Positions 1 through 64,000 of a DNA stretch of 64,000 bases are shown piece after piece. Location of the stretch: NCBI GenBank assembly GCA_963847445.1, contig CAWJZV010000007.1, positions 128,001 to 192,000 on the forward strand. Direction: 5' to 3'. The notes beneath the pieces were generated by a model. It was given only the letters and a program-made list of their open reading frames with translations. It had not been told where the DNA came from and made no database searches. The first letter of the stretch is position 1; each line of letters opens with the position of its first letter. Both the position numbers and the translations under genes were made by a program. The DNA comes from an uncultured delta proteobacterium (GTDB lineage: Bacteria; Desulfobacterota; Binatia; UBA9968).

Positions 1-195
1 ATTCTCCAAGAAGCGATGCGCAAAACTTTCAGAGACCCGGAATTTCACAAGGAATTTAAGAAGCTCGCCGGCGACGACGCGGCGCCGCTGATGGCCGAGG
101 AGTTGGAGAAGGCGATCACAGACATGCCACGGGAACCAGAGGTTATCGAAGCATTCAAAAAACTTTCCGGCGCCGATCCCTTGCCGGCGCGGTAA
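1..195 (+). CDS. 3' end of a tripartite tricarboxylate transporter substrate-binding (TctC/Bug-like) protein, partial at window edge
   Basis: Frame +1 reads ILQEAMRKTFRDPEFHKEFKKLAGDDAAPLMAEELEKAI...PLPAR*, a typical Bug/TctC C-terminus. Confidence 0.7.
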   Translation: MLQEAMRKTFRDPEFHKEFKKLAGDDAAPLMAEELEKAITDMPREPEVIEAFKKLSGADPLPAR

Positions 196-230
196 GCTGT
201 CGCAATCTTTCGACTTTCGTCCGGCGTAAT

Positions 231-278
231 GGGGTCGTTTCCTGCATTGCCACATACATGCGATAGCAAGACCTAATC
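231..278 (+). repeat. RAYT-end-derived hairpin, copy 1
   Basis: GGGGTCGTTTCCTGCATTGCCACATACATGCGATAGCAAGACCTAATC; TGCATTGCCACATA matches the upstream end of the element at 9821-10728. Confidence 0.7.
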
Positions 279-419
279 TTTTCGACTTCGTATTCGTTCC
301 AACCCGTCAAATCGTTTGTGCGAGTTGACAGAACGCCGGCCGTGCGGCTATTTTCCGCGAGAACAGCGCGCGCCGACAGTGCGCGATCTAGGGGCAGCCA
401 ACGGAAGGGAAAAGATACC

Positions 420-1607
420 ATGAAACGAAGCAGCGAAAGAATTCTCACGTCCCATGTCGGCAGCCTGGCCCGAGCCGACTCCCTGATACCTCTGCTGCGG
501 CTAAAAGAACAGGGACAGCCTTACGACCGCGACGAGCTCGCGCGGCGGGTGCGCGAGGCGGTAACCGACGTGGTGCGGCAACAGGTCGAAGCGGGCATCG
601 ATATTGTCACCGACGGCGAGCAGGGCAAATCGAGCTTCTACGGCTATGTCGTCGAACGCTTCAGCGGCTTCGAGCGCAAGCCGCCCGCTCCGGGCAACGA
701 GATGCGACCGCGGTCGGCGGGCAGGGAATATCTCGCTTTTCCCGACTACTACGCCTGGTCCGAACGCATCGCCGAACCGTTTGGCGGGCGCGGCGGGCGC
801 GGGCGCGGCGTCGATACTTGCACCGGGCCGGTCAGCTATAAAGGCCACGCGGCGGTTCAGGCCGACATCGCCAATCTCAAAGCGGCGACAAAAGGCCGCA
901 CCATCGAGGACGTCTTCATGCCTGCGATCTCGTCTGCCTACGTCGCGGCGACTTTTGCCAACGAATACTATCGCTCCCACGCAGAGTATGAGAAGGCCGT
1001 ATCCGACGCGCTGCGCGAAGAGTACAAGGCGATCGTCGACGCCGGATTCATTCTCCAGATCGACGATCCGCGCCTGGTCACCTATTATATGATGCACCCG
1101 GAGCTTAGCGTCGCCGACTGCCGGAAGTGGGCGGCCGAGCGCGTCGAAGTCATCAACGACTCGCTCCGCGGCATCCCGTCCGAGAAGGTCCGCTTTCATA
1201 CCTGCTACAGCATCGATGTCGGTCCGCGCATCCACGAGATGGCGCTGAAGGACATCGTCGACATCCTTCTGCAGATTAACGCCGGCGCCTATTCGTTCGA
1301 AGCGGCGAACCCGCGGCACGAACACGAATACCATGTCTTCGAGCGCGTCAAGCTGCCCGCCGGTAAGATCCTCATGCCGGGCGTGATCAGCCATACCACC
1401 AACCTGGTGGAGCACCCGGAATTGATCGCCGAACGAATCGTGCGGTTCGCAAAAATAGTCGGGCGTGAGAACGTCATCGCGGCAGCCGACTGCGGCTTTG
1501 CCGCCTCCGCTCTGCGCTTCAACGATACCCATCCCAGCGTGGCCTGGCTTAAGTTTGCCGCGTTGGCGGAGGGCGCCCGATTGGCGACCCGCGAGCTGTG
1601 GAATTGA
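420..1607 (+). CDS. Cobalamin-independent methionine synthase II family (MetE C-terminal-like) protein
   Basis: MKRSSERILTSHVGSLAR start, DGEQGK, Zn ligands HTC and ADCGF, EAANPRHEHE. Confidence 0.9.
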   Translation: MKRSSERILTSHVGSLARADSLIPLLRLKEQGQPYDRDELARRVREAVTDVVRQQVEAGIDIVTDGEQGKSSFYGYVVERFSGFERKPPAPGNEMRPRSAGREYLAFPDYYAWSERIAEPFGGRGGRGRGVDTCTGPVSYKGHAAVQADIANLKAATKGRTIEDVFMPAISSAYVAATFANEYYRSHAEYEKAVSDALREEYKAIVDAGFILQIDDPRLVTYYMMHPELSVADCRKWAAERVEVINDSLRGIPSEKVRFHTCYSIDVGPRIHEMALKDIVDILLQINAGAYSFEAANPRHEHEYHVFERVKLPAGKILMPGVISHTTNLVEHPELIAERIVRFAKIVGRENVIAAADCGFAASALRFNDTHPSVAWLKFAALAEGARLATRELWN

Positions 1608-1789
1608 GTGGCATGAGAGCGCCGCGCTCAAGCGTTATCGTGTCTGGTCAATTTACCGAAGCGGTATCCGCACGGACCAGGAAAGTCGAGAAGTAGAAGT
1701 TTGCCCCCGCGACCGAGAACTGGCGAATCTGAGTTCCGGCGTCCCGACCGATCACAGAAAGTGGGGCAGAGCCCTGTTCTTTTCGGTCA

Positions 1790-3643
1790 TCATTCTCCGT
1801 CTGCGGTTGTTTGACTATGGGCGTTCCATAGCACCGCAACGCCGACCAGGCTCGACACTATCGAAGCGGTGAACACAGCGATCTTGGCGGCGGCGAAATC
1901 GCTGGGCACCGGGAACGCCTGGCCCGAGATGAAAAGCGACATGGTAAAGCCGATACCGGCGAGCGCGCCGGCGCCGGCGAGTTGCCGCCAGGAATATGCG
2001 TTGGGCTTTTGCGCAAGCCCCGCCCGCACGGCCAAAGCCGACGCCGCAATGAATCCCAACGGCTTGCCGATCACCAGCCCAAGCGTGATCGCCAGCAGGA
2101 GTGGTTCACGGCCGCTCAGGACATCCGGCGTTATCGCCACACCCGCGTTCGCTAATGCAAAGATCGGCAGCACGAGATAGCTCGAACGCGGGCCGACATT
2201 GCGCAACAGCCGGTCCGCCGGAGATTCCAGACGATCATGGATCGCATCCAAGGCGCGCAGCGCGGGCACCGAAGCCCCTTGGCGCAATTGCTCGCCGCCG
2301 TGGCGCGCTTCCGCCGCCAGTATCGTATCCGCCTGCATCGCTAGCGTTCTAAAATCCGGCGGCGGCCGCGTCGGAATAAACGCGGCCAATAAGACGCCGG
2401 CCAACGTCGCGTGCAAACCGCCGGCGTGAACGCAAGCCCACAGGCCGACGCCCAGCAATAGATAAACTGACACGTTATAAACGGCCGATCGGTTCAGCAA
2501 GGCCAGCGCTCCGGTGAACGCTGCCGCAGCGGCGAGGTAGGCAAAATTCACAGCACCGGAATAAAAGAGAGCTACGACGATGATCGCCCCGATGTCGTCG
2601 ACAATCGCGGCCGCGGTCAAAAAGATACGCAGCTCGATCGGCACTCGCCTTCCCATCATCGCGATCAGAGCGACCGCGAAGGCGGTGTCTGTCGCCGTCG
2701 GCACGCCCCAGCCGATGGACCACGGCCCTGGTCGGATGACCAGCAGATAAAGCAGCGCCGGCACCGCCATGCCGCCGATCGCCGCTGCGATCGGCAACGC
2801 CGCGGAGCGCCAGCTAGCCAGATGACCGACGGTGAATTCGCGTTTGATCTCAAGGCCGACGACGAGGAAAAAGATCGTCAGCAGACCGTCATTGACCCAA
2901 TGCAGCAACGACATGCGAAAATCGGACTCGCCGAACGTGAAGCCGAAATAAGTGTGCCAAAATGCATCAAAGCCGGGGCCAAGCGCCGAGTTGGTGAGCC
3001 CAACGGCCAGGACCGACGCCAGCAGCAGCAACACGCCGGTCGAAGGCGCCCAGCTTGCAAAGCTCAGCGCGGCCGTGCGCACGCGATAGCCGAGCGGCGC
3101 GAGCATCGCATCGGAAAAAGAGCTTTCATCCCAGGGGCCGTCGTAGCGCCGTCCGTTGATGAAGAAGGTTGGCGTGAATTGCACACCGCTGGCGCGCGCG
3201 CTCTCGACATCGCGATCAACGCGGGCCTTGGCTCGCTCGATCGTCGCTTGCGTTTCTTGCCCATCTAGCGCATTTTGCCGCGCCAGGCCCAGCTCATCTG
3301 CGACGGCGCGCAGGTCATCCTCGGTCAGGGTTTTCGAGCGTGTCATCAGCGCGACATGGGCATCCCAGAACTTATCGGCATCCGCGATGGATTCGACCAG
3401 TTCGGCGGCGCGCCGGGCAATGTCGCTGCCGGTGATCGGGCGATGCCGGAACACGTAGCGCAGACGATCGCCGAACTCGCCGCGGACCTGGACAATGCGC
3501 TCGTTAGCGGCGCGGCAATGCGGGCAGTCGTAACTGCCATATTCCACAAGCGTGATCGGCGCCTCGTTCGGGCCGAGAATGTGATCCCGCCGGTCGTCCA
3601 CGAGATCATTGAGACGATGGTTCGTTTCGTTTAACCCTGACAT
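1790..3643 (-). CDS. nhaA: Na+/H+ antiporter NhaA with N-terminal thioredoxin/DsbA-like domain
   Basis: [44 protein letters not shown] motifs; N-terminal [10 protein letters not shown]. Confidence 0.93.
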
Positions 3644-3801
3644 CTCAGCTCCAATAATGAGGCATGGCTGGCGTTCTCGTTTATCCCAGGAAACCGCAAC
3701 CCACGACTGCTAGTTTTCCTTCGACCTACCATGCACTAACGGAAATTGGCTCCAGCACCGGCCGGGTTACGCAGTATCGAAGGATGCCCTTCGCCTGGCC
3801 G

Positions 3802-3853
3802 TCGGCGGCCGTCTGAACCCATCGATCCAATCAGGCAGGTCAGACGACACTAA
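3802..3853 (-). ncRNA. Candidate nhaA-I-like cis-regulatory RNA (Li+/Na+ riboswitch candidate)
   Basis: Sense strand GTGTCGTCTGACC...GGATCGA..GGGTTCAGACGGCCGCC forms a hairpin ending in GGCCGCC about 160 nt upstream of nhaA; resemblance to the motif is from memory, not from a search. Confidence 0.4.
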
Positions 3854-4004
3854 CGTATCGACAAATTTACGCAGCATGGCTGGCGAATTCAAACCCACGA
3901 GGTGATCGCTGGGCCAATGTTTGCGGCTCAAAGAGCGGTGGACGCCTTGTCATGATCGCTTGGTTGGCCGCGTGATTTCATGAGGGAGAGCTAAGGGATG
4001 TGTC

Positions 4005-4200
4005 CTGATAAATGGTAATGATTGCGGATTATGCAGTAGGCTTAGATCTCAACGTTTCCAGAGCCGGGCCGATCTCGACGAATCAGCGGAGAAAACTTTG
4101 CCGTCCTCGGTCTTGCAGAAAGATCTCCCGGCGCGATTGGCCATGACTGATGACTGGTAGGAAACGCCCCGGGGTATTCAATACGCAGCGGCCAGGCCAT
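4005..4200 (-). mobile_element. Degenerate 5' stub of RAYT-like Y1 transposase (family B)
   Basis: MAWPLRIEYPGAF...; homologous to 28225-28492 and 40615-40838. Confidence 0.8.
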
Positions 4201-4302
4201 GCAGTTTTTACCCCTACTCGCGCGTCCGCAACTCGCTGACTTGTGCCGCGAAACCATTTATCTTATCTTTCATGCTTCGATCCGCGTACCACCGACAACT
4301 CC

Positions 4303-5386
4303 ATGGAGTCAGAGATCACAAACTGCGCCAAGCGCGCCGAGCAGTTGAACGGCCACGATCCGCCGCACCGGCATCAATCCCAACTGCTGGTACATGATCG
4401 CCAAGGCATCGGACGTCCGCGAAAAGCCGCTGGGGCGGGAGATTTGGCGCCAACCGGTCGTCCTCTTTAGAACTCGAGACGGCAAACTGCGCGCGTTAGA
4501 GGATCGCTGCGCGCACCGGCTCGTGCGGCTCAGCCACGGGCGCGTCATCGATGACAAGATCGAATGCGCCTATCATGGCTGGCAATTCAACGACGCGGGC
4601 CGGTGCGTTCACGTGCCCCATCTCGCGGCCAAAACCAGCCTGCCCAATTGTCGGGTTAGATCGTTCCCGGTTCTCGAAAAGCACGGCTTCGTATGGATTT
4701 TTCTCGGCGATCCTGAGGTGGCCGCGACCGTCGCGCCGATGCGCATGAGCGAATGGGACGATCTCAACGAAATTCCCAGTTGGGTAAGACTGACCTCGCG
4801 CGCGCATTTTTCCTACCTGATCGAAAACTTGATGGACATGTATCACGGCAGCCTGCACGCCCAGTACCAGGTGTGGACCGCGCAAGCGCTCAAGGAGGTC
4901 GTCGAGGCCGATGATCGAGTGACGGCAATTTATGACGCCACCACGTACTATCGCGTAAAGGATCTCGCCTCGATTTTAGAGCTCTTCATTCCGCCGCTGC
5001 GGAAGCTTCGCTCCGCGCCTTTGACCGTGACCTATGAATATCCTAACTGGAAATCGACGTTGGGCGACGATTTCAAAATCTTCTGTCTGATCCGGCCCGT
5101 GAACGAGCGCTTCACCGACGCCTATCTTATTCACTATACTTCGCTGGCCAAATTTGACGGCTTAAAAAAAGCGCCGCTTGTCGTGCGGCGTCTGATCAAG
5201 CGGCTTCTAACCAACGTGGCAAAGCGGCTGTTGGCCAATCTGGTGCGCCAGGATGTCTTGATGATCGAGGAAGAGCAGCAGGCGTTCGACGCCGACCCGC
5301 TCCTGCAGCCGACTGAAATCAACCGCACCGTCCGCCGCGTTCAACGACTGATTCGTCGCCAAGCCTCCGCCGTGGAATCTCGATAA
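4303..5386 (+). CDS. Rieske [2Fe-2S] oxygenase alpha subunit, cyanobacterial-type (CruH-like candidate); probable 5' frameshift
   Basis: DRCAHR...CAYHGW Rieske motif, ENLMDMYHGSLH mononuclear Fe motif; TGINPNCWY lies in frame upstream of ATG 4394. Confidence 0.88.
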
Positions 5387-5417
5387 CTCGGCTCGCGCAT
5401 CCGGGGAATTCACTACC

Positions 5418-6939
5418 GTGCTCAAAGCCTTCCTACAATCGCGCATCAGAAACAAACTTGGCGGCTATAGCGTAACGATCAACGAGGTCGATCGGCGCAA
5501 GCCGGTATCGGTTTCGCCGGCGAAGAAAGTTGCCGTGATCGGCGCGGGCCTGGCCGGTATCGGCGCCGCCTCGGTGCTCGCGGAACGCGGCTTCGAGGTT
5601 ACTCTTTTCGAGCGAAACTCCTACATCGGCGGCAAAGTCGGCTCGTGGGATGTCGCTTTCGCAGACGGCTATGCGACCAAAGTAGATCACGGCTTTCACG
5701 CCTTTTTTCGGCACTACTACAACTTACGCGCCTTCATGGAAAAAATCGGCGCGCACCAGCGCTTCAAGACCATCGACGACTACCTGGTGCTGGCGAGCGA
5801 CGGCCAAAAATATAGTTTCAAGAATGTCGAGACCACGCCGGTGCTCAACATACTGTCGCTCGGGAAAAACAAGTTTTTCCGATTCCGCGATGTCTTGCTC
5901 AATCCGCCCAGCTGGCGAATGGGCGAGTTCTTGGAATACGATGAAGCGAAGACTTTCGCTAAATATGACGGCAATGACGTTCGCAGAATTCGCCAGCGCA
6001 GCTCAACTGCCATCGCCCTTGAGACTGACCTTCAATACCTTCGCGCGCGCCTTCTTCGCGCCCGCAGAAAAGTTGAGCACGGCCGAGCTGATGAAGAGTT
6101 TTCATTTTTTCTATCTCAGCCACGATCATGGTTTGCTCTATGATTACTTCGATACCGATTATCACAGCGCGCTACTCGAACCGATCCTTAGCCATCTACA
6201 GCGCCACCATGTATCGATCCGCTTGAACCACCGGGTCGAGGGGATTGGCCGCGAAAATAATCTGTTGACCGTCGGAGCCGAGCCGTTCGACTACCTCATC
6301 CTTGCCTCGGACGTGACCGGTACAAGCAGCATTTGTCAACATTCTCCCTGGATCGAGGCCGCATCGGCAAAGACTTGGTCGCAGCTGACCTCGTTGCAAG
6401 CTTCCAGCGGTTACGCCGTGTACCGGATCTGGCTAGATCGGCGCACCGGCGACAACTTCCCCGTCTTCATTATCACCGAAAAGCGCGCCGTTCTCGACTC
6501 CGTGACCTTCTACCATCAATTCGATAACAACGCCGCGGACTGGGCGCGCCGTTCCGGCGGCGGCGTCTACGAGCTGCACTGTTACGCGCTGCCCGACGGA
6601 ATTGCCGATGCCGATGTCAAAGCGGCTTTTTGCGCAGAGCTTCATGGCTTTTTTCCCGAGCTTCGCACAGCGACGATGATTCATGAGCATCTGCAGGTCA
6701 GGCGTGATTTCACCGCCTTTTATACCAACCTGCATGAGAACAGGCCCGAGTATCGAACGGCGATCGCCAATCTCTATCTTGCCGGCGATTGGGTAAAAAC
6801 CGGCACACCGGCGATGCTTATGGAAGGCGCCTTTACATCCGGAGTTCTTTGCGCCAACGCGATTCTGGCCCAACACGGTCTTTGCGAAGAGCCCGTGCGC
6901 TCCGTGCCAACGCGCGGGATCTTCGCAAAACTCAACTGA
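5418..6939 (+). CDS. crtU: CrtU-like carotenoid ring desaturase/methyltransferase (FAD-dependent); frameshift near 5970
   Basis: GAGLAG FAD motif, HGFHAFFRHYYNLR, C-terminal LAGDWVKTGTPAMLMEGAFTSG; split between ORFs 5418-6143 and 5824-6939. Confidence 0.75.
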
Positions 6940-6940
6940 A

Positions 6941-7619
6941 ATGTCATACACCTATCTTTTCATCAATGTCTTCATTATCGCCATCCCGCTTGCACTGACA
7001 TTTGACAAGCGAACAGCCTACTTCCGCCAGATCCCCGCCGTCGGCTTTGCGACCGGTGTCGTGAGCGCCTGCTATCTGATTTGGGACGTTCTCGTGACCG
7101 CCCGCGGCGAATGGAGCTTTAACGGCAAATATCTGACCGGCGTTCACTTGCTGAACATCCCGCTCGAAGAAGTGCTTTTTTTCATCACCGTGCCTTATAG
7201 CTGCCTGTTCATCTACGAGGTGGTTTTATTTGCGACTACAGACAGATTTTACAAAATGTCGACTCCGGTATTGATCACGGTGATCGTCCTGCTGGCCGCG
7301 GCGAGTTTGGCGCTGCGTGATCAAGGATACACTTCGAAAGCGCTGGCCTCGTGCAGTTTTTTTCTCACCGTCGCCTACTTGGTTGGACCGTCCGCTGCTG
7401 ACCAGCCGCCGTTATTGGACGTGGTTGGCGATCTGTTACATCCCGTTTCTGCTGGTCAATTCAGTGCTGACCGCGCTGCCGGTTGTGGAGTACAATCCTA
7501 CGGCGATATTCGGCCTGCGCGTGTTCACGATTCCCATCGAAGATTTTTTCTACAACTACGCGATGTTGTCCTTCTACCTGCTGTTTTATCGCCGGCGCAG
7601 AAAATCACTAGAGCCATAG
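6941..7619 (+). CDS. Lycopene cyclase, fused CrtYc/CrtYd type; frameshift near 7380
   Basis: Two hydrophobic halves, each with PLEE/PIED-FF motif (IPLEEVLFF, IPIEDFFYN). Confidence 0.85.
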
Positions 7620-7902
7620 CAGGCAAAAACGTTTTTGCCGCGCCGCCGCTGAGCATAGTTTTTCGTTTGTATAGTATTGTCCGGCGCTGATGCGGTCCGC
7701 TGCTGGGTCGCGTCTTGTATAGCGACAAATGGGTTATTGCCAGAGCTGGCGCCGCACTTGGGTCCTCGGACGCCGCCGCCCGGTGCTGCGCCGACTCCCG
7801 CGCGATTGACTTTCGCAACCTGAGGCGAGACATTTTTGCATGTTTCCCGCGCCGGCTACATGTCCATGACAACCGTGCTGTCTTGAAGACTGGAGGTGTT
7901 CA

Positions 7903-8658
7903 ATGCGTAAAGGTCAGCAAATCAGTCGCCGAACCTGGTTGGCCCAGGTTGCCTTGGGCGGTTTCGCGGTATGGAGCGAACTCAATTTCGGCCTCGGGCG
8001 CAGGGGCTGGGGTGTCGCCATCGGCGGGCGCGATCTCGCGATCGGGGTCGCCCACGCGCAGAACCTGGGGCCAGCCGAAACACTGCGGGTGAACTTAGGC
8101 GTCGTCAATGCCTACGTCCTGGTCCGCGGCAAGGAGGCGGCGGTGGTCGATACCGGCACGCCCAACAATGGGTCAAAGATCGCCGACGTAGTTCGCACCG
8201 CCGGCCTGAATTGGGATGCGGTTCACCACGTGATCCTGACCCACTATCATCCCGATCACATAGGCAGTGTTGGAGAAGTTCTGGGGGCGGCCGTCAAGGC
8301 GACGGCCTACGCCGGCGCCGCGGACATCGCGCAGATCAAGTCGCCGCGCCCGCTCAAGGCGGTCGGTGATAACGACGAAGTGTTCGGCCTGCGCATGATC
8401 GCGACCCCCGGTCACACACCGGGTCACCTATGCGTATTCGATCCGGTCGGATCGCTGCTCATCCTCGGCGACGCCATGAACAACATCGGCAATAAGCTCG
8501 GCGGTCCCAATCCCCAGTACACCGCCGACATGGCCCAGGCGCACCAGAGTGTGAAGAAGCTGGCGAAACTCACCTTCCAGCGCGCCGTCTTCGGCCACGG
8601 CGATCCGATCGACAAGGGCGCCTCGCAGGCGATCGCCAAGCTGGCCGGCACTCTGTGA
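7903..8658 (+). CDS. Tat-exported MBL-fold metallo-hydrolase
   Basis: SRRTWL twin-arginine signal, THYHPDH, TPGHTPGH, GD, FGHG. Confidence 0.88.
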   Translation: MRKGQQISRRTWLAQVALGGFAVWSELNFGLGRRGWGVAIGGRDLAIGVAHAQNLGPAETLRVNLGVVNAYVLVRGKEAAVVDTGTPNNGSKIADVVRTAGLNWDAVHHVILTHYHPDHIGSVGEVLGAAVKATAYAGAADIAQIKSPRPLKAVGDNDEVFGLRMIATPGHTPGHLCVFDPVGSLLILGDAMNNIGNKLGGPNPQYTADMAQAHQSVKKLAKLTFQRAVFGHGDPIDKGASQAIAKLAGTL

Positions 8659-8724
8659 GAGTTCGCCTAGGTCGAAGTTAGATCGATTAGTCAATTATCG
8701 AAGAGAGCTTCCAACCGGTGGCTT

Positions 8725-9718
8725 TCAAAAACCTTGAAGCGTTCCGTCGGGGGTTCTGACGACATGCTTGAGGGGCGCGCCTGAAAGATAGCGGCGCGTG
8801 TTGTCGCGGATAAGTTCGCTCATCCGCCGCCACAATTGCCGTCCGCCCTGACCGCCGACATGGGGCGTCAGCAGCACGTTGGGGAGATCCCACAGCGGGC
8901 TCGCTGCGGGCAACGGTTCCTCGGCGAGAGCGTCTAGTCCGGCCCCCATGATGCGGCCCTCGGCGAGGGCGCGGGCCAGTGCCGCCTCGTCCACTACCTT
9001 GCCGCGGGAGATGTTCACGAGGATTGCCGTCTCCTTCATGAGCGCGATTCTTTCGGCGCTCAGAAATCCCCTGGTGTCGCTGTCCAGCGGCATCGCCACC
9101 ATGACCACATCGGCACTGGGAAGGACCTCGTCTACTTTTTCCCGGGACACCACGCGATCGATCTCCGGCACGGCGGGGGAAGGCGAGCGGGTGACGCAGA
9201 TCACCTCCATATCGAACGCCTTGGCCTTGCGCGCAATGTCCTGGCCGATGTGGCCCATGCCGAGGATCACCATGCGCGCGCCGTCGGGGTCGAGTATGTG
9301 CGAAGACATGCCGTGGCGCGCCCACTCGCGCCGTGCGCGCAGTTGCTCGAACCGGCGAAAGCCGCGCATGACGCCCAGCATCAGAGCCATGGCGTGGCTG
9401 GCTAGCACCCGCTGGCTGACGTCGCCGCTATTGGTGACCCAGACACCGTCAGGCAGCCCCGCCCTCAGTCCGATTTCGACACCGACGGTGGTGAACTGGA
9501 GCCACTTGAGGGCCCGCCCTTTGTCACGCACCAGGCGGGCGAATTCCGCGGTGAAGGCGGAGTTGTAAACATGGAGGATTTCCGCGCCGTCGAGTGCCTT
9601 GGCGAGGGATTCGAGGCTGTCGAGCCTTGGCCACCTCGACCTCGGGGAAGTCGCGCAGGAAGGCTTCGTCCACCACGTCACTGGCGGCGTGCACGAACTG
9701 GGCAATGCGAACTGTCAT
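8725..9718 (-). CDS. D-2-hydroxyacid dehydrogenase; frameshift near 9625
   Basis: GMGHIG, NISRG, LDA..EP, LTPHVG; start MTVRIAQF at 9718 is in another frame. Confidence 0.88.
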
Positions 9719-9820
9719 GATGCTCCTCCGTGGCCTCGGCACGCCGGCGTGCCGGTGGTAAATATAAAAGTCGCATACCGTTTATCTTTGACGAGAAAAA
9801 TATCGCGAGCTATCGATACC

Positions 9821-10728
9821 GGGCCAGACCTTGCAATCCGATTTCCGCCAATATCCTAACGCGACTTCTCGAGCTGTTTGAGCCTGCGACTCACCGTCGC
9901 GTAATGCACTCCCAAATGGCTGGCGATCTCGTGCAACCGGTAGCCATGCTCGCGATACGCCTGCGCGATCCCTGCTTGTTTATTCTTGGCAAAGATCCGA
10001 TCCAAGGTCGGTTTGGCCGCTTTGAGCTGCGCCCGGGGAATCTCCTTTAGTTGCTTGCCTGCCGCCGAGTGCCGCTCGACAAACTTTTCGCTGCCCAAGT
10101 AAATCTGCCCTTTGAGCTCCTGCCATGGCCGTTCTGCCAATCCGTCGCTGACAAATGCTCGATAGCGCTTCTGCGCTGTCCGCCGGTGCTTGCCGAATTG
10201 CCCAAGGACCCAATCTACGCTCAACAACTCCGGCACTTTGGCCCGTCCCGCGGTGGCCCGGTAACTACTCCACTTCCACGCGGCATGCTCGACCCCGCCT
10301 TTGACTCGCGCCGGATTGAGCACGATATAACGGCACAGCTCCAACAGGTAAGACTCCTTCTCAACTAGGATTGCCTTGTATCGTCCTTGCAACAAATGCC
10401 CCACCCGCTTGTGGCGGCGATTGAAACTCTGAGTGTATAGACCGTTGAGCTGGCGCATGCCGATGGCGAGATTGCCGCGCGGCGTCTCGACCAGCAGATG
10501 ATAATGATTGGCCATCAAACAGTAGCCATGGCAGATCCACCCGTAGCGCGAGACCACCTGGGTGAGCGTGTCGAGAAACAACTCTCGGTCAGCGTCGCTG
10601 AAAAAAATCTTCTGGCGGGCGTTGCCGCGGCTGGTCAGATGGTAGACTGCTCCCGCGAATTCCATCCGTAGCGGTCGTGCCATGGCGGGGTAATATCAGT
10701 GCTTATGTGGCAATGCAAGACCTGACCC
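9821..10728 (-). mobile_element. Intact RAYT/IS200-superfamily Y1 HUH element (family A) with imperfect inverted ends
   Basis: Left end GGGCCAGACCTTGCAAT; right end ATGCAAGACCTGACCC; encloses the transposase gene. Confidence 0.85.
9856..10683 (-). CDS. REP-associated-type tyrosine (Y1) transposase with C-terminal HTH
   Basis: MARPLR, YHLTSRGN, CLMANHYHLL (HUH), QGRYKA, YIVLNP (catalytic Tyr), WSSY, C-terminal EIASHLGVHYATVSR. Confidence 0.93.
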   Translation of the reverse strand: MARPLRMEFAGAVYHLTSRGNARQKIFFSDADRELFLDTLTQVVSRYGWICHGYCLMANHYHLLVETPRGNLAIGMRQLNGLYTQSFNRRHKRVGHLLQGRYKAILVEKESYLLELCRYIVLNPARVKGGVEHAAWKWSSYRATAGRAKVPELLSVDWVLGQFGKHRRTAQKRYRAFVSDGLAERPWQELKGQIYLGSEKFVERHSAAGKQLKEIPRAQLKAAKPTLDRIFAKNKQAGIAQAYREHGYRLHEIASHLGVHYATVSRRLKQLEKSR

Positions 10729-10769
10729 TTTGTTGCGCTATTGCTATTGGTTGACTCTCGGAACTGATT

Positions 10770-11855
10770 TTACCAGCGACGAGTTTCGCCGAGCTTGAAG
10801 ATCCAGGCACGTGACGCATCGATGTTGCGGCGGTGGAAATCGGCTAGTAACCGTTGCGGTGGCTCGTCGAGCGGCTCTTCCGCGAGATCGAAGGTGCCCC
10901 AGTGGATGCCGAGTAGCACGCGGGCGTTGAGGTCGATGAAGGCCTGCACCGCTTCTTCCGGCGTCAGGTGCACAGCTTTCATGATTTCTGGAGGTTGATA
11001 GGCGCCGATGGCGATCGCCGCGATGTCGAACGGACCGAGCCGCTGGCCGGCTTCCTTGAATCCCGCGAAATAACCGGTATCGCCGGAGAAATAAAGTCGT
11101 CGCTCGGGGCTCAACACCGCCCATGACGCCCACAGTCGTTGGTTCGCATCCGACAATGTTCGTTGGGAAAAATGCTGCGCCGGCACGCAGACGAATTTCA
11201 CGGTGCGATATTCGCGCTCCTGCCACCAGTCCATCTCTTCGACCCGGGTCATGCCGTTCTCCGCGAACCACGCCTTGAGACCGAGCGGAACCAAAAAGAG
11301 CGGATCGCGCGCCTCGGCAAGGCGCTTTACGGTGTTGAGGTCCAGATGGTCGTAGTGATCGTGCGAGATCAACACCACATCGATCCGCGGCAAATCTTCG
11401 AATGCCAGCCCGGGAGGGCTTAGACGGCGCGGGCCGCCCCAAGACACCGGACTTGCTCGTTCGCTCCACTGCGGGTCGGTGAGAATATTGACGCCGTTGA
11501 TTTGTACCAACAGGGTCGCAGTGGCCGATCCAGGTAATGCTCGGATTGACACTGCCGGCGCGCAGGAGGCGCCGTCGTTGGCGACGCGCGGCGCGACGAA
11601 GGTCCGCGGTGACATGGAAGTCGCCCACAATCGGCGCACAATGAAACTCCAGCGCGTCCACGTTGAAGGGCGCTGGAAATCCGCATTGGGATTGCGAAAA
11701 CCGTCCACCGCGTGATGCGCGGGTTGTCCGGCGATGGGCTGGTTTGCGACACCCGCACAGGCGATGAACCAGATTACAAAAAAAATTGCACAGTAACCGC
11801 GGCGCATAGATGCAGCCGGTATTGAAACATTTCTAGTGGGCGAAACGCTAGCCAA
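10770..11855 (-). CDS. MBL-fold metallo-hydrolase, RomA/NAPE-PLD-like; local compensating frameshifts near 11500-11570
   Basis: ISHDHYDHLD, AQHFSQR, FSGDTGY, IHWGTF. Confidence 0.9.
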   Translation of the reverse strand: MASVSPTRNVSIPAASMRRGYCAIFFVIWFIACAGVANQPIAGQPAHHAVDGFRNPNADFQRPSTWTRWSFIVRRLWATSMSPRTFVAPRVANDGASCAPAVSIRALPGSATATLLVQINGVNILTDPQWSERASPVSWGGPRRLSPPGLAFEDLPRIDVVLISHDHYDHLDLNTVKRLAEARDPLFLVPLGLKAWFAENGMTRVEEMDWWQEREYRTVKFVCVPAQHFSQRTLSDANQRLWASWAVLSPERRLYFSGDTGYFAGFKEAGQRLGPFDIAAIAIGAYQPPEIMKAVHLTPEEAVQAFIDLNARVLLGIHWGTFDLAEEPLDEPPQRLLADFHRRNIDASRAWIFKLGETRRW

Positions 11856-12236
11856 AGGAGTGTATGAGCCCGGTTATCCAGCGTCGCTTAACGTTTTAAC
11901 TTAACCCCTACAGGAGCGGAATGCTCCGCACCGACCGGCCGGTTTGGTGCGAAATACCCATCCGGGTATCTGCGCGAGCCGCGCGCTATTGCTTTTCAAG
12001 ACCGTGCAGTATTGAACAGCAAACCCTCCCGAATCAGCGTAGCGTCAAGCAGTTAAATAAAAAATTAATATTGCGCTTGGCGATCTTTGTCGATCTCGGT
12101 CATGAGGAAAGGCGCATTCAAGACAGACAGTTTCACAGAGACATGACCTTATTAACAACGCGGCACGATCGATGCCGCACAACCGCACCAGACAACCGCT
12201 GGCGGTTCGCCTCGGTGCAGGAAAAGGAGCACGGTA

Positions 12237-12914
12237 ATGAGTGGAAAAACTGAACAGATTAAAGAAGCAGCGGGTGCGCTTGCCATTTCGCCAGGAGGAC
12301 CAACGACGCAACGACGACTACGACTTGCGCTGTTGCCGCTCTGCGCGGGAATGTTGTTGGCGGCGGCGTGCACGGGTCCAGCCGGCCCAGCGGGTCCGAC
12401 AGGGATGACGGGAATGACCGGGAGGCAGGGCTCTACCGGCATGACCGGTGTGCAGGGCTCTACTGGCATGACCGGCGTGCAAGGCTCGGCTGGGGTAACC
12501 GGCGTTCAAGGCCCGGCAGGAAACACAGGGGCCCAGGGCGCGCCGGCATTGTCGCCGCAGCCGGGGGTTCGCTGGACGTTGGTGAAGGAGTTTATGTTTG
12601 ACTATGACAGGCCAGACATCCGCTATTCAGAGTCGAGAAAGCCCGCCGAGGTCGCAACCTACATGAGCCAGAATCCGTCCGTGCGGCTCGGCATCGCCGG
12701 CTACACGGATAGGCAGAGCACCGATCAGTACAATCTGCCGCTGAGCCAGCGCCGGGTCGCGACCGTTCGTGACGCGCTGATTCAGGCGGGGGTGTCGGCG
12801 GATCGCATCGAGACCGGCACTTTCGGTACGGATCGGTTCATGTGCAATCCGTCCAGCGAACAGTGCTCGCAGCGCGAGGGGCGAGTCGAAGTGCTGGCGC
12901 GAGCCATCAACTAG
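12237..12914 (+). CDS. OmpA-family lipoprotein with collagen-like linker
   Basis: Lipobox LAAAC, 19 Gly-X-Y triplets, GYTD...[10 protein letters not shown] OmpA_C motif, terminal RVEV. Confidence 0.88.
12375..12545 (+). repeat. Collagen-like Gly-X-Y repeat containing 27-bp tandem units
   Basis: CAGGGCTCTAC(C/T)GGCATGACCGG(T/C)GTG repeated. Confidence 0.9.
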
Positions 12915-12958
12915 CACCCGCGGTCAGGGATCTCCTTCGCGTCCTCGGCAGCGAAGTC

Positions 12959-13013
12959 GGGGCCGGGTCTTGCAATGCGACAACGGATTGGTCGATTGCG
13001 AGACCTGGTCCCC
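12959..13013 (+). repeat. RAYT-end-derived hairpin, copy 2
   Basis: GGGGCCGGGTCTTGCAATGCGACAAC...ATTGCGAGACCTGGTCCCC. Confidence 0.85.
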
Positions 13014-13054
13014 ATGACCCCACTTCGCGTTGTCTTGCGCTCAGATTTCTTCCA

Positions 13055-13216
13055 TCAGATGGATCTCATCGATTTTTTTAAGCGCTCGGCCAACTCGCTT
13101 TTTGCTTCCTGCAATTCGCCTTCCGCATCAACTAATTTCCTATACCATTTGTCCTTGGTCGACTTGGCAGTGCTCAGTTTACGGAGAATCTCAAAAATCT
13201 CGCCCTCCAGTGGCAT
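13055..13216 (-). CDS. Small coiled-coil hypothetical protein
   Basis: MPLEGEIFEILRKLS...ELAERLKKSMRSI has protein-like composition. Confidence 0.4.
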   Translation of the reverse strand: MPLEGEIFEILRKLSTAKSTKDKWYRKLVDAEGELQEAKSELAERLKKSMRSI

Positions 13217-13557
13217 GAGCAAGAATTGCGGTGACTGATTGCAATCTGACAGACGAAGCAACTCATCGCTCGTTAGCGGGATAGTCGTTCGCCGCGACTG
13301 CTTTTGGCGGGAATACTAACATTGACATGCTGCGGAAGCTGGTGGATAAATCAACCGAAGTAGATTTAATTGTCGGAGCCGTCGCGGCTCACCCGAACGT
13401 TAGCCGTTAATAGCCCATGTCAGCGCTTTTCGAATCATCCGCGCACGTTAAGGCGCAATAGCTTCTCATCACGCAACCAGAGTTTATAACCAAGATCGCC
13501 GAGGAACGGGTAACGTATCAGGCAATGGCCAATCCAACGCGGCAATAGGGGAGCAAT

Positions 13558-13827
13558 ATGGCGCGAGCAACCTACAAGGGCAAACGTGTTGAAGTTGAAA
13601 TTCTCACCGATACCTACAAGATTCGCGGAACGCTGTTTATCCCGTTGGCCGGCGAAGGCGGTTATAGTTCGCGCTTGTCCGACCTACTTAACAAATCAGA
13701 AATTCAGTTCCTCGCGCTGACTAACGTGAAGGCGGAAGCCTTCCCCGATCCTAACGAGAATTGGCAAGCGCCGTTCATTGCCGTCAATAAGAACGTGGTG
13801 ACCATGGTGCGGGAGATTAAGCAGTGA
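13558..13827 (+). CDS. Small conserved hypothetical protein (DUF6812-like)
   Basis: GGGGAG RBS; YKIRGTL...RLSDLLN...FLALTNV...FIAVNK pattern. Confidence 0.75.
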   Translation: MARATYKGKRVEVEILTDTYKIRGTLFIPLAGEGGYSSRLSDLLNKSEIQFLALTNVKAEAFPDPNENWQAPFIAVNKNVVTMVREIKQ

Positions 13828-14159
13828 TGCCACAGTTGACCGGTTGTCTCTCCCAAAAGGCATAAATCTGAATTGGTCCTTGGACGCACGGCTTATTCTA
13901 GAAGCGTGGAAGCGCGGAAGATTAAAAGTTCCGTAGAGCGCCGAAGTGCGGGCGATATACCAGCGATGCTCAATCTCATGCGGCAACAAATCATGCTCTT
14001 CGCCGATGGACATAAACGCAATTGCTGAAAAGTCCGGCCTGGTACCTGAAGGAGAGTCTTTTGGGTAATTGACTACTCGTCGGTCCGGGGCTAAAGCTCC
14101 CGTCAGTGAAAGAGGGTGTTTAATTTGCCTATCCATGTGCAGCCCGGGATAGATCCATC

Positions 14160-14816
14160 ATGAGAGAGATGAAACGCCACCGGCTACTTATCGTGATAGC
14201 GGCTGGATTGCTGGTCGCGGCAAGCGGGTGCTCTGCCAAGAGAATCGTCAGCCAGTGGAGCAACCCCGACTACGCGAGCGCGCCACCGGTTTTTAGAAAG
14301 ATAATGGTGGTCGGAGCCATTGAACTAGACGCGATCCGGCGCAACTTCGAGGATCGGTTTGTCGCCGAACTGCGCGCGGCCGGCGTCGATGCATTGCCCA
14401 GTTACCGGCTCGTCGCAGACCCTGGAAAAGATATCGAGGGGAGTATCAAAACGGCCGTGCAAAGCGCCGGCGCCGACGGTGTGCTGGTCACTCGGTTAAT
14501 ACGAGTCGAGCAGCGCATCGATGCGAGCCCGGGCTATTATCAGCCCTACTTCGGATTCGGCTATTATCGTTGGTACCATCCGGGGTGGTACGGCGGCGAC
14601 TACTACACGGCGCCAAACTTCTATCAGTATCCGGTTTATTACTCCGAGACCACGCTGTTTAACGCAGCGAAGAATGAGATTGTCTGGACCGGCACGATCC
14701 GCACCATCGACCCGGAGAATGCCAATCAGGCGATTGTAGATTACGTCGCCACGGTTGTCACCGCGCTCAAGAACAATCAATTGTTGCCCGGCACGTCGCC
14801 GCAAGGCGGCTCGTAG
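14160..14816 (+). CDS. Lipoprotein, DUF4136-like
   Basis: Lipobox ASGC, Tyr/Gly-rich loop, SETTLFN...IVWTG. Confidence 0.75.
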   Translation: MREMKRHRLLIVIAAGLLVAASGCSAKRIVSQWSNPDYASAPPVFRKIMVVGAIELDAIRRNFEDRFVAELRAAGVDALPSYRLVADPGKDIEGSIKTAVQSAGADGVLVTRLIRVEQRIDASPGYYQPYFGFGYYRWYHPGWYGGDYYTAPNFYQYPVYYSETTLFNAAKNEIVWTGTIRTIDPENANQAIVDYVATVVTALKNNQLLPGTSPQGGS

Positions 14817-14824
14817 GCAGCACT

Positions 14825-14910
14825 TGTCAGCTAATAGATCTTTCTTCAAGTTGGCGGAATCTCACAGTGTGGCGGCCAGCTTGGCGATCGCCTGCGACGC
14901 GCCCTTGTCG
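14825..14910 (-). repeat. Diverged copy of the 3' end and trailer of the MBL gene 7903-8658
   Basis: Reverse complement GACAAGGGCGCGTCGCAGGCGATCGCCAAGCTGGCCGCCACACTGTGAGA matches 8611-8660. Confidence 0.85.
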
Positions 14911-16042
14911 GCGAGATCGCCTTTTCGTGGGCTACCACCGCATCGAAGTCGGCGTGGGGTTCGAGCTCGCTCTCCACGGCCCGCACGAAGGTATCCAGCC
15001 GGTGCAAGCCGTCAAGCTTGTCTCCGCCGCCGAGCTTTGCCCTATCGAGGGAGGTCCGAAGAAAATTGACCGATTCGTCATAGGTCTTCAACGGCACGGG
15101 AAACGGATGGCGATCTTTGCCGCCGTGGGCAAAGGAAAATCGCGCCGGGTCCGAGAAGCGGCTCGCCGCGCCATGCACCACCTCGGCAATTAACGCCAGC
15201 GACTGAAGCGTGCGCGGACCGATACCTTCGAGAAGCAGCAGCTCGGCGAACTGCCGTAAGTCGCGCTCATAGGCGACGGCAAGCACTGCGCCCAAACGTT
15301 TGAGATCGATGTTTTCCGCGCGTACCTCGTGATGGTTGGGCATCCGCAGGTGACGCGCGGCGGTTAGCGTCGTCTCCGGCTTTTCGCGAGCGATTTCCAA
15401 AAGTGCGCTTTGGGCGGGTCTTGCCTGTGCATCTACGAGATTCATTATGAAACCTTGATTCTCGCCGACAATGCCGGTGTGCGGTTCGGCCACGAAATCG
15501 TTGAGCGTGGCGGAATGCCAGTGATAGCGGCGCGCCATGCCGCTTCGATCGTTCAAGCCTTGCTGTACGACGGCCCATTCTCCATTCGCTGCCAGGACAA
15601 AACTATGGAGGTAGATCTGAAAGCCGTCGGCAATGGCATTGTTGTCGACCCGCGCGGTTAGGCGGCTCGCGCGCACCAATGCTTCGCCGTCGAATCCGCG
15701 ACGGTCGGCAATCCAGCGCAGTTCCTGGGGCGTGTTGCGCGAAAATCTGCCGCGACCGCCGCATATGTAAATGCCGATCTCATCTGCACGCGTCGCCAGA
15801 CCGCGCTTCAGCGCGCCCATGACCGATGTCGTGATCCCCGAAGAGTGCCAGTCCATGCCCATCACCGCGCCCAGCGCTTGGAACCAAAAGGGATCGCTCA
15901 GTCGTGACAGGAAAGCCGAGGAACCGTAATGATGAATGATGGCCTCGGTGATCGCCGTGCCGAGTTTAGTCATGCGTTCAGCGAGCCAGAGCGGCACGCG
16001 GCCGCCGTGAAGCGGCAGATCGGCGGTTCCGGAGCGTTTCAT
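14846..16042 (-). CDS. DUF763 family protein; native C-terminus replaced near 14912
   Basis: MKRSGTADLPLHGGRVP, GMDWHSSGITT, FSFAHGGKD. Confidence 0.9.
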   Translation of the reverse strand: MKRSGTADLPLHGGRVPLWLAERMTKLGTAITEAIIHHYGSSAFLSRLSDPFWFQALGAVMGMDWHSSGITTSVMGALKRGLATRADEIGIYICGGRGRFSRNTPQELRWIADRRGFDGEALVRASRLTARVDNNAIADGFQIYLHSFVLAANGEWAVVQQGLNDRSGMARRYHWHSATLNDFVAEPHTGIVGENQGFIMNLVDAQARPAQSALLEIAREKPETTLTAARHLRMPNHHEVRAENIDLKRLGAVLAVAYERDLRQFAELLLLEGIGPRTLQSLALIAEVVHGAASRFSDPARFSFAHGGKDRHPFPVPLKTYDESVNFLRTSLDRAKLGGGDKLDGLHRLDTFVRAVESELEPHADFDAVVAHEKAISPTRARRRRSPSWPPHCEIPPT

Positions 16043-16140
16043 ATCGTGACTCTACGGTATCTCGTTAGGTGGCCAATTCAATCAAGCGAATGGGCAAAGC
16101 AACAACGGACGCGAACTTTTTTTTACAGCCTGATGACCGC

Positions 16141-16809
16141 GCTATTGGTTGACTCTCGGAACTGATTTTACCACCGACGAGTTTCGCCGAGCTTGAAGAT
16201 CCAGGCACGTGACGCATCCATGTTGCGGCGGTGGAAATCGGCTAGTAACCGTTGCGGTGGCTCATCGAGCGGCTCTTCCGCGAGATCGAAGGTGCCCCAG
16301 TGGATGCCGAGTAGCACGCGGGCGTTGAGGTCGATGAAGGCCTGCACCGCTTCTTCCGGCGTCAGGTGCACAGCTTTCATGATTTCCGGAGGTTGATAGG
16401 CGCCGATAGCGATCGCCGCGATGTCGAACGGACCGAGCCGCTGGCCGGCTTCCTTGAATCCCGCGAAATAACCGGTATCGCCGGAGAAATAAAGTCGTCG
16501 CTCGGGGCTCAACACCGCCCATGACGCCCACAGTCGTTGGTTCGCATCCGACAATGTTCGTTGGGAAAAATGCTGCGCCGGCACGCAGGCGAATTTCACG
16601 GTGCGATATTCGCGCTCCTGCCACCAGTCCATCTCTTCGACCCGGGTCATGCCGTTCTCCGCGAACCACGCCTTGAGACCGAGCGGAACCAAAAAGAGCG
16701 GATCACGCGCCTCGGCAAGGCGCTTTACGGTGTTGAGGTCCAGATGGTCGTAGTGATCGTGCGAGATCAACACCACATCGATCCGCGGCAAATCTTCGAA
16801 TGCCAGCCC
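16141..16809 (-). pseudogene. 5'-truncated, about 99% identical duplicate of MBL gene segment 10743-11411
   Basis: 669-bp direct repeat with about 7 mostly synonymous substitutions. Confidence 0.92.
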
Positions 16810-17066
16810 TCGCCCTCGATCCACCTGACTTTCATGGCTTTTTCGAAGCCTATCTGGGAAATCACTGGTATCTGTTCGATGCCACGCGACTGGCCCCGCT
16901 GGCAGGACTTGTACGCATCGGCATGGGCCGCGACGCTGCCGATGTGCCATTCGCGACGATCATTGGAGCGGCGACTTTAAAAAATAAAGTCGTATTGGCT
17001 CAGGAACTGACCGAGGAAATTCCACAAGAGGTAGCCGCGGTCGAGCCAGCGGTTTCCACGGCCTAA
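16810..17066 (+). pseudogene. Orphan 3' end of a transglutaminase-like protein gene
   Basis: PPDFHGFFEAYLGNHWYLFDATRLAP...RIGMGRDAADVPF. Confidence 0.85.
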
Positions 17067-17328
17067 GGGAAATGACCGGCATGGGCGCGCGATATGATGC
17101 GCAAGCCGGGCTAATCCCTCCGCTGTCTTCGTTATAGACTCTCCCTTCAATTGACACCAGCAGAGCTACCTCAATCATTCTTACGACTCGCAGCAAGAGC
17201 GCAAGTTTAATCCCAACCCTGACTTGACGACTCACCGCCTCGGCGATATAGCTCGCGTCAAAAAACTGCTTGTTTGAATTTCTTATCTTTCTATACGGAC
17301 AAACCGGATAACGTCGTAGGATCCCGTC

Positions 17329-19356
17329 ATGCAGTTCGCTGCCACTCATCATCGCCCGCTGTCAGCGCAAGTCCGTCTTCGCGCCGATGTGCGCCGAACC
17401 ATCCTCACGGATGAAGCCGTGTCATTCGAGTTCACGCTGGTCGGCCTCGAACCGCGCACCATGTCGGCGGTGGTCCTGCAGGAGTTGGCACCCTCCGGAT
17501 GGATCGATCACAGCACGATCTGGACGCCGCCGCAGCAACCCAGCGGCAGCGGCCGCGTGCGGCTGCACGCGGGCTCCACGGCCATCCGCTGTCGGCTGTC
17601 GTCGTTCGACAATCGCGCCAAGCCCGCGTTCACGCCGCCCCTTCCCGTCGACACACGCGAAGCCCCGCGGATTCTCATCCTGCTATCGATGGGCGGAGCA
17701 TGGACTGGGGCGCCACCGACTCCGCCGGGAAACCCGAACGCACAGGCGGTGCTCGCGGATCACGGTATCAAGGTCGACGAAGCCCGGTGTCGGCTTCGGG
17801 GCATCTCCTCGGAGCTGATCAGAACGCTGACGACCAATCGCAACGTGCAATGTAACGACCTCTGCGACGAAAACTGCACGAACTTCTTAGAGCACCTCGG
17901 TCTCAGACTGATGAACGACGAAAGCCTGGCGAGCGAGCTCAAGAGCATCCGCAATTCCGGCTACTGCAACAGGCGCAGCAACGACGAAGGCCTCGCCAAC
18001 AAGATCGTCGTTGGCAAATGGGAGAACTCCGAGCTCGAGCCCGTGCGTCCCGCCGGCATCCGGACCTGGGAGGACATCCTCGACGAGTACCGCGCCGACG
18101 GCGGGCGACACGTCATCCTCGTCGGCCAGAGCCATGGCTGCGCCAAGTTCGCCGGCATGACGAGAGACCACTGGCGGTGGGGTAATGATTTGTCGGTCGA
18201 CCTGTTCGTCTCCTGGGACGGCGCTGACCTCGGGGGAGGTGTGTCCAGCGTCGGCGACGTGCCGAAGACTGTGCTCGCCTTCTATCAGCGTGACGATCTC
18301 GCGCATTGGCAGAACGGCCAGCACATCGAGCAGGCCACCGAGGAGCACGACCTGACGAAACTTCTCAGCCACAACGCCATCGCGCGCAGCGCCTTCGTGC
18401 ACGACAAGACAACGACCTTCATCCGCGACACCGTCAGCTCGGTGCGCGGCAAGGCCCGTGGCGGCGATGTTGCCACTTACAAAATTGATGCCGGCGGCTC
18501 CCTCGGCGAGCGCATCGAGCTGCGCCGCCTATCCGCCGATTTATCACCGACGTTTGCCAGTCGGCTCGGCGAAACCAGTTATCTGCACTTTCTCGCCCAC
18601 GAGAGTGGCCGGGCGATCACGCGGCGGATCGACGACCACGGCATGCTCGCCGCGGTAGCCAGCGAAGCCACTCTCTCACGGGGACTCACGGCTGCAACAT
18701 CCTTCACGATTGGCGACAGCGCATTGGCGCTGCTCGCCAGCGCGGACGAAAACAACACGGCTATCAGGCGTCTCGGCACGGATGGGTCGATCGGGCCGCG
18801 AGTCTATCCCGGGACTATCGTCGAGCAAGCATCAAGCCTCTTGAAAGGGACATGGGATCAGGTTTGTGCTTTTCGCGCAGGCAATCGCGCGTTCGTGGCA
18901 CTTGCCGGTGCGAGCGAAAATCTCCGCATCGTGCGCCTGCAGACGAACGGGCGGCCCGAGGCAGTGGTGTCGAATCCCGCCGGGGTCTTTGGCCTTGGCC
19001 GGCTCATGGCGATCGCATCGTACACCATTGGGGCATCGACCTTCATGTTCACCTTCGGGGACGGCCAATCGGTCTATCGGATGAACGACGACGGCTCACG
19101 CGGCTCGCGGGTGTGGCACGAAGCCCCTCCGCTGGCGCAGATAACCGTCGCCACCGTCGTTGCCCATCTTCGTGTCGGGACCGCACAATCGCTCTTGCTG
19201 CTCGACGCACTTGGCGGCCTGCACATCCGTCGTATCGCCGCCGACGGTAAGATCGGCGAGACTCTATACCGCGCAAACATCGGACGCATTGGCCGACAGT
19301 CGATCGCAACCTATGTGATCGACGGCGTCGGCTACCTGCTGGTCCTCACGCGCTAA
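17329..19356 (+). CDS. Hypothetical protein: alpha/beta-hydrolase-like core plus C-terminal beta-repeat region
   Basis: VILVGQSHG nucleophile elbow; six roughly 50-aa units of type RRIxxDGxIG. Confidence 0.65.
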   Translation: MQFAATHHRPLSAQVRLRADVRRTILTDEAVSFEFTLVGLEPRTMSAVVLQELAPSGWIDHSTIWTPPQQPSGSGRVRLHAGSTAIRCRLSSFDNRAKPAFTPPLPVDTREAPRILILLSMGGAWTGAPPTPPGNPNAQAVLADHGIKVDEARCRLRGISSELIRTLTTNRNVQCNDLCDENCTNFLEHLGLRLMNDESLASELKSIRNSGYCNRRSNDEGLANKIVVGKWENSELEPVRPAGIRTWEDILDEYRADGGRHVILVGQSHGCAKFAGMTRDHWRWGNDLSVDLFVSWDGADLGGGVSSVGDVPKTVLAFYQRDDLAHWQNGQHIEQATEEHDLTKLLSHNAIARSAFVHDKTTTFIRDTVSSVRGKARGGDVATYKIDAGGSLGERIELRRLSADLSPTFASRLGETSYLHFLAHESGRAITRRIDDHGMLAAVASEATLSRGLTAATSFTIGDSALALLASADENNTAIRRLGTDGSIGPRVYPGTIVEQASSLLKGTWDQVCAFRAGNRAFVALAGASENLRIVRLQTNGRPEAVVSNPAGVFGLGRLMAIASYTIGASTFMFTFGDGQSVYRMNDDGSRGSRVWHEAPPLAQITVATVVAHLRVGTAQSLLLLDALGGLHIRRIAADGKIGETLYRANIGRIGRQSIATYVIDGVGYLLVLTR

Positions 19357-19571
19357 CCATGACTCACGGGCTCTACTCGAAAGTTCGATCGAGTCTGGGC
19401 GCGACCCAACAGAAATTGACGGTGAGAGCTGCACATGAACAAGTATGGAGCGCTGAGGCAACTGGCCATATTCTCGGTTGCAAGCTTAGCGCCAGACCAT
19501 CTGGGTTAGCGAGAAACAACCTTTGGTCCGTATGGCTGAAAAAATTCTTCTAGCGGGCTTTACTGCTGCCG

Positions 19572-19960
19572 TCAAATTTCGCTGGCAGGCGGCGAGAGTT
19601 TGGCCTGAGGAAAGGTGGCGCTAAGCACCCAGTCATCGTCCGAATGCAGGACGCGCACCTCGGCGCAATGCCCGATCGCTGCCGCGAGGCTGCCGCCGGT
19701 TTTGGCCTTCTCCAATGGTACCGCCGCGGCCATTAAGCAAACCTTGCCGACCGCCGGCCCGCCGTCCTGGCGTAACCGATCGATAGTCTCGAGCGCAACG
19801 CGGCTACCGAGTGAATGGCCGATGAAATGGACAACGTGAAGATTGGGCATGGAATGAAGATGGCGCGCCAAACACCATCCCGCTTCTCTCTGACGTCTCC
19901 ACGGTCGCGGCATAGATGAGAAAATCCGCATAGTCCAACCAGCCCCACCATGCGGCGTCG
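19572..19960 (-). pseudogene. Alpha/beta hydrolase (DUF900-like) fragment fused behind a RAYT stub
   Basis: HFIGHSLGSRVALE, CLMAAAVP, VLHSDDDWVL. Confidence 0.7.
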
Positions 19961-19961
19961 C

Positions 19962-20253
19962 CAGGCGACACCAGTAGATGGTAATGTTTGCTCATCAAGC
20001 AGTATGCATATTCTTAACTTTGCAAAGCCGGCGATTTGGCGAGCAAGTCGAACAAACTTCGCTGTCCTTTATCGGCCGGGATGAGTCCTGCGCGGTTGGC
20101 CAGAATCGATGACGCGGTCAATTGCCCCGCGATATTGCATGCGCATGGATCAGGTCATGAGGATCGTTTATTTCATGCTTGGTCATCTGTCTAGAGTTAA
20201 CGTTTACAATCGGTTTGTTCTTCGATGGGGCAAGGCAAGACCTGACCTCGGGG
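19962..20253 (-). mobile_element. Degenerate 5' stub of RAYT family B plus GCAAGACCTGACC end motif
   Basis: AYCLMSKHYHLLVS; upstream GGATCGTTTATTTCATGC shared with the 28.4 kb and 40.8 kb copies. Confidence 0.8.
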
Positions 20254-20291
20254 ACAATGCATGACCAACTCTCGGCCCAACGCGCTTTTAC

Positions 20292-21365
20292 TCAACGCTC
20301 CCATCTTTTCCGGGATACCACTTCGGCGATGGCGGTCGAAGTCTTTATGGCGCCCTTGGCGACTAGCTGGACGAGAAACTCGGTTGCGGCGCGTGCGCCG
20401 GTTGCGTTGGTAACTCGCTGCGCGGCGGCTGAGACCTGCTCGACGGTCGCGATCGCTGTGCCGGTCAGTGCCGAAGTGGCGCTCCCCGTGGTGTTCTTCG
20501 CGGCGTTCCAAATCACCACTCCGATCCGCTCCGCGCCTTGCTTGGCGACCGAGCCGAGCATACCGGCTGCTTCCAGCGTTGCTGTATGCCGCAGGGATTT
20601 AGCAGCGGGCTTGATCACGCTGCCGCAATAGCCGCTGGCGAGACAGCCGATTCTCAGGGTGAGAAACGCGTTGACCGTGCCATCGACACAGGACGTCGTG
20701 ACCAAACTAGCGACCTGTGCGAATCCGGGAATCGCGGCGACGACCGAGTTCGCTAACACCGGCGCAAGCAAGGGCTCGATCAGTTCGCTGAGGTCCATAT
20801 CCTCGACATTCTGTGCCACGAATGCCGCAGCAGCAACGTTGCCGTAGAGCGCAATAAGATCGCCTGACGCGGGCCGCTGCCAATAGAGGTGGGCGATCTG
20901 CCAAACCAAGCGACACTGCGTTACCAAGACCATCAGGCCATCGAGCCGGCCCGACTGCGAGACTGCGGTGCTCAGAAACACTGCCATGGCGGTATCCGCG
21001 GTTTTTTGACGGGAGAGTTGAGCCAGTTCCGCAAGAGCGGGTCCGACGGTCGCAGCCGTAAGTTGCCGGTTATTGAGATTTCTGTTTCGTCGAAGGCGCT
21101 GCGCAAGCTCTTCCAAGTACGCGGCTTGCGCGGAAGCGTCTTCTGGGGGCGGCGGAACAAGCCGCTTTGGAAGCCGAGCGAAAGTAACGACGGGAATGAG
21201 AATGCAGGCGGCGTATAGAGCCAGCAGAAACCAAAGCAAAGCCTGCCCCATCAGCGGATGCACGGCGCTCACAAAGGCGACGGTTTCCCTGGTCTCGCGG
21301 GCAATGACTAGCGCAACCGCTATCAGCACAAGGATGGCGACCGGTATGAGTATGCGTTTTAGCAC
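20292..21365 (-). CDS. YcjF/DUF697 family membrane protein
   Basis: Two N-terminal TM segments, TAVSQSGRLDGL, DGTVNAFLTLRIG. Confidence 0.8.
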   Translation of the reverse strand: MLKRILIPVAILVLIAVALVIARETRETVAFVSAVHPLMGQALLWFLLALYAACILIPVVTFARLPKRLVPPPPEDASAQAAYLEELAQRLRRNRNLNNRQLTAATVGPALAELAQLSRQKTADTAMAVFLSTAVSQSGRLDGLMVLVTQCRLVWQIAHLYWQRPASGDLIALYGNVAAAAFVAQNVEDMDLSELIEPLLAPVLANSVVAAIPGFAQVASLVTTSCVDGTVNAFLTLRIGCLASGYCGSVIKPAAKSLRHTATLEAAGMLGSVAKQGAERIGVVIWNAAKNTTGSATSALTGTAIATVEQVSAAAQRVTNATGARAATEFLVQLVAKGAIKTSTAIAEVVSRKRWER

Positions 21366-21431
21366 GACGCCTGCAAAGATACTTTAGTTAAGCGCTACCG
21401 ACAAGTTTCCGATGGTAGACCAAACGCTCTT

Positions 21432-22976
21432 CTAGCTCGGCTTGATTAGACCGGCGCGAAGAATTTTCCCGACCGCGCTTTTCGGTAGGCTTGCGGCGAA
21501 CTCAATGTCGTGAGGGATTTTATACGGGGCGATTTGTCCGCGCAGGCTTTCGCGGATGGATTGGGCGAAATCAGCCGACGGTTTGTAGCCGTCGGCCAAG
21601 ACCACGACGGCGTGAATCCTATTGCCGATATCGCTATCGGGTATCGGCACGACCGCGGCTTCGATGATCGCGGGGTGCTTCTGCAGGGCGTTTTCGATTT
21701 CGGTCGGGGATATGAAAATGCCGCGGCTCTTGAAGCAGTCGTCGCGCCGGCCGGCTATGTAGAAGTAGCCTTCGCTGTCCTGATAGGCGAGATCGCCGGT
21801 GAGATACCAGCCGTTTCGAATCACCGCCTCGGTTCGCTCCGGGTCTTTGTAATAACCGAGAAACAGTCCCGGATCCGAGGTCGAAATCGCAAACTGGCCG
21901 AGCTCGCCGCCGACCACGGGTTTAAACTCGTCGTCGAGAATCGCCACGCCGACTCCCGGAAGTTGTTTGCCGACCGATCCCGGTTTAACCGGATCTCTCA
22001 CGCCGTTGCCGATCACCAGTTGGTATTCGGATACCCCGTAGTGCTCGTACAATTCAGAACCGACCCGCCGCTTCCATTCCGCATAGGTCGCCTCGCGCAG
22101 AGCCTCGCCCGTCGAGTGGGAACAGCGCAGGCTTGTTAGATCGTGCTGCTTCTCGAACTCGGGCATCGCGAGCAGGCGGCGATAAATCGTCGCGACGCAA
22201 TGGAGCACGGTGACTTTGAACCTCTCGACAGCAGTCAAAACGTTTTCCGCTGTGGCGCGGCCGGGAAGGATCGCACCGGTGACCCCGTTGCGCAGCGGGA
22301 AAAGCAAATTGTGGCCCAGGGCGCTGATAAAGCTCCATTCGCCAGTGGCCATGACCACGTCGTTCTCCTGCGGCGGCAAACGGTAGCGGTTCAAATCACC
22401 GAGTGCGACAATCCAGCGATGGGCATGAACGATACCTTTGGGTTTGCCGGTCGTTCCGGAGGTGTAAACGATGAAAGCGGGCTCGTCGCTGCGCGTATCG
22501 GCCGAAACCACGGCCGTGGAAGACTTTGTCTCCAACCTTGCGAATGGAATTTCACTCCCGTCCGCTTCGCCGGCGCAAACGACGTGCTTGAACAAAGTCG
22601 CTGCCGCGCAGTTCGCGCACGGCGTCATGGCGCGATACTTCGGTGAAGATTAATCGCGGTCTGGTTTGCTCGAGCACGGCGGCCAGCTCGACTGCGGTAA
22701 GCAGAGAGTTGACCAGAACGGGAATCACGCCGAGCTTGACCGCTGCGAGAAACGCGACGGCAAACTCCGGCGAGTTGCTCATCTTGATGAGCACGAGATC
22801 GCCGCGCTGCAATCCCAGATCGAGCAAGCCGGCGGCCACGTGAATCGACCCGTTGCTGCAACGATTCGTAAGTGACGACTCCGAACTCGCCGACGAGCGC
22901 GATCCGCGCACCGCAACCGCGCGCGATCGGATCGTCGAGCACATTCGTGCGCGAGATTCAATTTTTCCGGCGCCAC
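21432..22976 (-). CDS. Acyl/aryl-CoA ligase (benzoate-CoA ligase-like); frameshifts near 22630 and 22840-22950
   Basis: YTSGTTGKPKG, YGVSE, WYLTGD, GRRDD, LPKSAVGK. Confidence 0.88.
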
Positions 22977-23019
22977 GCGATAGTTGTCCGCGCTGATTGG
23001 AGGAAGAGTCGATCACCGG

Positions 23020-23934
23020 CTATTTCTTGGGTTTCTTTGCCGGGCCTTTTTTCGGAAACGGCCAGTCGGCATCGTAGGGATAGGTATAGCGCGGCGGGCG
23101 CTTTTCCACGAAGGCGCGCATGCCCTCTTGGCAGTCTTTGGTTCGGGTGATTTCCAGCACGGCATCGAGCTCCTGCTGATAACCTTCGTCGGTGCGATTC
23201 CAGTTCCAGTACATTTTCACCAGCCGTTTGGCTTGCCGCACGGACAAATAGGGATTTGCCGCGATGCGCCCGGCAAGAGCGAACGCGGTATCGAGAAGCT
23301 TGGCCGCCGGCACGACTTCTTCGACCAGACCGATGCGCAATGCTTCTTTGGCGTCGATGATCTCACCGGTGAGAATCAGACGCATCGCTCGACCGATGCC
23401 GATCAACTTGGGCAAATTGCGCGCGCCGCCGCTTTCGGGCACGAAGCCGGCCGGCACCGCCACTTCGCCGAAGCGCGCGCGATCCGAGGCGATGCGCATG
23501 TCGCACAGCGTCGCCATCTCGAGACCGACGCCGACCGCCGGGCCGTTGATGGCGGCGATCGTCACTTGCGGTAAATCTTCGAGCTTGCGCATGGCGCTCT
23601 GCAACACCCGGTGGCGCAGATCGTTGAAAAAGTACTCGGCCATCTCCTTGTACGGGCCAGTGATACCCATGGAACCTTCGAAGGCGCCGAGCACGTCGCC
23701 TTCCGACTTGAGATCGCCGCCGGCGCAAAAGCCCCGCCCTTCGCCGGTCAGAATCACGACCTTGACGATGGAGTTGCGCGCGATCTCGCTGCATAAGGCA
23801 TCGAGCTCCAGGCGCATGAGCGGGTCGACGGCGTTGAGTCTCTCCGGGCGATTCAAGGCGATGACGCCGATGCACGGTTCGCCGGGGTTATTAGGGTTGT
23901 CGTGCACCGACCATTTGAGCGCTTTGTAATCCAT
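23020..23934 (-). CDS. Enoyl-CoA hydratase/isomerase family protein
   Basis: LNRPERLNA, FCAGGDL, AINGPAVGVGLE. Confidence 0.92.
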   Translation of the reverse strand: MDYKALKWSVHDNPNNPGEPCIGVIALNRPERLNAVDPLMRLELDALCSEIARNSIVKVVILTGEGRGFCAGGDLKSEGDVLGAFEGSMGITGPYKEMAEYFFNDLRHRVLQSAMRKLEDLPQVTIAAINGPAVGVGLEMATLCDMRIASDRARFGEVAVPAGFVPESGGARNLPKLIGIGRAMRLILTGEIIDAKEALRIGLVEEVVPAAKLLDTAFALAGRIAANPYLSVRQAKRLVKMYWNWNRTDEGYQQELDAVLEITRTKDCQEGMRAFVEKRPPRYTYPYDADWPFPKKGPAKKPKK

Positions 23935-24111
23935 CGAGGGCTCCTGCGGACGATTGATAGAGTGCGTCGATCTTTTCGACCACGTGACATCCCCTTGGCA
24001 AAGAGAGATCGACGGGAATTGCGGGTTACCCCGGTGAGCGAAAATCCCTCTACCTGCCGTCATCAAGCGGCGAGATCGATTTAGATGCTCGAAGCACCCG
24101 TTCGAAACTTC

Positions 24112-25791
24112 TTATTTCTTTTTCTGCTGGCCGTAATAAGAAGTGTTGACCGCGACTTCGTCGGTGCGTTTTCGTTCGCGGGCAATCTTTTCGCCGGTCT
24201 GCCAGAACTCGCCGGCGACGGCGAGCTTCGCCTCCTCGTCAAGCTCCGGATTCCAATCGCCGAGCGAGTAGCCGTACCAGGGCGATTCGGGCTCCAATTT
24301 CGGCAACTCGAGCCTCTCCCAGAGTTTGCGCGCGCGCTCCATGTACTCCTTCTTCGGCAAAGAAATCGGCGGAAACGTTTCTTTCAACGTCGCATCCCAG
24401 AGCAAACAGGAATCGTCGGCGCCGCCGCGCGCGTCATGGCGCGGCGCATGACCGACATCGGTGCCGCGGATGATTTGCACGTCGCGGTGCGGTTGCGAGC
24501 GGTAGCCGAGCGCCCAGAACACCGCATCGAGATTCTCGGGATCGATATCATCGTCGACGGCGATGACGATCTTCGACATCGACGGGCGAAAAGTGACCGC
24601 GGCCATCAAGGCACGCCAGACCTCGGCCTGGCTCGGCTGGCGCATCTGAATCACCGTCAGCTTCTGCGTCGCCGTCAGCGGCTCGTGCAGCATCACCCGG
24701 GTCACGCAGTTGATGCCGAGAACGTTTTTCAGATGATCGAGATAGAGCGGCTCGTAGGCCATCTTCTTGATCACGCTCGACTCCGACGGCGTCACCTGGC
24801 TGATGATCGAGCAGAGAATGGCTTTTTTGCGCCGCGTGATCGCGGTGACTTCCATGTAGGGATTGTATTCCTTCGGGTTGACGTGGCCATGGGATTCGCC
24901 GAACGGCGCTTCCGGCTCGAGATATTCCGTCGAAACAAAACCTTCGATGATGATCTCCGCGTCGGCGGGAACCATCAGCGGCACGGTCTTCGCCTTGACG
25001 ACACGGATCGGCGCTTTCACGAGTCCGCCGGCGACCGCGAACTCATCGACGTCGTAAGCAAGCTTTTGCGCGGCAACATAAGAGATCGCCGGCACGCCGC
25101 CGATGCACAGCGCCGCCGGCATCTTTTCCTTGCGCGCGCGATACTTTTCCCAATGCACATAGATACCTTGGCCCAATTCCAGCGAAGGATTACAGCCGAC
25201 CCGGTCGCGCGCCTTGATCATCGCCCGGTAGGTGCCGATGTTGTGAATCCCGCTGTCGGGATCTTTGGTAATGTAGTGCGCTGCGCTGATGTAGGGCGCG
25301 TTGTCCCAACCCGGCGTCGAGATCGGCACCGGAATACCATCGAGTCCCCGGCCGGGTTCTTTCAGCTCGTCGCCGGCAATGACGATCTCGTGCACCGGCG
25401 CCGCCTCGGAAGGAATCTCGACCGGCGGGACCGGATTCGCTTTCGCTTGCGCCCAGAGCTGGTTGACTTTTGTCGGATCGGTGCCGAGACCAATGCCGTA
25501 GATCCGCCGGTTCGCCGCCAGAATGCCGATGGCGACCGGAATATCGTAGCGCTTGCCGCTAGCGTCCACCGGCTGTTCGAACAAGAACGCCTTGCGGTCT
25601 TTCTCTTTGATGCCGCCGCGAAATTGCCAGCGCACCAACGGATGCATCTCCTGGTCTTTGTCCACCGGCTCGTCGATCCGTATCAGCAAGCCCTCTCTTT
25701 CGAGTTGCTCCAAGTGATCGTGCAGATCGGGATACCCGCGCGCCGGAATGCTTGATGCCTTCTCCGCCACTGCTAATTTCTTTTTCGCCAT
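24112..25791 (-). CDS. UbiD family (prFMN-dependent) decarboxylase
   Basis: NIGTYR, EAPFGESHG, AVDDDIDP. Confidence 0.92.
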   Translation of the reverse strand: MAKKKLAVAEKASSIPARGYPDLHDHLEQLEREGLLIRIDEPVDKDQEMHPLVRWQFRGGIKEKDRKAFLFEQPVDASGKRYDIPVAIGILAANRRIYGIGLGTDPTKVNQLWAQAKANPVPPVEIPSEAAPVHEIVIAGDELKEPGRGLDGIPVPISTPGWDNAPYISAAHYITKDPDSGIHNIGTYRAMIKARDRVGCNPSLELGQGIYVHWEKYRARKEKMPAALCIGGVPAISYVAAQKLAYDVDEFAVAGGLVKAPIRVVKAKTVPLMVPADAEIIIEGFVSTEYLEPEAPFGESHGHVNPKEYNPYMEVTAITRRKKAILCSIISQVTPSESSVIKKMAYEPLYLDHLKNVLGINCVTRVMLHEPLTATQKLTVIQMRQPSQAEVWRALMAAVTFRPSMSKIVIAVDDDIDPENLDAVFWALGYRSQPHRDVQIIRGTDVGHAPRHDARGGADDSCLLWDATLKETFPPISLPKKEYMERARKLWERLELPKLEPESPWYGYSLGDWNPELDEEAKLAVAGEFWQTGEKIARERKRTDEVAVNTSYYGQQKKK

Positions 25792-25896
25792 GACACCTTG
25801 CTCTAAGGAATTTTCAATCGTTCGCAGCCTATAACAATTATTTTTTTCGGTAAAGGCGAGGACCATGAGTTTAGCCACACCTAACTGAACGATGAG

Positions 25897-25946
25897 GGGG
25901 GCGAGATTTGCACTGCGACAAATGTGTTACCGCGAGACCTGATCCC
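25897..25946 (+). repeat. RAYT-end-derived hairpin, copy 3
   Basis: GGGGGCGAGATTTGCACTGCGACAAATGTGTTACCGCGAGACCTGATCCC. Confidence 0.75.
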
Positions 25947-26117
25947 AATGTTTTCCTTGCTCGGCCGCTCGATAGCATGGTGCGCCAGCGCGAATATCGG
26001 CGTTGCACGTCAACAACCTGGAGCGTTCAAGGAGATCTTTCCTGGAGCAGCCGTGACCCCGAAGGTTCGCGTAGCCAAAGCTCGCCACCTGTGGCATCTT
26101 GGTCTATAGTCAATGCC

Positions 26118-27594
26118 ATGAAACACGCGATGGATCCTGAAGGCCAACGACTGCCGATCAAACTGGATACGACTTCGAACGGAGAATTTGTCCCCGTTCC
26201 GCTCTCGCCGGCCAATCGCGCCGCCAACCGCATGGCACACGAAGCGGCGAGTCAAAACGCCAAGCGCTTGGCTGTGAGTCGTCGCGATTTTCTTATCTCC
26301 GCTTGCGGCGCGGCGAGCACGCTGCTGGCGTTCAATGCGGCAAACGCCGCGGTGGGGAAGCGCGGCGGTTTCTTCCAACTCGAGGCCGAGGCTGCCCTCG
26401 AGCCGCAGCTCGCGCAGGCGAGGATCGGCGGCAAGGGTGAGTTTATCTTCGACGTGCAGGGGCACTTCGTCGATCCAACCGGGGCTTGGGTCAAAGCAGC
26501 GCCTGCCGATGCTTTCAAATGGTCGCCCAAAGCCGGCTGCGCTCTCGCCGCCAAACCCGATGCGCGCAGTTATCTCAACTGCCTCGGCCCCGAGGAATTC
26601 GTCAAGGACGTGTTTCTCGACAGCGATACCGACATGATGGTGCTCTCGTTCGTGCCGTCGCGCCGTGATTCCGAACCGCTCACGATCCAGGCCGCGGACG
26701 CGGTGCGCCGCATTGTCGACCGCATGGAAGGCTCGCATCGCCTGCTGGTGCACGGCCGGGTAAACCCCAATCAGCCTGGCGATCTCGAAACAATGGACGA
26801 GCTGAAAGAACGCTGGAAGGTGAGCGCGTGGAAGACCTATACCCAGTGGGGCGTCGATGGCAAGGGTTTCTTTCTATCTGACGCCATCGGCACGCGCTTC
26901 ATCGAGAAGGCGCGCGCGCTCGGCGTCAAAGTGATCTGCGTGCACAAGGGACTGCCCTTCGGCAAACAATCCTACGAGCATAGCCAGTGCAGCGACATTG
27001 GAGTTGTTGCCAAGCGCTTCCCCGACGTGAGTTTCCTCGTCTATCATTCGGGTTTCGTGAGCGGCGTCCCGGAGCGCGCTTACACCGGGCGCGGTGCCAG
27101 CGACGGCATCGATACCCTGATCCGATCGCTGGTCGAGAACGACGTCAAACCCAACAGCAACGTTTACGCCGAGCTCGGCAGCACCTGGCGCTTCCTGATG
27201 CGCGACCCCGATGGCGCAGCGCATGCGCTTGGCAAACTCCTTAAACATTGCGGCGAGGACAACCTGCTCTGGGGCACCGACTCCATATGGTACGGCTCGC
27301 CGCAGGATCAGATCCAGGCGTTTCGCACTTTTCAGATCGCGCGCCGAATTGCGCGCCAAGCACGGCTATCCCGAGATCACCCCGGCGCTACGCGCGAAGA
27401 TCTTCGGGCTGAACGCAACGCGGCCCTACGGCATCAGCGCCGACGAAGTAAAGAAGCGCGCTTCCAGCGATCATGTCGCGCGGGAGCGTCTCGCCTACCG
27501 CGAGCGCCCCGAACCGCACTATCTCACCTACGGACCCAAAACCCGGAGGGAATTTTTGAACCTGCTGCGCTGGAATGGCGGCTCGCGCGCCTAG
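26118..27594 (+). CDS. Amidohydrolase_2 family protein with internal twin-arginine segment; frameshift near 27340
   Basis: DVQGHF, ICVHKG, VYHSG, WGTDSIWYGSPQ, SRRDFL. Confidence 0.88.
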
Positions 27595-27667
27595 CAGCTT
27601 TTGCCGGAAAATCGAACCGCCGCTTACGTTGTTTAGCGCTCATCGCAATAAACCAACAGCCTGGCAT

Positions 27668-28210
27668 ATGAACCCTCTGCTTTCCCGAACGGCGAAGTAC
27701 GTCGCGGTGCTCGTAATCATTACGTTGACCGCGACGTACTTTTACTTCAGGTTCATTGGCTGGAGCCATCCATTTGCCAAGTTGATCGGTGCTTATAGGT
27801 ATCACGTTGTTACACTCGGGGATTATGTCCGATACAAGCGAGATCCAAAACGCTTTAATAATGATTCTTCGGCAGCCCTGAGCTTTGATTGCGAGCGAAT
27901 CCGAGACGATTTCGTCAAGCTGACTCAATCGATAATCTCACCAGAGCTATCGACATCAACAGAGACAATCGTTTCGCGGGAAGGCAGCACCCTTCATCTT
28001 GGCGATCCCAGCGTGTCTGGCAGTGAAGCATTTGCCGCGTGGAAGAGCCAAGCAATCAATCTAGCTACGATCCAGCACCCAAACGAGGCGGGCCACTACG
28101 GGACTGTGCTGCAAGCTCTGTTTACATCTATCAGGTTACACGGACGCAATGCGGATGAAGAGTTTAGCGTCGATACCAAAAGAGGCAGTAAATTTGATGC
28201 ATGTGGGTGA
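27668..28210 (+). CDS. Membrane-anchored hypothetical protein, probably 3'-truncated by the RAYT stub
   Basis: N-terminal TM helix, lower GC, ends next to the RAYT fragment. Confidence 0.5.
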   Translation: MNPLLSRTAKYVAVLVIITLTATYFYFRFIGWSHPFAKLIGAYRYHVVTLGDYVRYKRDPKRFNNDSSAALSFDCERIRDDFVKLTQSIISPELSTSTETIVSREGSTLHLGDPSVSGSEAFAAWKSQAINLATIQHPNEAGHYGTVLQALFTSIRLHGRNADEEFSVDTKRGSKFDACG

Positions 28211-28224
28211 GCCACATTCACCCG

Positions 28225-28492
28225 CCGCCGGGGTCGACACCAGTAGATGGTAATGGTTGCTCAAAAAGCAGTAGGCATGGATCTCAATTTTCCAGAGCCG
28301 GGCGATCTCGGCCAGTAAGTCGAGAAAAGTTTGCCGTCCTTTTATCTTCAAGAAAGATGTCCCGGCGCGATTTGGCCACGATTGATCACGTGGTAGAACG
28401 CCCCGCGGTATTCAATACGCAGCGGTCGGGCCATGCGGATCGTTTATTTCATGCCCGGTCGTAGGTCAAAAGCTAAACCTAGACTTGACCCC
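28225..28492 (-). mobile_element. 5' stub of RAYT family B with terminal AGACTTGACCCC
   Basis: MARPLRIEYRGAFYHVINRG...HAYCFLSNHYHLLVSTP; ATG at 28434. Confidence 0.88.
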
Positions 28493-28570
28493 GTAAATCG
28501 CCTGCGATTAACGTGACGCGAACCATGAGTTGTCATCCTTCCTAACCTTGCAGCTATAAATCGCTGCGGG

Positions 28571-28817
28571 TCAATTCCCCGCAGCTTGCTGTGCAATGGT
28601 GAATTCTTACGCCGTCATTCCCGCACGCTTCTAGCGGGAATCCAGGCGAACTCTGACTGAACCCCCGATAATAACATTCGGGGGTGACACCTTTGAGATA
28701 AGATCTCGTCGCCGGGTTCTGATACTCCACTGCTTGCGGCGGGGTTCTTCATTCGAGCATGCGTACCCCTCCGATTCTCTCCCCTGGTTTGACGGGGGAG
28801 AGTTAGAGAGGGGGCCG
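28571..28817. repeat. Nested palindromic repeat cluster
   Basis: CCCCGCAGCTTGCTG...TGCTTGCGGCGGGG ends enclose GTCATTCCCGC..GCGGGAATCC and ACCCCCGA..TCGGGGGT hairpins, followed by CTCTCCCC..GGGGAGAG. Confidence 0.75.
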
Positions 28818-28865
28818 ATACGAAAATTTAAACGCTATCCTTTGACAACCGACCGCTGCCGTTTG

Positions 28866-29642
28866 CTACTTATGAAACTCTTTCGTACCTGCATAAGCGC
28901 GCGGATTGACCAGCGCATGCTCTTCTTGCATGAGCCAGGCGATCTCGGCGGCCAGCGGTACGCTCGCCGCTTCCATAGAAGAATGCGCCGCCATCTTGCA
29001 GTATTTCAGGGTGACTTTGTCGAACTGGCCGATCTCTTCGCCCCACTTCCATGCTTCGTCCTGGAGCTTCTCGTGCGGCACGACGCGGTTGATCAAGCCG
29101 GATGCCATGGAACGCTGCGCGTCCCAATTTTCCCCGGTGAGGATCAACTCGAAAGCGAACTTGGTAGGAATCAGCGTTTTGAACATCGTCGCGATGATCG
29201 GGTAGGGCAAGAAACCGCGCTTGATTTCCGGCAAACCGAACTGCGCTTTGTCCGACGCGATCGCGAGATCGTGCGGCAAGAGCAAGGTGATGCCCGCGCC
29301 GAGGCAGAAACCGTTCACCACCGCGATCGTGACCTTGGGAAAAGTCCGTACCACTTCGGCGACGTGATAAGCGCGCGGCTCCGCGCGCCGGTCCGTGCCG
29401 CGGTTTCTGCCGCCCTCGGTGGGAAACTCCGATAAATCCCGTCCCGCGCAGTAAGCCACGTCACCCGCGCCCGTGGTCAAAACCACGGCGATGTCGTCAT
29501 TGTGACGCAGCTCTTCGAACACAGACAATATTTCCCGGATCACATCGCGGCTCAGCGCGTTTCTTTTCTCCGGCCGATTGATCGTGACCTTCGCCACCGC
29601 CCCGCGCGTTTCCAACAACGTATACTTGCCTTCCTTGATCAT
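28866..29642 (-). CDS. Enoyl-CoA hydratase family, hydroxycinnamoyl-CoA hydratase-lyase-like
   Basis: INRPEKRNALS, IAVVNGFCLGAG, FGLPEI (only the second catalytic Glu present). Confidence 0.85.
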   Translation of the reverse strand: MIKEGKYTLLETRGAVAKVTINRPEKRNALSRDVIREILSVFEELRHNDDIAVVLTTGAGDVAYCAGRDLSEFPTEGGRNRGTDRRAEPRAYHVAEVVRTFPKVTIAVVNGFCLGAGITLLLPHDLAIASDKAQFGLPEIKRGFLPYPIIATMFKTLIPTKFAFELILTGENWDAQRSMASGLINRVVPHEKLQDEAWKWGEEIGQFDKVTLKYCKMAAHSSMEAASVPLAAEIAWLMQEEHALVNPRAYAGTKEFHK

Positions 29643-29757
29643 GAACGAATCCTCTTTCCGCTTGCTAAAGTTTATACGCGAATAACACCGCAATTTTTTC
29701 CGGTCAACTACCGCGCTCGCTTGAAACCGGACGACGACTCGGATAAGGCGATGAGCT

Positions 29758-30606
29758 ATGGATTCCGAACTCAAACAAGTAAGTCGATCCGTTTACGCCG
29801 TCATCGGTCCCGAAGGCTCGACGAACTTCGGCATCGTCAAAGGAGGAGACGACAGCGCCGTGCTCATCGACGCTGACATCCGGCGCATCGACGAGGTCGA
29901 AGAGGCGCTGGAGTTGACCGGCTGTTCCAAAGTTTGCTATCTCATCGATACCCACGAGCACTTCGACCACACCTCGGCAAACTTTTATTTCGCCCAACGC
30001 GGCATACCGATCGTCGCCAGCGCCGGCACCGCAGGGGCCATGCGAGAAGAAGGCGGACCGGACTTCGAACGCATGATGAAGCCCGTGCCGGAGTTATACG
30101 CGCGCTTTCCGGGCCTCTGCTTGACCTTGCCGGATGTTCTGTTCACCGACTCCACTAAAGTGACGCTGCCGGGCGTGACGTTGCATCTCAAGTATTGCGC
30201 CGAGAACGGCCACAGTCACAGCAAAGGCGACACGACGATCTATTTCGAAGAGGAAGAGATTCTAATCGCCGGCGACCTGCTTTACACCGAAGTGCACCCG
30301 GTAACCTTTTTCGGCAACATTCCCAACTGGCTGACCGCCTTGAAACCGCTCTTCGACAGCCATTACAAGAAGTTGGTGCCGGGCCACGGTCCGACCGTAG
30401 AGGGCGAACAGGCCGGCCGGGCCTATTTCAAAAGAATGCACGACTATCTCGAGGATTTTTACGGCCACCTGCAGGAAATCAAAGCGGGCAGCAAGAGCAC
30501 GGACGAGGTAGCCAAGCACATGCTCGGCGGCGCCTACGCGTCTTTCGGCAAGACGCGCATGGTTCAGCGAAACATCAATCACTATCTGACCGGAAGGTGG
30601 TTTTAA
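29758..30606 (+). CDS. MBL-fold metallo-hydrolase (cyclase-like)
   Basis: THEHFDH, HSKGD, AGDL, VPGHG. Confidence 0.9.
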   Translation: MDSELKQVSRSVYAVIGPEGSTNFGIVKGGDDSAVLIDADIRRIDEVEEALELTGCSKVCYLIDTHEHFDHTSANFYFAQRGIPIVASAGTAGAMREEGGPDFERMMKPVPELYARFPGLCLTLPDVLFTDSTKVTLPGVTLHLKYCAENGHSHSKGDTTIYFEEEEILIAGDLLYTEVHPVTFFGNIPNWLTALKPLFDSHYKKLVPGHGPTVEGEQAGRAYFKRMHDYLEDFYGHLQEIKAGSKSTDEVAKHMLGGAYASFGKTRMVQRNINHYLTGRWF

Positions 30607-31092
30607 GTGAACTTGTCCTTGATTCGATGTCACACTTTCCGCGGCGGATTGTCCGAACAAGAGTTCCCTTTCCGCATTGCCAGAAACGAGGGATTGAAAG
30701 TCCTAGAGAAATTCGACGTAGCCACTCCCGGCGGTGGGATCAACACCACCGCGACTCTGCTTAAGCAGAACCGCAAGCTGGTGATCAATTTTCTCAAAGG
30801 CTATATGGAAGGCATCCACTTCATGATCCATCAGTAGCACGAAAGCCTGAAAATCTTGCAGAGATATTTTCAAAACTCCGAAAGGCCGCCATGAGCTATC
30901 TTTACGACGAAACCACCGCGCCGCCTGGAGAATGACTCCGCGCCAATCCCGAGTCGATCCGCATTCACCTGGACATGGCCGCACTCGACGATCCCCGCGC
31001 CACGAAGTTTTCCGAAAAAGACTTCTGGGATTCAACCGTCGTGGAAGAGATTCGCCGCTCCGGCTTTATCGACCAGCTGTACAAAAAATAGG
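30607..31092 (+). pseudogene. Orphan, degraded 3' half of an ABC substrate-binding protein gene
   Basis: NRKLVINFLKGYMEGIHF* then DFWDSTVVEEIRRSGFIDQLYKK*; in-frame stop and frameshifts. Confidence 0.75.
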
Positions 31093-31101
31093 AGATCAAT
31101 C

Positions 31102-32670
31102 GTGGGCTACTATCTCAATCTTAGTCAGTATATCCAAACTTTAGAAAGCCGAGACAAGCTCTTTCGCATCCAACGTGAAGTGAGCCGCGAGACCGAGCTT
31201 CACCCTTTAGTGCGTTGGCAATTCCGCGGTCTACCGGAGAGCGAGCGAAGGGCTTTTCTATTCGAGAACGTCGCCAGCGTGGGCGGCCGTAAGTACAAAA
31301 TGTCGGTTCTCTCCGGGGCCTGTGCCTCGTCGCGAGCTATTTACGCCCTTGGCATGGGTTGCCAAGAGGATGAGATTTTCGCTCGCTGGCTCAATGCTCA
31401 AAAAAATCCTATCGACCCCGTTGTCGTGCCGGAAGGACCAGTTCAGGAAATTGAAATCGACAGCAATCTCGACGACGCCGTCGACGCGATTCCCGTGCCA
31501 CTGGGCAATCCCGGTTTCGACAGCTCTCTGCGCCTGACCGCAGCGCTCTGGGTCACCAGCGATCCGGAGACCGGGCAGCGAAACGTGGGCATTTACAGCG
31601 GCTACATTCGTAAAGGCGGGCGAATTTCCGTGGGTCTCGGCGCCGGCAAGGATTCACGAATTCACTTGGACAAAGCGCGGGAGAAAGGCGTGCCGCTCAA
31701 AGCTGCCGTGGTCATCGGGCCAATGCCGAATCTCATTTACGCGGCGGCATCGACTTTTCCTTACGGCGTCGATGAATATGCAGTCGCCGGAGCAATCGCG
31801 GGCAAGCCGCTAGAGTTGGTTCGCTGCCGCACCGCCGAGATTTACGTCCCCGCGCAAGCTGAAATGATTCTCGAAGGCGAGATCTCACCCGACGAGATGG
31901 ACCACAACTGGCCGTTCGGAGAATTCTCCGGATACATGGCCGGCCGCGGCAAGTATCCGCGTTTTATCGTCAAACATATTACGCACCGCAAGAACCCCAT
32001 TCTACTCGATCTCGTAGCGGCCCATCCGCCCTGCGAAGGAAGCAAGCTCAAACAGATCGCCACGGAAGCGATCTTCTACTACGGACTCAAAGAAAGCATC
32101 GGTATGAGCGGTGTCAAGCAAGTTGCGATTCACGAAGAGAGCGGCGGCTGGGGGCTATTCGTCATCCAGCTCAAAGCGCGCCAACCCGCCCATGCCTGGC
32201 AGGCATTGAATTCCGCCGCGAGCTTAACGCCGGGTATCGGCAAAATGTTCATCGTCGTCGACGAAGACATCGATCCACACGATTTGGACGCGGTAATGTG
32301 GGCGATGGTTTTTCGCGTCCAGCCGCATCGCGATATTCAAACCGTGACCGGGAGGCGGCCGATGATGGATCCCTCGGCAGTGTCACCGGCGCAGCCGGGC
32401 TGGCATCACCATTACCCTGAGCCGCACGGCTCGTCCGCGTTGCTCATCAACGCCCTCAGAAAATGGAACTACCCGCCCGTAGCATTGCCCGCCAAAGAAT
32501 ACATGGAGAGCGCCCGGCGGTTATGGGAAGAACTGGAATTGCCGCCTTTAAAACCGAAATCGCCTTGGCATGGCTACGAACTGGGCCATTGGCCGGAAGA
32601 ATTGCGCAAGGCGGCGGCGGCAGTGGCGGCGGGGCAGGAACCTGAGGAAACTGTCAAAAAGGAGTCGTGA
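31102..32670 (+). CDS. UbiD family protein with atypical active-site residues
   Basis: Paralogue of 24112-25791; GIYSG and HNWPFGEFSGY replace GTYR and ExPFGE. Confidence 0.9.
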   Translation: MGYYLNLSQYIQTLESRDKLFRIQREVSRETELHPLVRWQFRGLPESERRAFLFENVASVGGRKYKMSVLSGACASSRAIYALGMGCQEDEIFARWLNAQKNPIDPVVVPEGPVQEIEIDSNLDDAVDAIPVPLGNPGFDSSLRLTAALWVTSDPETGQRNVGIYSGYIRKGGRISVGLGAGKDSRIHLDKAREKGVPLKAAVVIGPMPNLIYAAASTFPYGVDEYAVAGAIAGKPLELVRCRTAEIYVPAQAEMILEGEISPDEMDHNWPFGEFSGYMAGRGKYPRFIVKHITHRKNPILLDLVAAHPPCEGSKLKQIATEAIFYYGLKESIGMSGVKQVAIHEESGGWGLFVIQLKARQPAHAWQALNSAASLTPGIGKMFIVVDEDIDPHDLDAVMWAMVFRVQPHRDIQTVTGRRPMMDPSAVSPAQPGWHHHYPEPHGSSALLINALRKWNYPPVALPAKEYMESARRLWEELELPPLKPKSPWHGYELGHWPEELRKAAAAVAAGQEPEETVKKES

Positions 32671-32672
32671 AC

Positions 32673-33665
32673 ATGACATCAACCAAACTAGCTTGTTTGT
32701 CCGTGTTTCTTGCCACTACCATGATCATATTTCTTTTCGGCGCTCAGCCATCGACGGCTGTTGACGACGTGAAAGTTCATACCTCGGGAAGCACCAGCGC
32801 CAATGTGCTAATTTACAAAATCGCCCAGGAGCGCGGATTTTATAAAGAAGAAAACCTCAATGTTCTGACGATCGCGGCGACTTCGTCCGCGGGCATCCAA
32901 GGACTCGTGGGCGGCAGCTTTGACTTCAGCCAAATCCTAGGCCAGACCTCCGCCGCGATCTTGCACGGCGCGCCGCTAAAAAATGTGATGGTATTCGACA
33001 CCCGGCCGCTCTTTTGGTTCTTCGGCGGCAAGAAGGTCAGGCGCCTGCAAGATTTGAAGGGCGGCAAGCTGATCGGCGTCTCCAGTCTCGGCGCCAATAC
33101 CGATCAAATGACCCGCGAGGTTCTCGCGCTTAACGGCATCGATCCGCGCAAGGACGTAGTGATTCAAGGGACCGGGACCGGCGCGATCCGATTGGCCGCG
33201 CTGCTCGGCGGTAGCCTCGACGCCGCGATCACCAATCCCACAGAGAGCATCATAGCGCGCAAGCAAGGGCTTAACGAGCTTTTCTTCTACGGCGATTATG
33301 ATCTGAACATCGTTTCCGGTGGGGCCGCTCTCACGGAGCGAATGCTTAAAGAAAAACCTGATCTTGTTCGGCGTTTTCTTCGTGCTACGGTGAGGGCGCT
33401 GCTCTGGTTTCGCGCGAACGAGAAAGAAGCGGTCACGCGGATGGCTGAAGGATTCAAGATTTCGCGCGACGACGCTCTCGGGATCTACAAAGCGACTCTG
33501 AAGAGCTATACGCAGGACGGCACGATCTCGCGCGAGACCCAAGAGAAAATTATCAGTTTTCAGCGCAAGCAGCTTAAAGCGGAGAAAGAAATCACACCCG
33601 AGAACGTATATGATTTCACGATACTCCGGGCGATCAATGACGAACTCAAGAAGGCAGGACGATAA
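32673..33665 (+). CDS. ABC transporter substrate-binding protein (SsuA/THI5-like)
   Basis: Signal peptide, ERGFYKEENL, DLKGGKLIGVSSLG. Confidence 0.88.
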   Translation: MTSTKLACLSVFLATTMIIFLFGAQPSTAVDDVKVHTSGSTSANVLIYKIAQERGFYKEENLNVLTIAATSSAGIQGLVGGSFDFSQILGQTSAAILHGAPLKNVMVFDTRPLFWFFGGKKVRRLQDLKGGKLIGVSSLGANTDQMTREVLALNGIDPRKDVVIQGTGTGAIRLAALLGGSLDAAITNPTESIIARKQGLNELFFYGDYDLNIVSGGAALTERMLKEKPDLVRRFLRATVRALLWFRANEKEAVTRMAEGFKISRDDALGIYKATLKSYTQDGTISRETQEKIISFQRKQLKAEKEITPENVYDFTILRAINDELKKAGR

Positions 33666-33667
33666 CC

Positions 33668-34663
33668 GTGGTTTTTTTTCAACGAGTTAGTTTCATTTTG
33701 TTGGTTTTATTACTAGCCCGCGTCGCTCCGATCCACGCCCAGAAGCTTGAAAAACTCGTGATCGGCTACCCGGCCCCGGTGGCGTCGCTGGGGATTATCG
33801 ACGTCATGCGCAAAGGCGGCCTGTTCAAAAAGAACGGGCTCGACGTCGATATCGTTTACATACAAGGCAGCCCGATCTTGACCACCGCGATGGTTTCCGG
33901 CCAGGTGCCCATGGCGTTTCTCGGCGGCGCGGCTCTCGTCGCATCCGCCGTCGGCGGCGCCGACACCGTTTATCTCGCTTGCGGTATCAACACGCTCTAT
34001 TGGCGCTTTTTCACGACGCCCGATATCAAGACCGTCTCGGACCTTAAAGGCAAAAAACTGGGCGTCACCACCATCGGCTCGCAAGAAGACAGCGTCGTAC
34101 GCTTTATCCTCAGAGAGCGCGGCCTCATTCCCGATCGTGACTTCGGCGTGGTCGCGGTGGGCGGCGCGCCTACGCGCTTGGCCGCCTTGAGCAAAGGCGT
34201 GATCCAAGGCTCCACATTCATCCCGCCCCAGGATATCGCCGCCGAGAGGCTCGGGCTCAATCCGCTCATCGATATGAGCAAGCTCGGCCTTTACAACCCC
34301 GGCAGTTGCTTCGCCAGCACCAAGACCTATATCAGAACGCATCGCGACACCGTGATGAAGGTCATGAAGGCTTTCGTCGAAGGGTTGCGCTACTACAAAG
34401 ACAATCGAGAGTTTGTCTTGAAGGTCACCGCCGACTTCGCGCAGAACCGCGATCCCGACGTGCTCAAACCGACTTATGACGTCGTCACGCGCTACCAGGA
34501 CCGAGTTCCCTACGTCAACATGAAGGGCATCGAGTTCATGCTTAAAACCCTGGAGGCTCGCGATCCGCGCGCTAAGACTTTCGATCCAGCTAGCGTCGTC
34601 GACGCAAGCTTCATTCAGGAGTTGGAAAAGACTGGCTTCGTCGACGCGGTGTGGAAGAAATAA
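33668..34663 (+). CDS. ABC transporter substrate-binding protein (SsuA/THI5-like)
   Basis: Signal peptide, GLFKKNGLDV, DLKGKKLGV. Confidence 0.9.
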   Translation: MVFFQRVSFILLVLLLARVAPIHAQKLEKLVIGYPAPVASLGIIDVMRKGGLFKKNGLDVDIVYIQGSPILTTAMVSGQVPMAFLGGAALVASAVGGADTVYLACGINTLYWRFFTTPDIKTVSDLKGKKLGVTTIGSQEDSVVRFILRERGLIPDRDFGVVAVGGAPTRLAALSKGVIQGSTFIPPQDIAAERLGLNPLIDMSKLGLYNPGSCFASTKTYIRTHRDTVMKVMKAFVEGLRYYKDNREFVLKVTADFAQNRDPDVLKPTYDVVTRYQDRVPYVNMKGIEFMLKTLEARDPRAKTFDPASVVDASFIQELEKTGFVDAVWKK

Positions 34664-34667
34664 TTTC

Positions 34668-34748
34668 ACGAGCGTGAGGGGTGAACGGTGAGGAGTGAGA
34701 GGGCCTCTCACAACTCCTCACTACTTACACCTAACCCCTTACGCCTTG
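34668..34748. repeat. Inverted heptamer tandem repeats
   Basis: GTGAGGG/GTGAACG/GTGAGGA versus CCTCAC/CTTACAC/CCTTACG. Confidence 0.6.
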
Positions 34749-34760
34749 ACCTAACAAGAA

Positions 34761-36278
34761 ATGAATATCGGCGAATCGTTACCGCGCAACGCGCAACACT
34801 TTCCCGACAAGCGGGCCATCGTCGACGCGCATCGAACGGTCACCTATAGAGAATTCCACGAGCGCACGAATCGATTAGCGAATTACTTGCTCGTTCAGGG
34901 CGTCACCAGAGGCGACCTGGTTGGGCTTTCCTGCGGCAGCCGCGCTGAGCATTTCGAAGCGCTGTTCGCCGTGGCCAAGATCGGCGCCATCGCTGTGCCC
35001 TTCGATTTCAACTGGAGTGGGCAAGAGTGTGCTGCGATGCTGCGCTTCTTCGCCCCTAAAGCTTTCTTTCTGGAAAAACGCAAGGAAACCGAGGCGCTGA
35101 AGACCCTCACTCGGCAACACATCGAACCCAGCAGGGTCATCGTCGTTGCGGATAGCGGCGATCAGAACAGCATCTCCTTCGAAGAAGCCATTGAACAAGG
35201 ATGGCCCAGCGATCCCGAAGTTCAAGTTCAGGGTTTGGATCCGTTCCTGCTCATGATCACGTCCGGCACCACGGGATTTCCCAAGGCGTGCAGCATTAAC
35301 CACGAGACCTACTCGTTGCGCTGCATGAACTACGGCATGACCAAGGGCATGCACAAAGACGAGCGCGCGCTCATGACGCTACCGGTTCACTTCAACGCCG
35401 GCCGCGGCTCGGTCATGAGCATTTTGTATCTCGGCGGCACGATTTTCATCCAAGAGAAGTTCGACGCGGAAACATTTTTGCAAACCATCGAGGAAGAAAA
35501 GATCACCTACACGATGCTCGTACCGACTTTGTGCGAGCGCTTGCTGCGCCATGAACGGCTGGATCAATATCAAACGTCTTCGCTCCGCTACCTCGGCATC
35601 ACCGGCGGCCATCTTTCGGGGGAATTGGCCCGCGAGACGAGACAGAGGTTGTGCGCCGATCTCTTTGAAGCCTACGCCTCTACCGATTGCGGCCAGATCA
35701 CCACCATCGGTCAAGAAGATTGGGAAACCCACGGCGACACCGTCGGCAAACCGATCTGGTGCGTCCTCGTGCGCATAGCCGACGACGACAGCCGCGAATT
35801 TCCGCTCGGGAAAGAAGGCGAAGTCTGCGTCCGCACTCCTCTGGCGATCCAAGGCTATTACCAAAACCCTCAGTCCACGGAAGAATTCCTCCAAGGCGGC
35901 TGGTGCCATACAGGCGATATCGGCTTCGTCGACGACCAGGGCTACCTGCACATCTCAGGCCGCAAGAAAAACATGGTAAAAAGCGGCGGTATCAGCGTCT
36001 TCCCCGAGGAGATCGAAGACATCCTACGCAAACATCCCGACGTGGCCGACGCCGCGGTGATCGGCTTCAAAAGCGCAGAATGGGGCGAAGCGCTGAAAGC
36101 TTTCGTAATTCTAAATCCCGGCGCGAACTGCGGCGCCGACATACTTATTCAGTTCTGCAAGCAATCACTGGCGCCGTACAAAGCGCCCAAGGCCGTGGAA
36201 TTTCTCTCATCTCTGCCGCGCACCGGGCTTGGCAAGATCGATCGGGGAAAGTTAGGAGCAATGACCTGGACTAAGTGA
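34761..36278 (+). CDS. AMP-dependent acyl-CoA synthetase
   Basis: ITSGTTGFPK, YASTD, WCHTGDIG, GRKKNMVKSGG, LPRTGLGK. Confidence 0.92.
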   Translation: MNIGESLPRNAQHFPDKRAIVDAHRTVTYREFHERTNRLANYLLVQGVTRGDLVGLSCGSRAEHFEALFAVAKIGAIAVPFDFNWSGQECAAMLRFFAPKAFFLEKRKETEALKTLTRQHIEPSRVIVVADSGDQNSISFEEAIEQGWPSDPEVQVQGLDPFLLMITSGTTGFPKACSINHETYSLRCMNYGMTKGMHKDERALMTLPVHFNAGRGSVMSILYLGGTIFIQEKFDAETFLQTIEEEKITYTMLVPTLCERLLRHERLDQYQTSSLRYLGITGGHLSGELARETRQRLCADLFEAYASTDCGQITTIGQEDWETHGDTVGKPIWCVLVRIADDDSREFPLGKEGEVCVRTPLAIQGYYQNPQSTEEFLQGGWCHTGDIGFVDDQGYLHISGRKKNMVKSGGISVFPEEIEDILRKHPDVADAAVIGFKSAEWGEALKAFVILNPGANCGADILIQFCKQSLAPYKAPKAVEFLSSLPRTGLGKIDRGKLGAMTWTK

Positions 36279-36988
36279 ATCGCGCGCTTGTCGAAAACCT
36301 TTACGTAGAACTCCGGTTTATTCCGTTTCCTCTCTCGAAAAGTCTAGAACCTTGGTACTTTTGAGGACCCTCCTTCACCATACGAAGAAACCCTACGACA
36401 AGTCCTTAACAGGCCGGCGTTTGCCTGCGTGCCGTGCTTAATTAATTTTCCAAAACCGGTGATTACAATTGTTGCAACGAAATGGCCGAAACAAAAGGAG
36501 ACTAAGAACCTTCTCGATTAGGTTCGCACGGTGAGATTTTCTCACGTCCCTGCCGGCTTGGTTGGAAGAGACATGCGTGGGCCAGTGAAGCAAAAGTTCC
36601 CGGCGCTGTCAGGTGCCAAGAAATACCCAGCATTACGAGAACCCGAAACGTCCGATAACCGATAGGGGATGTCAATAAGGAGGCTATGGTTCAAGCTAGA
36701 TTGATATGACTTAACTTTATCCTCAAACCCCGTACCTACATCACCACCACGCGCGTTTTGAGTTTTCCTTTGGCTGCGCGTTCGAGAAGCTTATCGATTT
36801 TTTTCTGAACCAGTCGGTAGCAAAAGAATTTAACTGTAGGAGACCTCAATTCGAACAGGAGAACAATTCATGAGCCACGAAAACGGCATCACGACGTTTT
36901 TGTCCTTTGCGCGCAGCACTTGACGACGAATCGTTATAGGGGGTTCTCGTGCCCCAGACCTGTTCACGAGCGATTGATCGAAGCGAAA

Positions 36989-37068
36989 GGGATCAAGTCC
37001 GCTTATTGCTCTTTACTTTAACAAAGCCGCCTCAATCCTTCGTACTCGCCGGGCAAGCTTTTTTTCCT
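36989..37068 (-). mobile_element. 3' stub of RAYT family B with terminal GGGATCAAGTCCGC
   Basis: Minus strand encodes EKKLARRVRRIEAALLK; homologous to 52341-52414 and 55233-55269. Confidence 0.7.
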
Positions 37069-37213
37069 GGCCTGTCCCGCGGTGGCGCGGTAAGCCGTGG
37101 CAGGAAATTACCTGCGCGCTACGATGCCCTGCGCAGCTTTTCAAATAAGCGATTGCACCCGACGGCGCCGGTTTGTTAGGTTGACGCTCGGTTCTTCCGG
37201 AGAGGGGTGAATC

Positions 37214-39253
37214 ATGCGCTCGCGGCGAAAGTCAAAAGGTTCAAATAAAAGGGCGGCAAAGAAAACTGCCTTCCGCGTGGAAGAGGCGACGATTACCGCA
37301 GTGCATCGGGCGTTTCGCGCCAAGAAGCTGACAGCAGCGGAGCTCGTGAGTCGCTATTTCGAGCGCATCAGGGCCCATAACGGCGTCTGCGTCGGCGGCG
37401 ATGTCGATGCCGCCACCGGACTGCAACTGGGAGACATTACGCCGATCCCGAACGCCGGGCAGCTCAATGCCTTCATCACTCTGAATCTGCAAGAAGACAA
37501 GCGCATCAAGCTCGGTTTTCCCGAGAAACTGAAACGAACTCACACCGGGCGCGATGACGCAAAATATCCCGACGCGCTGGATCGGGCGCGCGAGCTCGAC
37601 CGTTATTTCGCCCGCACCGGCAAATTTGCCGGCCCGCTCCACGGCATCCCGATCGCGATCAAGGACAACTACGATACTTTCGACATGCGCACGACGGCGG
37701 CAGCGGCGGCGCAGTACGCCGACGATCGCCCGCCCGACGACGCCACCATGGTCGCCAAGCTGCGCGCGGCCGGCGCGATCCTTCTCGGCAAGACCAACAT
37801 GGACGAGTACGCTCCCGCGGGAATTGCCCGCAGCGCCTTCGGCGGTCAGACCTGCAATCCTTACGATACGACTAGGATACCCGGGGGATCGAGCGGCGGC
37901 TCGGCCGCGGCGGTGGCGGCCAACCTCGCCATGTGCGCCCTGGGCACGGACACATCCGGCTCGGTGCGCTTTCCGTCATCGTGCTGCAGTCTGGTCGGCC
38001 TGGTCGCGACCCAAGGGCTGGTCAGCCGCGACGGCATCGTGCCGCTGTCATTTACCAGGGACCGCGGCGGCCCGATCTGCCGCACCGTGCAAGACACGGC
38101 GATCCTTCTGGAAGTGCTCGCCGGCTACGATCCCAAAGATCCGGTCACGGCGGCTTGCGCCGCGCAGCCCAGGCTTTCGTATGCGCGGTTTGCCGGTGGA
38201 AAATCGCTGCGCGGAAAAAGGCTGGGGGTGCTGCGCGATCTGATGATCGAAGCGAGCGTCGCCGATCGCGACCCGATTCGCGTCGCCAACGAGGCGATCG
38301 CCGATATGAAAAAGGCCGGCGCGACGATTGTCGATCCGGTGAACGTCGACAAAGCAATCGCCGATCTGGTTCCCTATCTCGAGCCCGGCTGGCTGGCGAG
38401 AAATTTCCCCGCGGCGTTTCCGGAGTCCGCCAAGCCCATCGACCGGATCGTGTCGATGGCCTTCGATCACGCCCTGATTCCCGCCGGCGCCCGCGGCGTG
38501 AACCTGCGCATGCTCGCCGCGCAGCCGCGCGGCCACGAAGCGCACTACGCGATCAATCGCTACCTGCGCGAGCGCGGCGATGCGAAGTTCAAAAATCTTG
38601 AAGACATGCTCGCCATGCCGATGTTTTCCGGCAGCCTGGATAATTTCAAGAGAGCGTTCAGCGACGATGCCGCTACTTTGGACACGCCGGCGCAAATGGA
38701 TCATCTGGTGCGCATGCAGAGCTTGCGGCTGATCATTCTCCAAGTCATGGCGGAAAACAGTCTCGACGCGCTGGTTTACGCCTACACGACGATCCCGCCG
38801 CACATCATCTTGCCCAACCGCCTGGCGAAAACCGTGGAGACGCGGACCGAGCCGAAAATTCTCAAAGCCGGGACGGTCATGTCCGATCCGACGCTGATAC
38901 CCGGCGAGCCGGTGCTGCAATCCGACCTCGACACCTACAGAGGTTCGGGCTCGAGCTTTGCGGTCAGTCTCAGCCCCGAGACCGGCTTTCCGGCCATCGT
39001 CGTGCCGGCCGGATTCACCCGAGAAGTCTATGATCGCGTGCCGGACGATCGAGATCCCAACGGCAGCCGGTTGGAAGGGCCGAAAAAAGTCGAGCTGCCC
39101 GTTGCTTTGGAATTCCTCGCTCGCCCCTTCGATGAAACAACGCTCTTCGCGATCGCCTCAGCGTTTGAAAGCATCAAACGACACCGCCGCCCACCGCCCG
39201 GATTCGGCGAGCTTGTCGATGGACCTACGAGAACGACCACTGGAAAATTTTAA
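37214..39253 (+). CDS. Amidase signature family protein
   Basis: GPLHGIPIAIKDN, GGSSGGS, GTDTSGSVRFP. Confidence 0.93.
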   Translation: MRSRRKSKGSNKRAAKKTAFRVEEATITAVHRAFRAKKLTAAELVSRYFERIRAHNGVCVGGDVDAATGLQLGDITPIPNAGQLNAFITLNLQEDKRIKLGFPEKLKRTHTGRDDAKYPDALDRARELDRYFARTGKFAGPLHGIPIAIKDNYDTFDMRTTAAAAAQYADDRPPDDATMVAKLRAAGAILLGKTNMDEYAPAGIARSAFGGQTCNPYDTTRIPGGSSGGSAAAVAANLAMCALGTDTSGSVRFPSSCCSLVGLVATQGLVSRDGIVPLSFTRDRGGPICRTVQDTAILLEVLAGYDPKDPVTAACAAQPRLSYARFAGGKSLRGKRLGVLRDLMIEASVADRDPIRVANEAIADMKKAGATIVDPVNVDKAIADLVPYLEPGWLARNFPAAFPESAKPIDRIVSMAFDHALIPAGARGVNLRMLAAQPRGHEAHYAINRYLRERGDAKFKNLEDMLAMPMFSGSLDNFKRAFSDDAATLDTPAQMDHLVRMQSLRLIILQVMAENSLDALVYAYTTIPPHIILPNRLAKTVETRTEPKILKAGTVMSDPTLIPGEPVLQSDLDTYRGSGSSFAVSLSPETGFPAIVVPAGFTREVYDRVPDDRDPNGSRLEGPKKVELPVALEFLARPFDETTLFAIASAFESIKRHRRPPPGFGELVDGPTRTTTGKF

Positions 39254-39284
39254 ACGGTTTGAACAGAGCGCAGCGGTTGAACGA
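39252..39284 (-). repeat. Short dispersed repeat GTTCAAYCGCT(G/T)CGCTC.GTTCAA..CGTT
   Basis: Also at 56788-56818 and 58058-58087, with a GTTCCAA array at 63583-63622; this copy and the 58 kb copy follow gene ends. Confidence 0.6.
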
Positions 39285-39429
39285 CCTACTGTTGCCAGTT
39301 GCGCACAAAGAATAGCTCAATACTTATGGTAGAATTCGTTGCTGCCCGTGCAACTGATTCAAGTATTGACCTGAGCCCTGCGCTGTGACTGTAGTGATTT
39401 TTTACGTCACCCCATATGGGAGGAAAACA

Positions 39430-40572
39430 ATGAAGCGCAGCACCGAGCAAATTCTCACCACCCACACCGGCAGTCTGCCCCGTCCCACCGATCTGGTGGA
39501 AATGGTGCTGTGCAAGGAGGAGAAGCAGCCGGTGGATGAGGACGCCTTTGCCACGCGGGTTCGCTCTGCTGTGGCGGAGGTCGTGCGTCGGCAGTTCGAG
39601 ATCGGCGTCACCGTCCTCAACGACGGCGAGCAGGGTAAGCCAGGCTACTCCATCTACATGAAGGACCGCTTGACCGGCTTTGGCGGTGAAAGTAGCGGGA
39701 TCTCCAACCCAGGGGAAGCAAAGGATTTCCCGGAGTACACTGCGCGCCGCATGGAACGAACGGGCCCCAAGCGCCCCGCGTGCATCGGCCCGATTGCCTG
39801 GAAGGATCGCGACGCCGTGCGCAAGGAGATCGATAATTTGCAGGCTGCTGTCAAAGCGGTCAAGGCCGAAGAGGTCTTCATGACCGCCGCCTCGCCGGGC
39901 GTGGTGCCGAGTTTCATGAAAGACCAATACTACGGCAGCGAGGAGAAGTATTTATACGCCTTGGCGGACGCCTTGAAAGAGGAATACGACGCGATCCATC
40001 GCGCCGGCTTTGTGCTCCAGGTGGATTGCCCCGACTTGGGATCGAGCCGCCACAACCGGTTTTCCCATCTGAGTACTAAAGAGTTCAAGAAAATCGCCGA
40101 ACTGCACGTGACGGCTCTCAATCACGCCTTGCGCGACATTCCAGCGGATCGGGTGCGCCTGCACATGTGCTGGGGCAACTACGAAGGGCCGCACCACCTC
40201 GACATCCCGCTTGCCGACATCATCGATGTGGCGCTCAAGGCCAATGTCGGCGCGCTTTCCTTCGAGGGCGCCAACGCCAGGCACGAGCATGAGTGGGTCG
40301 TTTTCAAGGAAGTATCTCTCCCCGATGGCATGGTCATCATTCCGGGCGTCATCGACTCCACGACCAACTTCATCGAACACCCCGAGCTTGTCGCCCAGCG
40401 AATCGTCCGGTACGCCGAAGTCGTCGGGCGCGAAAACGTCATCGCAGGCACAGACTGCGGCTTCGGCACCTTCGTGCGCACCGAGTCGACCATCGACCCG
40501 CGCATCGCCTGGGCTAAGCTCAAGTCGCTGGCCGACGGCGCGGCCATCGCCTCGAAGAAACTTTGGCAGTAG
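39430..40572 (+). CDS. Cobalamin-independent methionine synthase II family protein (second paralogue)
   Basis: MKRSTEQILTTHTGSLPR, HMCWGNYEGPH, TDCGF. Confidence 0.92.
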   Translation: MKRSTEQILTTHTGSLPRPTDLVEMVLCKEEKQPVDEDAFATRVRSAVAEVVRRQFEIGVTVLNDGEQGKPGYSIYMKDRLTGFGGESSGISNPGEAKDFPEYTARRMERTGPKRPACIGPIAWKDRDAVRKEIDNLQAAVKAVKAEEVFMTAASPGVVPSFMKDQYYGSEEKYLYALADALKEEYDAIHRAGFVLQVDCPDLGSSRHNRFSHLSTKEFKKIAELHVTALNHALRDIPADRVRLHMCWGNYEGPHHLDIPLADIIDVALKANVGALSFEGANARHEHEWVVFKEVSLPDGMVIIPGVIDSTTNFIEHPELVAQRIVRYAEVVGRENVIAGTDCGFGTFVRTESTIDPRIAWAKLKSLADGAAIASKKLWQ

Positions 40573-40593
40573 CGGACAACCCGGTTATGGGCA

Positions 40594-40838
40594 GGGTCAG
40601 GATGACCCCATCAATCAGTAGGCATGGATCTCGATTTCCAGTGCCGGGCGATCTCGGCGAGTAAGTCGAGAAAAGTTTGCCGTCCTTTATCTTCCAGAAA
40701 GATGTCCCGGCGCGATTAGCCACGATTGATCACGTGGTAGAACGCCCCGGAGTATTCAATACGCAGCGGTCGGGCCATGCGGATCGTTTATTTCATGCCC
40801 AGTCGTCGGTCAAGAGCTAAACGTAGACTTGAGACCCC
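40594..40838 (-). mobile_element. 5' stub of RAYT family B bounded by GGGTCAGGATGACCCC and AGACTTGAGACCCC
   Basis: MARPLRIEYSGAFYHVINRG; closely similar to 28225-28492. Confidence 0.88.
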
Positions 40839-41122
40839 TTTGTCGCTCCCATTCACCATTCCAGATCGGGATTGTGAGTGGAACTGGAAGCCATTTTTGA
40901 GGGGTGAGAAATAATCGATCATTATATTATAAGGACTATAACTCTATGGTTATGATCGAAGCCATGGTGCGAAATTAGAACTGTTAAGGTATATTACTTC
41001 GAGTCCTGAACAGATAAGCAGCTTTCAAAGCGCTTTGGCTCCATAGAGATTGAGACTTCCCTTCACGGATTAAGTACGATATGCGATGGTCGATAGGATC
41101 GACGTTTCGCTGAATTGAGACA

Positions 41123-41866
41123 ATGGCTGAGCGTGAAATTTTTCCAAGGGCCCCTATTACCGAAGCCTTACTAGACATTCGTGTTAGCTTGTCGGATGCC
41201 GTCAATCTTGATCAGCTAGTGGCCTTTCAAGATTGTGTTCGGGATCGCTACCCGAATAAGCGAGATAGAAAATTATGGAAAGGAAGCCTTCAATTTGGTA
41301 CGGATGGGCCACAGTTGTCTGACAAGTCAGGAGGAACAGATGGGTACTTTTTTTCATCCTCCGACGGAAAGAACATTGTTCAGTGTCGCCTAGATGGATT
41401 TACCTTTAATCGATTGAAACCTTATGACAGGTGGGAGACCTTTCGTGATGAAGCCTTACACTTATGGGAGTTCTATAAGGCCATCGCGCAACCAACTCAG
41501 ATCATACGAGTTGCCTTGCGTTACATTAATCGTATCGAAATACCCGTACCATTCAGAGATTTCAAAGATTATGTTCTTACCGGACCTGAGATAGCACCCG
41601 GGTTACCACAGGGATTAGCTGGATTTTTCTTGCAATTGCGACTGCCAGCCGCTGACGCGGCTACACAGATTGTAGTTACAGAAACGATGGAGCCACTCAC
41701 TGAGACAAGACGACTCCCATTCATATTGGATATTGACGTTTTTAGAGAAGCAGCTTATGACGTTGACGAACCAGCATCTTGGGAGATGCTAGAAGAATTG
41801 CACGATCTTAAGAACGACGTATTCTTTAAAAGTATAACTGCCAAAGCACGGGAGCTTTTTCGATGA
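41123..41866 (+). CDS. TIGR04255 family protein
   Basis: FPRAPITEALLDIR, NRLKPYDRWETF, RVALRYINRI, FILDIDVF, KNDVFFKSIT. Confidence 0.85.
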   Translation: MAEREIFPRAPITEALLDIRVSLSDAVNLDQLVAFQDCVRDRYPNKRDRKLWKGSLQFGTDGPQLSDKSGGTDGYFFSSSDGKNIVQCRLDGFTFNRLKPYDRWETFRDEALHLWEFYKAIAQPTQIIRVALRYINRIEIPVPFRDFKDYVLTGPEIAPGLPQGLAGFFLQLRLPAADAATQIVVTETMEPLTETRRLPFILDIDVFREAAYDVDEPASWEMLEELHDLKNDVFFKSITAKARELFR

Positions 41867-42318
41867 GACTTGCCGAGTCTGCAAAATGGACATCACCAAC
41901 TAGATGGGCTTCGTATCCCCACTTTATGTTCGACATGAATAATGAAGGGGTGGGGGCTGACGCGTTGGCGCTGGCCCTGCGGGTCATTGATGCTGAAGCA
42001 CATTACCGTTTTCCGCTGACACGCGAGACGATTATGGACCGGTTTTACTCACTTGTAAGTGAGTGGCAGACCGACACACAGTTAATCTCGTCCACGACGA
42101 ATATGGTTTTGCACAAAGCGTATCAAGAAATTATCGGACTGGGGCCAGTGATTATTCCGTTACTCCTTCGGGAACTTCAAAATAAACCTGATCACTGGTT
42201 TGCCGCCCTAAAGGCTTTGACAGGTGTCGACCCCGTCGCGCCCTCTGATCGCGGGCGGCTAGGAGCAATGACAGCCGCGTGGTTAGAGTGGGGGCGAAAT
42301 CAAGGCTACACCTGGTAG
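41863..42318 (+). CDS. Conserved helical hypothetical protein
   Basis: HKAYQEIIGLG..IPLLLREL...HWFAALKALTG.DP; ATGA overlap with the upstream gene. Confidence 0.8.
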   Translation: MRLAESAKWTSPTRWASYPHFMFDMNNEGVGADALALALRVIDAEAHYRFPLTRETIMDRFYSLVSEWQTDTQLISSTTNMVLHKAYQEIIGLGPVIIPLLLRELQNKPDHWFAALKALTGVDPVAPSDRGRLGAMTAAWLEWGRNQGYTW

Positions 42319-42319
42319 G

Positions 42320-42748
42320 ATGTCAATCGAAGCATTATTTCCTCGATTGCGAGAAACCGGGTATCAAATCACAAGCCCGGTCACAAACGAGTACAATTGT
42401 ATAGCCTGGGCTGCTGGTGAGACTGACCGGTGGTGGTGGCCGGACCCAAGCGGTTCCAGTTATTGGCCTGAAGCGGCCCCACGGCAGGAAACCGTCGAAG
42501 CATTTTTAATCGCATTTTCGTTCTCGGGGTTCGAGCCTTGCTCAAGTGATTCGTTCGAAGAAGGCTTTGAGAAGGTCGCAATCTATGCAAATGCCCAAGG
42601 CCAACCCACACATATGGCTAGACAACTCAGAAACGGAAGATGGACAAGCAAACTCGGAAAATTAGAAGATCTTGAACATCGGTTAGACGGCTTGGATGGC
42701 TCAACAGTCTACGGAATGGTTGCACAATGTCTCAAGCGTTCTCTCTGA
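42320..42748 (+). CDS. DUF7689-like protein with putative papain-like Cys/His dyad
   Basis: YNCIAWA...THMARQ...WTSKLG. Confidence 0.75.
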   Translation: MSIEALFPRLRETGYQITSPVTNEYNCIAWAAGETDRWWWPDPSGSSYWPEAAPRQETVEAFLIAFSFSGFEPCSSDSFEEGFEKVAIYANAQGQPTHMARQLRNGRWTSKLGKLEDLEHRLDGLDGSTVYGMVAQCLKRSL

Positions 42749-42845
42749 TCAGTACCTTTGTACTAAACTAAACGTCGTACAACTGCTAACCAAAGACTCC
42801 GATAACTAATCACGACGTTACTTTCGACAGCGCCTTCTACCCAAA

Positions 42846-42946
42846 TTCGACTCACCACGACGGGCTCGACTTCATACAAGCCGTTGACAATTTTTTCTAT
42901 GCCGGCTTCATCGATCTGGTCAATGATCTCGGGCTTGGCTTTTTCC
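42846..42946 (-). pseudogene. Degenerate 3' remnant of a tctC-like gene
   Basis: Aligns to 62490-62587 (GACGGCGGGCTCGATTTCATACAATCCGTT...GCTTGGCCTTTTCC). Confidence 0.7.
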
Positions 42947-43118
42947 TAGTCTAAGACTCAACCCGTCTCTCTAGCTTGCGAACGCCTACGCAGTGATGGC
43001 TCACTGAGACCCTCAACGGATAACTACCGACGTCTTCCAGCTTGTTCGTCAAAGCCCCGCGGCGCATCGTTAGCGAAAGTGACCAGCTAGCGCTTGCCGA
43101 GCGTGAGGAAAGGTTAAT

Positions 43119-43474
43119 GGACGTTGTTGACTAGCTGGACAAAGTCTAAGGGATAGCAGACAGAGTCAGAGGCGGTAAGCGTCGCTACCGCAAGCAAGGC
43201 TCGATAGTCCAGGGAGGCTTCACCGTGGGATGATTCGAGGGATCCATGCGTGGGTTATCGGGGAGGCGCACTGGACAAATGTCGTATGGCTGACAGAATT
43301 CAGAAACGGCAGCCGACGTGGAAAGATGCCTACGATAGGAGCGTCATTCGGATGCAAGTTGGTAGAAGATTTTGCCGTCACGATCGCCGAGATAGCGCTG
43401 CAACTTGGAAAATTGACTTCAGGATTTTTGAAGTTATTGACGAAACGTTTGTCCTGCTAGTCAACAACGTACCC
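43119..43474. mobile_element. MITE family M, full copy 1
   Basis: Inverted ends GGACGTTGTTGACTAGCTGGACAAA / TTTGTCCTGCTAGTCAACAACGT; TAA on both flanks. Confidence 0.85.
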
Positions 43475-43560
43475 TAATTCTCACTTTCTGATCCTATTGC
43501 AAAACCATCGTCCCCCGATAATATGTTCGAACCATTTGAATTTACCGAGGAGGATTTTTC

Positions 43561-44403
43561 ATGGGCCGAATCACACACATGGCGATGTGTACAAATAACA
43601 ACCGTCGTCTCGCCAGGTTCTATAAGATTGTCTTTGGTTGGGACGAAGTTTGGAATCCTTTCCAGAACAGTCCTCATGCATTTTATATCGGTGACGGCTA
43701 TTTCAATCTCAACTGCTTGCAGATTCGACCGGGTGCGGCCAAGCCAAAGCCGCAGGCCGGCGTCGGAAATAGCCGGGGTGCCGGGGTTGTCGTTGACGGC
43801 AAAGTGATTCTGCCGGAAGTGGGTATGAATCATATCGGCTTTCAGGTTGACGACCTCGCCGAAGCCAATCGCCGACTCGCGAGCTTGACGCCGGCGATTA
43901 CTCCCGTTGCCAGTCCGAACGATGGCCGTTATGAAGATCAGCGGTTCATCGATCTTGCGGGCAACGATATCGAACTCAGCCAACGCGTCTGGGACCCTGG
44001 GCCAAAGATGAAACCTGCCATGGCTCGCCACGTCGCCTACAACACGGAGGATCCGGACCGTTCAGCGGAGTTTTTCAAGTTTGCCCTCGATATGAAACAG
44101 GTCGGCCGCAAGGAGTCGAAAACGACGGGCATGGCGGCCGTGTATCTTTCGGATGGCACTATGAATCTAGCGCTTGTGAAAAACCCACCGATCGCGAAAA
44201 CGAGCGTGCAGCTGCTTGGCATAAAGGTGCCGAGCATCAAAGAAGTCGGCGAACGCTTGCGTGAATCGGGTGATTTTCTTTACCCGGGCGAGCCTCAGGT
44301 GGTACTCCGCGAACGGCCGGCGGACAGTCCTTATAAAACCGTGTACCTGCGCGATCCGGATGGAAACGAGATCGATGTATCCGAAGAAGGCTGGGAAGTC
44401 TAG
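43561..44403 (+). CDS. VOC/glyoxalase family protein (two domains)
   Basis: ITHMAM, MNHIGFQVDD, DLAGNDIEL, RHVAY, DPDGNEIDV. Confidence 0.88.
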   Translation: MGRITHMAMCTNNNRRLARFYKIVFGWDEVWNPFQNSPHAFYIGDGYFNLNCLQIRPGAAKPKPQAGVGNSRGAGVVVDGKVILPEVGMNHIGFQVDDLAEANRRLASLTPAITPVASPNDGRYEDQRFIDLAGNDIELSQRVWDPGPKMKPAMARHVAYNTEDPDRSAEFFKFALDMKQVGRKESKTTGMAAVYLSDGTMNLALVKNPPIAKTSVQLLGIKVPSIKEVGERLRESGDFLYPGEPQVVLRERPADSPYKTVYLRDPDGNEIDVSEEGWEV

Positions 44404-44565
44404 CAGGTTGCTAAAAAGATCCAGAGGCGAGGCGCGCATAATCCGTGATCGTGTCGTTGAATCGTGACCGTGAAATCCGCGCGCGCGAACATGCCGCGCG
44501 AACACGAAATCACGCGAGGCGATTGAGCGCAACAAAGCCTATGGGTCTTTTTCAGCAGCCTGCTA
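44401..44565. mobile_element. MITE with TAGCAGG(T/C)TGCT(A/G)AAAA ends, inserted at the VOC stop codon
   Basis: TAGCAGGTTGCTAAAAAG...CTTTTTCAGCAGCCTGCTA. Confidence 0.8.
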
Positions 44566-44594
44566 AAACAAATTGCCAATAGGTATCCAACATC

Positions 44595-45557
44595 ATGATA
44601 AAAATCGCTGGCCTGGCATTATTATTGTTGCTTACGCAGGTTGATCCGGCACTCTCGGCGCCGCTGCGGATCTCGTACGCCGCGATTGCCGCGAATATCG
44701 CGGGCATCTGGATGGCGGAAGGGAGCGGAGCACTTAAAAAATACGGCCTGGATGTTCAGTTTGTCTACATTCCGTCGAGTGGAACCAATGTGCAGGCTTT
44801 GCTAGGCGGCAACATTGACGTGATGGTAGCCGGCAGCAGCGGTCTCGTCAGCGCCGCGGTTCGCGGCGCGCCGCTGGTCGCCATTGCGTCGCAGATGAAC
44901 CGCCCCCCGGTTACCCTTTATGTTCAGCCGGAGATCACGCATCCGGATCAGCTGAAGAATCAGTTTTTGGGTATCACCCAATACGGTTCGTCGACTCATG
45001 CGCTGTCGATCCTGGTGTTGCGTAAACTTGGGTTGGAAAAAAGTGTCAATCTAAGGCCTCTCGGAGGAACACCAGCGGTTCAAGCTGCCTTCGAGCAAAA
45101 GATAATCGCCGGGATGCTGACAACCATCAAACCCAAGATCGCGGCGCGGCCGCTGCTGAATGCGGCGGATTTAGACATCCCCTATCCGATGAGCATCATC
45201 GCCGTTAACAGAAGCTTTCTGCAGAGCAATAGAGAGACGTTGGAGCGCTTGCTGCGGGCTTACGTCGAAGGGGTAGCAATGATGGTCCATGACAAAGATC
45301 GAGCCGTGAAGATACTCGCAAAATACCTGCGTCGAACGGATCCAGTTTTTCTCGACGAGACCTATACACTGGTGCGAACCTATACGGAGCGTACTCCTCG
45401 ATTCGATCCGCGAGCCATTCCAACACTTTTGGAATTTGAGCATACCAAGGGAATCAATGCCGATGCCCTCACGGCCAAAGTCATCGATAACAGCATTGTC
45501 GATCAGCTCGTCCAAGAGAAATTTATCGAGAAACTATACGGCAAAGAAGTTCGCTAG
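44595..45557 (+). CDS. ABC transporter substrate-binding protein (SsuA/THI5-like)
   Basis: Signal peptide, LKKYGLDV, LLRAYVEG, IDNSIVDQL. Confidence 0.88.
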   Translation: MIKIAGLALLLLLTQVDPALSAPLRISYAAIAANIAGIWMAEGSGALKKYGLDVQFVYIPSSGTNVQALLGGNIDVMVAGSSGLVSAAVRGAPLVAIASQMNRPPVTLYVQPEITHPDQLKNQFLGITQYGSSTHALSILVLRKLGLEKSVNLRPLGGTPAVQAAFEQKIIAGMLTTIKPKIAARPLLNAADLDIPYPMSIIAVNRSFLQSNRETLERLLRAYVEGVAMMVHDKDRAVKILAKYLRRTDPVFLDETYTLVRTYTERTPRFDPRAIPTLLEFEHTKGINADALTAKVIDNSIVDQLVQEKFIEKLYGKEVR

Positions 45558-45747
45558 AAGCGGCATCGCCAGGCTTTACGTTGGCGCTCGCCGCAGCACG
45601 ACGCAGTAATTCGCTTGTCAGAACTTAACTCTACGTTTCAGCAAGCTGTCGCAAGACCCGGCGCGCCTGGCGGTCGTCGTCGATAAGCAAATTTCATCGC
45701 GGATTTGCCGTCCGCTAATTTCATTTCAGCGGATCCATTGGGTTGCA

Positions 45748-45890
45748 GGACGTTGTTGACTAGCTGGACAAAGTCCAAGGGATAGCCGAGAGAGCCGGTG
45801 TGGGATCTCCGAGATAGCGTTCCAATCAGAAATTTGACTTAAGAATTTTAAAGTTATTGACGAAACGTTTGTCCCGCTAGTCAACAACGT
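45748..45890. mobile_element. MITE family M, internally deleted copy
   Basis: Same inverted ends, 143 bp. Confidence 0.85.
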
Positions 45891-45928
45891 TTATGCGTGA
45901 AATATCTTCGCGTCACCTTTTCTCACCC

Positions 45929-47182
45929 TCAGCGGACCGGCTGCGTGCGGTCTACGGCCGCGCCGCGCAAGATCACCGCTGAGATGCGTCGCGTGTTGGT
46001 GATATCGTCCAGCGGGTTTGCGTCGAGAACGATAAAGTCGGCGCTCTTGCCGGCTGCCAGCGTGCCGGCGTCGGCGAGCCGCAACAACTCGGCTGAATTG
46101 CGCGTCGCCGCCACGATGACTTGCATCGGCGTCATCCCGGAGCTCACCATGTCTAGCATCTCTTCGTGCGGACCCCACGGCCGGTTGCCGTCGGTGCCGA
46201 GCGTGATGCGCACACCCGCCGCATTCAGTTTCGCCAGATTGCGCGCCTGAATCCCGAACAGGGCCTGCGCCTTGGGCCGATCCGTGTTAGCCGCTTCGAG
46301 TTTTTTCAATTCGTCGGCCGGAAGGCTCGCGAGCAGCCAGCTTAAGTCACTCTTCACGCCTCGATCCGGCAGGTTCGGAATGAGCACCAGGTTGGGACGC
46401 TGCTTGAACATGGCGACCACTTCGTCGTCGATGTCCTTGTCGCGAATGCCGTGCGCGAAAACGTCGAGCCCGGCGCGAATCAGCCCCTTCGCGTCCTCGA
46501 GACTTAGAATGTGCGCCGCGACTCGTAATCCGCGCTTGTGCGCCTCATCGATGATGGCGCCATACATTTCAGGGGTCAGCTTCTTGTACTTGCCGTCCCG
46601 GTCGTCGACCCAGATCTTGACGATGTCCGCCTTGTGACCTGCAATCTCCGCGACCGCCTTGCGGCCTTCCGCCGCAGTCGTAATCCAGTAAGGCACGGTG
46701 GAGCGCCCCGGCTCGGGCGTCGTGATGCCCCGCCCCGCGCTGCGAAAGCGCGCAGCGCCGGGAATCGTCTCGTCGCGGATATTGAGCAGGCCGTATCCGT
46801 CCGAGTTGCCCATGCTCAACGCCGCGCTCACGCCGTAGTAGGCGCGCTGCTTCAAGTCGCGTATGAGCGCCTCGCGGGTTTCGCCGAGATGGACGTGGGT
46901 GTCGACGATCATCGGCATCACGCTCTTGCCTGCGAGGTTCACGCGCCTGGCGCCGGCGGGCACGCGAACATCGGCGGCTCCGCCGACCTGTGCGATTTTC
47001 GTGTCCTCGACAACCAACGTCGCGTTCTCGATCACGCGTCCGTCGCCCACGATCAGCCGCGCGCCTTCGTACGCCGTGACGGAGCGCTCGGACACCGGCA
47101 TCGCGCATCCACCAAGGAAACCAAGGGTAATGACCGCCGCTACTGCGGCCAGATTCACTCGGTGCATAGAAACCTCCATCAT
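45929..47182 (-). CDS. Amidohydrolase family lipoprotein
   Basis: LGGC lipobox, DTHVH, AAHI, FAHG, LGTD, GKSADFIVLDANPL. Confidence 0.9.
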   Translation of the reverse strand: MMEVSMHRVNLAAVAAVITLGFLGGCAMPVSERSVTAYEGARLIVGDGRVIENATLVVEDTKIAQVGGAADVRVPAGARRVNLAGKSVMPMIVDTHVHLGETREALIRDLKQRAYYGVSAALSMGNSDGYGLLNIRDETIPGAARFRSAGRGITTPEPGRSTVPYWITTAAEGRKAVAEIAGHKADIVKIWVDDRDGKYKKLTPEMYGAIIDEAHKRGLRVAAHILSLEDAKGLIRAGLDVFAHGIRDKDIDDEVVAMFKQRPNLVLIPNLPDRGVKSDLSWLLASLPADELKKLEAANTDRPKAQALFGIQARNLAKLNAAGVRITLGTDGNRPWGPHEEMLDMVSSGMTPMQVIVAATRNSAELLRLADAGTLAAGKSADFIVLDANPLDDITNTRRISAVILRGAAVDRTQPVR

Positions 47183-47260
47183 TGGATATGTGCCCTAGCT
47201 ATTGAGTAGCTCGGTCTTCCTATCACATGAGCCAGATTTCGAAAACATTGCCCGGTTTGT

Positions 47261-47480
47261 ATTTCTTATGCGTCAAGTCAGGGGAAGAGCAGAGGAACGC
47301 CCCCAGCTGGTTTATCTGGCGCGGGAGTGGAGCGGGATAACGATCAAGGAGTTGGGGCGGCGGCTGCATCGGGACCCGTCGATGATTAGCCGGTTGTACG
47401 GTTGGTACCAGGGACATCGGAATAGACAAACGGAAGAGAGGCTGACCCGAGCACTGTCTAAATAATCAATACTCAGGCCC
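47261..47480 (+). mobile_element. 3' (HTH) stub of a third RAYT-like transposase
   Basis: LVYLAREWSGITIKELGRRLHRDPSMISRLY, followed by AATCAATACTCAGGCCC. Confidence 0.75.
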
Positions 47481-47513
47481 TATGCCTGCCTATGCCTGGA
47501 CATCTGTGTATCA

Positions 47514-47559
47514 GGATTGCGCCTTGCAGTGGGAAAATGTGCTATTGCAAGACCTCGCC
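47514..47559 (+). repeat. RAYT-end-derived hairpin, copy 4
   Basis: GGATTGCGCCTTGCAGTGGGAAAATGTGCTATTGCAAGACCTCGCC. Confidence 0.7.
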
Positions 47560-47708
47560 TTAAGTACTGTGATTATCGGAGATATCTTCTTTCCTTCCTG
47601 AATGATAGCTTTACGGCGAGGATCAGAATCGCATTTCACAATTTGACGACATACTCACCAAAGACCTTAGCCGAATTCTTGAAATCCGAAAAAAGGATAA
47701 AGCGATAT

Positions 47709-47940
47709 ATGAAGATCTATCTAGCAGGGGCCAATCTAAATACACTCGATCGCAAATTTGAAAATGTTTACCAGGAAAAGGGCGGCAAGATATTGGAACG
47801 CAGCTTTTGAGATAAAGAGTGGTCGAGCCCAAGTCGAGCTGATGTGTTACCTACATCAGAGACTTTGCAAAGATGGCAGGCAAGTGTTGGAGGATATGCG
47901 GCAAGACGAAGACAATAATGTTTGGATCACCGTAATTTAA
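47709..47940 (+). CDS. Small AT-rich hypothetical protein (frameshifted) between two hairpins
   Basis: MKIYLAGANLNTLDRKFENVYQE continuing in another frame as RYWNAAFEIKSGRAQVELMCYLHQRLC...WITVI*. Confidence 0.4.
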
Positions 47941-47962
47941 TTCTTCATCCAGTGGTTGCTGT

Positions 47963-48008
47963 GGTCGAGTCTTGGATTGCGACAAATGTCTGATCTCAAG
48001 ACCTGGGC
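47963..48008 (+). repeat. RAYT-end-derived hairpin, copy 5
   Basis: GGTCGAGTCTTGGATTGCGACAAATGTCTGATCTCAAGACCTGGGC. Confidence 0.75.
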
Positions 48009-48483
48009 TCGGCGTCGCTGGCGCTATCTCAAATTCTTCCAACACCTCCGCGCTCGGTAATCCGATCGCCACGGCGTGGCGCCGATAACCCATATTCACA
48101 CTGACCCGAAGCTCTATTGGTTTCTTGCCTGACACGCAGCCCTCCTTCTGTAAAACAAGATCGATTCATCATCCTTCGGTCTCCTCTACTTACAGAGCCA
48201 CGTATTCGGTGAGAAGATGGCACCATCATCGATTCCTCAGATGATGCAGGTGACGAGGGCGGCATTTCAAGCCGTTGCGAGCCTGAAAGAACAGGCCACT
48301 GACCCCAAGAGCCACACCCTCGTCAGAAACTTCTTTAGTCGATTCTTTTCGTTTCCGCTACCTGTTAGATTCCGATGGTAGACCCTATGCCGATGCGCGA
48401 TCAACGGACGTGCTAACAGGGGTAGCTGGGGGTATTCGCGCCGGCAGCACAGCAAAATGCGAGTTCAATAACGGGATTATTTC

Positions 48484-49556
48484 ATGGCCAAAGAGAGGAA
48501 AGCAAAGATCAAAACGTCTAACGTCTTCCTCGATACGGAAGTCTTTGTTGAAGCAAGCTTCAACTACAATTCACCACGCTTCGCATCTCTTACCGAGCTT
48601 GCTAAAACTCAACGAATAACGGTTTTCCTAACCGACCTGGTATTACGCGGGATAAAGGCCAACATCAAAGACACTGTTGAACGCGCTATCGCCGCATCAA
48701 GGCCTCAGCCAATATTTCGAAACTCGTCAGTACCCCAGGTGAAGGCGCTATTCAAGGGGCTCGACGCTGCTGCCATAAGAAGAGGACCTTTTCACTCAAC
48801 TCGATGCTTTCATCAAGAACGCTGATATCACAATCTTAGCGGTGAAAAACCAGTTCCTCACTCCGGTCCTTGATAATTATTTTAATCGACTTCCTCCATT
48901 CGGTATCGGGAAGAACAAAGCGGAATTCCCCGACTCCTTGAACATTGAAACGCTTAAAGAATGGTGTCGCACAAAAAAACAAAACATGGCCATTGTCACC
49001 CGAGATCAAGGAATAAAGGCTGCCTGCTCAGATGATGGACCTTGTTACCATTTCGAGGACCTTCCCAAATTTCTTGATGCAGTGGCCTCGGAAGGCAAGG
49101 CTCTTTCAGGATTCATTCGCAAGATGATCAGGCGTTTTGACGACAAGAGATCCTGAAAAAAGCCGAGTACGCGTTTCCGAACCTCGGTTTCTATTTAGAG
49201 GACCAGGAAGGTGACGTTAACACCGTTGAAGTGACCGAAATAGAGTACGACGGAAAAATCGAGATCATTTCGCTGGCGACTGAGACAGCAATAGTCGAGA
49301 TGCCTGCAACGATTACCTTCGACGCCGAAATAAGCTACGACGACTCTAGTACCGGGATCTGGGATAGTGAGGACAAGGTCCTCCTCTTCCAAGAAACGAA
49401 AGAGGAAACGGTGACATCGACGAGTGCATCGCAGCATCGCTGTTCGAGATGAGTTTTAAGCCTCTACAACCCAGTTCCTTCCATATACGCCGCGTCTGGT
49501 TCGAGGGGAAGCAGGATATCCCGGTCGAATCGGACGAGGGTTGGCCTTACAAGTAG
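48484..49556 (+). CDS. PIN-like (DUF4935) domain protein with several frameshifts
   Basis: VFLDTEVF, YFNRLPPF..KKAEFPD-like motif, IVTRD; acidic C-terminal region. Confidence 0.8.
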
Positions 49557-49592
49557 CACGGCATCCGATTTGACGGGCAAAGCGGTCAAGCC

Positions 49593-49933
49593 ACGTTGTT
49601 GAATAGCTGGACAAAGTCTAAGGGATAGCCGACAGATAAGTCGGAGGCGATAATAAGCAAGGCTCGATAGTGCGGGTACGCTCCAGTATTACGATGATCC
49701 GGGGGATCAAGGTGGTTATCTCGGAGGCGTGCAAGATAAACGGCATATCGCTGACAGAACTCAGAAGCGGCAGCCGACGTAGAAAGATGCCTACGATAAA
49801 AGTACCATTCAGGTGCAAGTTGGTGAAAGATTTTGCCGTAGCGATCGCCGAGATAGCGCTCCAACTCGGAAAATCGACTTCAGGGTTTTTAAAGTTATTG
49901 ACGAAATGTTTGTCCAGCTAGTCAACAACGTCC
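49593..49933. mobile_element. MITE family M, full copy 2
   Basis: Same ends; collinear with 43119-43474 but diverged. Confidence 0.85.
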
Positions 49934-50879
49934 GGTTTATCCCCCTCCTTTGTACCGCCCTGATCATGAACGAGTTGTCTCTGCGAATCTTTTTAAGGCG
50001 TCAACGCTTTCTCTAAACTCAGCTTAAGAAGGAAGTCCCGGTGCTTTTGACTTGATTCATATTCCGGCAGGATATCGTTCGCCTAATATGCGCCGCACAA
50101 TTTTGCGTGTGAGCTTTTGGATTTCGTTAAGCTCCTCGATCCTAGCTCGCGCACCAGAACCGTGGATTATTCTCGACCTGATTCCATAGAGGCGCTTCGC
50201 CTGTTTATAAATATCTTTTCTCTCTTCGGGGCGGGTCCCGAGTAGAACGGCACATGTCGTGGCTAACCTATGCGTTACCTCGGTATCGCTTGCTGAGCAG
50301 AGAGCTTCAAGTGCAACAGCTTCCTGCAAAAATCGAATCGACGTGTTGAAGGAATATGAGCCAAGCTGGAGAGCATCCAAAGCAGTTCTCATAGCGTGGT
50401 AATGCCTATCAGGTTTTTTCCAAATAGATCGTATCAATGGTCGTGGTCAGTGCCGATGCCTCGGTCAAGTCTCTGAACTCGAGACGATCATTTAACGTTG
50501 AATAAGGCCAGTGGTGCCTGCTGGTGATTCTGACTGTGGCTCCCGTCCTCACGCCAGCTAAATCGTATGTCGCTATTAAAACTCCAAAGCTTTTCATTAA
50601 CGTTGAGCGCCGACCAATATGCGGTCTAGCTTCTTGTTGGCTTGATCAATGGTGGCTTGGGTGCCCGCCGCCACAGATACATGCATGGCAACACTTACAA
50701 AATTATCTGCATTGAGGGCTTGTAAAACTGTTTTTGCTCCAAATTCGTGCTTGAAGGGCTCATCATCGAACATGTTGAGATTGCCAAGCTGATCTTCGCC
50801 TTACGAGCTTATAGCCGTTTGCGAGCTCAGTATCATCTGCTTGAGGAACGTCAATCACAGTTTCAAGTATGGGCAATAC

Positions 50880-52210
50880 CACTACTGTCCGGACGTTGAG
50901 CAGGTCTGAAAGCTGTAATTGGTTGATTTGAAATAGATAACTCATGAGTTTGCTTGGTCTCGATTTGAATCTTCGCACGCGTCATTTGCCATCCTGCGAG
51001 GAACTCACTCGCAGGAGGTCTGCGATGAACTCGGGCAAACTGGTGTTCGCGCAAATCACGCGAGCATCTGCCGCTGACGACGTTTCGCCGTTGCGTGGCG
51101 CGCTACGGCGGGAGCCACAAGGTCAAAAGCTTTTCTTGTCTCGATCAGTATCTCTGCATGGCGTTTGCTCAACTGACCTATCGAGAAAGCTTGCGCGACA
51201 TCGAAGCGTGTCTGCGCGCGCAAGCGGGCAAGCTCTACCACATGGGCATCAAGAGCCGAGTATCGCGCAGCACCCTGGCCGATGCCAACGAGAGCCGCGA
51301 CTGGCGCATCTACGCCGACTTTGCCCAGTCGCTCATTGCCATCGCCCGCCGTCTCTATGCCGCCGAACCCTTTGGCGTCGATCTGAAAGATACGGTCTAC
51401 GCTCTGGATGCCAGCACCATCGATCTGTGCCTGTCGGTATTTCCCTGGGCGCCGTTTCGCTCGACCAAGGCGGCTATCAAGCTGCACACGCTGTTGGACC
51501 TGCGCGGCAACATCCCCTCGTTCCTCCACATCAGCGACGGCAAACTGCACGACGTCAATGTCCTCGACCTGTTGCTGCCCGAGCCCGGCGCTTTCTACAT
51601 CATGGACCGAGGCTACATCGACTTCGATCGGCTTTATCGCCTGCACGAGGCGAAAAGCTTCTTTGTGACTCGCGCCAAGTCCAATCTCAAAGCCCAGCGC
51701 CGTTATTCCCATCCCGTCGATCGAAGCACCGGGTTGATTTGCGATCAGACCATCGTGCTCACCGGCTTTTACTCGCAAGCAGGACTTCGACACGCCACTG
51801 CGCCGGGTCCGGTTCAAAGACCCCACAACCGGCAAGCGCCTGGTGTTCCTCACCAACAATTTCACCTTGCCGGCGTTCACCATCACCGAGCTTTATCGCT
51901 GCCGGTGGCAGGTCGAATTGTTTTTCAAATGGATCAAGCAGCATCTTCGTATCAAAGTGTTCTTCGGCACCTCCGAGAACGCGGTCAAGACTCAAATCTG
52001 GATCGCCGTCTCGGTTTACGTGCTGGTCGCCATCGTCAAAAAACGACTCAACCTCTCGGCCAGCTTGTATGAAATATTACAGATCTTGAGCCTGACCATG
52101 TTCGAACGAATCCCGTTAGATCAACTACTTAACAAGATCGTCACCGATGACATTCAACTCGGTTTCACCTAATCAACTGAATTTGTTCGATTAACGTCCG
52201 GACACTAGTG
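50880..52210 (+). mobile_element. IS4-family insertion sequence, 1331 bp
   Basis: TIR CACTA(C/G)TGTCCGGACGTT; 9-bp direct repeat GGGCAATAC at 50871-50879 and 52211-52219. Confidence 0.95.
51025..52194 (+). CDS. IS4 family DDE transposase (DUF4372), frameshifted
   Basis: RESLRDIE, ALDASTIDL, MDRGYID, YRCRWQVELFFKWIKQHL. Confidence 0.92.
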
Positions 52211-52340
52211 GGGCAATACGTTGATTGAAAAGATCGTTTTGGCATAGTTCCGTCCGACTCCACAAACGCTATATAGAAGCTTTAAGGGGACGATGTCATT
52301 GTCGCCTTCGATGTCTCGCCAATTCGTGATAGATCAAATA

Positions 52341-52720
52341 GGGCAAATCCGCTTTTTACTCTTTGCCAAAGCCTCCTCAATTCTTCGTACTCGACGGGCG
52401 AGCTTTTTTTCCTGTACCACTCTCGAGTTCATCCGCAAAAACGCCGATCTCACCGATGAGGTTTTTCTCCAATCCCACCGCTCTACCGATGTGCCCGCCT
52501 ACTTGCCGACTCGTTACATCGCTACCAACAAAGCCTTGCCCTCATTGTCGCGCTTACTCTTACCCCTCAATGACTCGGACCGTTTTGCGTACTCGCGAGC
52601 CGTTGCTTCGACTATTTCGTCGATCCCAGTCCCAAAGATTTCTCGCGATGGTGAGCTTCTCCTCCTCCGCTTCGCGCCCTTTCCCTTGAGCTTTTCTATA
52701 ACCCGTTCAATAAATACACA
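52341..52720 (-). mobile_element. Degenerate 3' part of RAYT family B
   Basis: Minus-strand fragments FIERVIEKLKG, DEIVEATAREY, KTSSVRSAFLRM..EKKLARRVRRIEE; end GGGCAAATCCGCT. Confidence 0.7.
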
Positions 52721-52815
52721 CGCTGAACTCTACTTGCCAAAGCGCGACCTTCGCGGCTAAAGTGGTGGGGATTGCATATTGAGCATTAACCCCAGAGTTA
52801 CGTTCGGAAACAATC

Positions 52816-54178
52816 ATGTTGCACGAAAAAGCAGCTGAAGCCTACGATACCACGATGGCGAACATACCTTCTCGCATCGTACACCAAACCGCACGGAATC
52901 CTATTAACCAAGAAAGCGGAGATGTTTACATAAAAGCAAGCTACGGTCCAGAGAACATCATACCGGGGACCCTTCGGGAATACATGGTCAACTATAAAGG
53001 CGAAAAAATTGCTTGTTACTTTGATTCGCCTGCCGGACTGGTCGGTATTGTCGGCGAGGACCATAAAACTCTTGTTACCGTCGCGCACCGTATCGCCAAC
53101 GATAAGGTATATCGTGACTCGCTGAGTACGGAGTTCGTTTACCGGTCAAGTATCGATTGGGTACAAGCGCGAGTTGCTAATTCTACAAATACACCGCAAA
53201 AATTTACGGAGTTTATTGATTCCGCAGCATCGAAAGCAATCAAACGTCACGAAGTTTGGCTACCAATTCCAATCGTAACGATTCCCAAACCTTTTAGAAT
53301 TGGATCGGTAACGTTTCGGCGGGTAACCAAAGGGATGATGGATGATTACGAAAAAACATATTCAGAAACCGATCCTGAAGCAAAGGTTGCCTTCAATCGG
53401 TTGAGAGCAAGAATACAAGGGATAACGGCGGCTATTGTTACGGTAAATGCAGAACCCGTACGGGGGAAAGAAATTGCATATCAGAAAGCGGAGGAAGCCA
53501 TCTGCATCCTGCGACTTGCGTGCCCTTCGATGATTAATCCGCATGAGTGGGCACCTCTCGATCCTAGTTTTTTTGATCGCCCTACTCAGATGGCATTACA
53601 GGTCCAAAACATGAAAATTGTCGGTCAAACGCACTCAGCTTATCCGCAAATGTTACACCAATGGGTAGTGAATTCAGATGAAGTCGACAGCAATCTTAAA
53701 GGAATATGGGCGTGCGGCCACAATCTAATAATCTCAAACCGCAACGAATTCCAAAATATTCTACTTGGTGCTGCCAATCCACTTGTCCAAGAGTCTTCTT
53801 AAGCCGGATCTTGCTGAAAGATTGCTGTACGTAGTTACGGCACTCGAAGCGATTTTTGTAAGAGATTCAACTGAGAATATTGTTCAAAATCTTCGAGAAC
53901 GCATGGCGATCTTGTCAGGTCCTGGAAAAGACGACCGTCTGCGAAAGCGCGATATGATACCTAAAATCTACCAGTTGCGTTCAGATTTTGTCCATCACGG
54001 AGTTGGTCTGAATGACATTTCACTACTGGAGGATTTCTCTTTTGAAGCATTAGCGACAATTCAATTTCTATTTCACAATTACAAAAAATGGCGCACCAAA
54101 GCAGATTTCCTCAGATCTCTCGATGATCATAAGTTTGCAGCGCCTGAATTTAATACAGAGGGTATGCCCGACGTGTGA
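52816..54178 (+). CDS. HEPN (ApeA-like) domain protein; frameshift near 53770
   Basis: TALEAIF...IYQLRSDFVHHG (RxxxxH); low GC. Confidence 0.82.
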
Positions 54179-54466
54179 TAAAAGTCGATTAGGATAAATC
54201 TATACAGGCTGTTTAAAAACCTAGGGTTTCAAGAAAAATGATCACGGCGTCTTAGTCTTGTGAGAAATTGCTTTCCAAACACTGTTGGCGGGAGGCAACG
54301 TGCGACACTCGCGATATTCCGTGATTTTTATGTCTACCAGGTTTCGTTTATTTGCTTGTTATAAAACATTGTCGTCGGCTGAGGGAGGCCACCACGCCAT
54401 TATCAGAGAAGCAAAGACACCGACGCGTCCTCCATGTACTGAAATGGATAGCCAGAGGGCACAAGA

Positions 54467-54503
54467 GGGACGTTGTTGACTAGCTGGACAAAGTTTTTGA
54501 AAA
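54467..54503. mobile_element. MITE family M, isolated left end
   Basis: GGGACGTTGTTGACTAGCTGGACAAAGT. Confidence 0.75.
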
Positions 54504-54683
54504 GGATCTTCCAAACCTAGAGGTTGCGATGCCGCTTGATGAGCAACCATTTTCCCGAGCTGCGAATTATCTCCGTTCTCAATTCAAACACCCCGACGCC
54601 GCGATTCGCAGTTTCGTAAGACCGCTCGGCATCTCGCTGGATACCGACGCAGCGTTCGTAGATCCGTCTGTCTAAGAATGCGC

Positions 54684-54893
54684 TCAGCTCGGCCGCGCGA
54701 GGATCTTCGCGTACAGCCGGTCGTACTCCCGCTGGTTGATCGCGCCTTCCTTCAGCGCGCGTTGCAGGTCAGTGAGTTCCTGTCCTTTGGAGATGGTCGT
54801 CGTGCCCTGCACTCGGACGTAGGTATCGCTGCCACATCCTGCGAGCGTTCCAATGACGAGCGCGGCGAGGGCAAAGTCAAAAATCTTTTGCAT
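54684..54893 (-). CDS. Small SHOCT-like lipoprotein
   Basis: LAGC lipobox; GQELTDLQRALKEGAINQREYD. Confidence 0.8.
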   Translation of the reverse strand: MQKIFDFALAALVIGTLAGCGSDTYVRVQGTTTISKGQELTDLQRALKEGAINQREYDRLYAKILARPS

Positions 54894-54912
54894 AAAGCGT
54901 CTCCGTCCGCCG

Positions 54913-55122
54913 TCACTTCACGTTGTCGATCAGCTGCTCTTTTTGGCGCTCGTAGTCGCGCTCGCTGACCGCGCCCGAGTCACGCGCCCTCTTGAGGTCG
55001 ATCAGCTGCTGCCCGACCGACACGCTGACCGTGGGCTGCAATACCTCGTTTCCGCCGCAACCCGCCGCCGTCAGCGTGGCTGCGAGTGCCGCCGCGGCTG
55101 TCATCCTCCGGCCTTTCGTCAT
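54913..55122 (-). CDS. Small SHOCT-like lipoprotein (paralogue)
   Basis: AAGC lipobox; GQQLIDLKRARDSGAVSERDYE. Confidence 0.8.
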   Translation of the reverse strand: MTKGRRMTAAAALAATLTAAGCGGNEVLQPTVSVSVGQQLIDLKRARDSGAVSERDYERQKEQLIDNVK

Positions 55123-55134
55123 CGCGTTCTCCCC

Positions 55135-55205
55135 TCAGGACCAGCGTCACTTCGAGCGCGCCGAGCTTCTCGACCGCGCACGCGACCTTGTCGCCAACCT
55201 TGAGC
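55135..55205 (-). pseudogene. Orphan 3' end resembling a fumarylacetoacetate hydrolase family gene
   Basis: LKVGDKVACAVEKLGALEVTLV. Confidence 0.5.
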
Positions 55206-55232
55206 TATTTATAGATATCTAAACCAACTTTT

Positions 55233-55269
55233 TCAATCCTTCGTACTCGCCGAGCGAGTTTTTGCTTCC
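55233..55269 (-). mobile_element. Short 3' stub of RAYT family B
   Basis: TCAATCCTTCGTACTCGCCGAGCGAGTTTTT matches 37032-37065. Confidence 0.65.
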
Positions 55270-55373
55270 GCAGAGGGGGGATGCCTCCACAGCTTTGTGC
55301 GTGCCGAACGGCGTGGTATACGACCATAGCATCGGCGGCAGCGAAGCACTGAAGAAAGAAGGAGAGAACGAGC

Positions 55374-56627
55374 GTGAGCGCTGTAGTTGAGTTGGATCTT
55401 CGCCCGACGGCGACGGCCGAGCTTTTTTCCGCGCTGTATCAGGCCTACTTGAAGCTCGAGCCGGGCACGCGCCTGCGCGCCATCGTCGATACCAATCCGC
55501 GACGTTCGTATATGGGCTTTGTCGAGGCGGGGATTGCGCATCGCATTGCGCGGCTTGGCGATGGTGAATGGGAATGGTCGGCTACGCGGGCAGCCTGGCA
55601 GCCGATGGGCAACGGGCCCGGGGTGCATCACATCGGCATCTCGCCCGACGGACGGCGCCTTTACGCGGTGGATCGCGAGCGCACGGTGTTCCTGTTCGAT
55701 ACCGAGCGCCAGCGCCTGACGGCGAGCGCCGCGGTGAACCAAGGAACCTCGCACCTGGCGGTGCACCCGCGCTCGGGCCGGGTGTACGTCTGCGAGCGCA
55801 GCACGCACAGCATGGTCAGGCTCGACGCCGAAACCCTCGAAACCCGCGGACGGATCGGCACCGGCGAGAGCCCTAATCTGCCGACGGCGGCGGAAGACGG
55901 CAGCGTCGTCATCCTGCCCGGAGGCAACGGCATCCTGACGGTAGCGCGCGACGACGCGGAGTTGCAGCGAACCAATTTACCGATCGGCGGCAAGCCCAGC
56001 GCTTCAACGGTAAGCCACGACGGGCGGCGCGCCTACGTTCCCGACGCGGCGCGCAACCTCCTGGTTAGCGTCGATCTGGAACAGGGAAGAGTGCTGGCCG
56101 AAACACCGGTGGGCGACGGCCCGTCTCATCCCATCGTCACGCCGGACGATCGCACGGTCTGCATCGCTAACTCGCGGTCGCACGACATCTCGCTGGTGGA
56201 CGCGCAGACTTTTCAACTTCTGGCGACGATCCCGAGCGGCGAGGCGGCGCATCAGACGACCCTGACGGCGGACGGCAACACACTGCTGGTAGCGAACTTC
56301 TTCGAGGACTCGGTGAGCGTCGTCGATCTGCCGAGCAGGACCCGCGCGGCGGTGGTGAAAGTCGGGCCGTATCCGCACGGCCTCGACATGGCTCCCGGCA
56401 ACCGCTACGCCGTCGCCACCCATTTCGGCGATCCCTGGGTCAGCATCATCGACGTGGTGGAACGTAAGGTCGCCGCCCGGGTGGCGGCCGGGCTCGGCTC
56501 TTCGCACACAACTTTTTCACCGGACGGCGAGCGCGCCTACGTCGCCAACAGTCTGGCCAACAGCGTAACGGTCATCGACTTGAACAGCCTCGAAGCGACC
56601 GCGCAGATCGACGCGAGCAAAGGATAA
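55374..56627 (+). CDS. DUF2249-like domain fused to a YVTN/YncE beta-propeller
   Basis: N-terminal LDLRP...LEPG..L..D.NP; repeated SPDG..YVAN..S.SV.D blades. Confidence 0.85.
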   Translation: MSAVVELDLRPTATAELFSALYQAYLKLEPGTRLRAIVDTNPRRSYMGFVEAGIAHRIARLGDGEWEWSATRAAWQPMGNGPGVHHIGISPDGRRLYAVDRERTVFLFDTERQRLTASAAVNQGTSHLAVHPRSGRVYVCERSTHSMVRLDAETLETRGRIGTGESPNLPTAAEDGSVVILPGGNGILTVARDDAELQRTNLPIGGKPSASTVSHDGRRAYVPDAARNLLVSVDLEQGRVLAETPVGDGPSHPIVTPDDRTVCIANSRSHDISLVDAQTFQLLATIPSGEAAHQTTLTADGNTLLVANFFEDSVSVVDLPSRTRAAVVKVGPYPHGLDMAPGNRYAVATHFGDPWVSIIDVVERKVAARVAAGLGSSHTTFSPDGERAYVANSLANSVTVIDLNSLEATAQIDASKG

Positions 56628-57028
56628 GCGGATCGTAAGATCGGGATCGGACCGGGGAAATCAGTCGAATTTGCGACAGAAGATAAAATGAAAGGCGTCT
56701 TTAAAAGCCTAGAGGCTACTTTTTCGCTCTAAAAAAACCCCGCTAAGAAAAGCCAATGCCCCACACTTTTGTTTAGGCCGTTCGAGTCGTTCAACCGCTT
56801 CGCTCAGTTCAAGCCGTTGAAGATGAAAACATCGAGAGCCTTGGAACTCAACCTGATCGGACCCCGCCACCTGACTGGTGCAGTAGTCAACGTTCAGAGC
56901 GCAGAATTGCGTTGACAGGCCGCAGAGTTTTCCCTAGCATTCCGGTGCGCCGAAGACTTTCGATCTTCGTGGAAGCATTCGAACGCTACCGGAGATTTTG
57001 GCGCAAGATTTTCAATGAGGTGGAAGGC

Positions 57029-58003
57029 ATGGCATGCTCTAGACGCACGGTGCAATTTCGACTTTTTGTCTGGACAATTCTTCCGGCAGTCGCGTTCGGC
57101 GCTGTTTTTCCCGACGTGACGGTCGCGCAGGCGCAAAAAATCAGAATCGCCTATTCGAGCCGCAGCAACACCGTCACGCCGTTATACGTCGCCGCCGACA
57201 AGGGCTTGTTTCGTGATGAAGGGCTGGAGGTGGAACTGATTCAGGTGAGCCCGCGCCTCGGCGCGATGGCGGTGATGAACGGCGACGTTGCGTTCACCAC
57301 GTCATTCACCAGTACCTTTCGGGCCATTCTTCAAGGCGTTCCACTGAAGCTGGTTTTAGTCGCGCTCAAAAAAGGCGTGTATTATTTGGTCACCCGGCCC
57401 GAAATCAAAAACGTCCAGGAGCTCAAAGGGAAAAAACTCGGGATCGCAACGATACGCGGCACCGACAGTATCGTCGCGGAGGAACTCCTCCGCTCAAAGG
57501 GGTTTAATCCCACTCAGCTCCAACAGATCGTCATCGGCGATACGGCGCTTCGAGCCCAGGCGCTCATGACCGGAGTTGTTCAGGCCGTGTCGTTGTCGCC
57601 GCCGCACGACCTGCTGCTTAAAAACTTGGGCTATAATATTTTGGCCGGCCCGCCCGAGGTCGGCTTGCCGGCGTCGGGTTTATTCACCTCGAATCGTCTG
57701 CTGAAAGAGAATCCGCAGGTGGTAAACCGAAGCTTGCGCGCGGTCCTTAGGGCCAATCGCTTTATCGCGGCGAACCGCCAGGAGACCATTGCCGTGATGT
57801 CAAAATGGCTGGCGCAGACTCAAGAGGTAGCGGGCCAGTCCTACGACGTTGAGCTAAAAGCGCTCACCAAAGACGGGCAAATGACCGACGCTGAGTTGGA
57901 AAGCCTGATCGATCGACTGGGCGAGAAAAAAGCTGCGTTGGACGGAGTGAGAGACTTCAATCCCATCCGCCAGGCGATCAAGGAATTAGACACCAAACAA
58001 TGA
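57029..58003 (+). CDS. ABC transporter substrate-binding protein (SsuA/THI5-like)
   Basis: DKGLFRDEGLEVELI, ELKGKKLGI. Confidence 0.9.
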   Translation: MACSRRTVQFRLFVWTILPAVAFGAVFPDVTVAQAQKIRIAYSSRSNTVTPLYVAADKGLFRDEGLEVELIQVSPRLGAMAVMNGDVAFTTSFTSTFRAILQGVPLKLVLVALKKGVYYLVTRPEIKNVQELKGKKLGIATIRGTDSIVAEELLRSKGFNPTQLQQIVIGDTALRAQALMTGVVQAVSLSPPHDLLLKNLGYNILAGPPEVGLPASGLFTSNRLLKENPQVVNRSLRAVLRANRFIAANRQETIAVMSKWLAQTQEVAGQSYDVELKALTKDGQMTDAELESLIDRLGEKKAALDGVRDFNPIRQAIKELDTKQ

Positions 58004-58126
58004 CGCAGAGTTCCTCTAAGAAAAACCGATGCCACGCGCTAATTAAGTAACGAAGCCGTGCAATCGCTTCGCTGCATTCAAAACGTTAAAAACTAACGGC
58101 GGTTAAAGGGTGCAAGTTTTCAAAGT

Positions 58127-58317
58127 TCAAGCACGGATTGGAATGGCACACTTCCACGCGTACGCAGTGACGGGCTCACTAAGACCCCTCAACGGATAGG
58201 ATCCGACGTCTTCCAGCTGGCTCTCGCAGCCCGCGCGTTCAACAAAGTCCTTCGAAAACAGCACCGATCGTTTGACCTCCTTGGTCAAGGCTTCGAGTCT
58301 TGACGCGATGTTGACCG
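58127..58317 (-). pseudogene. Duplicated 3' end of the adenylate/guanylate cyclase gene
   Basis: 58157-58317 matches 59081-59242 with mostly synonymous changes. Confidence 0.9.
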
Positions 58318-58363
58318 GGCGCTCCTTGCAGTGCGACAAATATGCGATCGCAAGACCGGGCGC
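58317..58363 (+). repeat. RAYT-end-derived hairpin, copy 6
   Basis: GGGCGCTCCTTGCAGTGCGACAAATATGCGATCGCAAGACCGGGCGC. Confidence 0.78.
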
Positions 58364-58378
58364 TAACCTCGTCGCTAT

Positions 58379-58600
58379 TCATGCGGCTGTTTCGGTCCAG
58401 ACTTGCCGCCACGCTGCGAATTCGGCGGGTCTTATCTCGTAGCGCGCGTAATTCCCTTCGTGCAGGCCGAGCAGTTCGCTTTCGGCCATCTCCCTGAATC
58501 GCTCGCGGTCGGCAGGAGCCACGTTCTCCTGGATCCATTGCGCGACGTGAGCGGCCGCCGCCTTCCGGGCCATGCGCCCGTGTATGACCTCGCTATATGC
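58379..58600 (-). pseudogene. Orphan 3' end of a Fic-family protein gene
   Basis: DRERFREMAESELLGLHEGNYARYEIRPAEFAAW, resembling the C-terminus of Fic proteins. Confidence 0.65.
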
Positions 58601-58745
58601 GCAATTAACCAATCTATACACAGTCATAGTTGCGCATAGTTGTTTAAAGCTGCGTTTATGTAGCATATGCGCAACTATGGAATCCCGCAGAGCCACCAGA
58701 CGCCTCTGTAAAATCAAGGCCTAACTGGTTACGCGCGGAGATTAC

Positions 58746-58794
58746 GGGTCGTGTATTGCGGTGCGACAAATCCGTGATTGCAAGACCTGGAACC
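58746..58794 (+). repeat. RAYT-end-derived hairpin, copy 7
   Basis: GGGTCGTGTATTGCGGTGCGACAAATCCGTGATTGCAAGACCTGGAACC. Confidence 0.78.
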
Positions 58795-58861
58795 GCACTT
58801 CGTACTTGTGGAATTGCTAATTCAGACGCTAATGTCCTAATCCAAGACTATACCGGTCACC

Positions 58862-59045
58862 CTAGTGTCCTGACCCAGAAGTTCGATGAATATGACCAAG
58901 CATTGACGAGAACGAACCCCCCTTGAAAAAGGGGGGAAGGGGGGATTTACGTATGCGCAATAGATTCAAATCCCCCTCTATCCCCCTTTTTCAAAGGGGG
59001 AAGTACAGAGCATTTAGTAAACGTATTTATGGACCAGGACACTAG
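58862..59045. mobile_element. MITE with CTAGTGTCCTG ends and internal CCCCC(T/A)n GGGGG palindromes
   Basis: CTAGTGTCCTGACCCAGAA...TTATGGACCAGGACACTAG; right CTAG overlaps the cyclase stop codon. Confidence 0.8.
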
Positions 59046-60224
59046 CTCGCTTGATTCCCCGCCACTTCGCCAGTTGAGAACGCGTACGCAGTGACGGGCT
59101 CACTAAGACCCCTCAACGGATACGGATCCGACGTCTTCCAGCTGGCTCTCGCAGCCAGCGCGTTCAACGAAATCCTTAGAAAACAGCACCGATCGTTTGA
59201 CCTCCTTGGTCAAGCTTTCGAGCCTCGACGCGATGTTGACCGCCGGCCCGATGACCGTAAAGTCGAGGCGATTGCGCGAGCCGATATTGCCGTACATGAC
59301 CTCGCCGACATGCACGCCGATGCCGTAGCCCAAGGCATCGCGCCCCGCCGACAGGTTTTGCTCGTTCAGCCTGGCGAGCGCCGTTTGCGCTTCGCCGATC
59401 GCGCGCAACAGATCGCCGCAGGCGGTCGGATTGCTAAGCGGAAAGATCGCCAGCAGGCCGTCACCCATGAACTTCAGGATCTCGCCGCCATTGCGCACGA
59501 TCGGCTCCGTCATGGCGTCGAAGTAGCCGTTTAGAATATCGATGACTTCATCCCGCGGCCGAAGGTTCGACATCGCGGTGAAGTTGCGCAGATCGCAGAT
59601 CAGGATCGCGGCATCGACCGTCACGCCGCTGCCGCGGGTGGTGGCGCCGGCAAGGATTTGTTCGCTGGCATGGGGACCGACATAGGTTTCCAGCAGCGTC
59701 CGGGCGAGCTGGTTCTTCAAGCGAATTTCGCTGACCAGAGCAAGGGCGGGGAGAATCTCGGCAAGCAATTCGACATGATCGTCGTCGAAGCCGCGCGGCG
59801 CATCGGTGGCGAAAGTAACCAGATGGCGCTTGCCCAGCGTGTGGTCGAGGGGCCAGGCGATGTAGTCGGTAAGCCCCTCGGCGCGCAGCTCCTCACACAG
59901 CGGATGATTCAAGATTTCCACTGCGCCGCTCTGCAGCCGCTGCCTGATCTCATTGGCGCCCTCGATGATCGCGCGCAGCGGGCTCTTCAAGAACTCCGCT
60001 GTCGCCTCGACGTGATAGCCGACGGTCTGTATCTCAGCGTCGCGCATGCCGCTGCGCCAGATGATCCGCGCGCCGAGCCATTGCGGATGGTGGGTGCGAA
60101 AGTGCAGGCTTGCCCTGGCCACCGGCACGCCGGCAACCCGCAGCCGGCTGCACAGCTCGACGAAGATCTTGTCGATCGCAGGTTCGTCGTGGGTTCCCCG
60201 CATCAGCCAATCCGTCGTCTTCAT
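59042..60224 (-). CDS. Adenylate/guanylate cyclase domain protein (GAF-like N-terminus); 1-bp insertion near 59123
   Basis: ICDLRNFT, KFMGDG, GNIGS.NRLDFTVIGPAVNIASRLE. Confidence 0.92.
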
Positions 60225-60594
60225 GATTTATAACCTCTCGCCCTGATGAAAGCTTTTTGGCTCTAGCTTCCGCCGGACCGCGAGCGTTCCCCCTTGCCCT
60301 TCTTTTTTTGAATGGTCTTTGCCGATTAAAACATTGGCTCGCCATAACTAATTGATCGTCCGTTATCGGACCGCTCTACGAATCGCTACTAACACGCGAC
60401 GCGCCGGCCTTTCAATCAAAAAGTAATCCCATCATCTCGTTCCACGAAACTGACTCAAGCACGACTCTTGGTTTTTTTCTTTCTCGGATTTGTTCTATAG
60501 ATTGCCTGCGAGCAAGACGGAGATCTTCACGCGTTGGGATTTGACGCGGGCAGACCCGTGACCGCGGGCCGGTCGGGATTGAAGGAAAAATCGA

Positions 60595-61554
60595 GTGGCA
60601 CCAGGAACGGTTCAAATACGCAGCGGCATTACATCAATTGTCGGCGGGTTTTTAGTTTCCGTTATTGTCGGTTACTTTAATGCCCGCGAGATCGACGTCC
60701 CATTTCCGACAGGGCTCATCTCACTGGTCATGATAGTCGGAGGGGCATTTCTGTATAGGCGCGGCCGCCAGTATAGGGCGAAGGCGACGGCCCAGAGTAT
60801 TATCGGGGACAACAAACCGGACGTCCTTTATCTAAGAGCGTTCGACACCGATAGTTCGGTCTTACGGTTTATCGGTTGGTCTTTTTTATTGCCTCGGTTG
60901 ATTGCAGGCGCCGTTACAGAGGAGGAACAACTAAGCGACGTTGTGCGACCTTTTGGCGACCTGGTAGCAATCGGCAGACCGGGTGAGAAGCTGCCCACAC
61001 CCGGGGCCGCCCGGTTATATGTGTCAGATGCGCAGTGGCAATCGGTGGTCAGCGATCAAATGCGCTCTGCTGCCCTGGTGATTATCAGAGCCGGTCACAG
61101 CACAGGCCTGAGGTGGGAGCTGAAACAGGCATTTGAAAGCCTGGATCCGACGAAATTGTTAGTCTTGGTTCTGAACATGAAGAAGAAGGATTATGCGGCA
61201 TTTAGACAAGAGATGAGTAAAATGCTCGGCGTTGTCTTTCCCGAGTTTGACGGATTCACCGGGTTCGGTCGAGTATCCGGCTTTGTCCGCTTCTCCTCCG
61301 ACTGGACACCCAGGATGTTACGGTTATACGCGCCATATTTGCGGCGCACGCTTTATAAGCCGTACCAGCCGCTTTTCCAATGCGCCCTGAAACCCGTTTT
61401 TGAAGACTTTGGCTTGGAGTGGCGGATGCCTCCAGTATCGATTTTAACCATTGTCATGAAGTTGCTGTTTGCGGGATTTGCGCTGCTTTTTTTCTTAGCC
61501 GGACTTATTATCATAGATGATTTTTTATCGCTGCACTGGTTTGATGACAGTTGA
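60595..61554 (+). CDS. Membrane protein with a conserved cytoplasmic Rossmann-like domain
   Basis: Two TM segments, LYLRAFDTD, EEEQL, VAIGRPGE.LP..GA.R, W...V, GLRWEL. Confidence 0.7.
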   Translation: MAPGTVQIRSGITSIVGGFLVSVIVGYFNAREIDVPFPTGLISLVMIVGGAFLYRRGRQYRAKATAQSIIGDNKPDVLYLRAFDTDSSVLRFIGWSFLLPRLIAGAVTEEEQLSDVVRPFGDLVAIGRPGEKLPTPGAARLYVSDAQWQSVVSDQMRSAALVIIRAGHSTGLRWELKQAFESLDPTKLLVLVLNMKKKDYAAFRQEMSKMLGVVFPEFDGFTGFGRVSGFVRFSSDWTPRMLRLYAPYLRRTLYKPYQPLFQCALKPVFEDFGLEWRMPPVSILTIVMKLLFAGFALLFFLAGLIIIDDFLSLHWFDDS

Positions 61555-61599
61555 TAGTTTCCCGATGCGCAGCGATCAATGAGTCCCTAGGCGGCGTGA

Positions 61600-62315
61600 T
61601 CAGCCTCTGGACGAAAGCCAGTATTCGGAATCCGCTGCTTCTTCATTTTCTAAGCCATTAGCAACCCGCAAGTAACGCTGAAGGTTTGTATAGGAGAAAA
61701 ATAGCGGCGTGTAATCATAGGAAAGATCAGCACGATTTCCCTGCCGCGAATCGGGCGAAACTCTGAACAACCCGAATTGCGTCAAAATCTCAAACGTCCG
61801 TGCCGTTTCGAATGTTGCGCCGACTGTTGGAGCATCGCTTGTCAAAATTATTCTGGCATTGCGGTCGTAGCGGTTGCGCCACGCGCTAATATTGCGGAGC
61901 GCGATAAACTGGGCGTCGCTGAGCCGCTTTGAGAGATCGACAGCCTGAGCATGGCTAAGGTTCGTCGAAGGCGCGCGCGTCCTTCGGAACACCGTAGAGG
62001 GCGCTGATGAATTTTATTCGTTCGGATGTGGAACTTCAGGTTTCTTCCCACGCAACTCGCCGCGCTAATCGATCGACCAGCTCTTCGTTCAGCCCACCGG
62101 AAAAATCCGCGGATTCAATTTCCAGCAGTTGACGCGGAATCGTCGCACGGCTGATAGAGTATGGGCACTGATCTTTTTGTGCTGTTCCAACGCGCGCCAG
62201 GAATGTTCCACTGATCTATCCAGATCGAAACGCCATGTTCCTTGAGAGCCTGTGCAAGCTGCAGGACAAAGTCCTGGTCCAATCGCGCATAACTGACAAA
62301 GACAGAATCGCCCAT
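61600..62315 (-). pseudogene. TIR-domain protein remnant
   Basis: MGDSVFVSYARLDQDFVLQLAQALKEHGVSIWIDQWNIPG breaks off early; a downstream fragment lies at 61600-61992. Confidence 0.65.
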
Positions 62316-62463
62316 AAACGCGTGCCGATTTTGGAGTGGAAACTAAAGTTTATGTTTGCTAGCGCGCCTTCACCGCGCTCTCGAACGGCCGGTCCCGTTA
62401 CAAACCTGCGGTTTCTACCAACGGTTTATCGGTTACTATCAGCGATTACCGCTGCCTATCTTT

Positions 62464-63495
62464 CTACTTCGCCTCGAGTATCTGTTTCACTCGACTGACG
62501 ACGGCGGGCTCGATTTCATACAATCCGTTCACCATCTTTTCTATGCCCGCTCCATCGATCGGGTCGATCTCGAGCTTGGCCTTTTCCGCCTCGGCGAGAA
62601 ACTGCGGATCTTTCAGAGTGGCGATGAAGGCTTTTTGCAGTGTTCGTAGCCGCTGCTCGGGCACTCCCGGCGGCAGCGAGTAGAGCCGCTGTTTGCCGTA
62701 AACCTCGCTGGCGATGCGCAGGAGTTTTTTCCCCTCGTCGGTCTTGGCGAAATCGACGGCGAGCGGGACACCTTTCAGCTCGGGGTGAGGCTCGAGCATC
62801 ATCTGCAGCACGACATGAACCTGTTTGGCCTTCAGCGCGTTGGCCCAGGTCACCTTGGCCGATTGCCAGCTAAGTGTGCAGCTGCCGTCGAGTTCCCCTG
62901 TCTCCGCGGCAATCCTGATGTCGGCGGTGCCCTTGTAGCCCTCGATGACCTGCAGGGGAAATTCCGCGGCGGCGGCGAGGACCTTGGTGTCGTCGGTGCC
63001 GGGGGTGCCGGGGCCATTGCCTCCCAGTTTGACTCGGGCTTTGGCCTTGCGCCAATCCTCTGCGCTCCTGATGCCGCTGCGTTCGGTCGTCATGCACACC
63101 ATCGCATCCGCCGTCGGCATGCCCAGCCAGCCAAATTTGCGCCCCTCGAAGAGCACCGCAGGGTTGCCCATCATGTGTTGCATAATCAGCGGGCCGGACC
63201 AATTGCCGATCACCGTGCCGTCGCGGGGCGCGCTATTGTAGATGTAGTTCGCCGCGATCAGCATGCCCGCTCCAGGCATATTTTGCACGACAGTGGACGG
63301 TTTGCCGGGAATGTATTGACCGATGTGGCGGCCGATCAGCCTGGTGTAGGTATCGTAACCGCCGCCGGCGGAACCGCCGACAATGAACTGGATGGTTTTG
63401 CCCTTGTAGAACTCCTCGACCGAGGCCGCCCGCGCCGCAAGCGGCAATACCGAGATAAGGATCGGTAGCAAAATTACTCCGAGCAATTGCGTCAT
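62464..63495 (-). CDS. Tripartite tricarboxylate transporter substrate-binding protein (TctC/Bug)
   Basis: GGSAGGGYDTYTR, VQNMPGAG, GYKGTAD, PPGVP. Confidence 0.92.
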   Translation of the reverse strand: MTQLLGVILLPILISVLPLAARAASVEEFYKGKTIQFIVGGSAGGGYDTYTRLIGRHIGQYIPGKPSTVVQNMPGAGMLIAANYIYNSAPRDGTVIGNWSGPLIMQHMMGNPAVLFEGRKFGWLGMPTADAMVCMTTERSGIRSAEDWRKAKARVKLGGNGPGTPGTDDTKVLAAAAEFPLQVIEGYKGTADIRIAAETGELDGSCTLSWQSAKVTWANALKAKQVHVVLQMMLEPHPELKGVPLAVDFAKTDEGKKLLRIASEVYGKQRLYSLPPGVPEQRLRTLQKAFIATLKDPQFLAEAEKAKLEIDPIDGAGIEKMVNGLYEIEPAVVSRVKQILEAK

Positions 63496-63857
63496 ACGCC
63501 ACCTCCTGATGGTTGAGCTATCGTCGCGGAACGTAGTTTGTCCGCTAGTCGCATGTCAAGCGTTCAACTTGATAGCGAAGACTGTTCCAATCGTTCCAGA
63601 GGTTCCAATAGTTCCAATTGTTTCGAGGCCGAGGTGCTCTCCGGTGTTCAACTGGAACCTGAGGTCCCGCCTGGATAACTAACCGAATCACTTCAGCCGC
63701 TCGACTTCTGGCGCAAGCTCAGCCTGTTCTCCAACCTCCGTTCAAATCGGCTCAATCACGAGCATATCTATCGTCGACACGTGCCAATATCGATTTCTCG
63801 AACTATTGGCGATAGTAGTGATGTTAAGAATTGACGGACAAGGAAGGAGTAATAACT

Positions 63858-64000
63858 ATGGCTACTCGATTTACCGGGGGCTGCCTTTGCGGTCGGGTGC
63901 GCTACGAATGTTCCGCCGAGCCGTTTTTCATGGGCAATTGCCACTGCCGCGATTGCCAAAAGGCCAGCGGCGGTGCCTATGAACCCGACATCGGTCTGCC
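63858..64000 (+). CDS. GFA/CENP-V family protein, partial at window edge
   Basis: AGGAG RBS; MATRFTGGCLCGRVRYECSAEPFFMGNCHCRDCQKASG. Confidence 0.9.
   Translation, partial: MATRFTGGCLCGRVRYECSAEPFFMGNCHCRDCQKASGGAYEPDIGL

Follow-up and report, generated by a model that had tools for sequence, protein, structure and literature searches.

Clustered and co-oriented remains of two TIRYT-type transposon families in a reshuffled region of a Binatia genome

Transposon remains along the locus

The stretch analysed here, referred to as the window, comprises 64,000 nucleotides (C7:128001-192000). Between positions 231 and 58794 it carries 16 marks left by transposons with Y1-type transposases, namely one intact element, eight fused-end repeats and seven gene stubs, of which four are 5' and three are 3'. 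They are listed below together with two neighbouring genes; G004 is the closest relative of the window's genome (G000).

231..280, + strand: fused-end (TIR-dimer) repeat, family A type (nhmmer E 1.6e-10)
3994..4202, - strand: 5' stub B4, family B, decayed (blastn 82% to the 28221 stub; tblastn against the G004 family-B protein, E 4.7e-6)
7704..7753, + strand: fused-end repeat (nhmmer E 1.9e-11)
9821..10728, - strand: intact family A TIRYT element, gene 9856-10683, 275 aa (Pfam; ends read from the sequence)
10743..11851, - strand: Lactamase_B_2, full gene copy, adjoining the family A right end (Pfam)
12960..13012, + strand: fused-end repeat (nhmmer E 7.5e-10)
14070..14819, + strand: DUF4136 single-gene block, in three contexts in three genomes (Pfam)
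19933..20250, - strand: 5' stub B20, diverged, family-A-like right end, adjoining the thioesterase fragment 19572-19931 (sequence comparison)
25897..25946, + strand: fused-end repeat inside a block collinear with G004 (nhmmer E 2e-11)
28221..28492, - strand: 5' stub B28, family B, frameshifted (92% to the intact G004 family-B element at the orthologous site)
36983..37069, - strand: 3' stub, family B, last ~20 codons and left end (87% to the 3' end of the G004 family-B gene; translation; repeat search)
40609..40841, - strand: 5' stub B40, family B (93% to B28; tblastn E 2e-21)
47514..47560, + strand: fused-end repeat, degenerate (nhmmer E 2.6e-9)
47961..48010, + strand: fused-end repeat (nhmmer E 4.5e-12)
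52341..52717, - strand: 3' stub, family B, residues ~198-323, with stops (tblastn 53% identity, E 4.5e-24; translation)
55217..55270, - strand: 3' stub, family B-like, last ~18 codons, common to G004 (repeat search and translation)
58315..58364, + strand: fused-end repeat inside an insertion present in G000 only (repeat search, G004 comparison, nhmmer)
58745..58794, + strand: fused-end repeat (nhmmer E 7.8e-12)

The original prediction had counted at least 16 RAYT-related marks, and 16 were recovered at or near the positions it assigned to them. Its seven end-fusion hairpins correspond to eight short fused-end repeats, only one of which merits the term hairpin. Four 5' and three 3' stubs were found; the stub at 19933 is probably the one meant by family C, since it is only 70-75% similar to the remaining 5' stubs and its ends are family-A-like.

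The stubs are 70-93% alike, lie in unrelated flanks and contain frameshifts and stops. The termini of the 5' stubs fall within ~40 nt of one another, just past the HUH codons, and two of them terminate within ~4 nt, beside an internal GGGGTC. Gene blocks between marks hold 1-6 genes on both strands. The marks had also been said to abut truncated or duplicated genes, and this is the case at three of them, which adjoin the thioesterase fragment, a Lactamase_B_2 copy and a 162-nt duplication. The Lactamase_B_2 copy begins 15 nt from the family A element end at 10728, and its 3' 669 nt (10743-11411) are duplicated at 16141-16809 (98% over 300 nt, repeat search); both copies correspond to a single gene in G004. 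The 162-nt duplication (58156-58317 and 59080-59242) encloses the repeats at 58315 and 58745, and the G000-only insertion with the former lies between the duplicates. The window is a mosaic in GC content (0.47-0.63 in 2-kb steps), is rich in paralogous catabolic genes and in split genes, and hosts further repeat families.

Transposase class

The family A protein exceeds the cut-off of PF01797 (Y1_Tnp), scoring 42.9 bits where 23 are required (E 6.2e-11), and its C-terminal tail exceeds that of HTH_23, with 32.1 bits where 24.6 are required (E 9.4e-8). The catalytic residues, the HUH motif H60-Y61-H62 and Tyr119, are invariant across 6 aligned homologues. The left end of the element is degenerate, while the right end reads GGGTCAGG, with its terminus at 10728; relatives of family A carry GGGGTCAGGTCTTG as a terminal inverted repeat at both ends (53 loci). 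For family B, the terminal inverted repeats were read in G004 as GGGGTCAAGTC and its complement, and the tail of the G004 protein resembles the DnaA C-terminal region (E 3.7e-9, far under the full-length cut-off). An HUH/Y1 origin with GGGG(T/A)C inverted repeats had been proposed, and the Y1_Tnp domain and the GGGG(T/A)C-type terminal inverted repeats agree with it. On the basis of domains and ends, compared with published descriptions, the elements are assigned to TIRYT/TIRtron, i.e. TnpA-Y1 subclass 2.1.

Pfam and NCBIfam searches (E up to 0.01) returned Y1-type and HTH-type (HTH, sigma-70, DnaA) models alone and no other transposase family. ISCR/IS91 elements (Y2 HUH, ori/ter ends) were rejected because the transposase matches Y1-type models (Y1_Tnp, REP_Tyr_transpos) alone. 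Classical RAYTs were set aside because both scores for NF047646 (REP_Tyr_transpos), 64.8 and 74.9 bits, stay under its cut-off of 80 and the ends are terminal inverted repeats instead of GTAG REPs, and a large dispersed population of REPIN type because the genome holds 13 copies, 8 of them within one window. For IS200/IS605, NF033573 does not match family A and reaches 26.4 bits with family B, short of its cut-off of 55, and terminal inverted repeats are present. An integron, which needs an IntI-type tyrosine recombinase, was discarded as none of the 7 genomic matches to PF00589 falls in C7:128001-192000, and the sites lack a kept fold; the recombinase domain PF00665 has no match within the window either.

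Clustering and orientation of the marks

The marks are clustered in the window well above chance expectation. A profile search of the genome with nhmmer placed 8 of 13 fused-end repeats within the window, versus 0.116 expected per 64 kb (P 7e-13). Moreover, 7 of the 15 Y1 loci of the genome are found here, with an eighth 1.3 kb upstream, and family-B stub DNA is confined to C7:126.7-168.8k (blastn, whole 7.19-Mb assembly). To the right of the window, 40 kb are collinear with G004 and contain no repeat at E <=1e-3, with one weak match (E 0.034) at C7:194778. Across the genus, fused-end repeats number 0-11 per genome (31 genomes, including the unpublished G005 with 1 match).

A single orientation had been claimed for each multi-copy family; in fact all 16 marks, both families together, point the same way (two-sided p 3e-5, if the marks are independent). 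Genome-wide, the distribution is clustered and not uniform. Among marks outside the window, only 5 of 12 have the gene sense on the G-rich strand. The known lagging-strand rule of IS608-type elements fails at genome scale, and strand targeting alone therefore does not explain the uniform orientation.

Comparison with related genomes and metagenomes

The region is a plasticity zone, reshuffled between relatives. G004 has the same blocks as the window in a changed order: its left flank (1-219) joins position 13029, where in the window the repeat at 231 follows, and the 12.7-kb segment 280-12960 has a repeat on either side in the window versus one half-repeat in G004. At the 7704 site, G004 carries an inserted DUF4136 block with left-half repeats; such repeats flank both the G004 and G014 copies of this block, and one metagenome places it beside the family-A right end. 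The homologous locus of G014 has its own cluster: a single contig stretch holds 9 of that genome's 11 repeats, each on the + strand, and its flanks also occur in the window's genome. Furthermore, a metagenome contig joins 10727 to 14059, and contigs from two metagenomes break at 13008, in the repeat at 12960. Parts of 1-20000 are covered by contigs from four metagenomes; in three of these every depth bin (30 or 28) is reached, and the fourth, X1, ends near 15,300.

At individual sites the remains are found in different states. G004 has an intact 324-aa family-B gene at the site of the 28221 stub, and a family-A remnant (left end, 3' stub and right end) at the site of the intact gene. At 3994 its relic is further decayed, at 19933 only the last ~60 nt (right end) are kept, and the repeat at 25897 has a weak orthologous copy. 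Stub B40 sits in DNA missing from G004 at that locus, and stub 55217 lies inside a block (54468-56669) that is 97% like G004. In G015, an amidase gene is present without the 3' and 5' stubs that flank it in the window. Of 53 loci in other phyla whose ends could be identified, 17 show extra ends in their flanks (up to 10 kb per side); among the 31 extra ends, 11 could be oriented, 9 in the same and 2 in the opposite direction. Co-oriented duplicated ends accompanied by 3' stubs are likewise present there.

The marks as proposed gene-capture sites

It had been proposed that the marks act as attC-style recombination points which capture and shuffle accessory genes. What stands of this proposal is the presence of clustered, co-oriented HUH/Y1 marks in a reshuffled region; that these remains work as attC-like gene-capture sites is weakly supported. 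When junctions within the region were tabulated from the alignment of the window with G004, neighbours had changed at 5-6 of 11-12 marked junctions versus 6 of 17 unmarked ones (Fisher p 0.47-0.70). Some synteny breakpoints coincide exactly with element ends (10727, 13008), but changes are not enriched at marks, and an exact match gives the attC reading little because it is expected of any mobile element. Six rearranged junctions have neither a mark nor a cryptic half-site above background, and most marks are decaying.

Integron attC sites recombine as folded single strands. The eight window repeats are TIR dimers of 48-55 nt, and when folded as single-stranded DNA only that at 12960 is more stable than shuffled sequence (-19.8 kcal/mol, z -5.3); the other seven have no stem and the repeat consensus keeps only 5 pairs. 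This argues against conserved attC-like folded sites.

Spelled out, the original proposal is a cassette platform without an integrase, in which the left end of one copy and the right end of another would be used together and the Y1 transposase would move whole blocks, excised as a single-stranded circle and re-inserted at other end repeats. Because the copies all run the same way on a single strand, every left end could pair with any right end downstream. Natural instances of such a platform would be the window and its homologous locus in G014, with the DUF4136 block as a live cassette. The three contexts of this block, each beside end repeats, the 280-12960 segment set against the lone half-repeat at the empty G004 site, the common direction of the 16 marks, the differently ordered blocks of G004 and G014, many of whose edges have a repeat nearby, and the co-oriented duplicated ends with 3' stubs in other phyla all agree with such a platform. 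We nevertheless regard it as quite improbable: marked junctions are not enriched for changed neighbours, six rearranged junctions lack any trace of a site, pairing is gone in seven of the eight repeats, the sole intact element has a degenerate left end and the stub-flanked amidase gene is stub-free in G015; the contig data used here cannot reveal rare circles.

Half of the rearranged junctions are unmarked, as expected if the marks were passive bystanders, the region being varied by horizontal transfer, illegitimate recombination and relaxed selection, and the remains surviving where insertions are tolerated. The GC mosaic, the many paralogous catabolic and split genes and the co-occurrence of other repeat families are in line with this reading. 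However, under tolerance alone the marks should be randomly oriented and should also occur in other accessory regions, yet they are all co-directed, all family-B DNA of the genome is here, and the next 40 kb to the right are collinear with G004 and free of repeats at the threshold used. Mere tolerance is thus an unlikely explanation.

Probable local re-insertion and decay in place

The explanation that we consider probable is that elements re-inserted locally with their direction preserved and then decayed in place, within a zone of accessory catabolic genes that has long been plastic. Two TIRYT/TIRtron families would have inserted repeatedly in the zone, with constant direction, and then decayed where they stood. 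New copies would arise when an excised single strand re-inserts nearby into the same strand, which would account for both the clustering and the single orientation. The model for direction-preserving re-insertion is borrowed from the replication-coupled, strand-specific insertion of IS200/IS605 elements such as IS608 and ISDra2. Nicking or aborted transposition at element ends may create fragile sites, feeding some of the deletions, duplications and rearrangements but not most of them, and the 48-nt repeats may be REPIN-like minimal derivatives, now mostly inert.

Stages of decay are seen in the full elements, in the internally deleted element of G004 that retains both ends, in the 48-nt fused ends and in the 5' and 3' gene stubs. 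The 70-93% similarity of stubs within unrelated flanks suggests successive insertions. Decay in place is supported by the intact, remnant and relic counterparts in G004, by the frameshifts and stops of the stubs, and by the folding of a single repeat out of eight. Extra ends in other phyla point to a family trait and were counted in favour of local re-insertion, as were the co-oriented G014 cluster at the homologous locus and the lack of PF00589 and PF00665 matches in the window. At the same time, the lagging-strand rule fails genome-wide, the near-coincident termini of the 5' stubs are unpredicted by random decay, and the DUF4136 contexts and the 280-12960 segment look like repeat-mediated gain or loss; all three count against re-insertion and decay.

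The two local duplications (10743-11411/16141-16809 and 58156-58317/59080-59242) could suggest that marks multiplied by segmental duplication of mark-bearing blocks, and an estimated contamination of 6.9% that a mixed population produced an assembly artefact. Both are highly improbable: the flanks of stubs and repeats are unlike one another and copies diverge by 7-30%, while relics lie at orthologous sites in two other assemblies and contigs of four metagenomes span parts of 1-20000.

Implications

The locus is a striking local, co-oriented build-up beyond what a strand-targeting rule alone explains. Together with its relatives it holds a natural series from full element through internally deleted element to 48-nt fused ends, and therefore displays how a TIRtron can give rise to REPIN-like repeats. 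The available text of PMC3733652 mentions a single activity test for TIRYT proteins, an assay of binding and cleavage in vitro that is put forward as a proposal. Candidate substrates for gene-moving activity are supplied by the 12960 repeat and by intact family A and family B ends. If the transposase moves neighbouring genes, a new route of gene shuffling is added, and if the cassette reading is true, the locus would be an integron-like system in which an HUH Y1 enzyme captures and shuffles genes. If there is no such activity, the locus is still a clear transposon graveyard in a plasticity zone.

Comparison with known systems

Integron attC arrays resemble the window in having co-oriented, short, imperfect palindromes between accessory genes. 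In the window, however, there is no integrase, the sites have no kept fold, blocks span several genes on both strands, and rearrangement is not enriched at the sites. With IS200/IS605 the elements share HUH Y1 chemistry acting on single strands. Those elements have subterminal hairpins and lack terminal inverted repeats and an HTH tail; here NF033573 remains under its cut-off and copies outside the window do not follow the strand rule. Strand-specific, replication-coupled insertion of IS200/IS605-type elements is named in the available text of PMC6006769.

In picocyanobacteria, TnpA-REP was associated with prochlorosin gene clusters and local diversification was proposed from this genomic association, the authors later stating, in the part of the preprint accessible to us, that there is no strong evidence for or against causality (bioRxiv 10.1101/2020.03.09.984088). 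A TnpA-REP-type enzyme proposed to reshape neighbouring genes locally is common to both cases; subclass, hosts and gene cargo, as far as that part describes them, differ. The RAYT/REPIN system, as outlined in the excerpts available (Bertels and Rainey 2011, PMC3116915; Nunvar 2010, PMC2817692), couples a single-copy Y1 gene with short inverted-repeat doublets thought to be mobilised. A Y1 transposase with short non-autonomous inverted-repeat doublets is likewise present here. REPINs, by these excerpts, are dispersed in hundreds, whereas the window holds 8 of 13 copies; its ends are the element's own terminal inverted repeats, unlike the GTAG-tagged REP hairpins of RAYTs, and the NCBIfam REP_Tyr_transpos score is under its cut-off.

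The closest system is TIRYT/TIRtron, described by Di Nocera et al. 2013 (PMC3733652) and equivalent to TnpA-Y1 subclass 2.1 of Quentin et al. 2018 (PMC6006769). According to the available text of both, it combines a Y1 HUH transposase, a C-terminal HTH_23/HTH_28/Bac_DnaA_C-like domain and GGGGWSAS terminal inverted repeats with no REPs, the repeats being single, dimeric or clustered and modest in number. The window elements share the Y1 HUH core, the C-terminal HTH, GGGGWSAS-type ends and dimers or clusters. Orientation-locked local arrays, stubs and synteny breaks are not mentioned in that same text. The window differs from TIRYT as described in gathering 16 co-oriented remains of two families within 59 kb, with stubs besides end dimers, at a site that is reshuffled between species.

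Inventory, clustering and orientation of the transposase remains

Repeat search, tblastn, blastn and nhmmer recovered 16 remains of Y1/HUH transposase elements (marks) inside the window, which is the total originally predicted. The breakdown had to be corrected: fused-end repeats, in which the left end is joined to the right end (48-55 nt), number eight and not seven, and what was previously set apart as 'family C' is probably the 19933 stub.

Transposase-derived marks in the window
9821-10728 (gene 9856-10683, minus strand): intact family A element
231, 7704, 12960, 25897, 47514, 47961, 58315, 58745: fused-end repeats (n = 8)
3994-4202, 19933-20250, 28221-28492, 40609-40841: 5' stubs of family B, the second transposase family (n = 4)
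36983-37069, 52341-52717, 55217-55270: family B 3' stubs (n = 3)

A fifth family B 5' stub sits outside the window, 1.3 kb upstream, and family B stub DNA is absent from the rest of the genome. Across the assembly (7.19 Mb, 48 contigs), an iterated nhmmer model, which was seeded from window copies and nonetheless gave its top score to a copy on another contig, detected 13 fused-end repeats at E < 1e-3, 8 of them in the window, where 0.116 would be expected (P 7e-13). Similarly, tblastn with three Y1 proteins returned 15 Y1 loci genome-wide, 8 of which fall in 126.7-180.7k of the window's contig (C7, on which the window spans 128001-192000). All 16 marks point the same way as the intact gene; if they were independent, the two-sided probability would be 3e-5. 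Both the clustering and the common orientation of the marks are beyond chance.

A replication-strand rule is unsupported as a general explanation of this uniformity, as the gene sense lies on the G-rich strand in only 5 of the 12 marks outside the window; GC skew is steady contig-wide, and no skew turn indicating a replication origin or terminus was found along the contig. In other phyla, extra ends accompany 17/53 family A loci within the flanks examined. Orientation could be assigned to 11 of these 31 ends and not to the other 20; nine match the master element and two, both in one locus, oppose it (two-sided p 0.065).

The family A element and its relatives

The 275-aa product of 9856-10683 matches Pfam Y1_Tnp at 42.9 bits (cut-off 23) and carries HTH_23 at its C-terminus; aligned with five homologues, it shows no variation at the HUH motif (H60-Y61-H62) or at Tyr119. 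The gene is flanked at 9821 and 10728 by ends that form an imperfect inverted repeat. In the closest relative (G004), the family B ends consist of GGGGTCAAGTC and its complement. The profiles make the family membership of the transposases clear. Since their proteins score below both cut-offs of the NCBIfam models REP_Tyr_transpos and transpos_IS200, they were not filed as classical RAYTs or IS200. Neither the 9856-10683 protein nor a 6-sequence profile matched any PDB sequence at E 0.01.

A search of genome contigs for family A relatives yielded 499 pattern matches, of which 382 were confirmed and 80 kept for analysis. The kept loci represent many phyla, with 51-80% identity, and the end core GGGGTCAGGTCTTG is identifiable in 53 of the 80 loci. 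The conservation of both transposase and end core at this protein identity across MAGs bearing the labels of many phyla (loci L017-L096, one from an archaeal MAG) implies a wide horizontal spread of family A.

Gene content and other repeats

According to Pfam, the window encodes accessory catabolic families with numerous paralogues: NMT1-like proteins (five copies), UbiD, AMP-binding, enoyl-CoA hydratase and MetE-like proteins (two copies each), amidohydrolases and metallo-beta-lactamase-fold proteins. GC content ranges from 0.47 to 0.63 in 2-kb steps. Neither a tyrosine integrase nor an rve transposase was found in the window, tRNA and Rfam scans of it gave no matches, and Pfam matched none of the small ORFs that lie between paired repeats. 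Several genes are broken. Two of the window's genes are divided between overlapping or adjacent frames, an amine-oxidase/phytoene-desaturase-like gene (5418-6143 and 5824-6939) and a PIN_12 gene (48484-48825 and 48842-49156), with no mark adjoining either break. An OmpA-family gene with a collagen-like repeat region contains three tandem 27-nt units (12408-12488). A 343-aa ORF of unknown family (62464-63495, segment 62443-63565) has a paralogue ~4.4 kb onward at C7:194868-195988, and both match a single G004 gene at 85-88%.

A second, MITE-like family with terminal inverted repeats of 23-30 nt occupies 43114-43477, 45748-45890, 49593-49931 and 54457-54524 in the low-GC part of the window. It comprises two copies of ~340-364 nt and an internally deleted one, all in the same orientation, plus a solo end, and is confined to the window save for two 26-28-nt matches elsewhere. 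In contrast to the clustered fused-end repeats, the repeat at 58862-59050 (palindromic core 58917-59000) is a classic scattered small repeat of this genome: C27 and C13 carry copies of its ~190-nt unit that are 93-96% alike, and its core gives 33-104-nt matches on >20 contigs. A ~40-nt repeat, mutually inverted at 39247-39285 and 56786-56824, has at least 8 further copies genome-wide; one copy sits in a stretch (56669-56973) that G004 lacks. The ~360-nt segment 48026-48386, which directly follows the 47961 repeat on the right and is multi-copy in relatives, recurs at C15:6813-7180 (82%), ~200 nt from the only fused-end repeat of contig C15 and adjoining an rve transposase gene.

Comparison with related genomes

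G004, the closest among the genomes searched, shares blocks 87-99% identical with the window's genome. It is collinear over the 40 kb to the right of the window (window-equivalent 63742 to 103485); across the window itself its order is scrambled. There it reads 1789-3977, 4231-7628, 14070-14819, 7787-8690, 14909-16809, 16806-19459, 20182-21414, 21437-27619 and a stub, then -1231 to 219 joined via a half-repeat to 13029-13218, and later 45920-47317, 27664-28213, an intact family B element, 54468-56669, 56973-58050 and 59042-60241. The Meth_synt_2 gene is found 185 kb away, as is the 2-hydroxyacid dehydrogenase, which has a family A remnant. G014, another genome of the genus, has both the left and right flanks in common with the window's genome and its own set of blocks and repeats between and beside them.

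A repeat covariance model run over 31 genus genomes, including the unpublished G005 (1 match), gave 0-11 matches per genome, with 16/31 having any. Clusters occur only in the window's genome and in G014, where C17:34-113k holds 9 of the 11 matches, every one of them on the + strand.

Two further observations concern individual genes. A full Lactamase_B_2 copy lies beside the family A element, and its 3' part (10743-11411) recurs at 16141-16809, where G004 has the full gene; ~2 kb of G004 DNA is missing from the window at 16806-16809. A cargo inside a split element (36983-37069, amidase and Meth_synt_2, 40609-40841) was rejected, as the amidase in G015 occurs without either stub.

Do rearrangements fall at the marks?

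The original prediction was that the marks act as attC-like points which capture and shuffle accessory genes without an integrase. Some rearrangements do sit exactly at marks. In assembled contigs of other metagenomes, in which variants are visible but not rare molecules, the family A element is joined by its final base, 10727, to 14059, the 38 nt after 10728 being replaced; such contigs also break at 13008 in two runs, skip 7644-7749, and in two runs show the G004-like order of 14826 followed by 8196. Any mobile element produces exact breaks at its ends when populations differ in carrying it.

Several points still speak for an active role of the marks. The 750-nt DUF4136 block (14070-14819) occupies three genomic contexts: before the DUF763 gene in the window, at the 7704 site in G004, where left-half repeats flank it to the left, and 40 kb away between direct copies of the left-half repeat with a shared spacer in G014. 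In one metagenome it adjoins the family A right end. Segment 280-12960 has a repeat at each edge, against one half-repeat in G004. The 5' stub ends fall within ~40 nt of one another, just past the HUH codons, and two of them within ~4 nt, beside an internal GGGGTC matching the end-repeat core, which hints at use of a pseudo-end. The uniform orientation, unexplained by a replication-strand rule, and the extra ends of other phyla, mostly master-oriented where orientation could be assigned, also count among these points.

Against this, when every junction with neighbours comparable to G004 was tabulated by hand, marked junctions had changed neighbours no more often than unmarked ones: 5 changed and 6 unchanged (6 and 6 if a 17-kb stretch present only in the window's genome is counted) versus 6 and 11 (Fisher p 0.70 or 0.47). 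A position-weight scan of unmarked rearranged junctions (1701-1789, 8690-8724, 14819-14909, 16806, 27619-27664) revealed no cryptic half-sites above background. No repeat reaches E 1e-3 in the adjoining stable 40 kb, where the only match, at C7:194778, is weak (E 0.034). The region as a whole is unstable; inside it, the marks are not the preferred breakpoints. Gene capture and shuffling at the marks is a testable reading of low probability, which present evidence does not favour.

Probable decay in place

Where the window has the 28221 stub, G004 carries a 324-aa family B gene that is intact and has both ends. The window's intact family A gene corresponds in G004 to a left end, a degenerate piece of 3' coding sequence (~270 nt) and, immediately behind it, the right end; at the 3994 and 19933 sites G004 holds smaller relics. 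The stubs contain frameshifts and stops. As ssDNA, the 12960 repeat is alone in folding better than its shuffles (-19.8 kcal/mol, z -5.3), the remaining seven folding no better than shuffles (z -0.6 to +0.8). Taken together, these observations make up a series of full element, internally deleted element, fused ends and stubs.

Discussion

The best-supported reading is a plasticity zone within which two TIRtron families would re-insert locally in a fixed direction. The inserted copies would then decay, and element ends may serve as occasional fragile or recombining sites. The locus is of interest chiefly because it preserves a natural record of how TIRYT elements behave and supplies defined substrates for a first functional test.

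The window elements have the TIRYT/TIRtron architecture of Di Nocera et al. (2013, PMC3733652): the Y1 core is combined with an HTH tail, and in place of REP hairpins there are terminal inverted repeats that carry a GGGGWSAS-type motif. Quentin et al. (2018, PMC6006769) treat this type as TnpA-Y1 subclass 2.1. The fused-end repeats in themselves are not new, because Di Nocera et al. already report TIRYT-type repeats as singles, dimers or clusters, in moderately abundant families.

Follow-up and report, generated by a model that had tools for sequence, protein, structure and literature searches.

Gene-less miniature copies of TIRtron ends, crowded in one orientation in a rearranging part of an uncultured Binatia genome

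The window analysed here, a 64,000-nt stretch of the genome of an uncultured bacterium of the class Binatia, is a graveyard of mobile elements: it contains one intact gene-bearing TIRtron, five TIRYT gene remnants that represent at least two other TIRYT families, and eight miniature copies, in a catabolic gene region in which the order of blocks differs between sister species. TIRtrons are elements of about 0.9 kb that consist of one TIRYT gene between two inverted ends of about 25 nt each, and TIRYTs are RAYT-like Y1/HUH single-strand DNA nucleases with a C-terminal helix-turn-helix (HTH) tail. The intact element (908 nt, positions 9821–10728, minus strand) is arranged as left end, gene, right end, with the left (upstream) terminal inverted repeat at 10703–10728, the right (downstream) one at 9821–9846, and 45 nt from the left tip to the ATG. 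The gene (9856–10683, minus strand) encodes a protein of 275 amino acids in which a Y1/HUH nuclease domain (Pfam Y1_Tnp, 42.9 bits) with the motifs H60-Y-H62 and W138-S-S-Y141 is followed by a C-terminal HTH domain (HTH_23, 32.1 bits; residues 237–272); both histidines are present in all 101 family members and the tyrosine in 87 of the 101. The earlier note on this DNA labelled the gene a RAYT, but it is a TIRYT rather than a classical RAYT: the protein scores 64.8 bits against the NCBIfam model REP_Tyr_transpos, for which the cut-off is 80, carries the HTH_23 tail, and is flanked by terminal inverted repeats, not by GTAG-tagged REP hairpins. The element belongs to the published TIRYT/TIRtron class (Di Nocera, De Gregorio & Rocco 2013, BMC Genomics 14:522), which is TnpA-Y1 subclass 2.1, with HTH_23 or DnaA_C tails, in the available portion of a later classification (Quentin 2018, PMC6006769).

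The layout of the intact element recurs at 68 of 80 homologous loci. The GGGTCAGGTCTT tip (also given as GGGGTCAGGTCTT) is found upstream at 74 of the 80, which come from many phyla, and its complement downstream at 72, with both ends present at 68. At 50 of the 80 loci, identity between the two ends of one locus is 96% over the outer 12 nt and 73.5% over the inner 12 nt, the latter compared with 47% across loci; such covariation is equally expected if a protein reads the ends as duplex, and is no proof of a hairpin. Related genes are multi-copy in sister genomes, with up to 30 matches. The orthologous element in the genome G004 retains the last ~90 codons, then the left end, having lost the catalytic half of the gene.

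The gene remnants are scattered along the window. A second TIRYT family is represented by three 5' remnants on the minus strand: N-terminal codons in a broken frame at 4009–4262 (family HMM E 0.0046), a sequence with its own left end, truncated at the HUH motif, at 28139–28488 (tblastn; HMM E 5.6e-13), and a sequence at 40609–40841 (E 3.7e-9) that is 93% identical to the remnant at 28266–28488. The remnant at 19487–20248 (minus strand, E 2e-5) has a left-end-like tip at 20233–20248, and nucleotides 19460–20181 are missing from the collinear locus of G004. The fifth remnant, at 47202–47465 on the plus strand, is the C-terminal (HTH) part of a third TIRYT-like gene (family HMM E 2.9e-4, profile positions 241–295), for which Pfam yields only weak HTH matches below the cut-offs. 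The window also contains a 669-nt duplication at 99% identity.

The earlier note reported seven short hairpins of about 50 nt, all in one orientation. All seven are present (cores from 231–280 through 58745–58794), an eighth co-oriented copy had been overlooked, and the common orientation holds for eight of eight, all on the plus strand (p = 0.008). Copy 1 (231–280; nhmmer E 1.8e-10, covariance model E 1.3e-9), a left end plus a right end with no gene, precedes a MetE-like gene by 38 nt, has an orthologous copy of ~71% identity in G004, and shows a fold z-score of +0.29. The additional copy 2 (7704–7753; nhmmer E 8.4e-7, covariance model E 1.7e-10, fold z −0.39) is flanked by two plus-strand genes. 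Copy 3 (12959–13012) splits the 3' arm of a terminator-like stem behind an OmpA-family gene, and no counterpart was detected downstream of the corresponding gene in either G018 or G044. Copy 4 (25897–25946; nhmmer E 3.5e-12) lies between divergent genes; its G004 orthologue is ~71% identical within a block that is 94.3% identical, and homology with G014 ends 14 nt ahead of it. Copy 5 (47513–47561; nhmmer E 4.7e-10, fold z 0.05) is located 48 nt past the C-terminal HTH remnant, and copy 6 (47961–48010; nhmmer E 6.9e-12) is followed by a 360-nt repeat (48026–48385) present in many related genomes. Copies 7 (58315–58364) and 8 (58745–58794) bracket the remains of a Fic-family gene (PF02661, 38.5 bits, cut-off 24) that is intact in G022. 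The outer tip of copy 7 coincides with the point at which a 163-nt duplication from the 3' end of a cyclase gene stops, and homology with both the cyclase paralogue and G022 starts or stops exactly at its outermost base, as would be expected of a tip behaving as a mobile end.

The repeats clearly exceed chance similarity. With up to 3 mismatches allowed, the left-half motif has 7 matches in the window (shuffle mean 2.22; 1 of 100 shuffles reaches 7), and the right-half motif has 16 (shuffle mean 5.97; none of 100 shuffles reaches 16). A profile built from the seven copies recovers all of them within the whole 7.19-Mb genome (E 3.5e-12 to 4.7e-10), and leave-one-out profiles find the omitted copy in each of the seven cases (E 9.8e-9 to 1.4e-3). 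The entire assembly contains short copies at 14 places, a lower bound because it is a draft of 48 contigs that is 91.8% complete; eight of the 14 fall within 58.6 kb (binomial probability of at least eight by chance, 5.6e-14). Of 89 other genomes from the bacterial family, 48 contain the same short family, with 1–22 matches each.

As proposed in the earlier note, the copies are fused ends: in each, the left half corresponds to the upstream end and the right half to the downstream end of the gene-bearing element, and the two inverted ends are joined directly. The further claim that they equal the ends of the resident element does not hold, since the left-end sequences differ: the short copies carry GGGGTCG and TGCGACAAAT, whereas the resident left end has GGGTCAG and TGCCACATAA. 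The resident element is therefore not the direct parent, and an 80%-identical element from another genome matches the short copies better. The left–right junction is at the same place in all 14 genome copies and in the 59 distinct copies collected from the source and related genomes, none of which retains any internal gene sequence. The family therefore goes back to one ancestral internal deletion, which took out all sequence between the inner boundaries of the two ends and left a unit of ~50 nt that then multiplied as such; the internally reduced orthologous element in G004 makes this deletion route visible. The eight repeats are real, gene-less miniature copies built from two inverted TIRtron ends.

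The description of the repeats as hairpins applies to only one of the eight window copies. As single-stranded DNA, copy 3 folds at −17.6 kcal/mol (z −5.2; none of 200 shuffles equals it), with 15 Watson–Crick and 2 G–T pairs among 17, and is the sole well-preserved hairpin in the window; the other seven have fold z-scores from −0.98 to +0.29 and have lost the stem. Across the 14 genome copies, 132 of 238 stem cells are Watson–Crick. The window copies are old and no longer maintained. The earlier note also suggested that the left arm decays while the right one is kept by selection on one functional half. Scored against the family-wide end consensus, the eight copies show 69% identity in the left and 77% in the right arm (Wilcoxon p = 0.06), and conserved columns occur in both halves. 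Furthermore, the two G004 orthologous copies are ~70% identical, less than the adjoining non-coding DNA (~80–88%) in a 6.2-kb block that is 94% identical. Given that one of eight copies folds and that the orthologues have diverged beyond their flanks, no selection on one half is seen.

Taken together, these observations make it probable that the repeats are non-autonomous miniature TIRtron derivatives mobilised in trans by a TIRYT. The two ends would pair into a hairpin on one DNA strand, in which the recurrent mismatches are G–T on the top strand, where the opposite strand would have A–C. Among the stem cells of the 59 copies, 116 are G–T and 39 A–C; this excess was inherited from one master copy and therefore does not represent many independent events, and the short family contains almost no compensatory changes among the 59 copies. 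A TIRYT acting in trans may recognise the hairpin where the DNA is single-stranded, probably at the fork during replication, cut at its foot and re-join the unit nearby on the same strand, which would yield local, co-oriented clusters. We know of no published biochemistry for any TIRYT, so both mobilisation in trans and the single-strand hairpin substrate are proposed by analogy to IS608 and to TnpA-REP of E. coli. If the mechanism is strand-specific and coupled to the fork, the copies should keep a constant orientation relative to replication, but GC skew reveals no consistent relation: the window copies are on the weakly C-rich strand, and five of the six copies elsewhere are on the G-rich strand. 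Nor does this model explain why the eight short copies occupy one strand and the intact gene, together with all four 5' remnants, the other. No clean empty site or target-site duplication was found for any copy.

It has been considered whether the fused ends are not mere passengers but left-end/right-end or attachment sites, such that the Y1 enzyme excises and re-inserts the DNA between two co-oriented copies, building hairpin–cargo–hairpin arrays and shuffling gene blocks without inversion; we regard this proposal as unlikely. It would accommodate the orientation of neighbouring copies on a contig, of which 25 of 26 pairs are co-oriented by hand count from genome listings (15 of 16 without the source genome, G000, and its G022 orthologue), as well as contig C17 of G014, where all 12 hits (E < 0.01, within 100 kb) share a strand; strand-specific local hopping alone, however, would equally give co-oriented neighbours. 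Unrelated cargo lies between pairs (Fic, HigB-like, a small membrane protein, glycosyltransferases, binding proteins), and the Fic unit, 92–96% identical between G000 and G022, is preceded in G000 by the ~163-nt cyclase 3'-end duplicate and in G022 by ~170-nt duplicates that derive from the 3' end of another gene. Yet the right boundary of this shared unit is 58 nt beyond copy 8, away from the tip, and the match to the Fic homologues in G023, G021, G004 and G008 begins only immediately beyond the hairpin, with none detected there. In G004, the 12.7 kb between copies 1 and 3 are absent, the outer flanks being 63 nt apart around a left half-copy, although what remains at this "empty" site is not one clean copy. 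In G004, window blocks differ in order but are not inverted, yet duplication followed by loss, for which the 669-nt duplication is a precedent, could also shuffle them; in our own reading of the first 28 kb, synteny breaks at two of four hairpin-bearing gaps compared to ~6 of ~16 hairpin-free ones, that is, without enrichment. Integron attC sites and Acinetobacter dif modules, which bear comparison on this reading only, are likewise short imperfect palindromes that bracket units of one to a few genes in a variable region, but their sequences are unrelated, and the mobility of such units here is conjectural. The scan of 55 window ORFs revealed neither an integron integrase nor any other tyrosine recombinase.

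Independent loss of the gene by internal deletion from a former full-length element at each site appears very improbable: such deletion does occur, as in the G004 orthologue, and the window contains five gene remnants, but where independent deletions are seen (in G004 and in the remnants truncated at the HUH motif) their boundaries differ, in contrast to the single junction shared by the 14 copies here and the 59 from related genomes. A host-selected motif, be it an operator for an HTH protein or other regulator, or a structured RNA or terminator, is scarcely credible, because the conserved inner core TTGCA.TGCGACAAAT ... ATTGCAAGACC and the extragenic location of every copy are outweighed by the divergence of orthologous copies beyond their flanks, by positions upstream, downstream, and between convergent as well as divergent genes with the strand fixed whatever the gene direction, by seven of eight copies folding no better than shuffles and zero Rfam matches in the window, and since the core conservation is partly an ascertainment effect in copies found through profile similarity.

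The preferred reading, trans-mobilised miniature derivatives, places the family near several known systems. REPINs of the REPIN-RAYT systems (Bertels & Rainey 2011, PMC3116915; Bertels et al. 2017, PMC5581495) are also short hairpin-forming units of two inverted halves, related to the flanks of a single Y1 transposase-like gene and assumed to be mobilised in trans; here, however, the protein falls short of the RAYT equivalog cut-off, a GTAG tag is absent, the copies number 14 instead of tens to hundreds and decay rather than persist, and related genes are multi-copy in sister genomes and spread across phyla. IS200/IS605 elements (IS608, ISDra2) and their gene-less derivatives share the Y1/HUH transposase, a presumed strand-specific single-strand DNA hairpin substrate and an expected orientation bias, but have a separate subterminal hairpin at each end and no terminal inverted repeats, whereas here the two ends would pair with each other. 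Classical bacterial MITEs, too, carry no gene and reduce a parent insertion sequence to its two inverted ends; they differ in that no target-site duplication was found here, the parent encodes an HUH and not a DDE enzyme, and ~50 nt is below their usual range.

The closest match is to TIRtrons, with GGGGWSAS ends and repeat families that occur as singles, dimers or groups (PMC3733652, as far as the available portion goes). The RAYT-like Y1/HUH gene with a C-terminal HTH_23, the long terminal inverted repeats with a GGGGWSAS-fitting tip, the ends without a gene in moderately small families, and the patchy distribution across many phyla all agree, with no essential difference. Most of the copies are decaying relics, crowded in one orientation within one rearranging part of the genome. 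What goes beyond the published accounts, within the portions available, is a spacer-free dimer with a fixed junction, at low copy number in half of a bacterial family; the local crowding of its copies; the near-universal co-orientation of neighbours (25 of 26 pairs across genomes); and copy pairs that bracket cargo genes.

The gene-bearing element of this region (9821-10728, minus strand) encodes a 275-residue protein (9856-10683, minus strand) with a Y1_Tnp domain followed by HTH_23. A Pfam search identifies Y1_Tnp with an E-value of 6.2e-11 (42.9 bits, cut-off 23) and an HTH_23 tail at residues 237-272 (32.1 bits, cut-off 24.6). All 101 aligned family members have H60, H62 and W138, and 87 of them have Y141; the conserved W-S-S-Y motif of these relatives occupies residues 138-141, and Y141 is predicted to be the catalytic residue given its place beside the serine motif described in Quentin 2018. 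Homologues with 52-80% identity come from records labelled as many different phyla.

The two ends of the intact element are inverted copies of each other: the left end spans 10728-10703, with its tip 45 nt before the ATG, and the right end spans 9821-9846. At 80 homologous loci, the tip GGGTCAGGTCTT (two mismatches or fewer) is found upstream of the gene in 74 cases, mostly 45 nt ahead of the start, its complement downstream in 72, and both in 68; an extra G precedes GGGTCAGGTCTT at 43 of the 56 loci checked. Among the 50 loci from which both ends could be extracted, left and right ends share 96% identity over the outer 12 nt, and the inner 12 nt come in 46 distinct versions, with 73.5% identity within a locus versus 47% across loci.

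The gene and its ends belong to the published TIRYT/TIRtron class, named in 2013 (PMC3733652) and classified in 2018 (PMC6006769). In its passages on these elements, PMC3733652 describes RAYT-like genes with long terminal inverted repeats that share GGGGWSAS, the ends forming “moderately abundant” families as singles, dimers or groups. The corresponding passages of PMC6006769 equate the class with TnpA-Y1 subclass 2.1, which has HTH_23, HTH_28 or DnaA_C-like tails and for which they report no REP found. The present protein resembles this class in its Y1/HUH core with the HUH motif and the tyrosine, in flanking terminal inverted repeats rather than self-folding REP hairpins (the layout of 68 of the 80 loci), and in the tip, since each resident end fits seven of the eight GGGGWSAS positions, the left tip having just three G and the right tip reading GGGCCAG; the C-terminal HTH_23 is shared with subclass 2.1, an assignment by domain. 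The class is thus already known; our literature search on TIRYT found few papers that use the term and no biochemical study.

The label RAYT, applied in an earlier note on this DNA, is not appropriate: the protein scores 64.8 bits against the curated RAYT model NF047646 (REP_Tyr_transpos), below its cut-off of 80, and has the HTH_23 tail and inverted ends. These ends run from a G run to a C run, and neither tip carries a GTAG tag (the tag definition used for the RAYT test being a GTAG- or CGTC-tagged REP palindrome, as given in the relevant part of PMC3733652). RAYT/REPtron/REPIN repeats are dispersed in tens to hundreds per genome, whereas the short repeats discussed below occupy 14 places in 7.19 Mb, eight of them in 58.6 kb, with 0-22 matches in related genomes (lower bounds, the assembly being a draft). 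IS200/IS605 elements lack terminal inverted repeats, have separate subterminal hairpins and occur in several near-identical copies; here, the ends are inverted and there is a single intact copy, the next full-length paralogue in the genome being 36% identical. A classical MITE would combine inverted ends with a target-site duplication; the former are present, and no direct repeat flanks the copies. Unlike an integron attC array, the window has no integrase family among its 55 ORFs (E 1e-5 or better).

Eight short, gene-less copies of about 50 nt lie in the window, all on the plus strand (p = 0.008): copies 1 to 8 at 231-280, 7704-7753, 12959-13012, 25897-25946, 47513-47561, 47961-48010, 58315-58364 and 58745-58794. 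The seven repeats reported in the earlier note are genuine, and copy 2 is added to them. The left-half motif (three mismatches or fewer) has seven matches in the window, namely five of the claimed copies, the new one (at 7715) and the opposite-strand left end of the gene-bearing element, against a shuffle mean of 2.22, with one of 100 shuffles reaching seven; the right-half motif has 16 matches against 5.97, a number attained in 0 of 100 shuffles. A profile of the seven claimed copies recovers all of them from the 7,191,591-base assembly (48 contigs) with E-values of 3.5e-12 to 4.7e-10, as well as copy 2 (7705, E 8.4e-7), five copies elsewhere (C15:6570, C32:12705, C14:97355, C14:99554 and C6:176223) and a weakest one at C15:43168 (E 0.099); leave-one-out profiles still find 7/7 (E 9.8e-9 to 1.4e-3). 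Searching with a covariance model brings 15 matches, which fall at 14 places since one is matched on both strands; the assembly is a draft, and these copy numbers are lower bounds. The presence of 8 of the 14 copies within 58.6 kb is highly non-random (binomial 5.6e-14). The short copies are extragenic without exception and occur in every arrangement relative to the neighbouring genes. Core 9- to 10-mers and GTCTTG...CAAGAC pairs (26 places) occur genome-wide at about chance level; no large family is hidden in the assembly. The strict pattern AGGTCTTG-N8-38-CAAGACCT, applied to 41 genomes, matches one place in each of seven and none in the genome under study, being overly strict for finding copies in relatives. 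There are no Rfam matches in the window, and the DNA inside the close pair 47513/47961 shows no homology to that inside 58315/58745.

The proposal that these units are fused element ends holds: the left end (...TTGCA.TGCGACAAAT) runs straight into the right end (GTGTGATTGCAAGACC...), and the internal sequence is absent. The left/right asymmetry of their inner parts matches that of the closest full-length relatives, so that the orientation assignment, plus for the short copies and minus for the intact gene, is sound. The junction is identical in the 14 genome copies and throughout a set of 59 distinct copies assembled from the present genome and its relatives; a single deletion event thus came first, and the short unit then spread as such. 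The resident intact element is not their direct parent: at left-end positions where it departs from the short copies, an 80%-identical element from elsewhere shares their sequence. In the comparison genome G004, the orthologue of the intact element adjoins the same dehydrogenase gene but keeps only residues 186-274 of the TIRYT gene followed by the left end, and so shows internal deletion under way. Relatives of the gene are found in 35 of 41 genomes of the order, the highest number in a single genome being 30 matches. The short family is shared by 17 of the 30 other genomes in the genus and, at 1-22 matches each, by 48 of the 89 others in the family; the order's two remaining families have it in 1/5 and 0/28 genomes. 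Three unpublished genomes (G005, G085 and G093) are included in these tallies, each contributing one match.

The description of all copies as hairpins stands for copy 3 but fails for the other window copies, which fold no better than shuffles. When 11 copies are folded as single-stranded DNA, only copy 3 (12959; -17.6 kcal/mol, z -5.2) and C15:6562 (z -2.7) beat shuffled sequences, the remaining nine having z-scores of -1.5 to +0.39. In the 14 genome copies, Watson-Crick pairs fill 132 of the 238 stem cells, and RNAalifold predicts just a 5-pair stem (-2.4 kcal/mol); variation within the short family is too small for a covariation test. The contrast between a decaying left arm and a preserved right one amounts to 69% versus 77% identity (p = 0.06), and the suggestion of selection on one half is rejected, given that invariant columns are present in both halves alike and orthologous copies diverge more than their flanks. 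Specifically, copies 1 and 4 are about 70% identical to their G004 orthologues (read from alignments), compared with about 80-88% for the adjoining non-coding DNA and 94.3% for the 6.2-kb block around copy 4, and the changes between orthologous copies do not preserve pairing. The short copies are thus not maintained. Copy 3, the only good hairpin in the window, is probably younger: no copy is found after the corresponding gene of G018 or G044, and in the present genome it breaks into the terminator-like stem found at this position.

Neither the flanks of the copies nor those of 56 full-length loci contain a convincing target motif or duplication; all that the latter show is a preference for A/T at the third base outside the tip and, in some cases, palindromic flanks. 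At some full-length loci (L073, L100 and L084), the 8 nt outside both tips are mutually reverse-complementary; the inverted repeat may be longer there, or else the element occupies the centre of a palindrome such as a terminator. A search for empty sites yields no clean case: for copy 4, homology to G014 breaks 14 nt before the copy and the far flank is different; for copy 3, homology to G018 and G044 ends 15 nt before the copy, with unrelated DNA downstream; and for copies 1 and 3, the outer-flank junction in G004 carries a half-copy and extra bases.

Anatomy, spread as a unit, decay and a mobile tip are the parts of the mechanism that we regard as established, the last because the outer base of copy 7 is both the exact stop of homology with a 163-nt duplicate of a cyclase 3' end and the exact start of homology with G022. 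Over 59 copies, the stem comprises 649 Watson-Crick, 116 G-T, 39 A-C and 191 other cells and 8 gaps, against 133-348 Watson-Crick cells in slid controls; the left and right ends would therefore seem able to pair on one strand. The G-T excess, a hint and not a statistic as it is inherited from one master copy, suggests that the top strand folds better than the bottom one. Assuming IS608 and the E. coli TnpA-REP system to be suitable models for Y1 action on a single-strand hairpin, the Y1 enzyme might act on such a hairpin at the replication fork and reinsert it nearby on the same strand, which would yield both crowding and co-orientation. Against the fork model, GC skew as a measure of replication direction shows no consistent relation to copy orientation, and against the mechanism, the gene-bearing element and four 5' remnants are all opposite in strand to the short copies.

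A more far-reaching explanation is that the fused-ends hairpins are working Y1/HUH recombination sites, such that DNA between co-oriented copies is lifted out and reinserted at another copy. Hairpin-cargo-hairpin units carrying Fic, HigB-like toxins or catabolic genes would then form arrays that behave as cassette systems in the style of integrons or dif modules, with a single-strand DNA nuclease in place of a tyrosine recombinase. This would explain why 25 of 26 neighbouring pairs on the same contig point the same way (a hand count across genomes in which orthologous pairs are not independent), the local crowding, and the inversion-free shuffling between sister species, G004 and G014 having the blocks of the window region in other orders with none inverted. 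Furthermore, all 12 matches with E < 0.01 on one contig (G014:C17) lie on one strand, copy pairs bracket diverse cargo, and the 12.7 kb between copies 1 and 3 are missing at the matching G004 site, where the outer flanks are 63 nt apart around the half-copy. However, hairpin-bearing gaps are not enriched at synteny breaks (2/4 versus about 6/16 others, by our own reading), a clean excision product was not found, and strand-specific local hopping accounts for co-orientation more simply. We consider such exchange of cargo unlikely; if real, it would be a new mode of gene shuffling in bacteria.

The region encodes UbiD-type decarboxylases, CoA ligases, hydratases, amidohydrolases and NMT1-type binding proteins, and contains five further TIRYT gene remnants from other subfamilies. 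A 176-nt stretch (47304-47479) overlapping a C-terminal TIRYT remnant recurs with 83-96% identity just downstream of TIRYT paralogues (G014:C29, G002:C700 and G011:C513), and so represents the tail of a third subfamily of elements. A separate miniature element of 189 nt (58861-59049) has its own inverted ends of about 15 nt (CTAGTGTCCTG...) and a G/C-rich palindromic centre; it looks recently active, with 96% and 93% identical copies on C27 and C13 of the same genome. A 360-nt repeat (48026-48385) directly follows copy 6 and is widespread in the genus, many of whose genomes have it with about 80% identity; in the present genome it also occurs at C15:6813-7180, close to a different short copy, and in G015 the distance between it and the closest TIRYT orthologue is 1.4 kb. 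Another dispersed repeat family (43121-43470, 45748-45890, 49593-49931 and 54468-54494; 80-94% identity) resides in the right half of the window, which is low in GC (51-55%, versus 56-61% in the left half).

A duplication of an MBL-fold (Lactamase_B_2) gene covers 669 nt at 99% identity (10743-11411 and 16141-16809); 15 nt separate the start of one copy from the intact TIRtron's left tip, and in G004 the gene is single and undivided. Gene 3'-end fragments of about 100-215 nt (42847-43061, 58156-58317 and G022:C631), extra copies derived from the cyclase gene (59103-60224) and a binding-protein gene (62464-63495), lie beside inserted DNA, that of the binding-protein gene three times in 4 kb of G022; they resemble scars left where DNA inserted repeatedly at the 3' ends of genes. 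Between copies 7 and 8, a 112-codon ORF (58379-58717, minus strand) is the remainder of a 479-residue Fic/DOC-family gene that is intact in G022 (L140:55-1491), about 1.24 kb being missing here. The adjacent ORFs 48484-48825 and 48842-49156 match the first and last parts of one PIN_12 model and are probably one PIN-domain gene split by a stop codon or frameshift.

The annotation of these repeats is thereby corrected, from RAYT/REP hairpins under selection to TIRYT-derived dimers. The locus is a compact natural test set, with an intact gene, a well-kept mini-copy (12959) and graded decayed copies, to which the sister genomes add a case of internal deletion under way. For a strand-specific mechanism, the shared orientation of neighbouring copies is a specific prediction open to checking.
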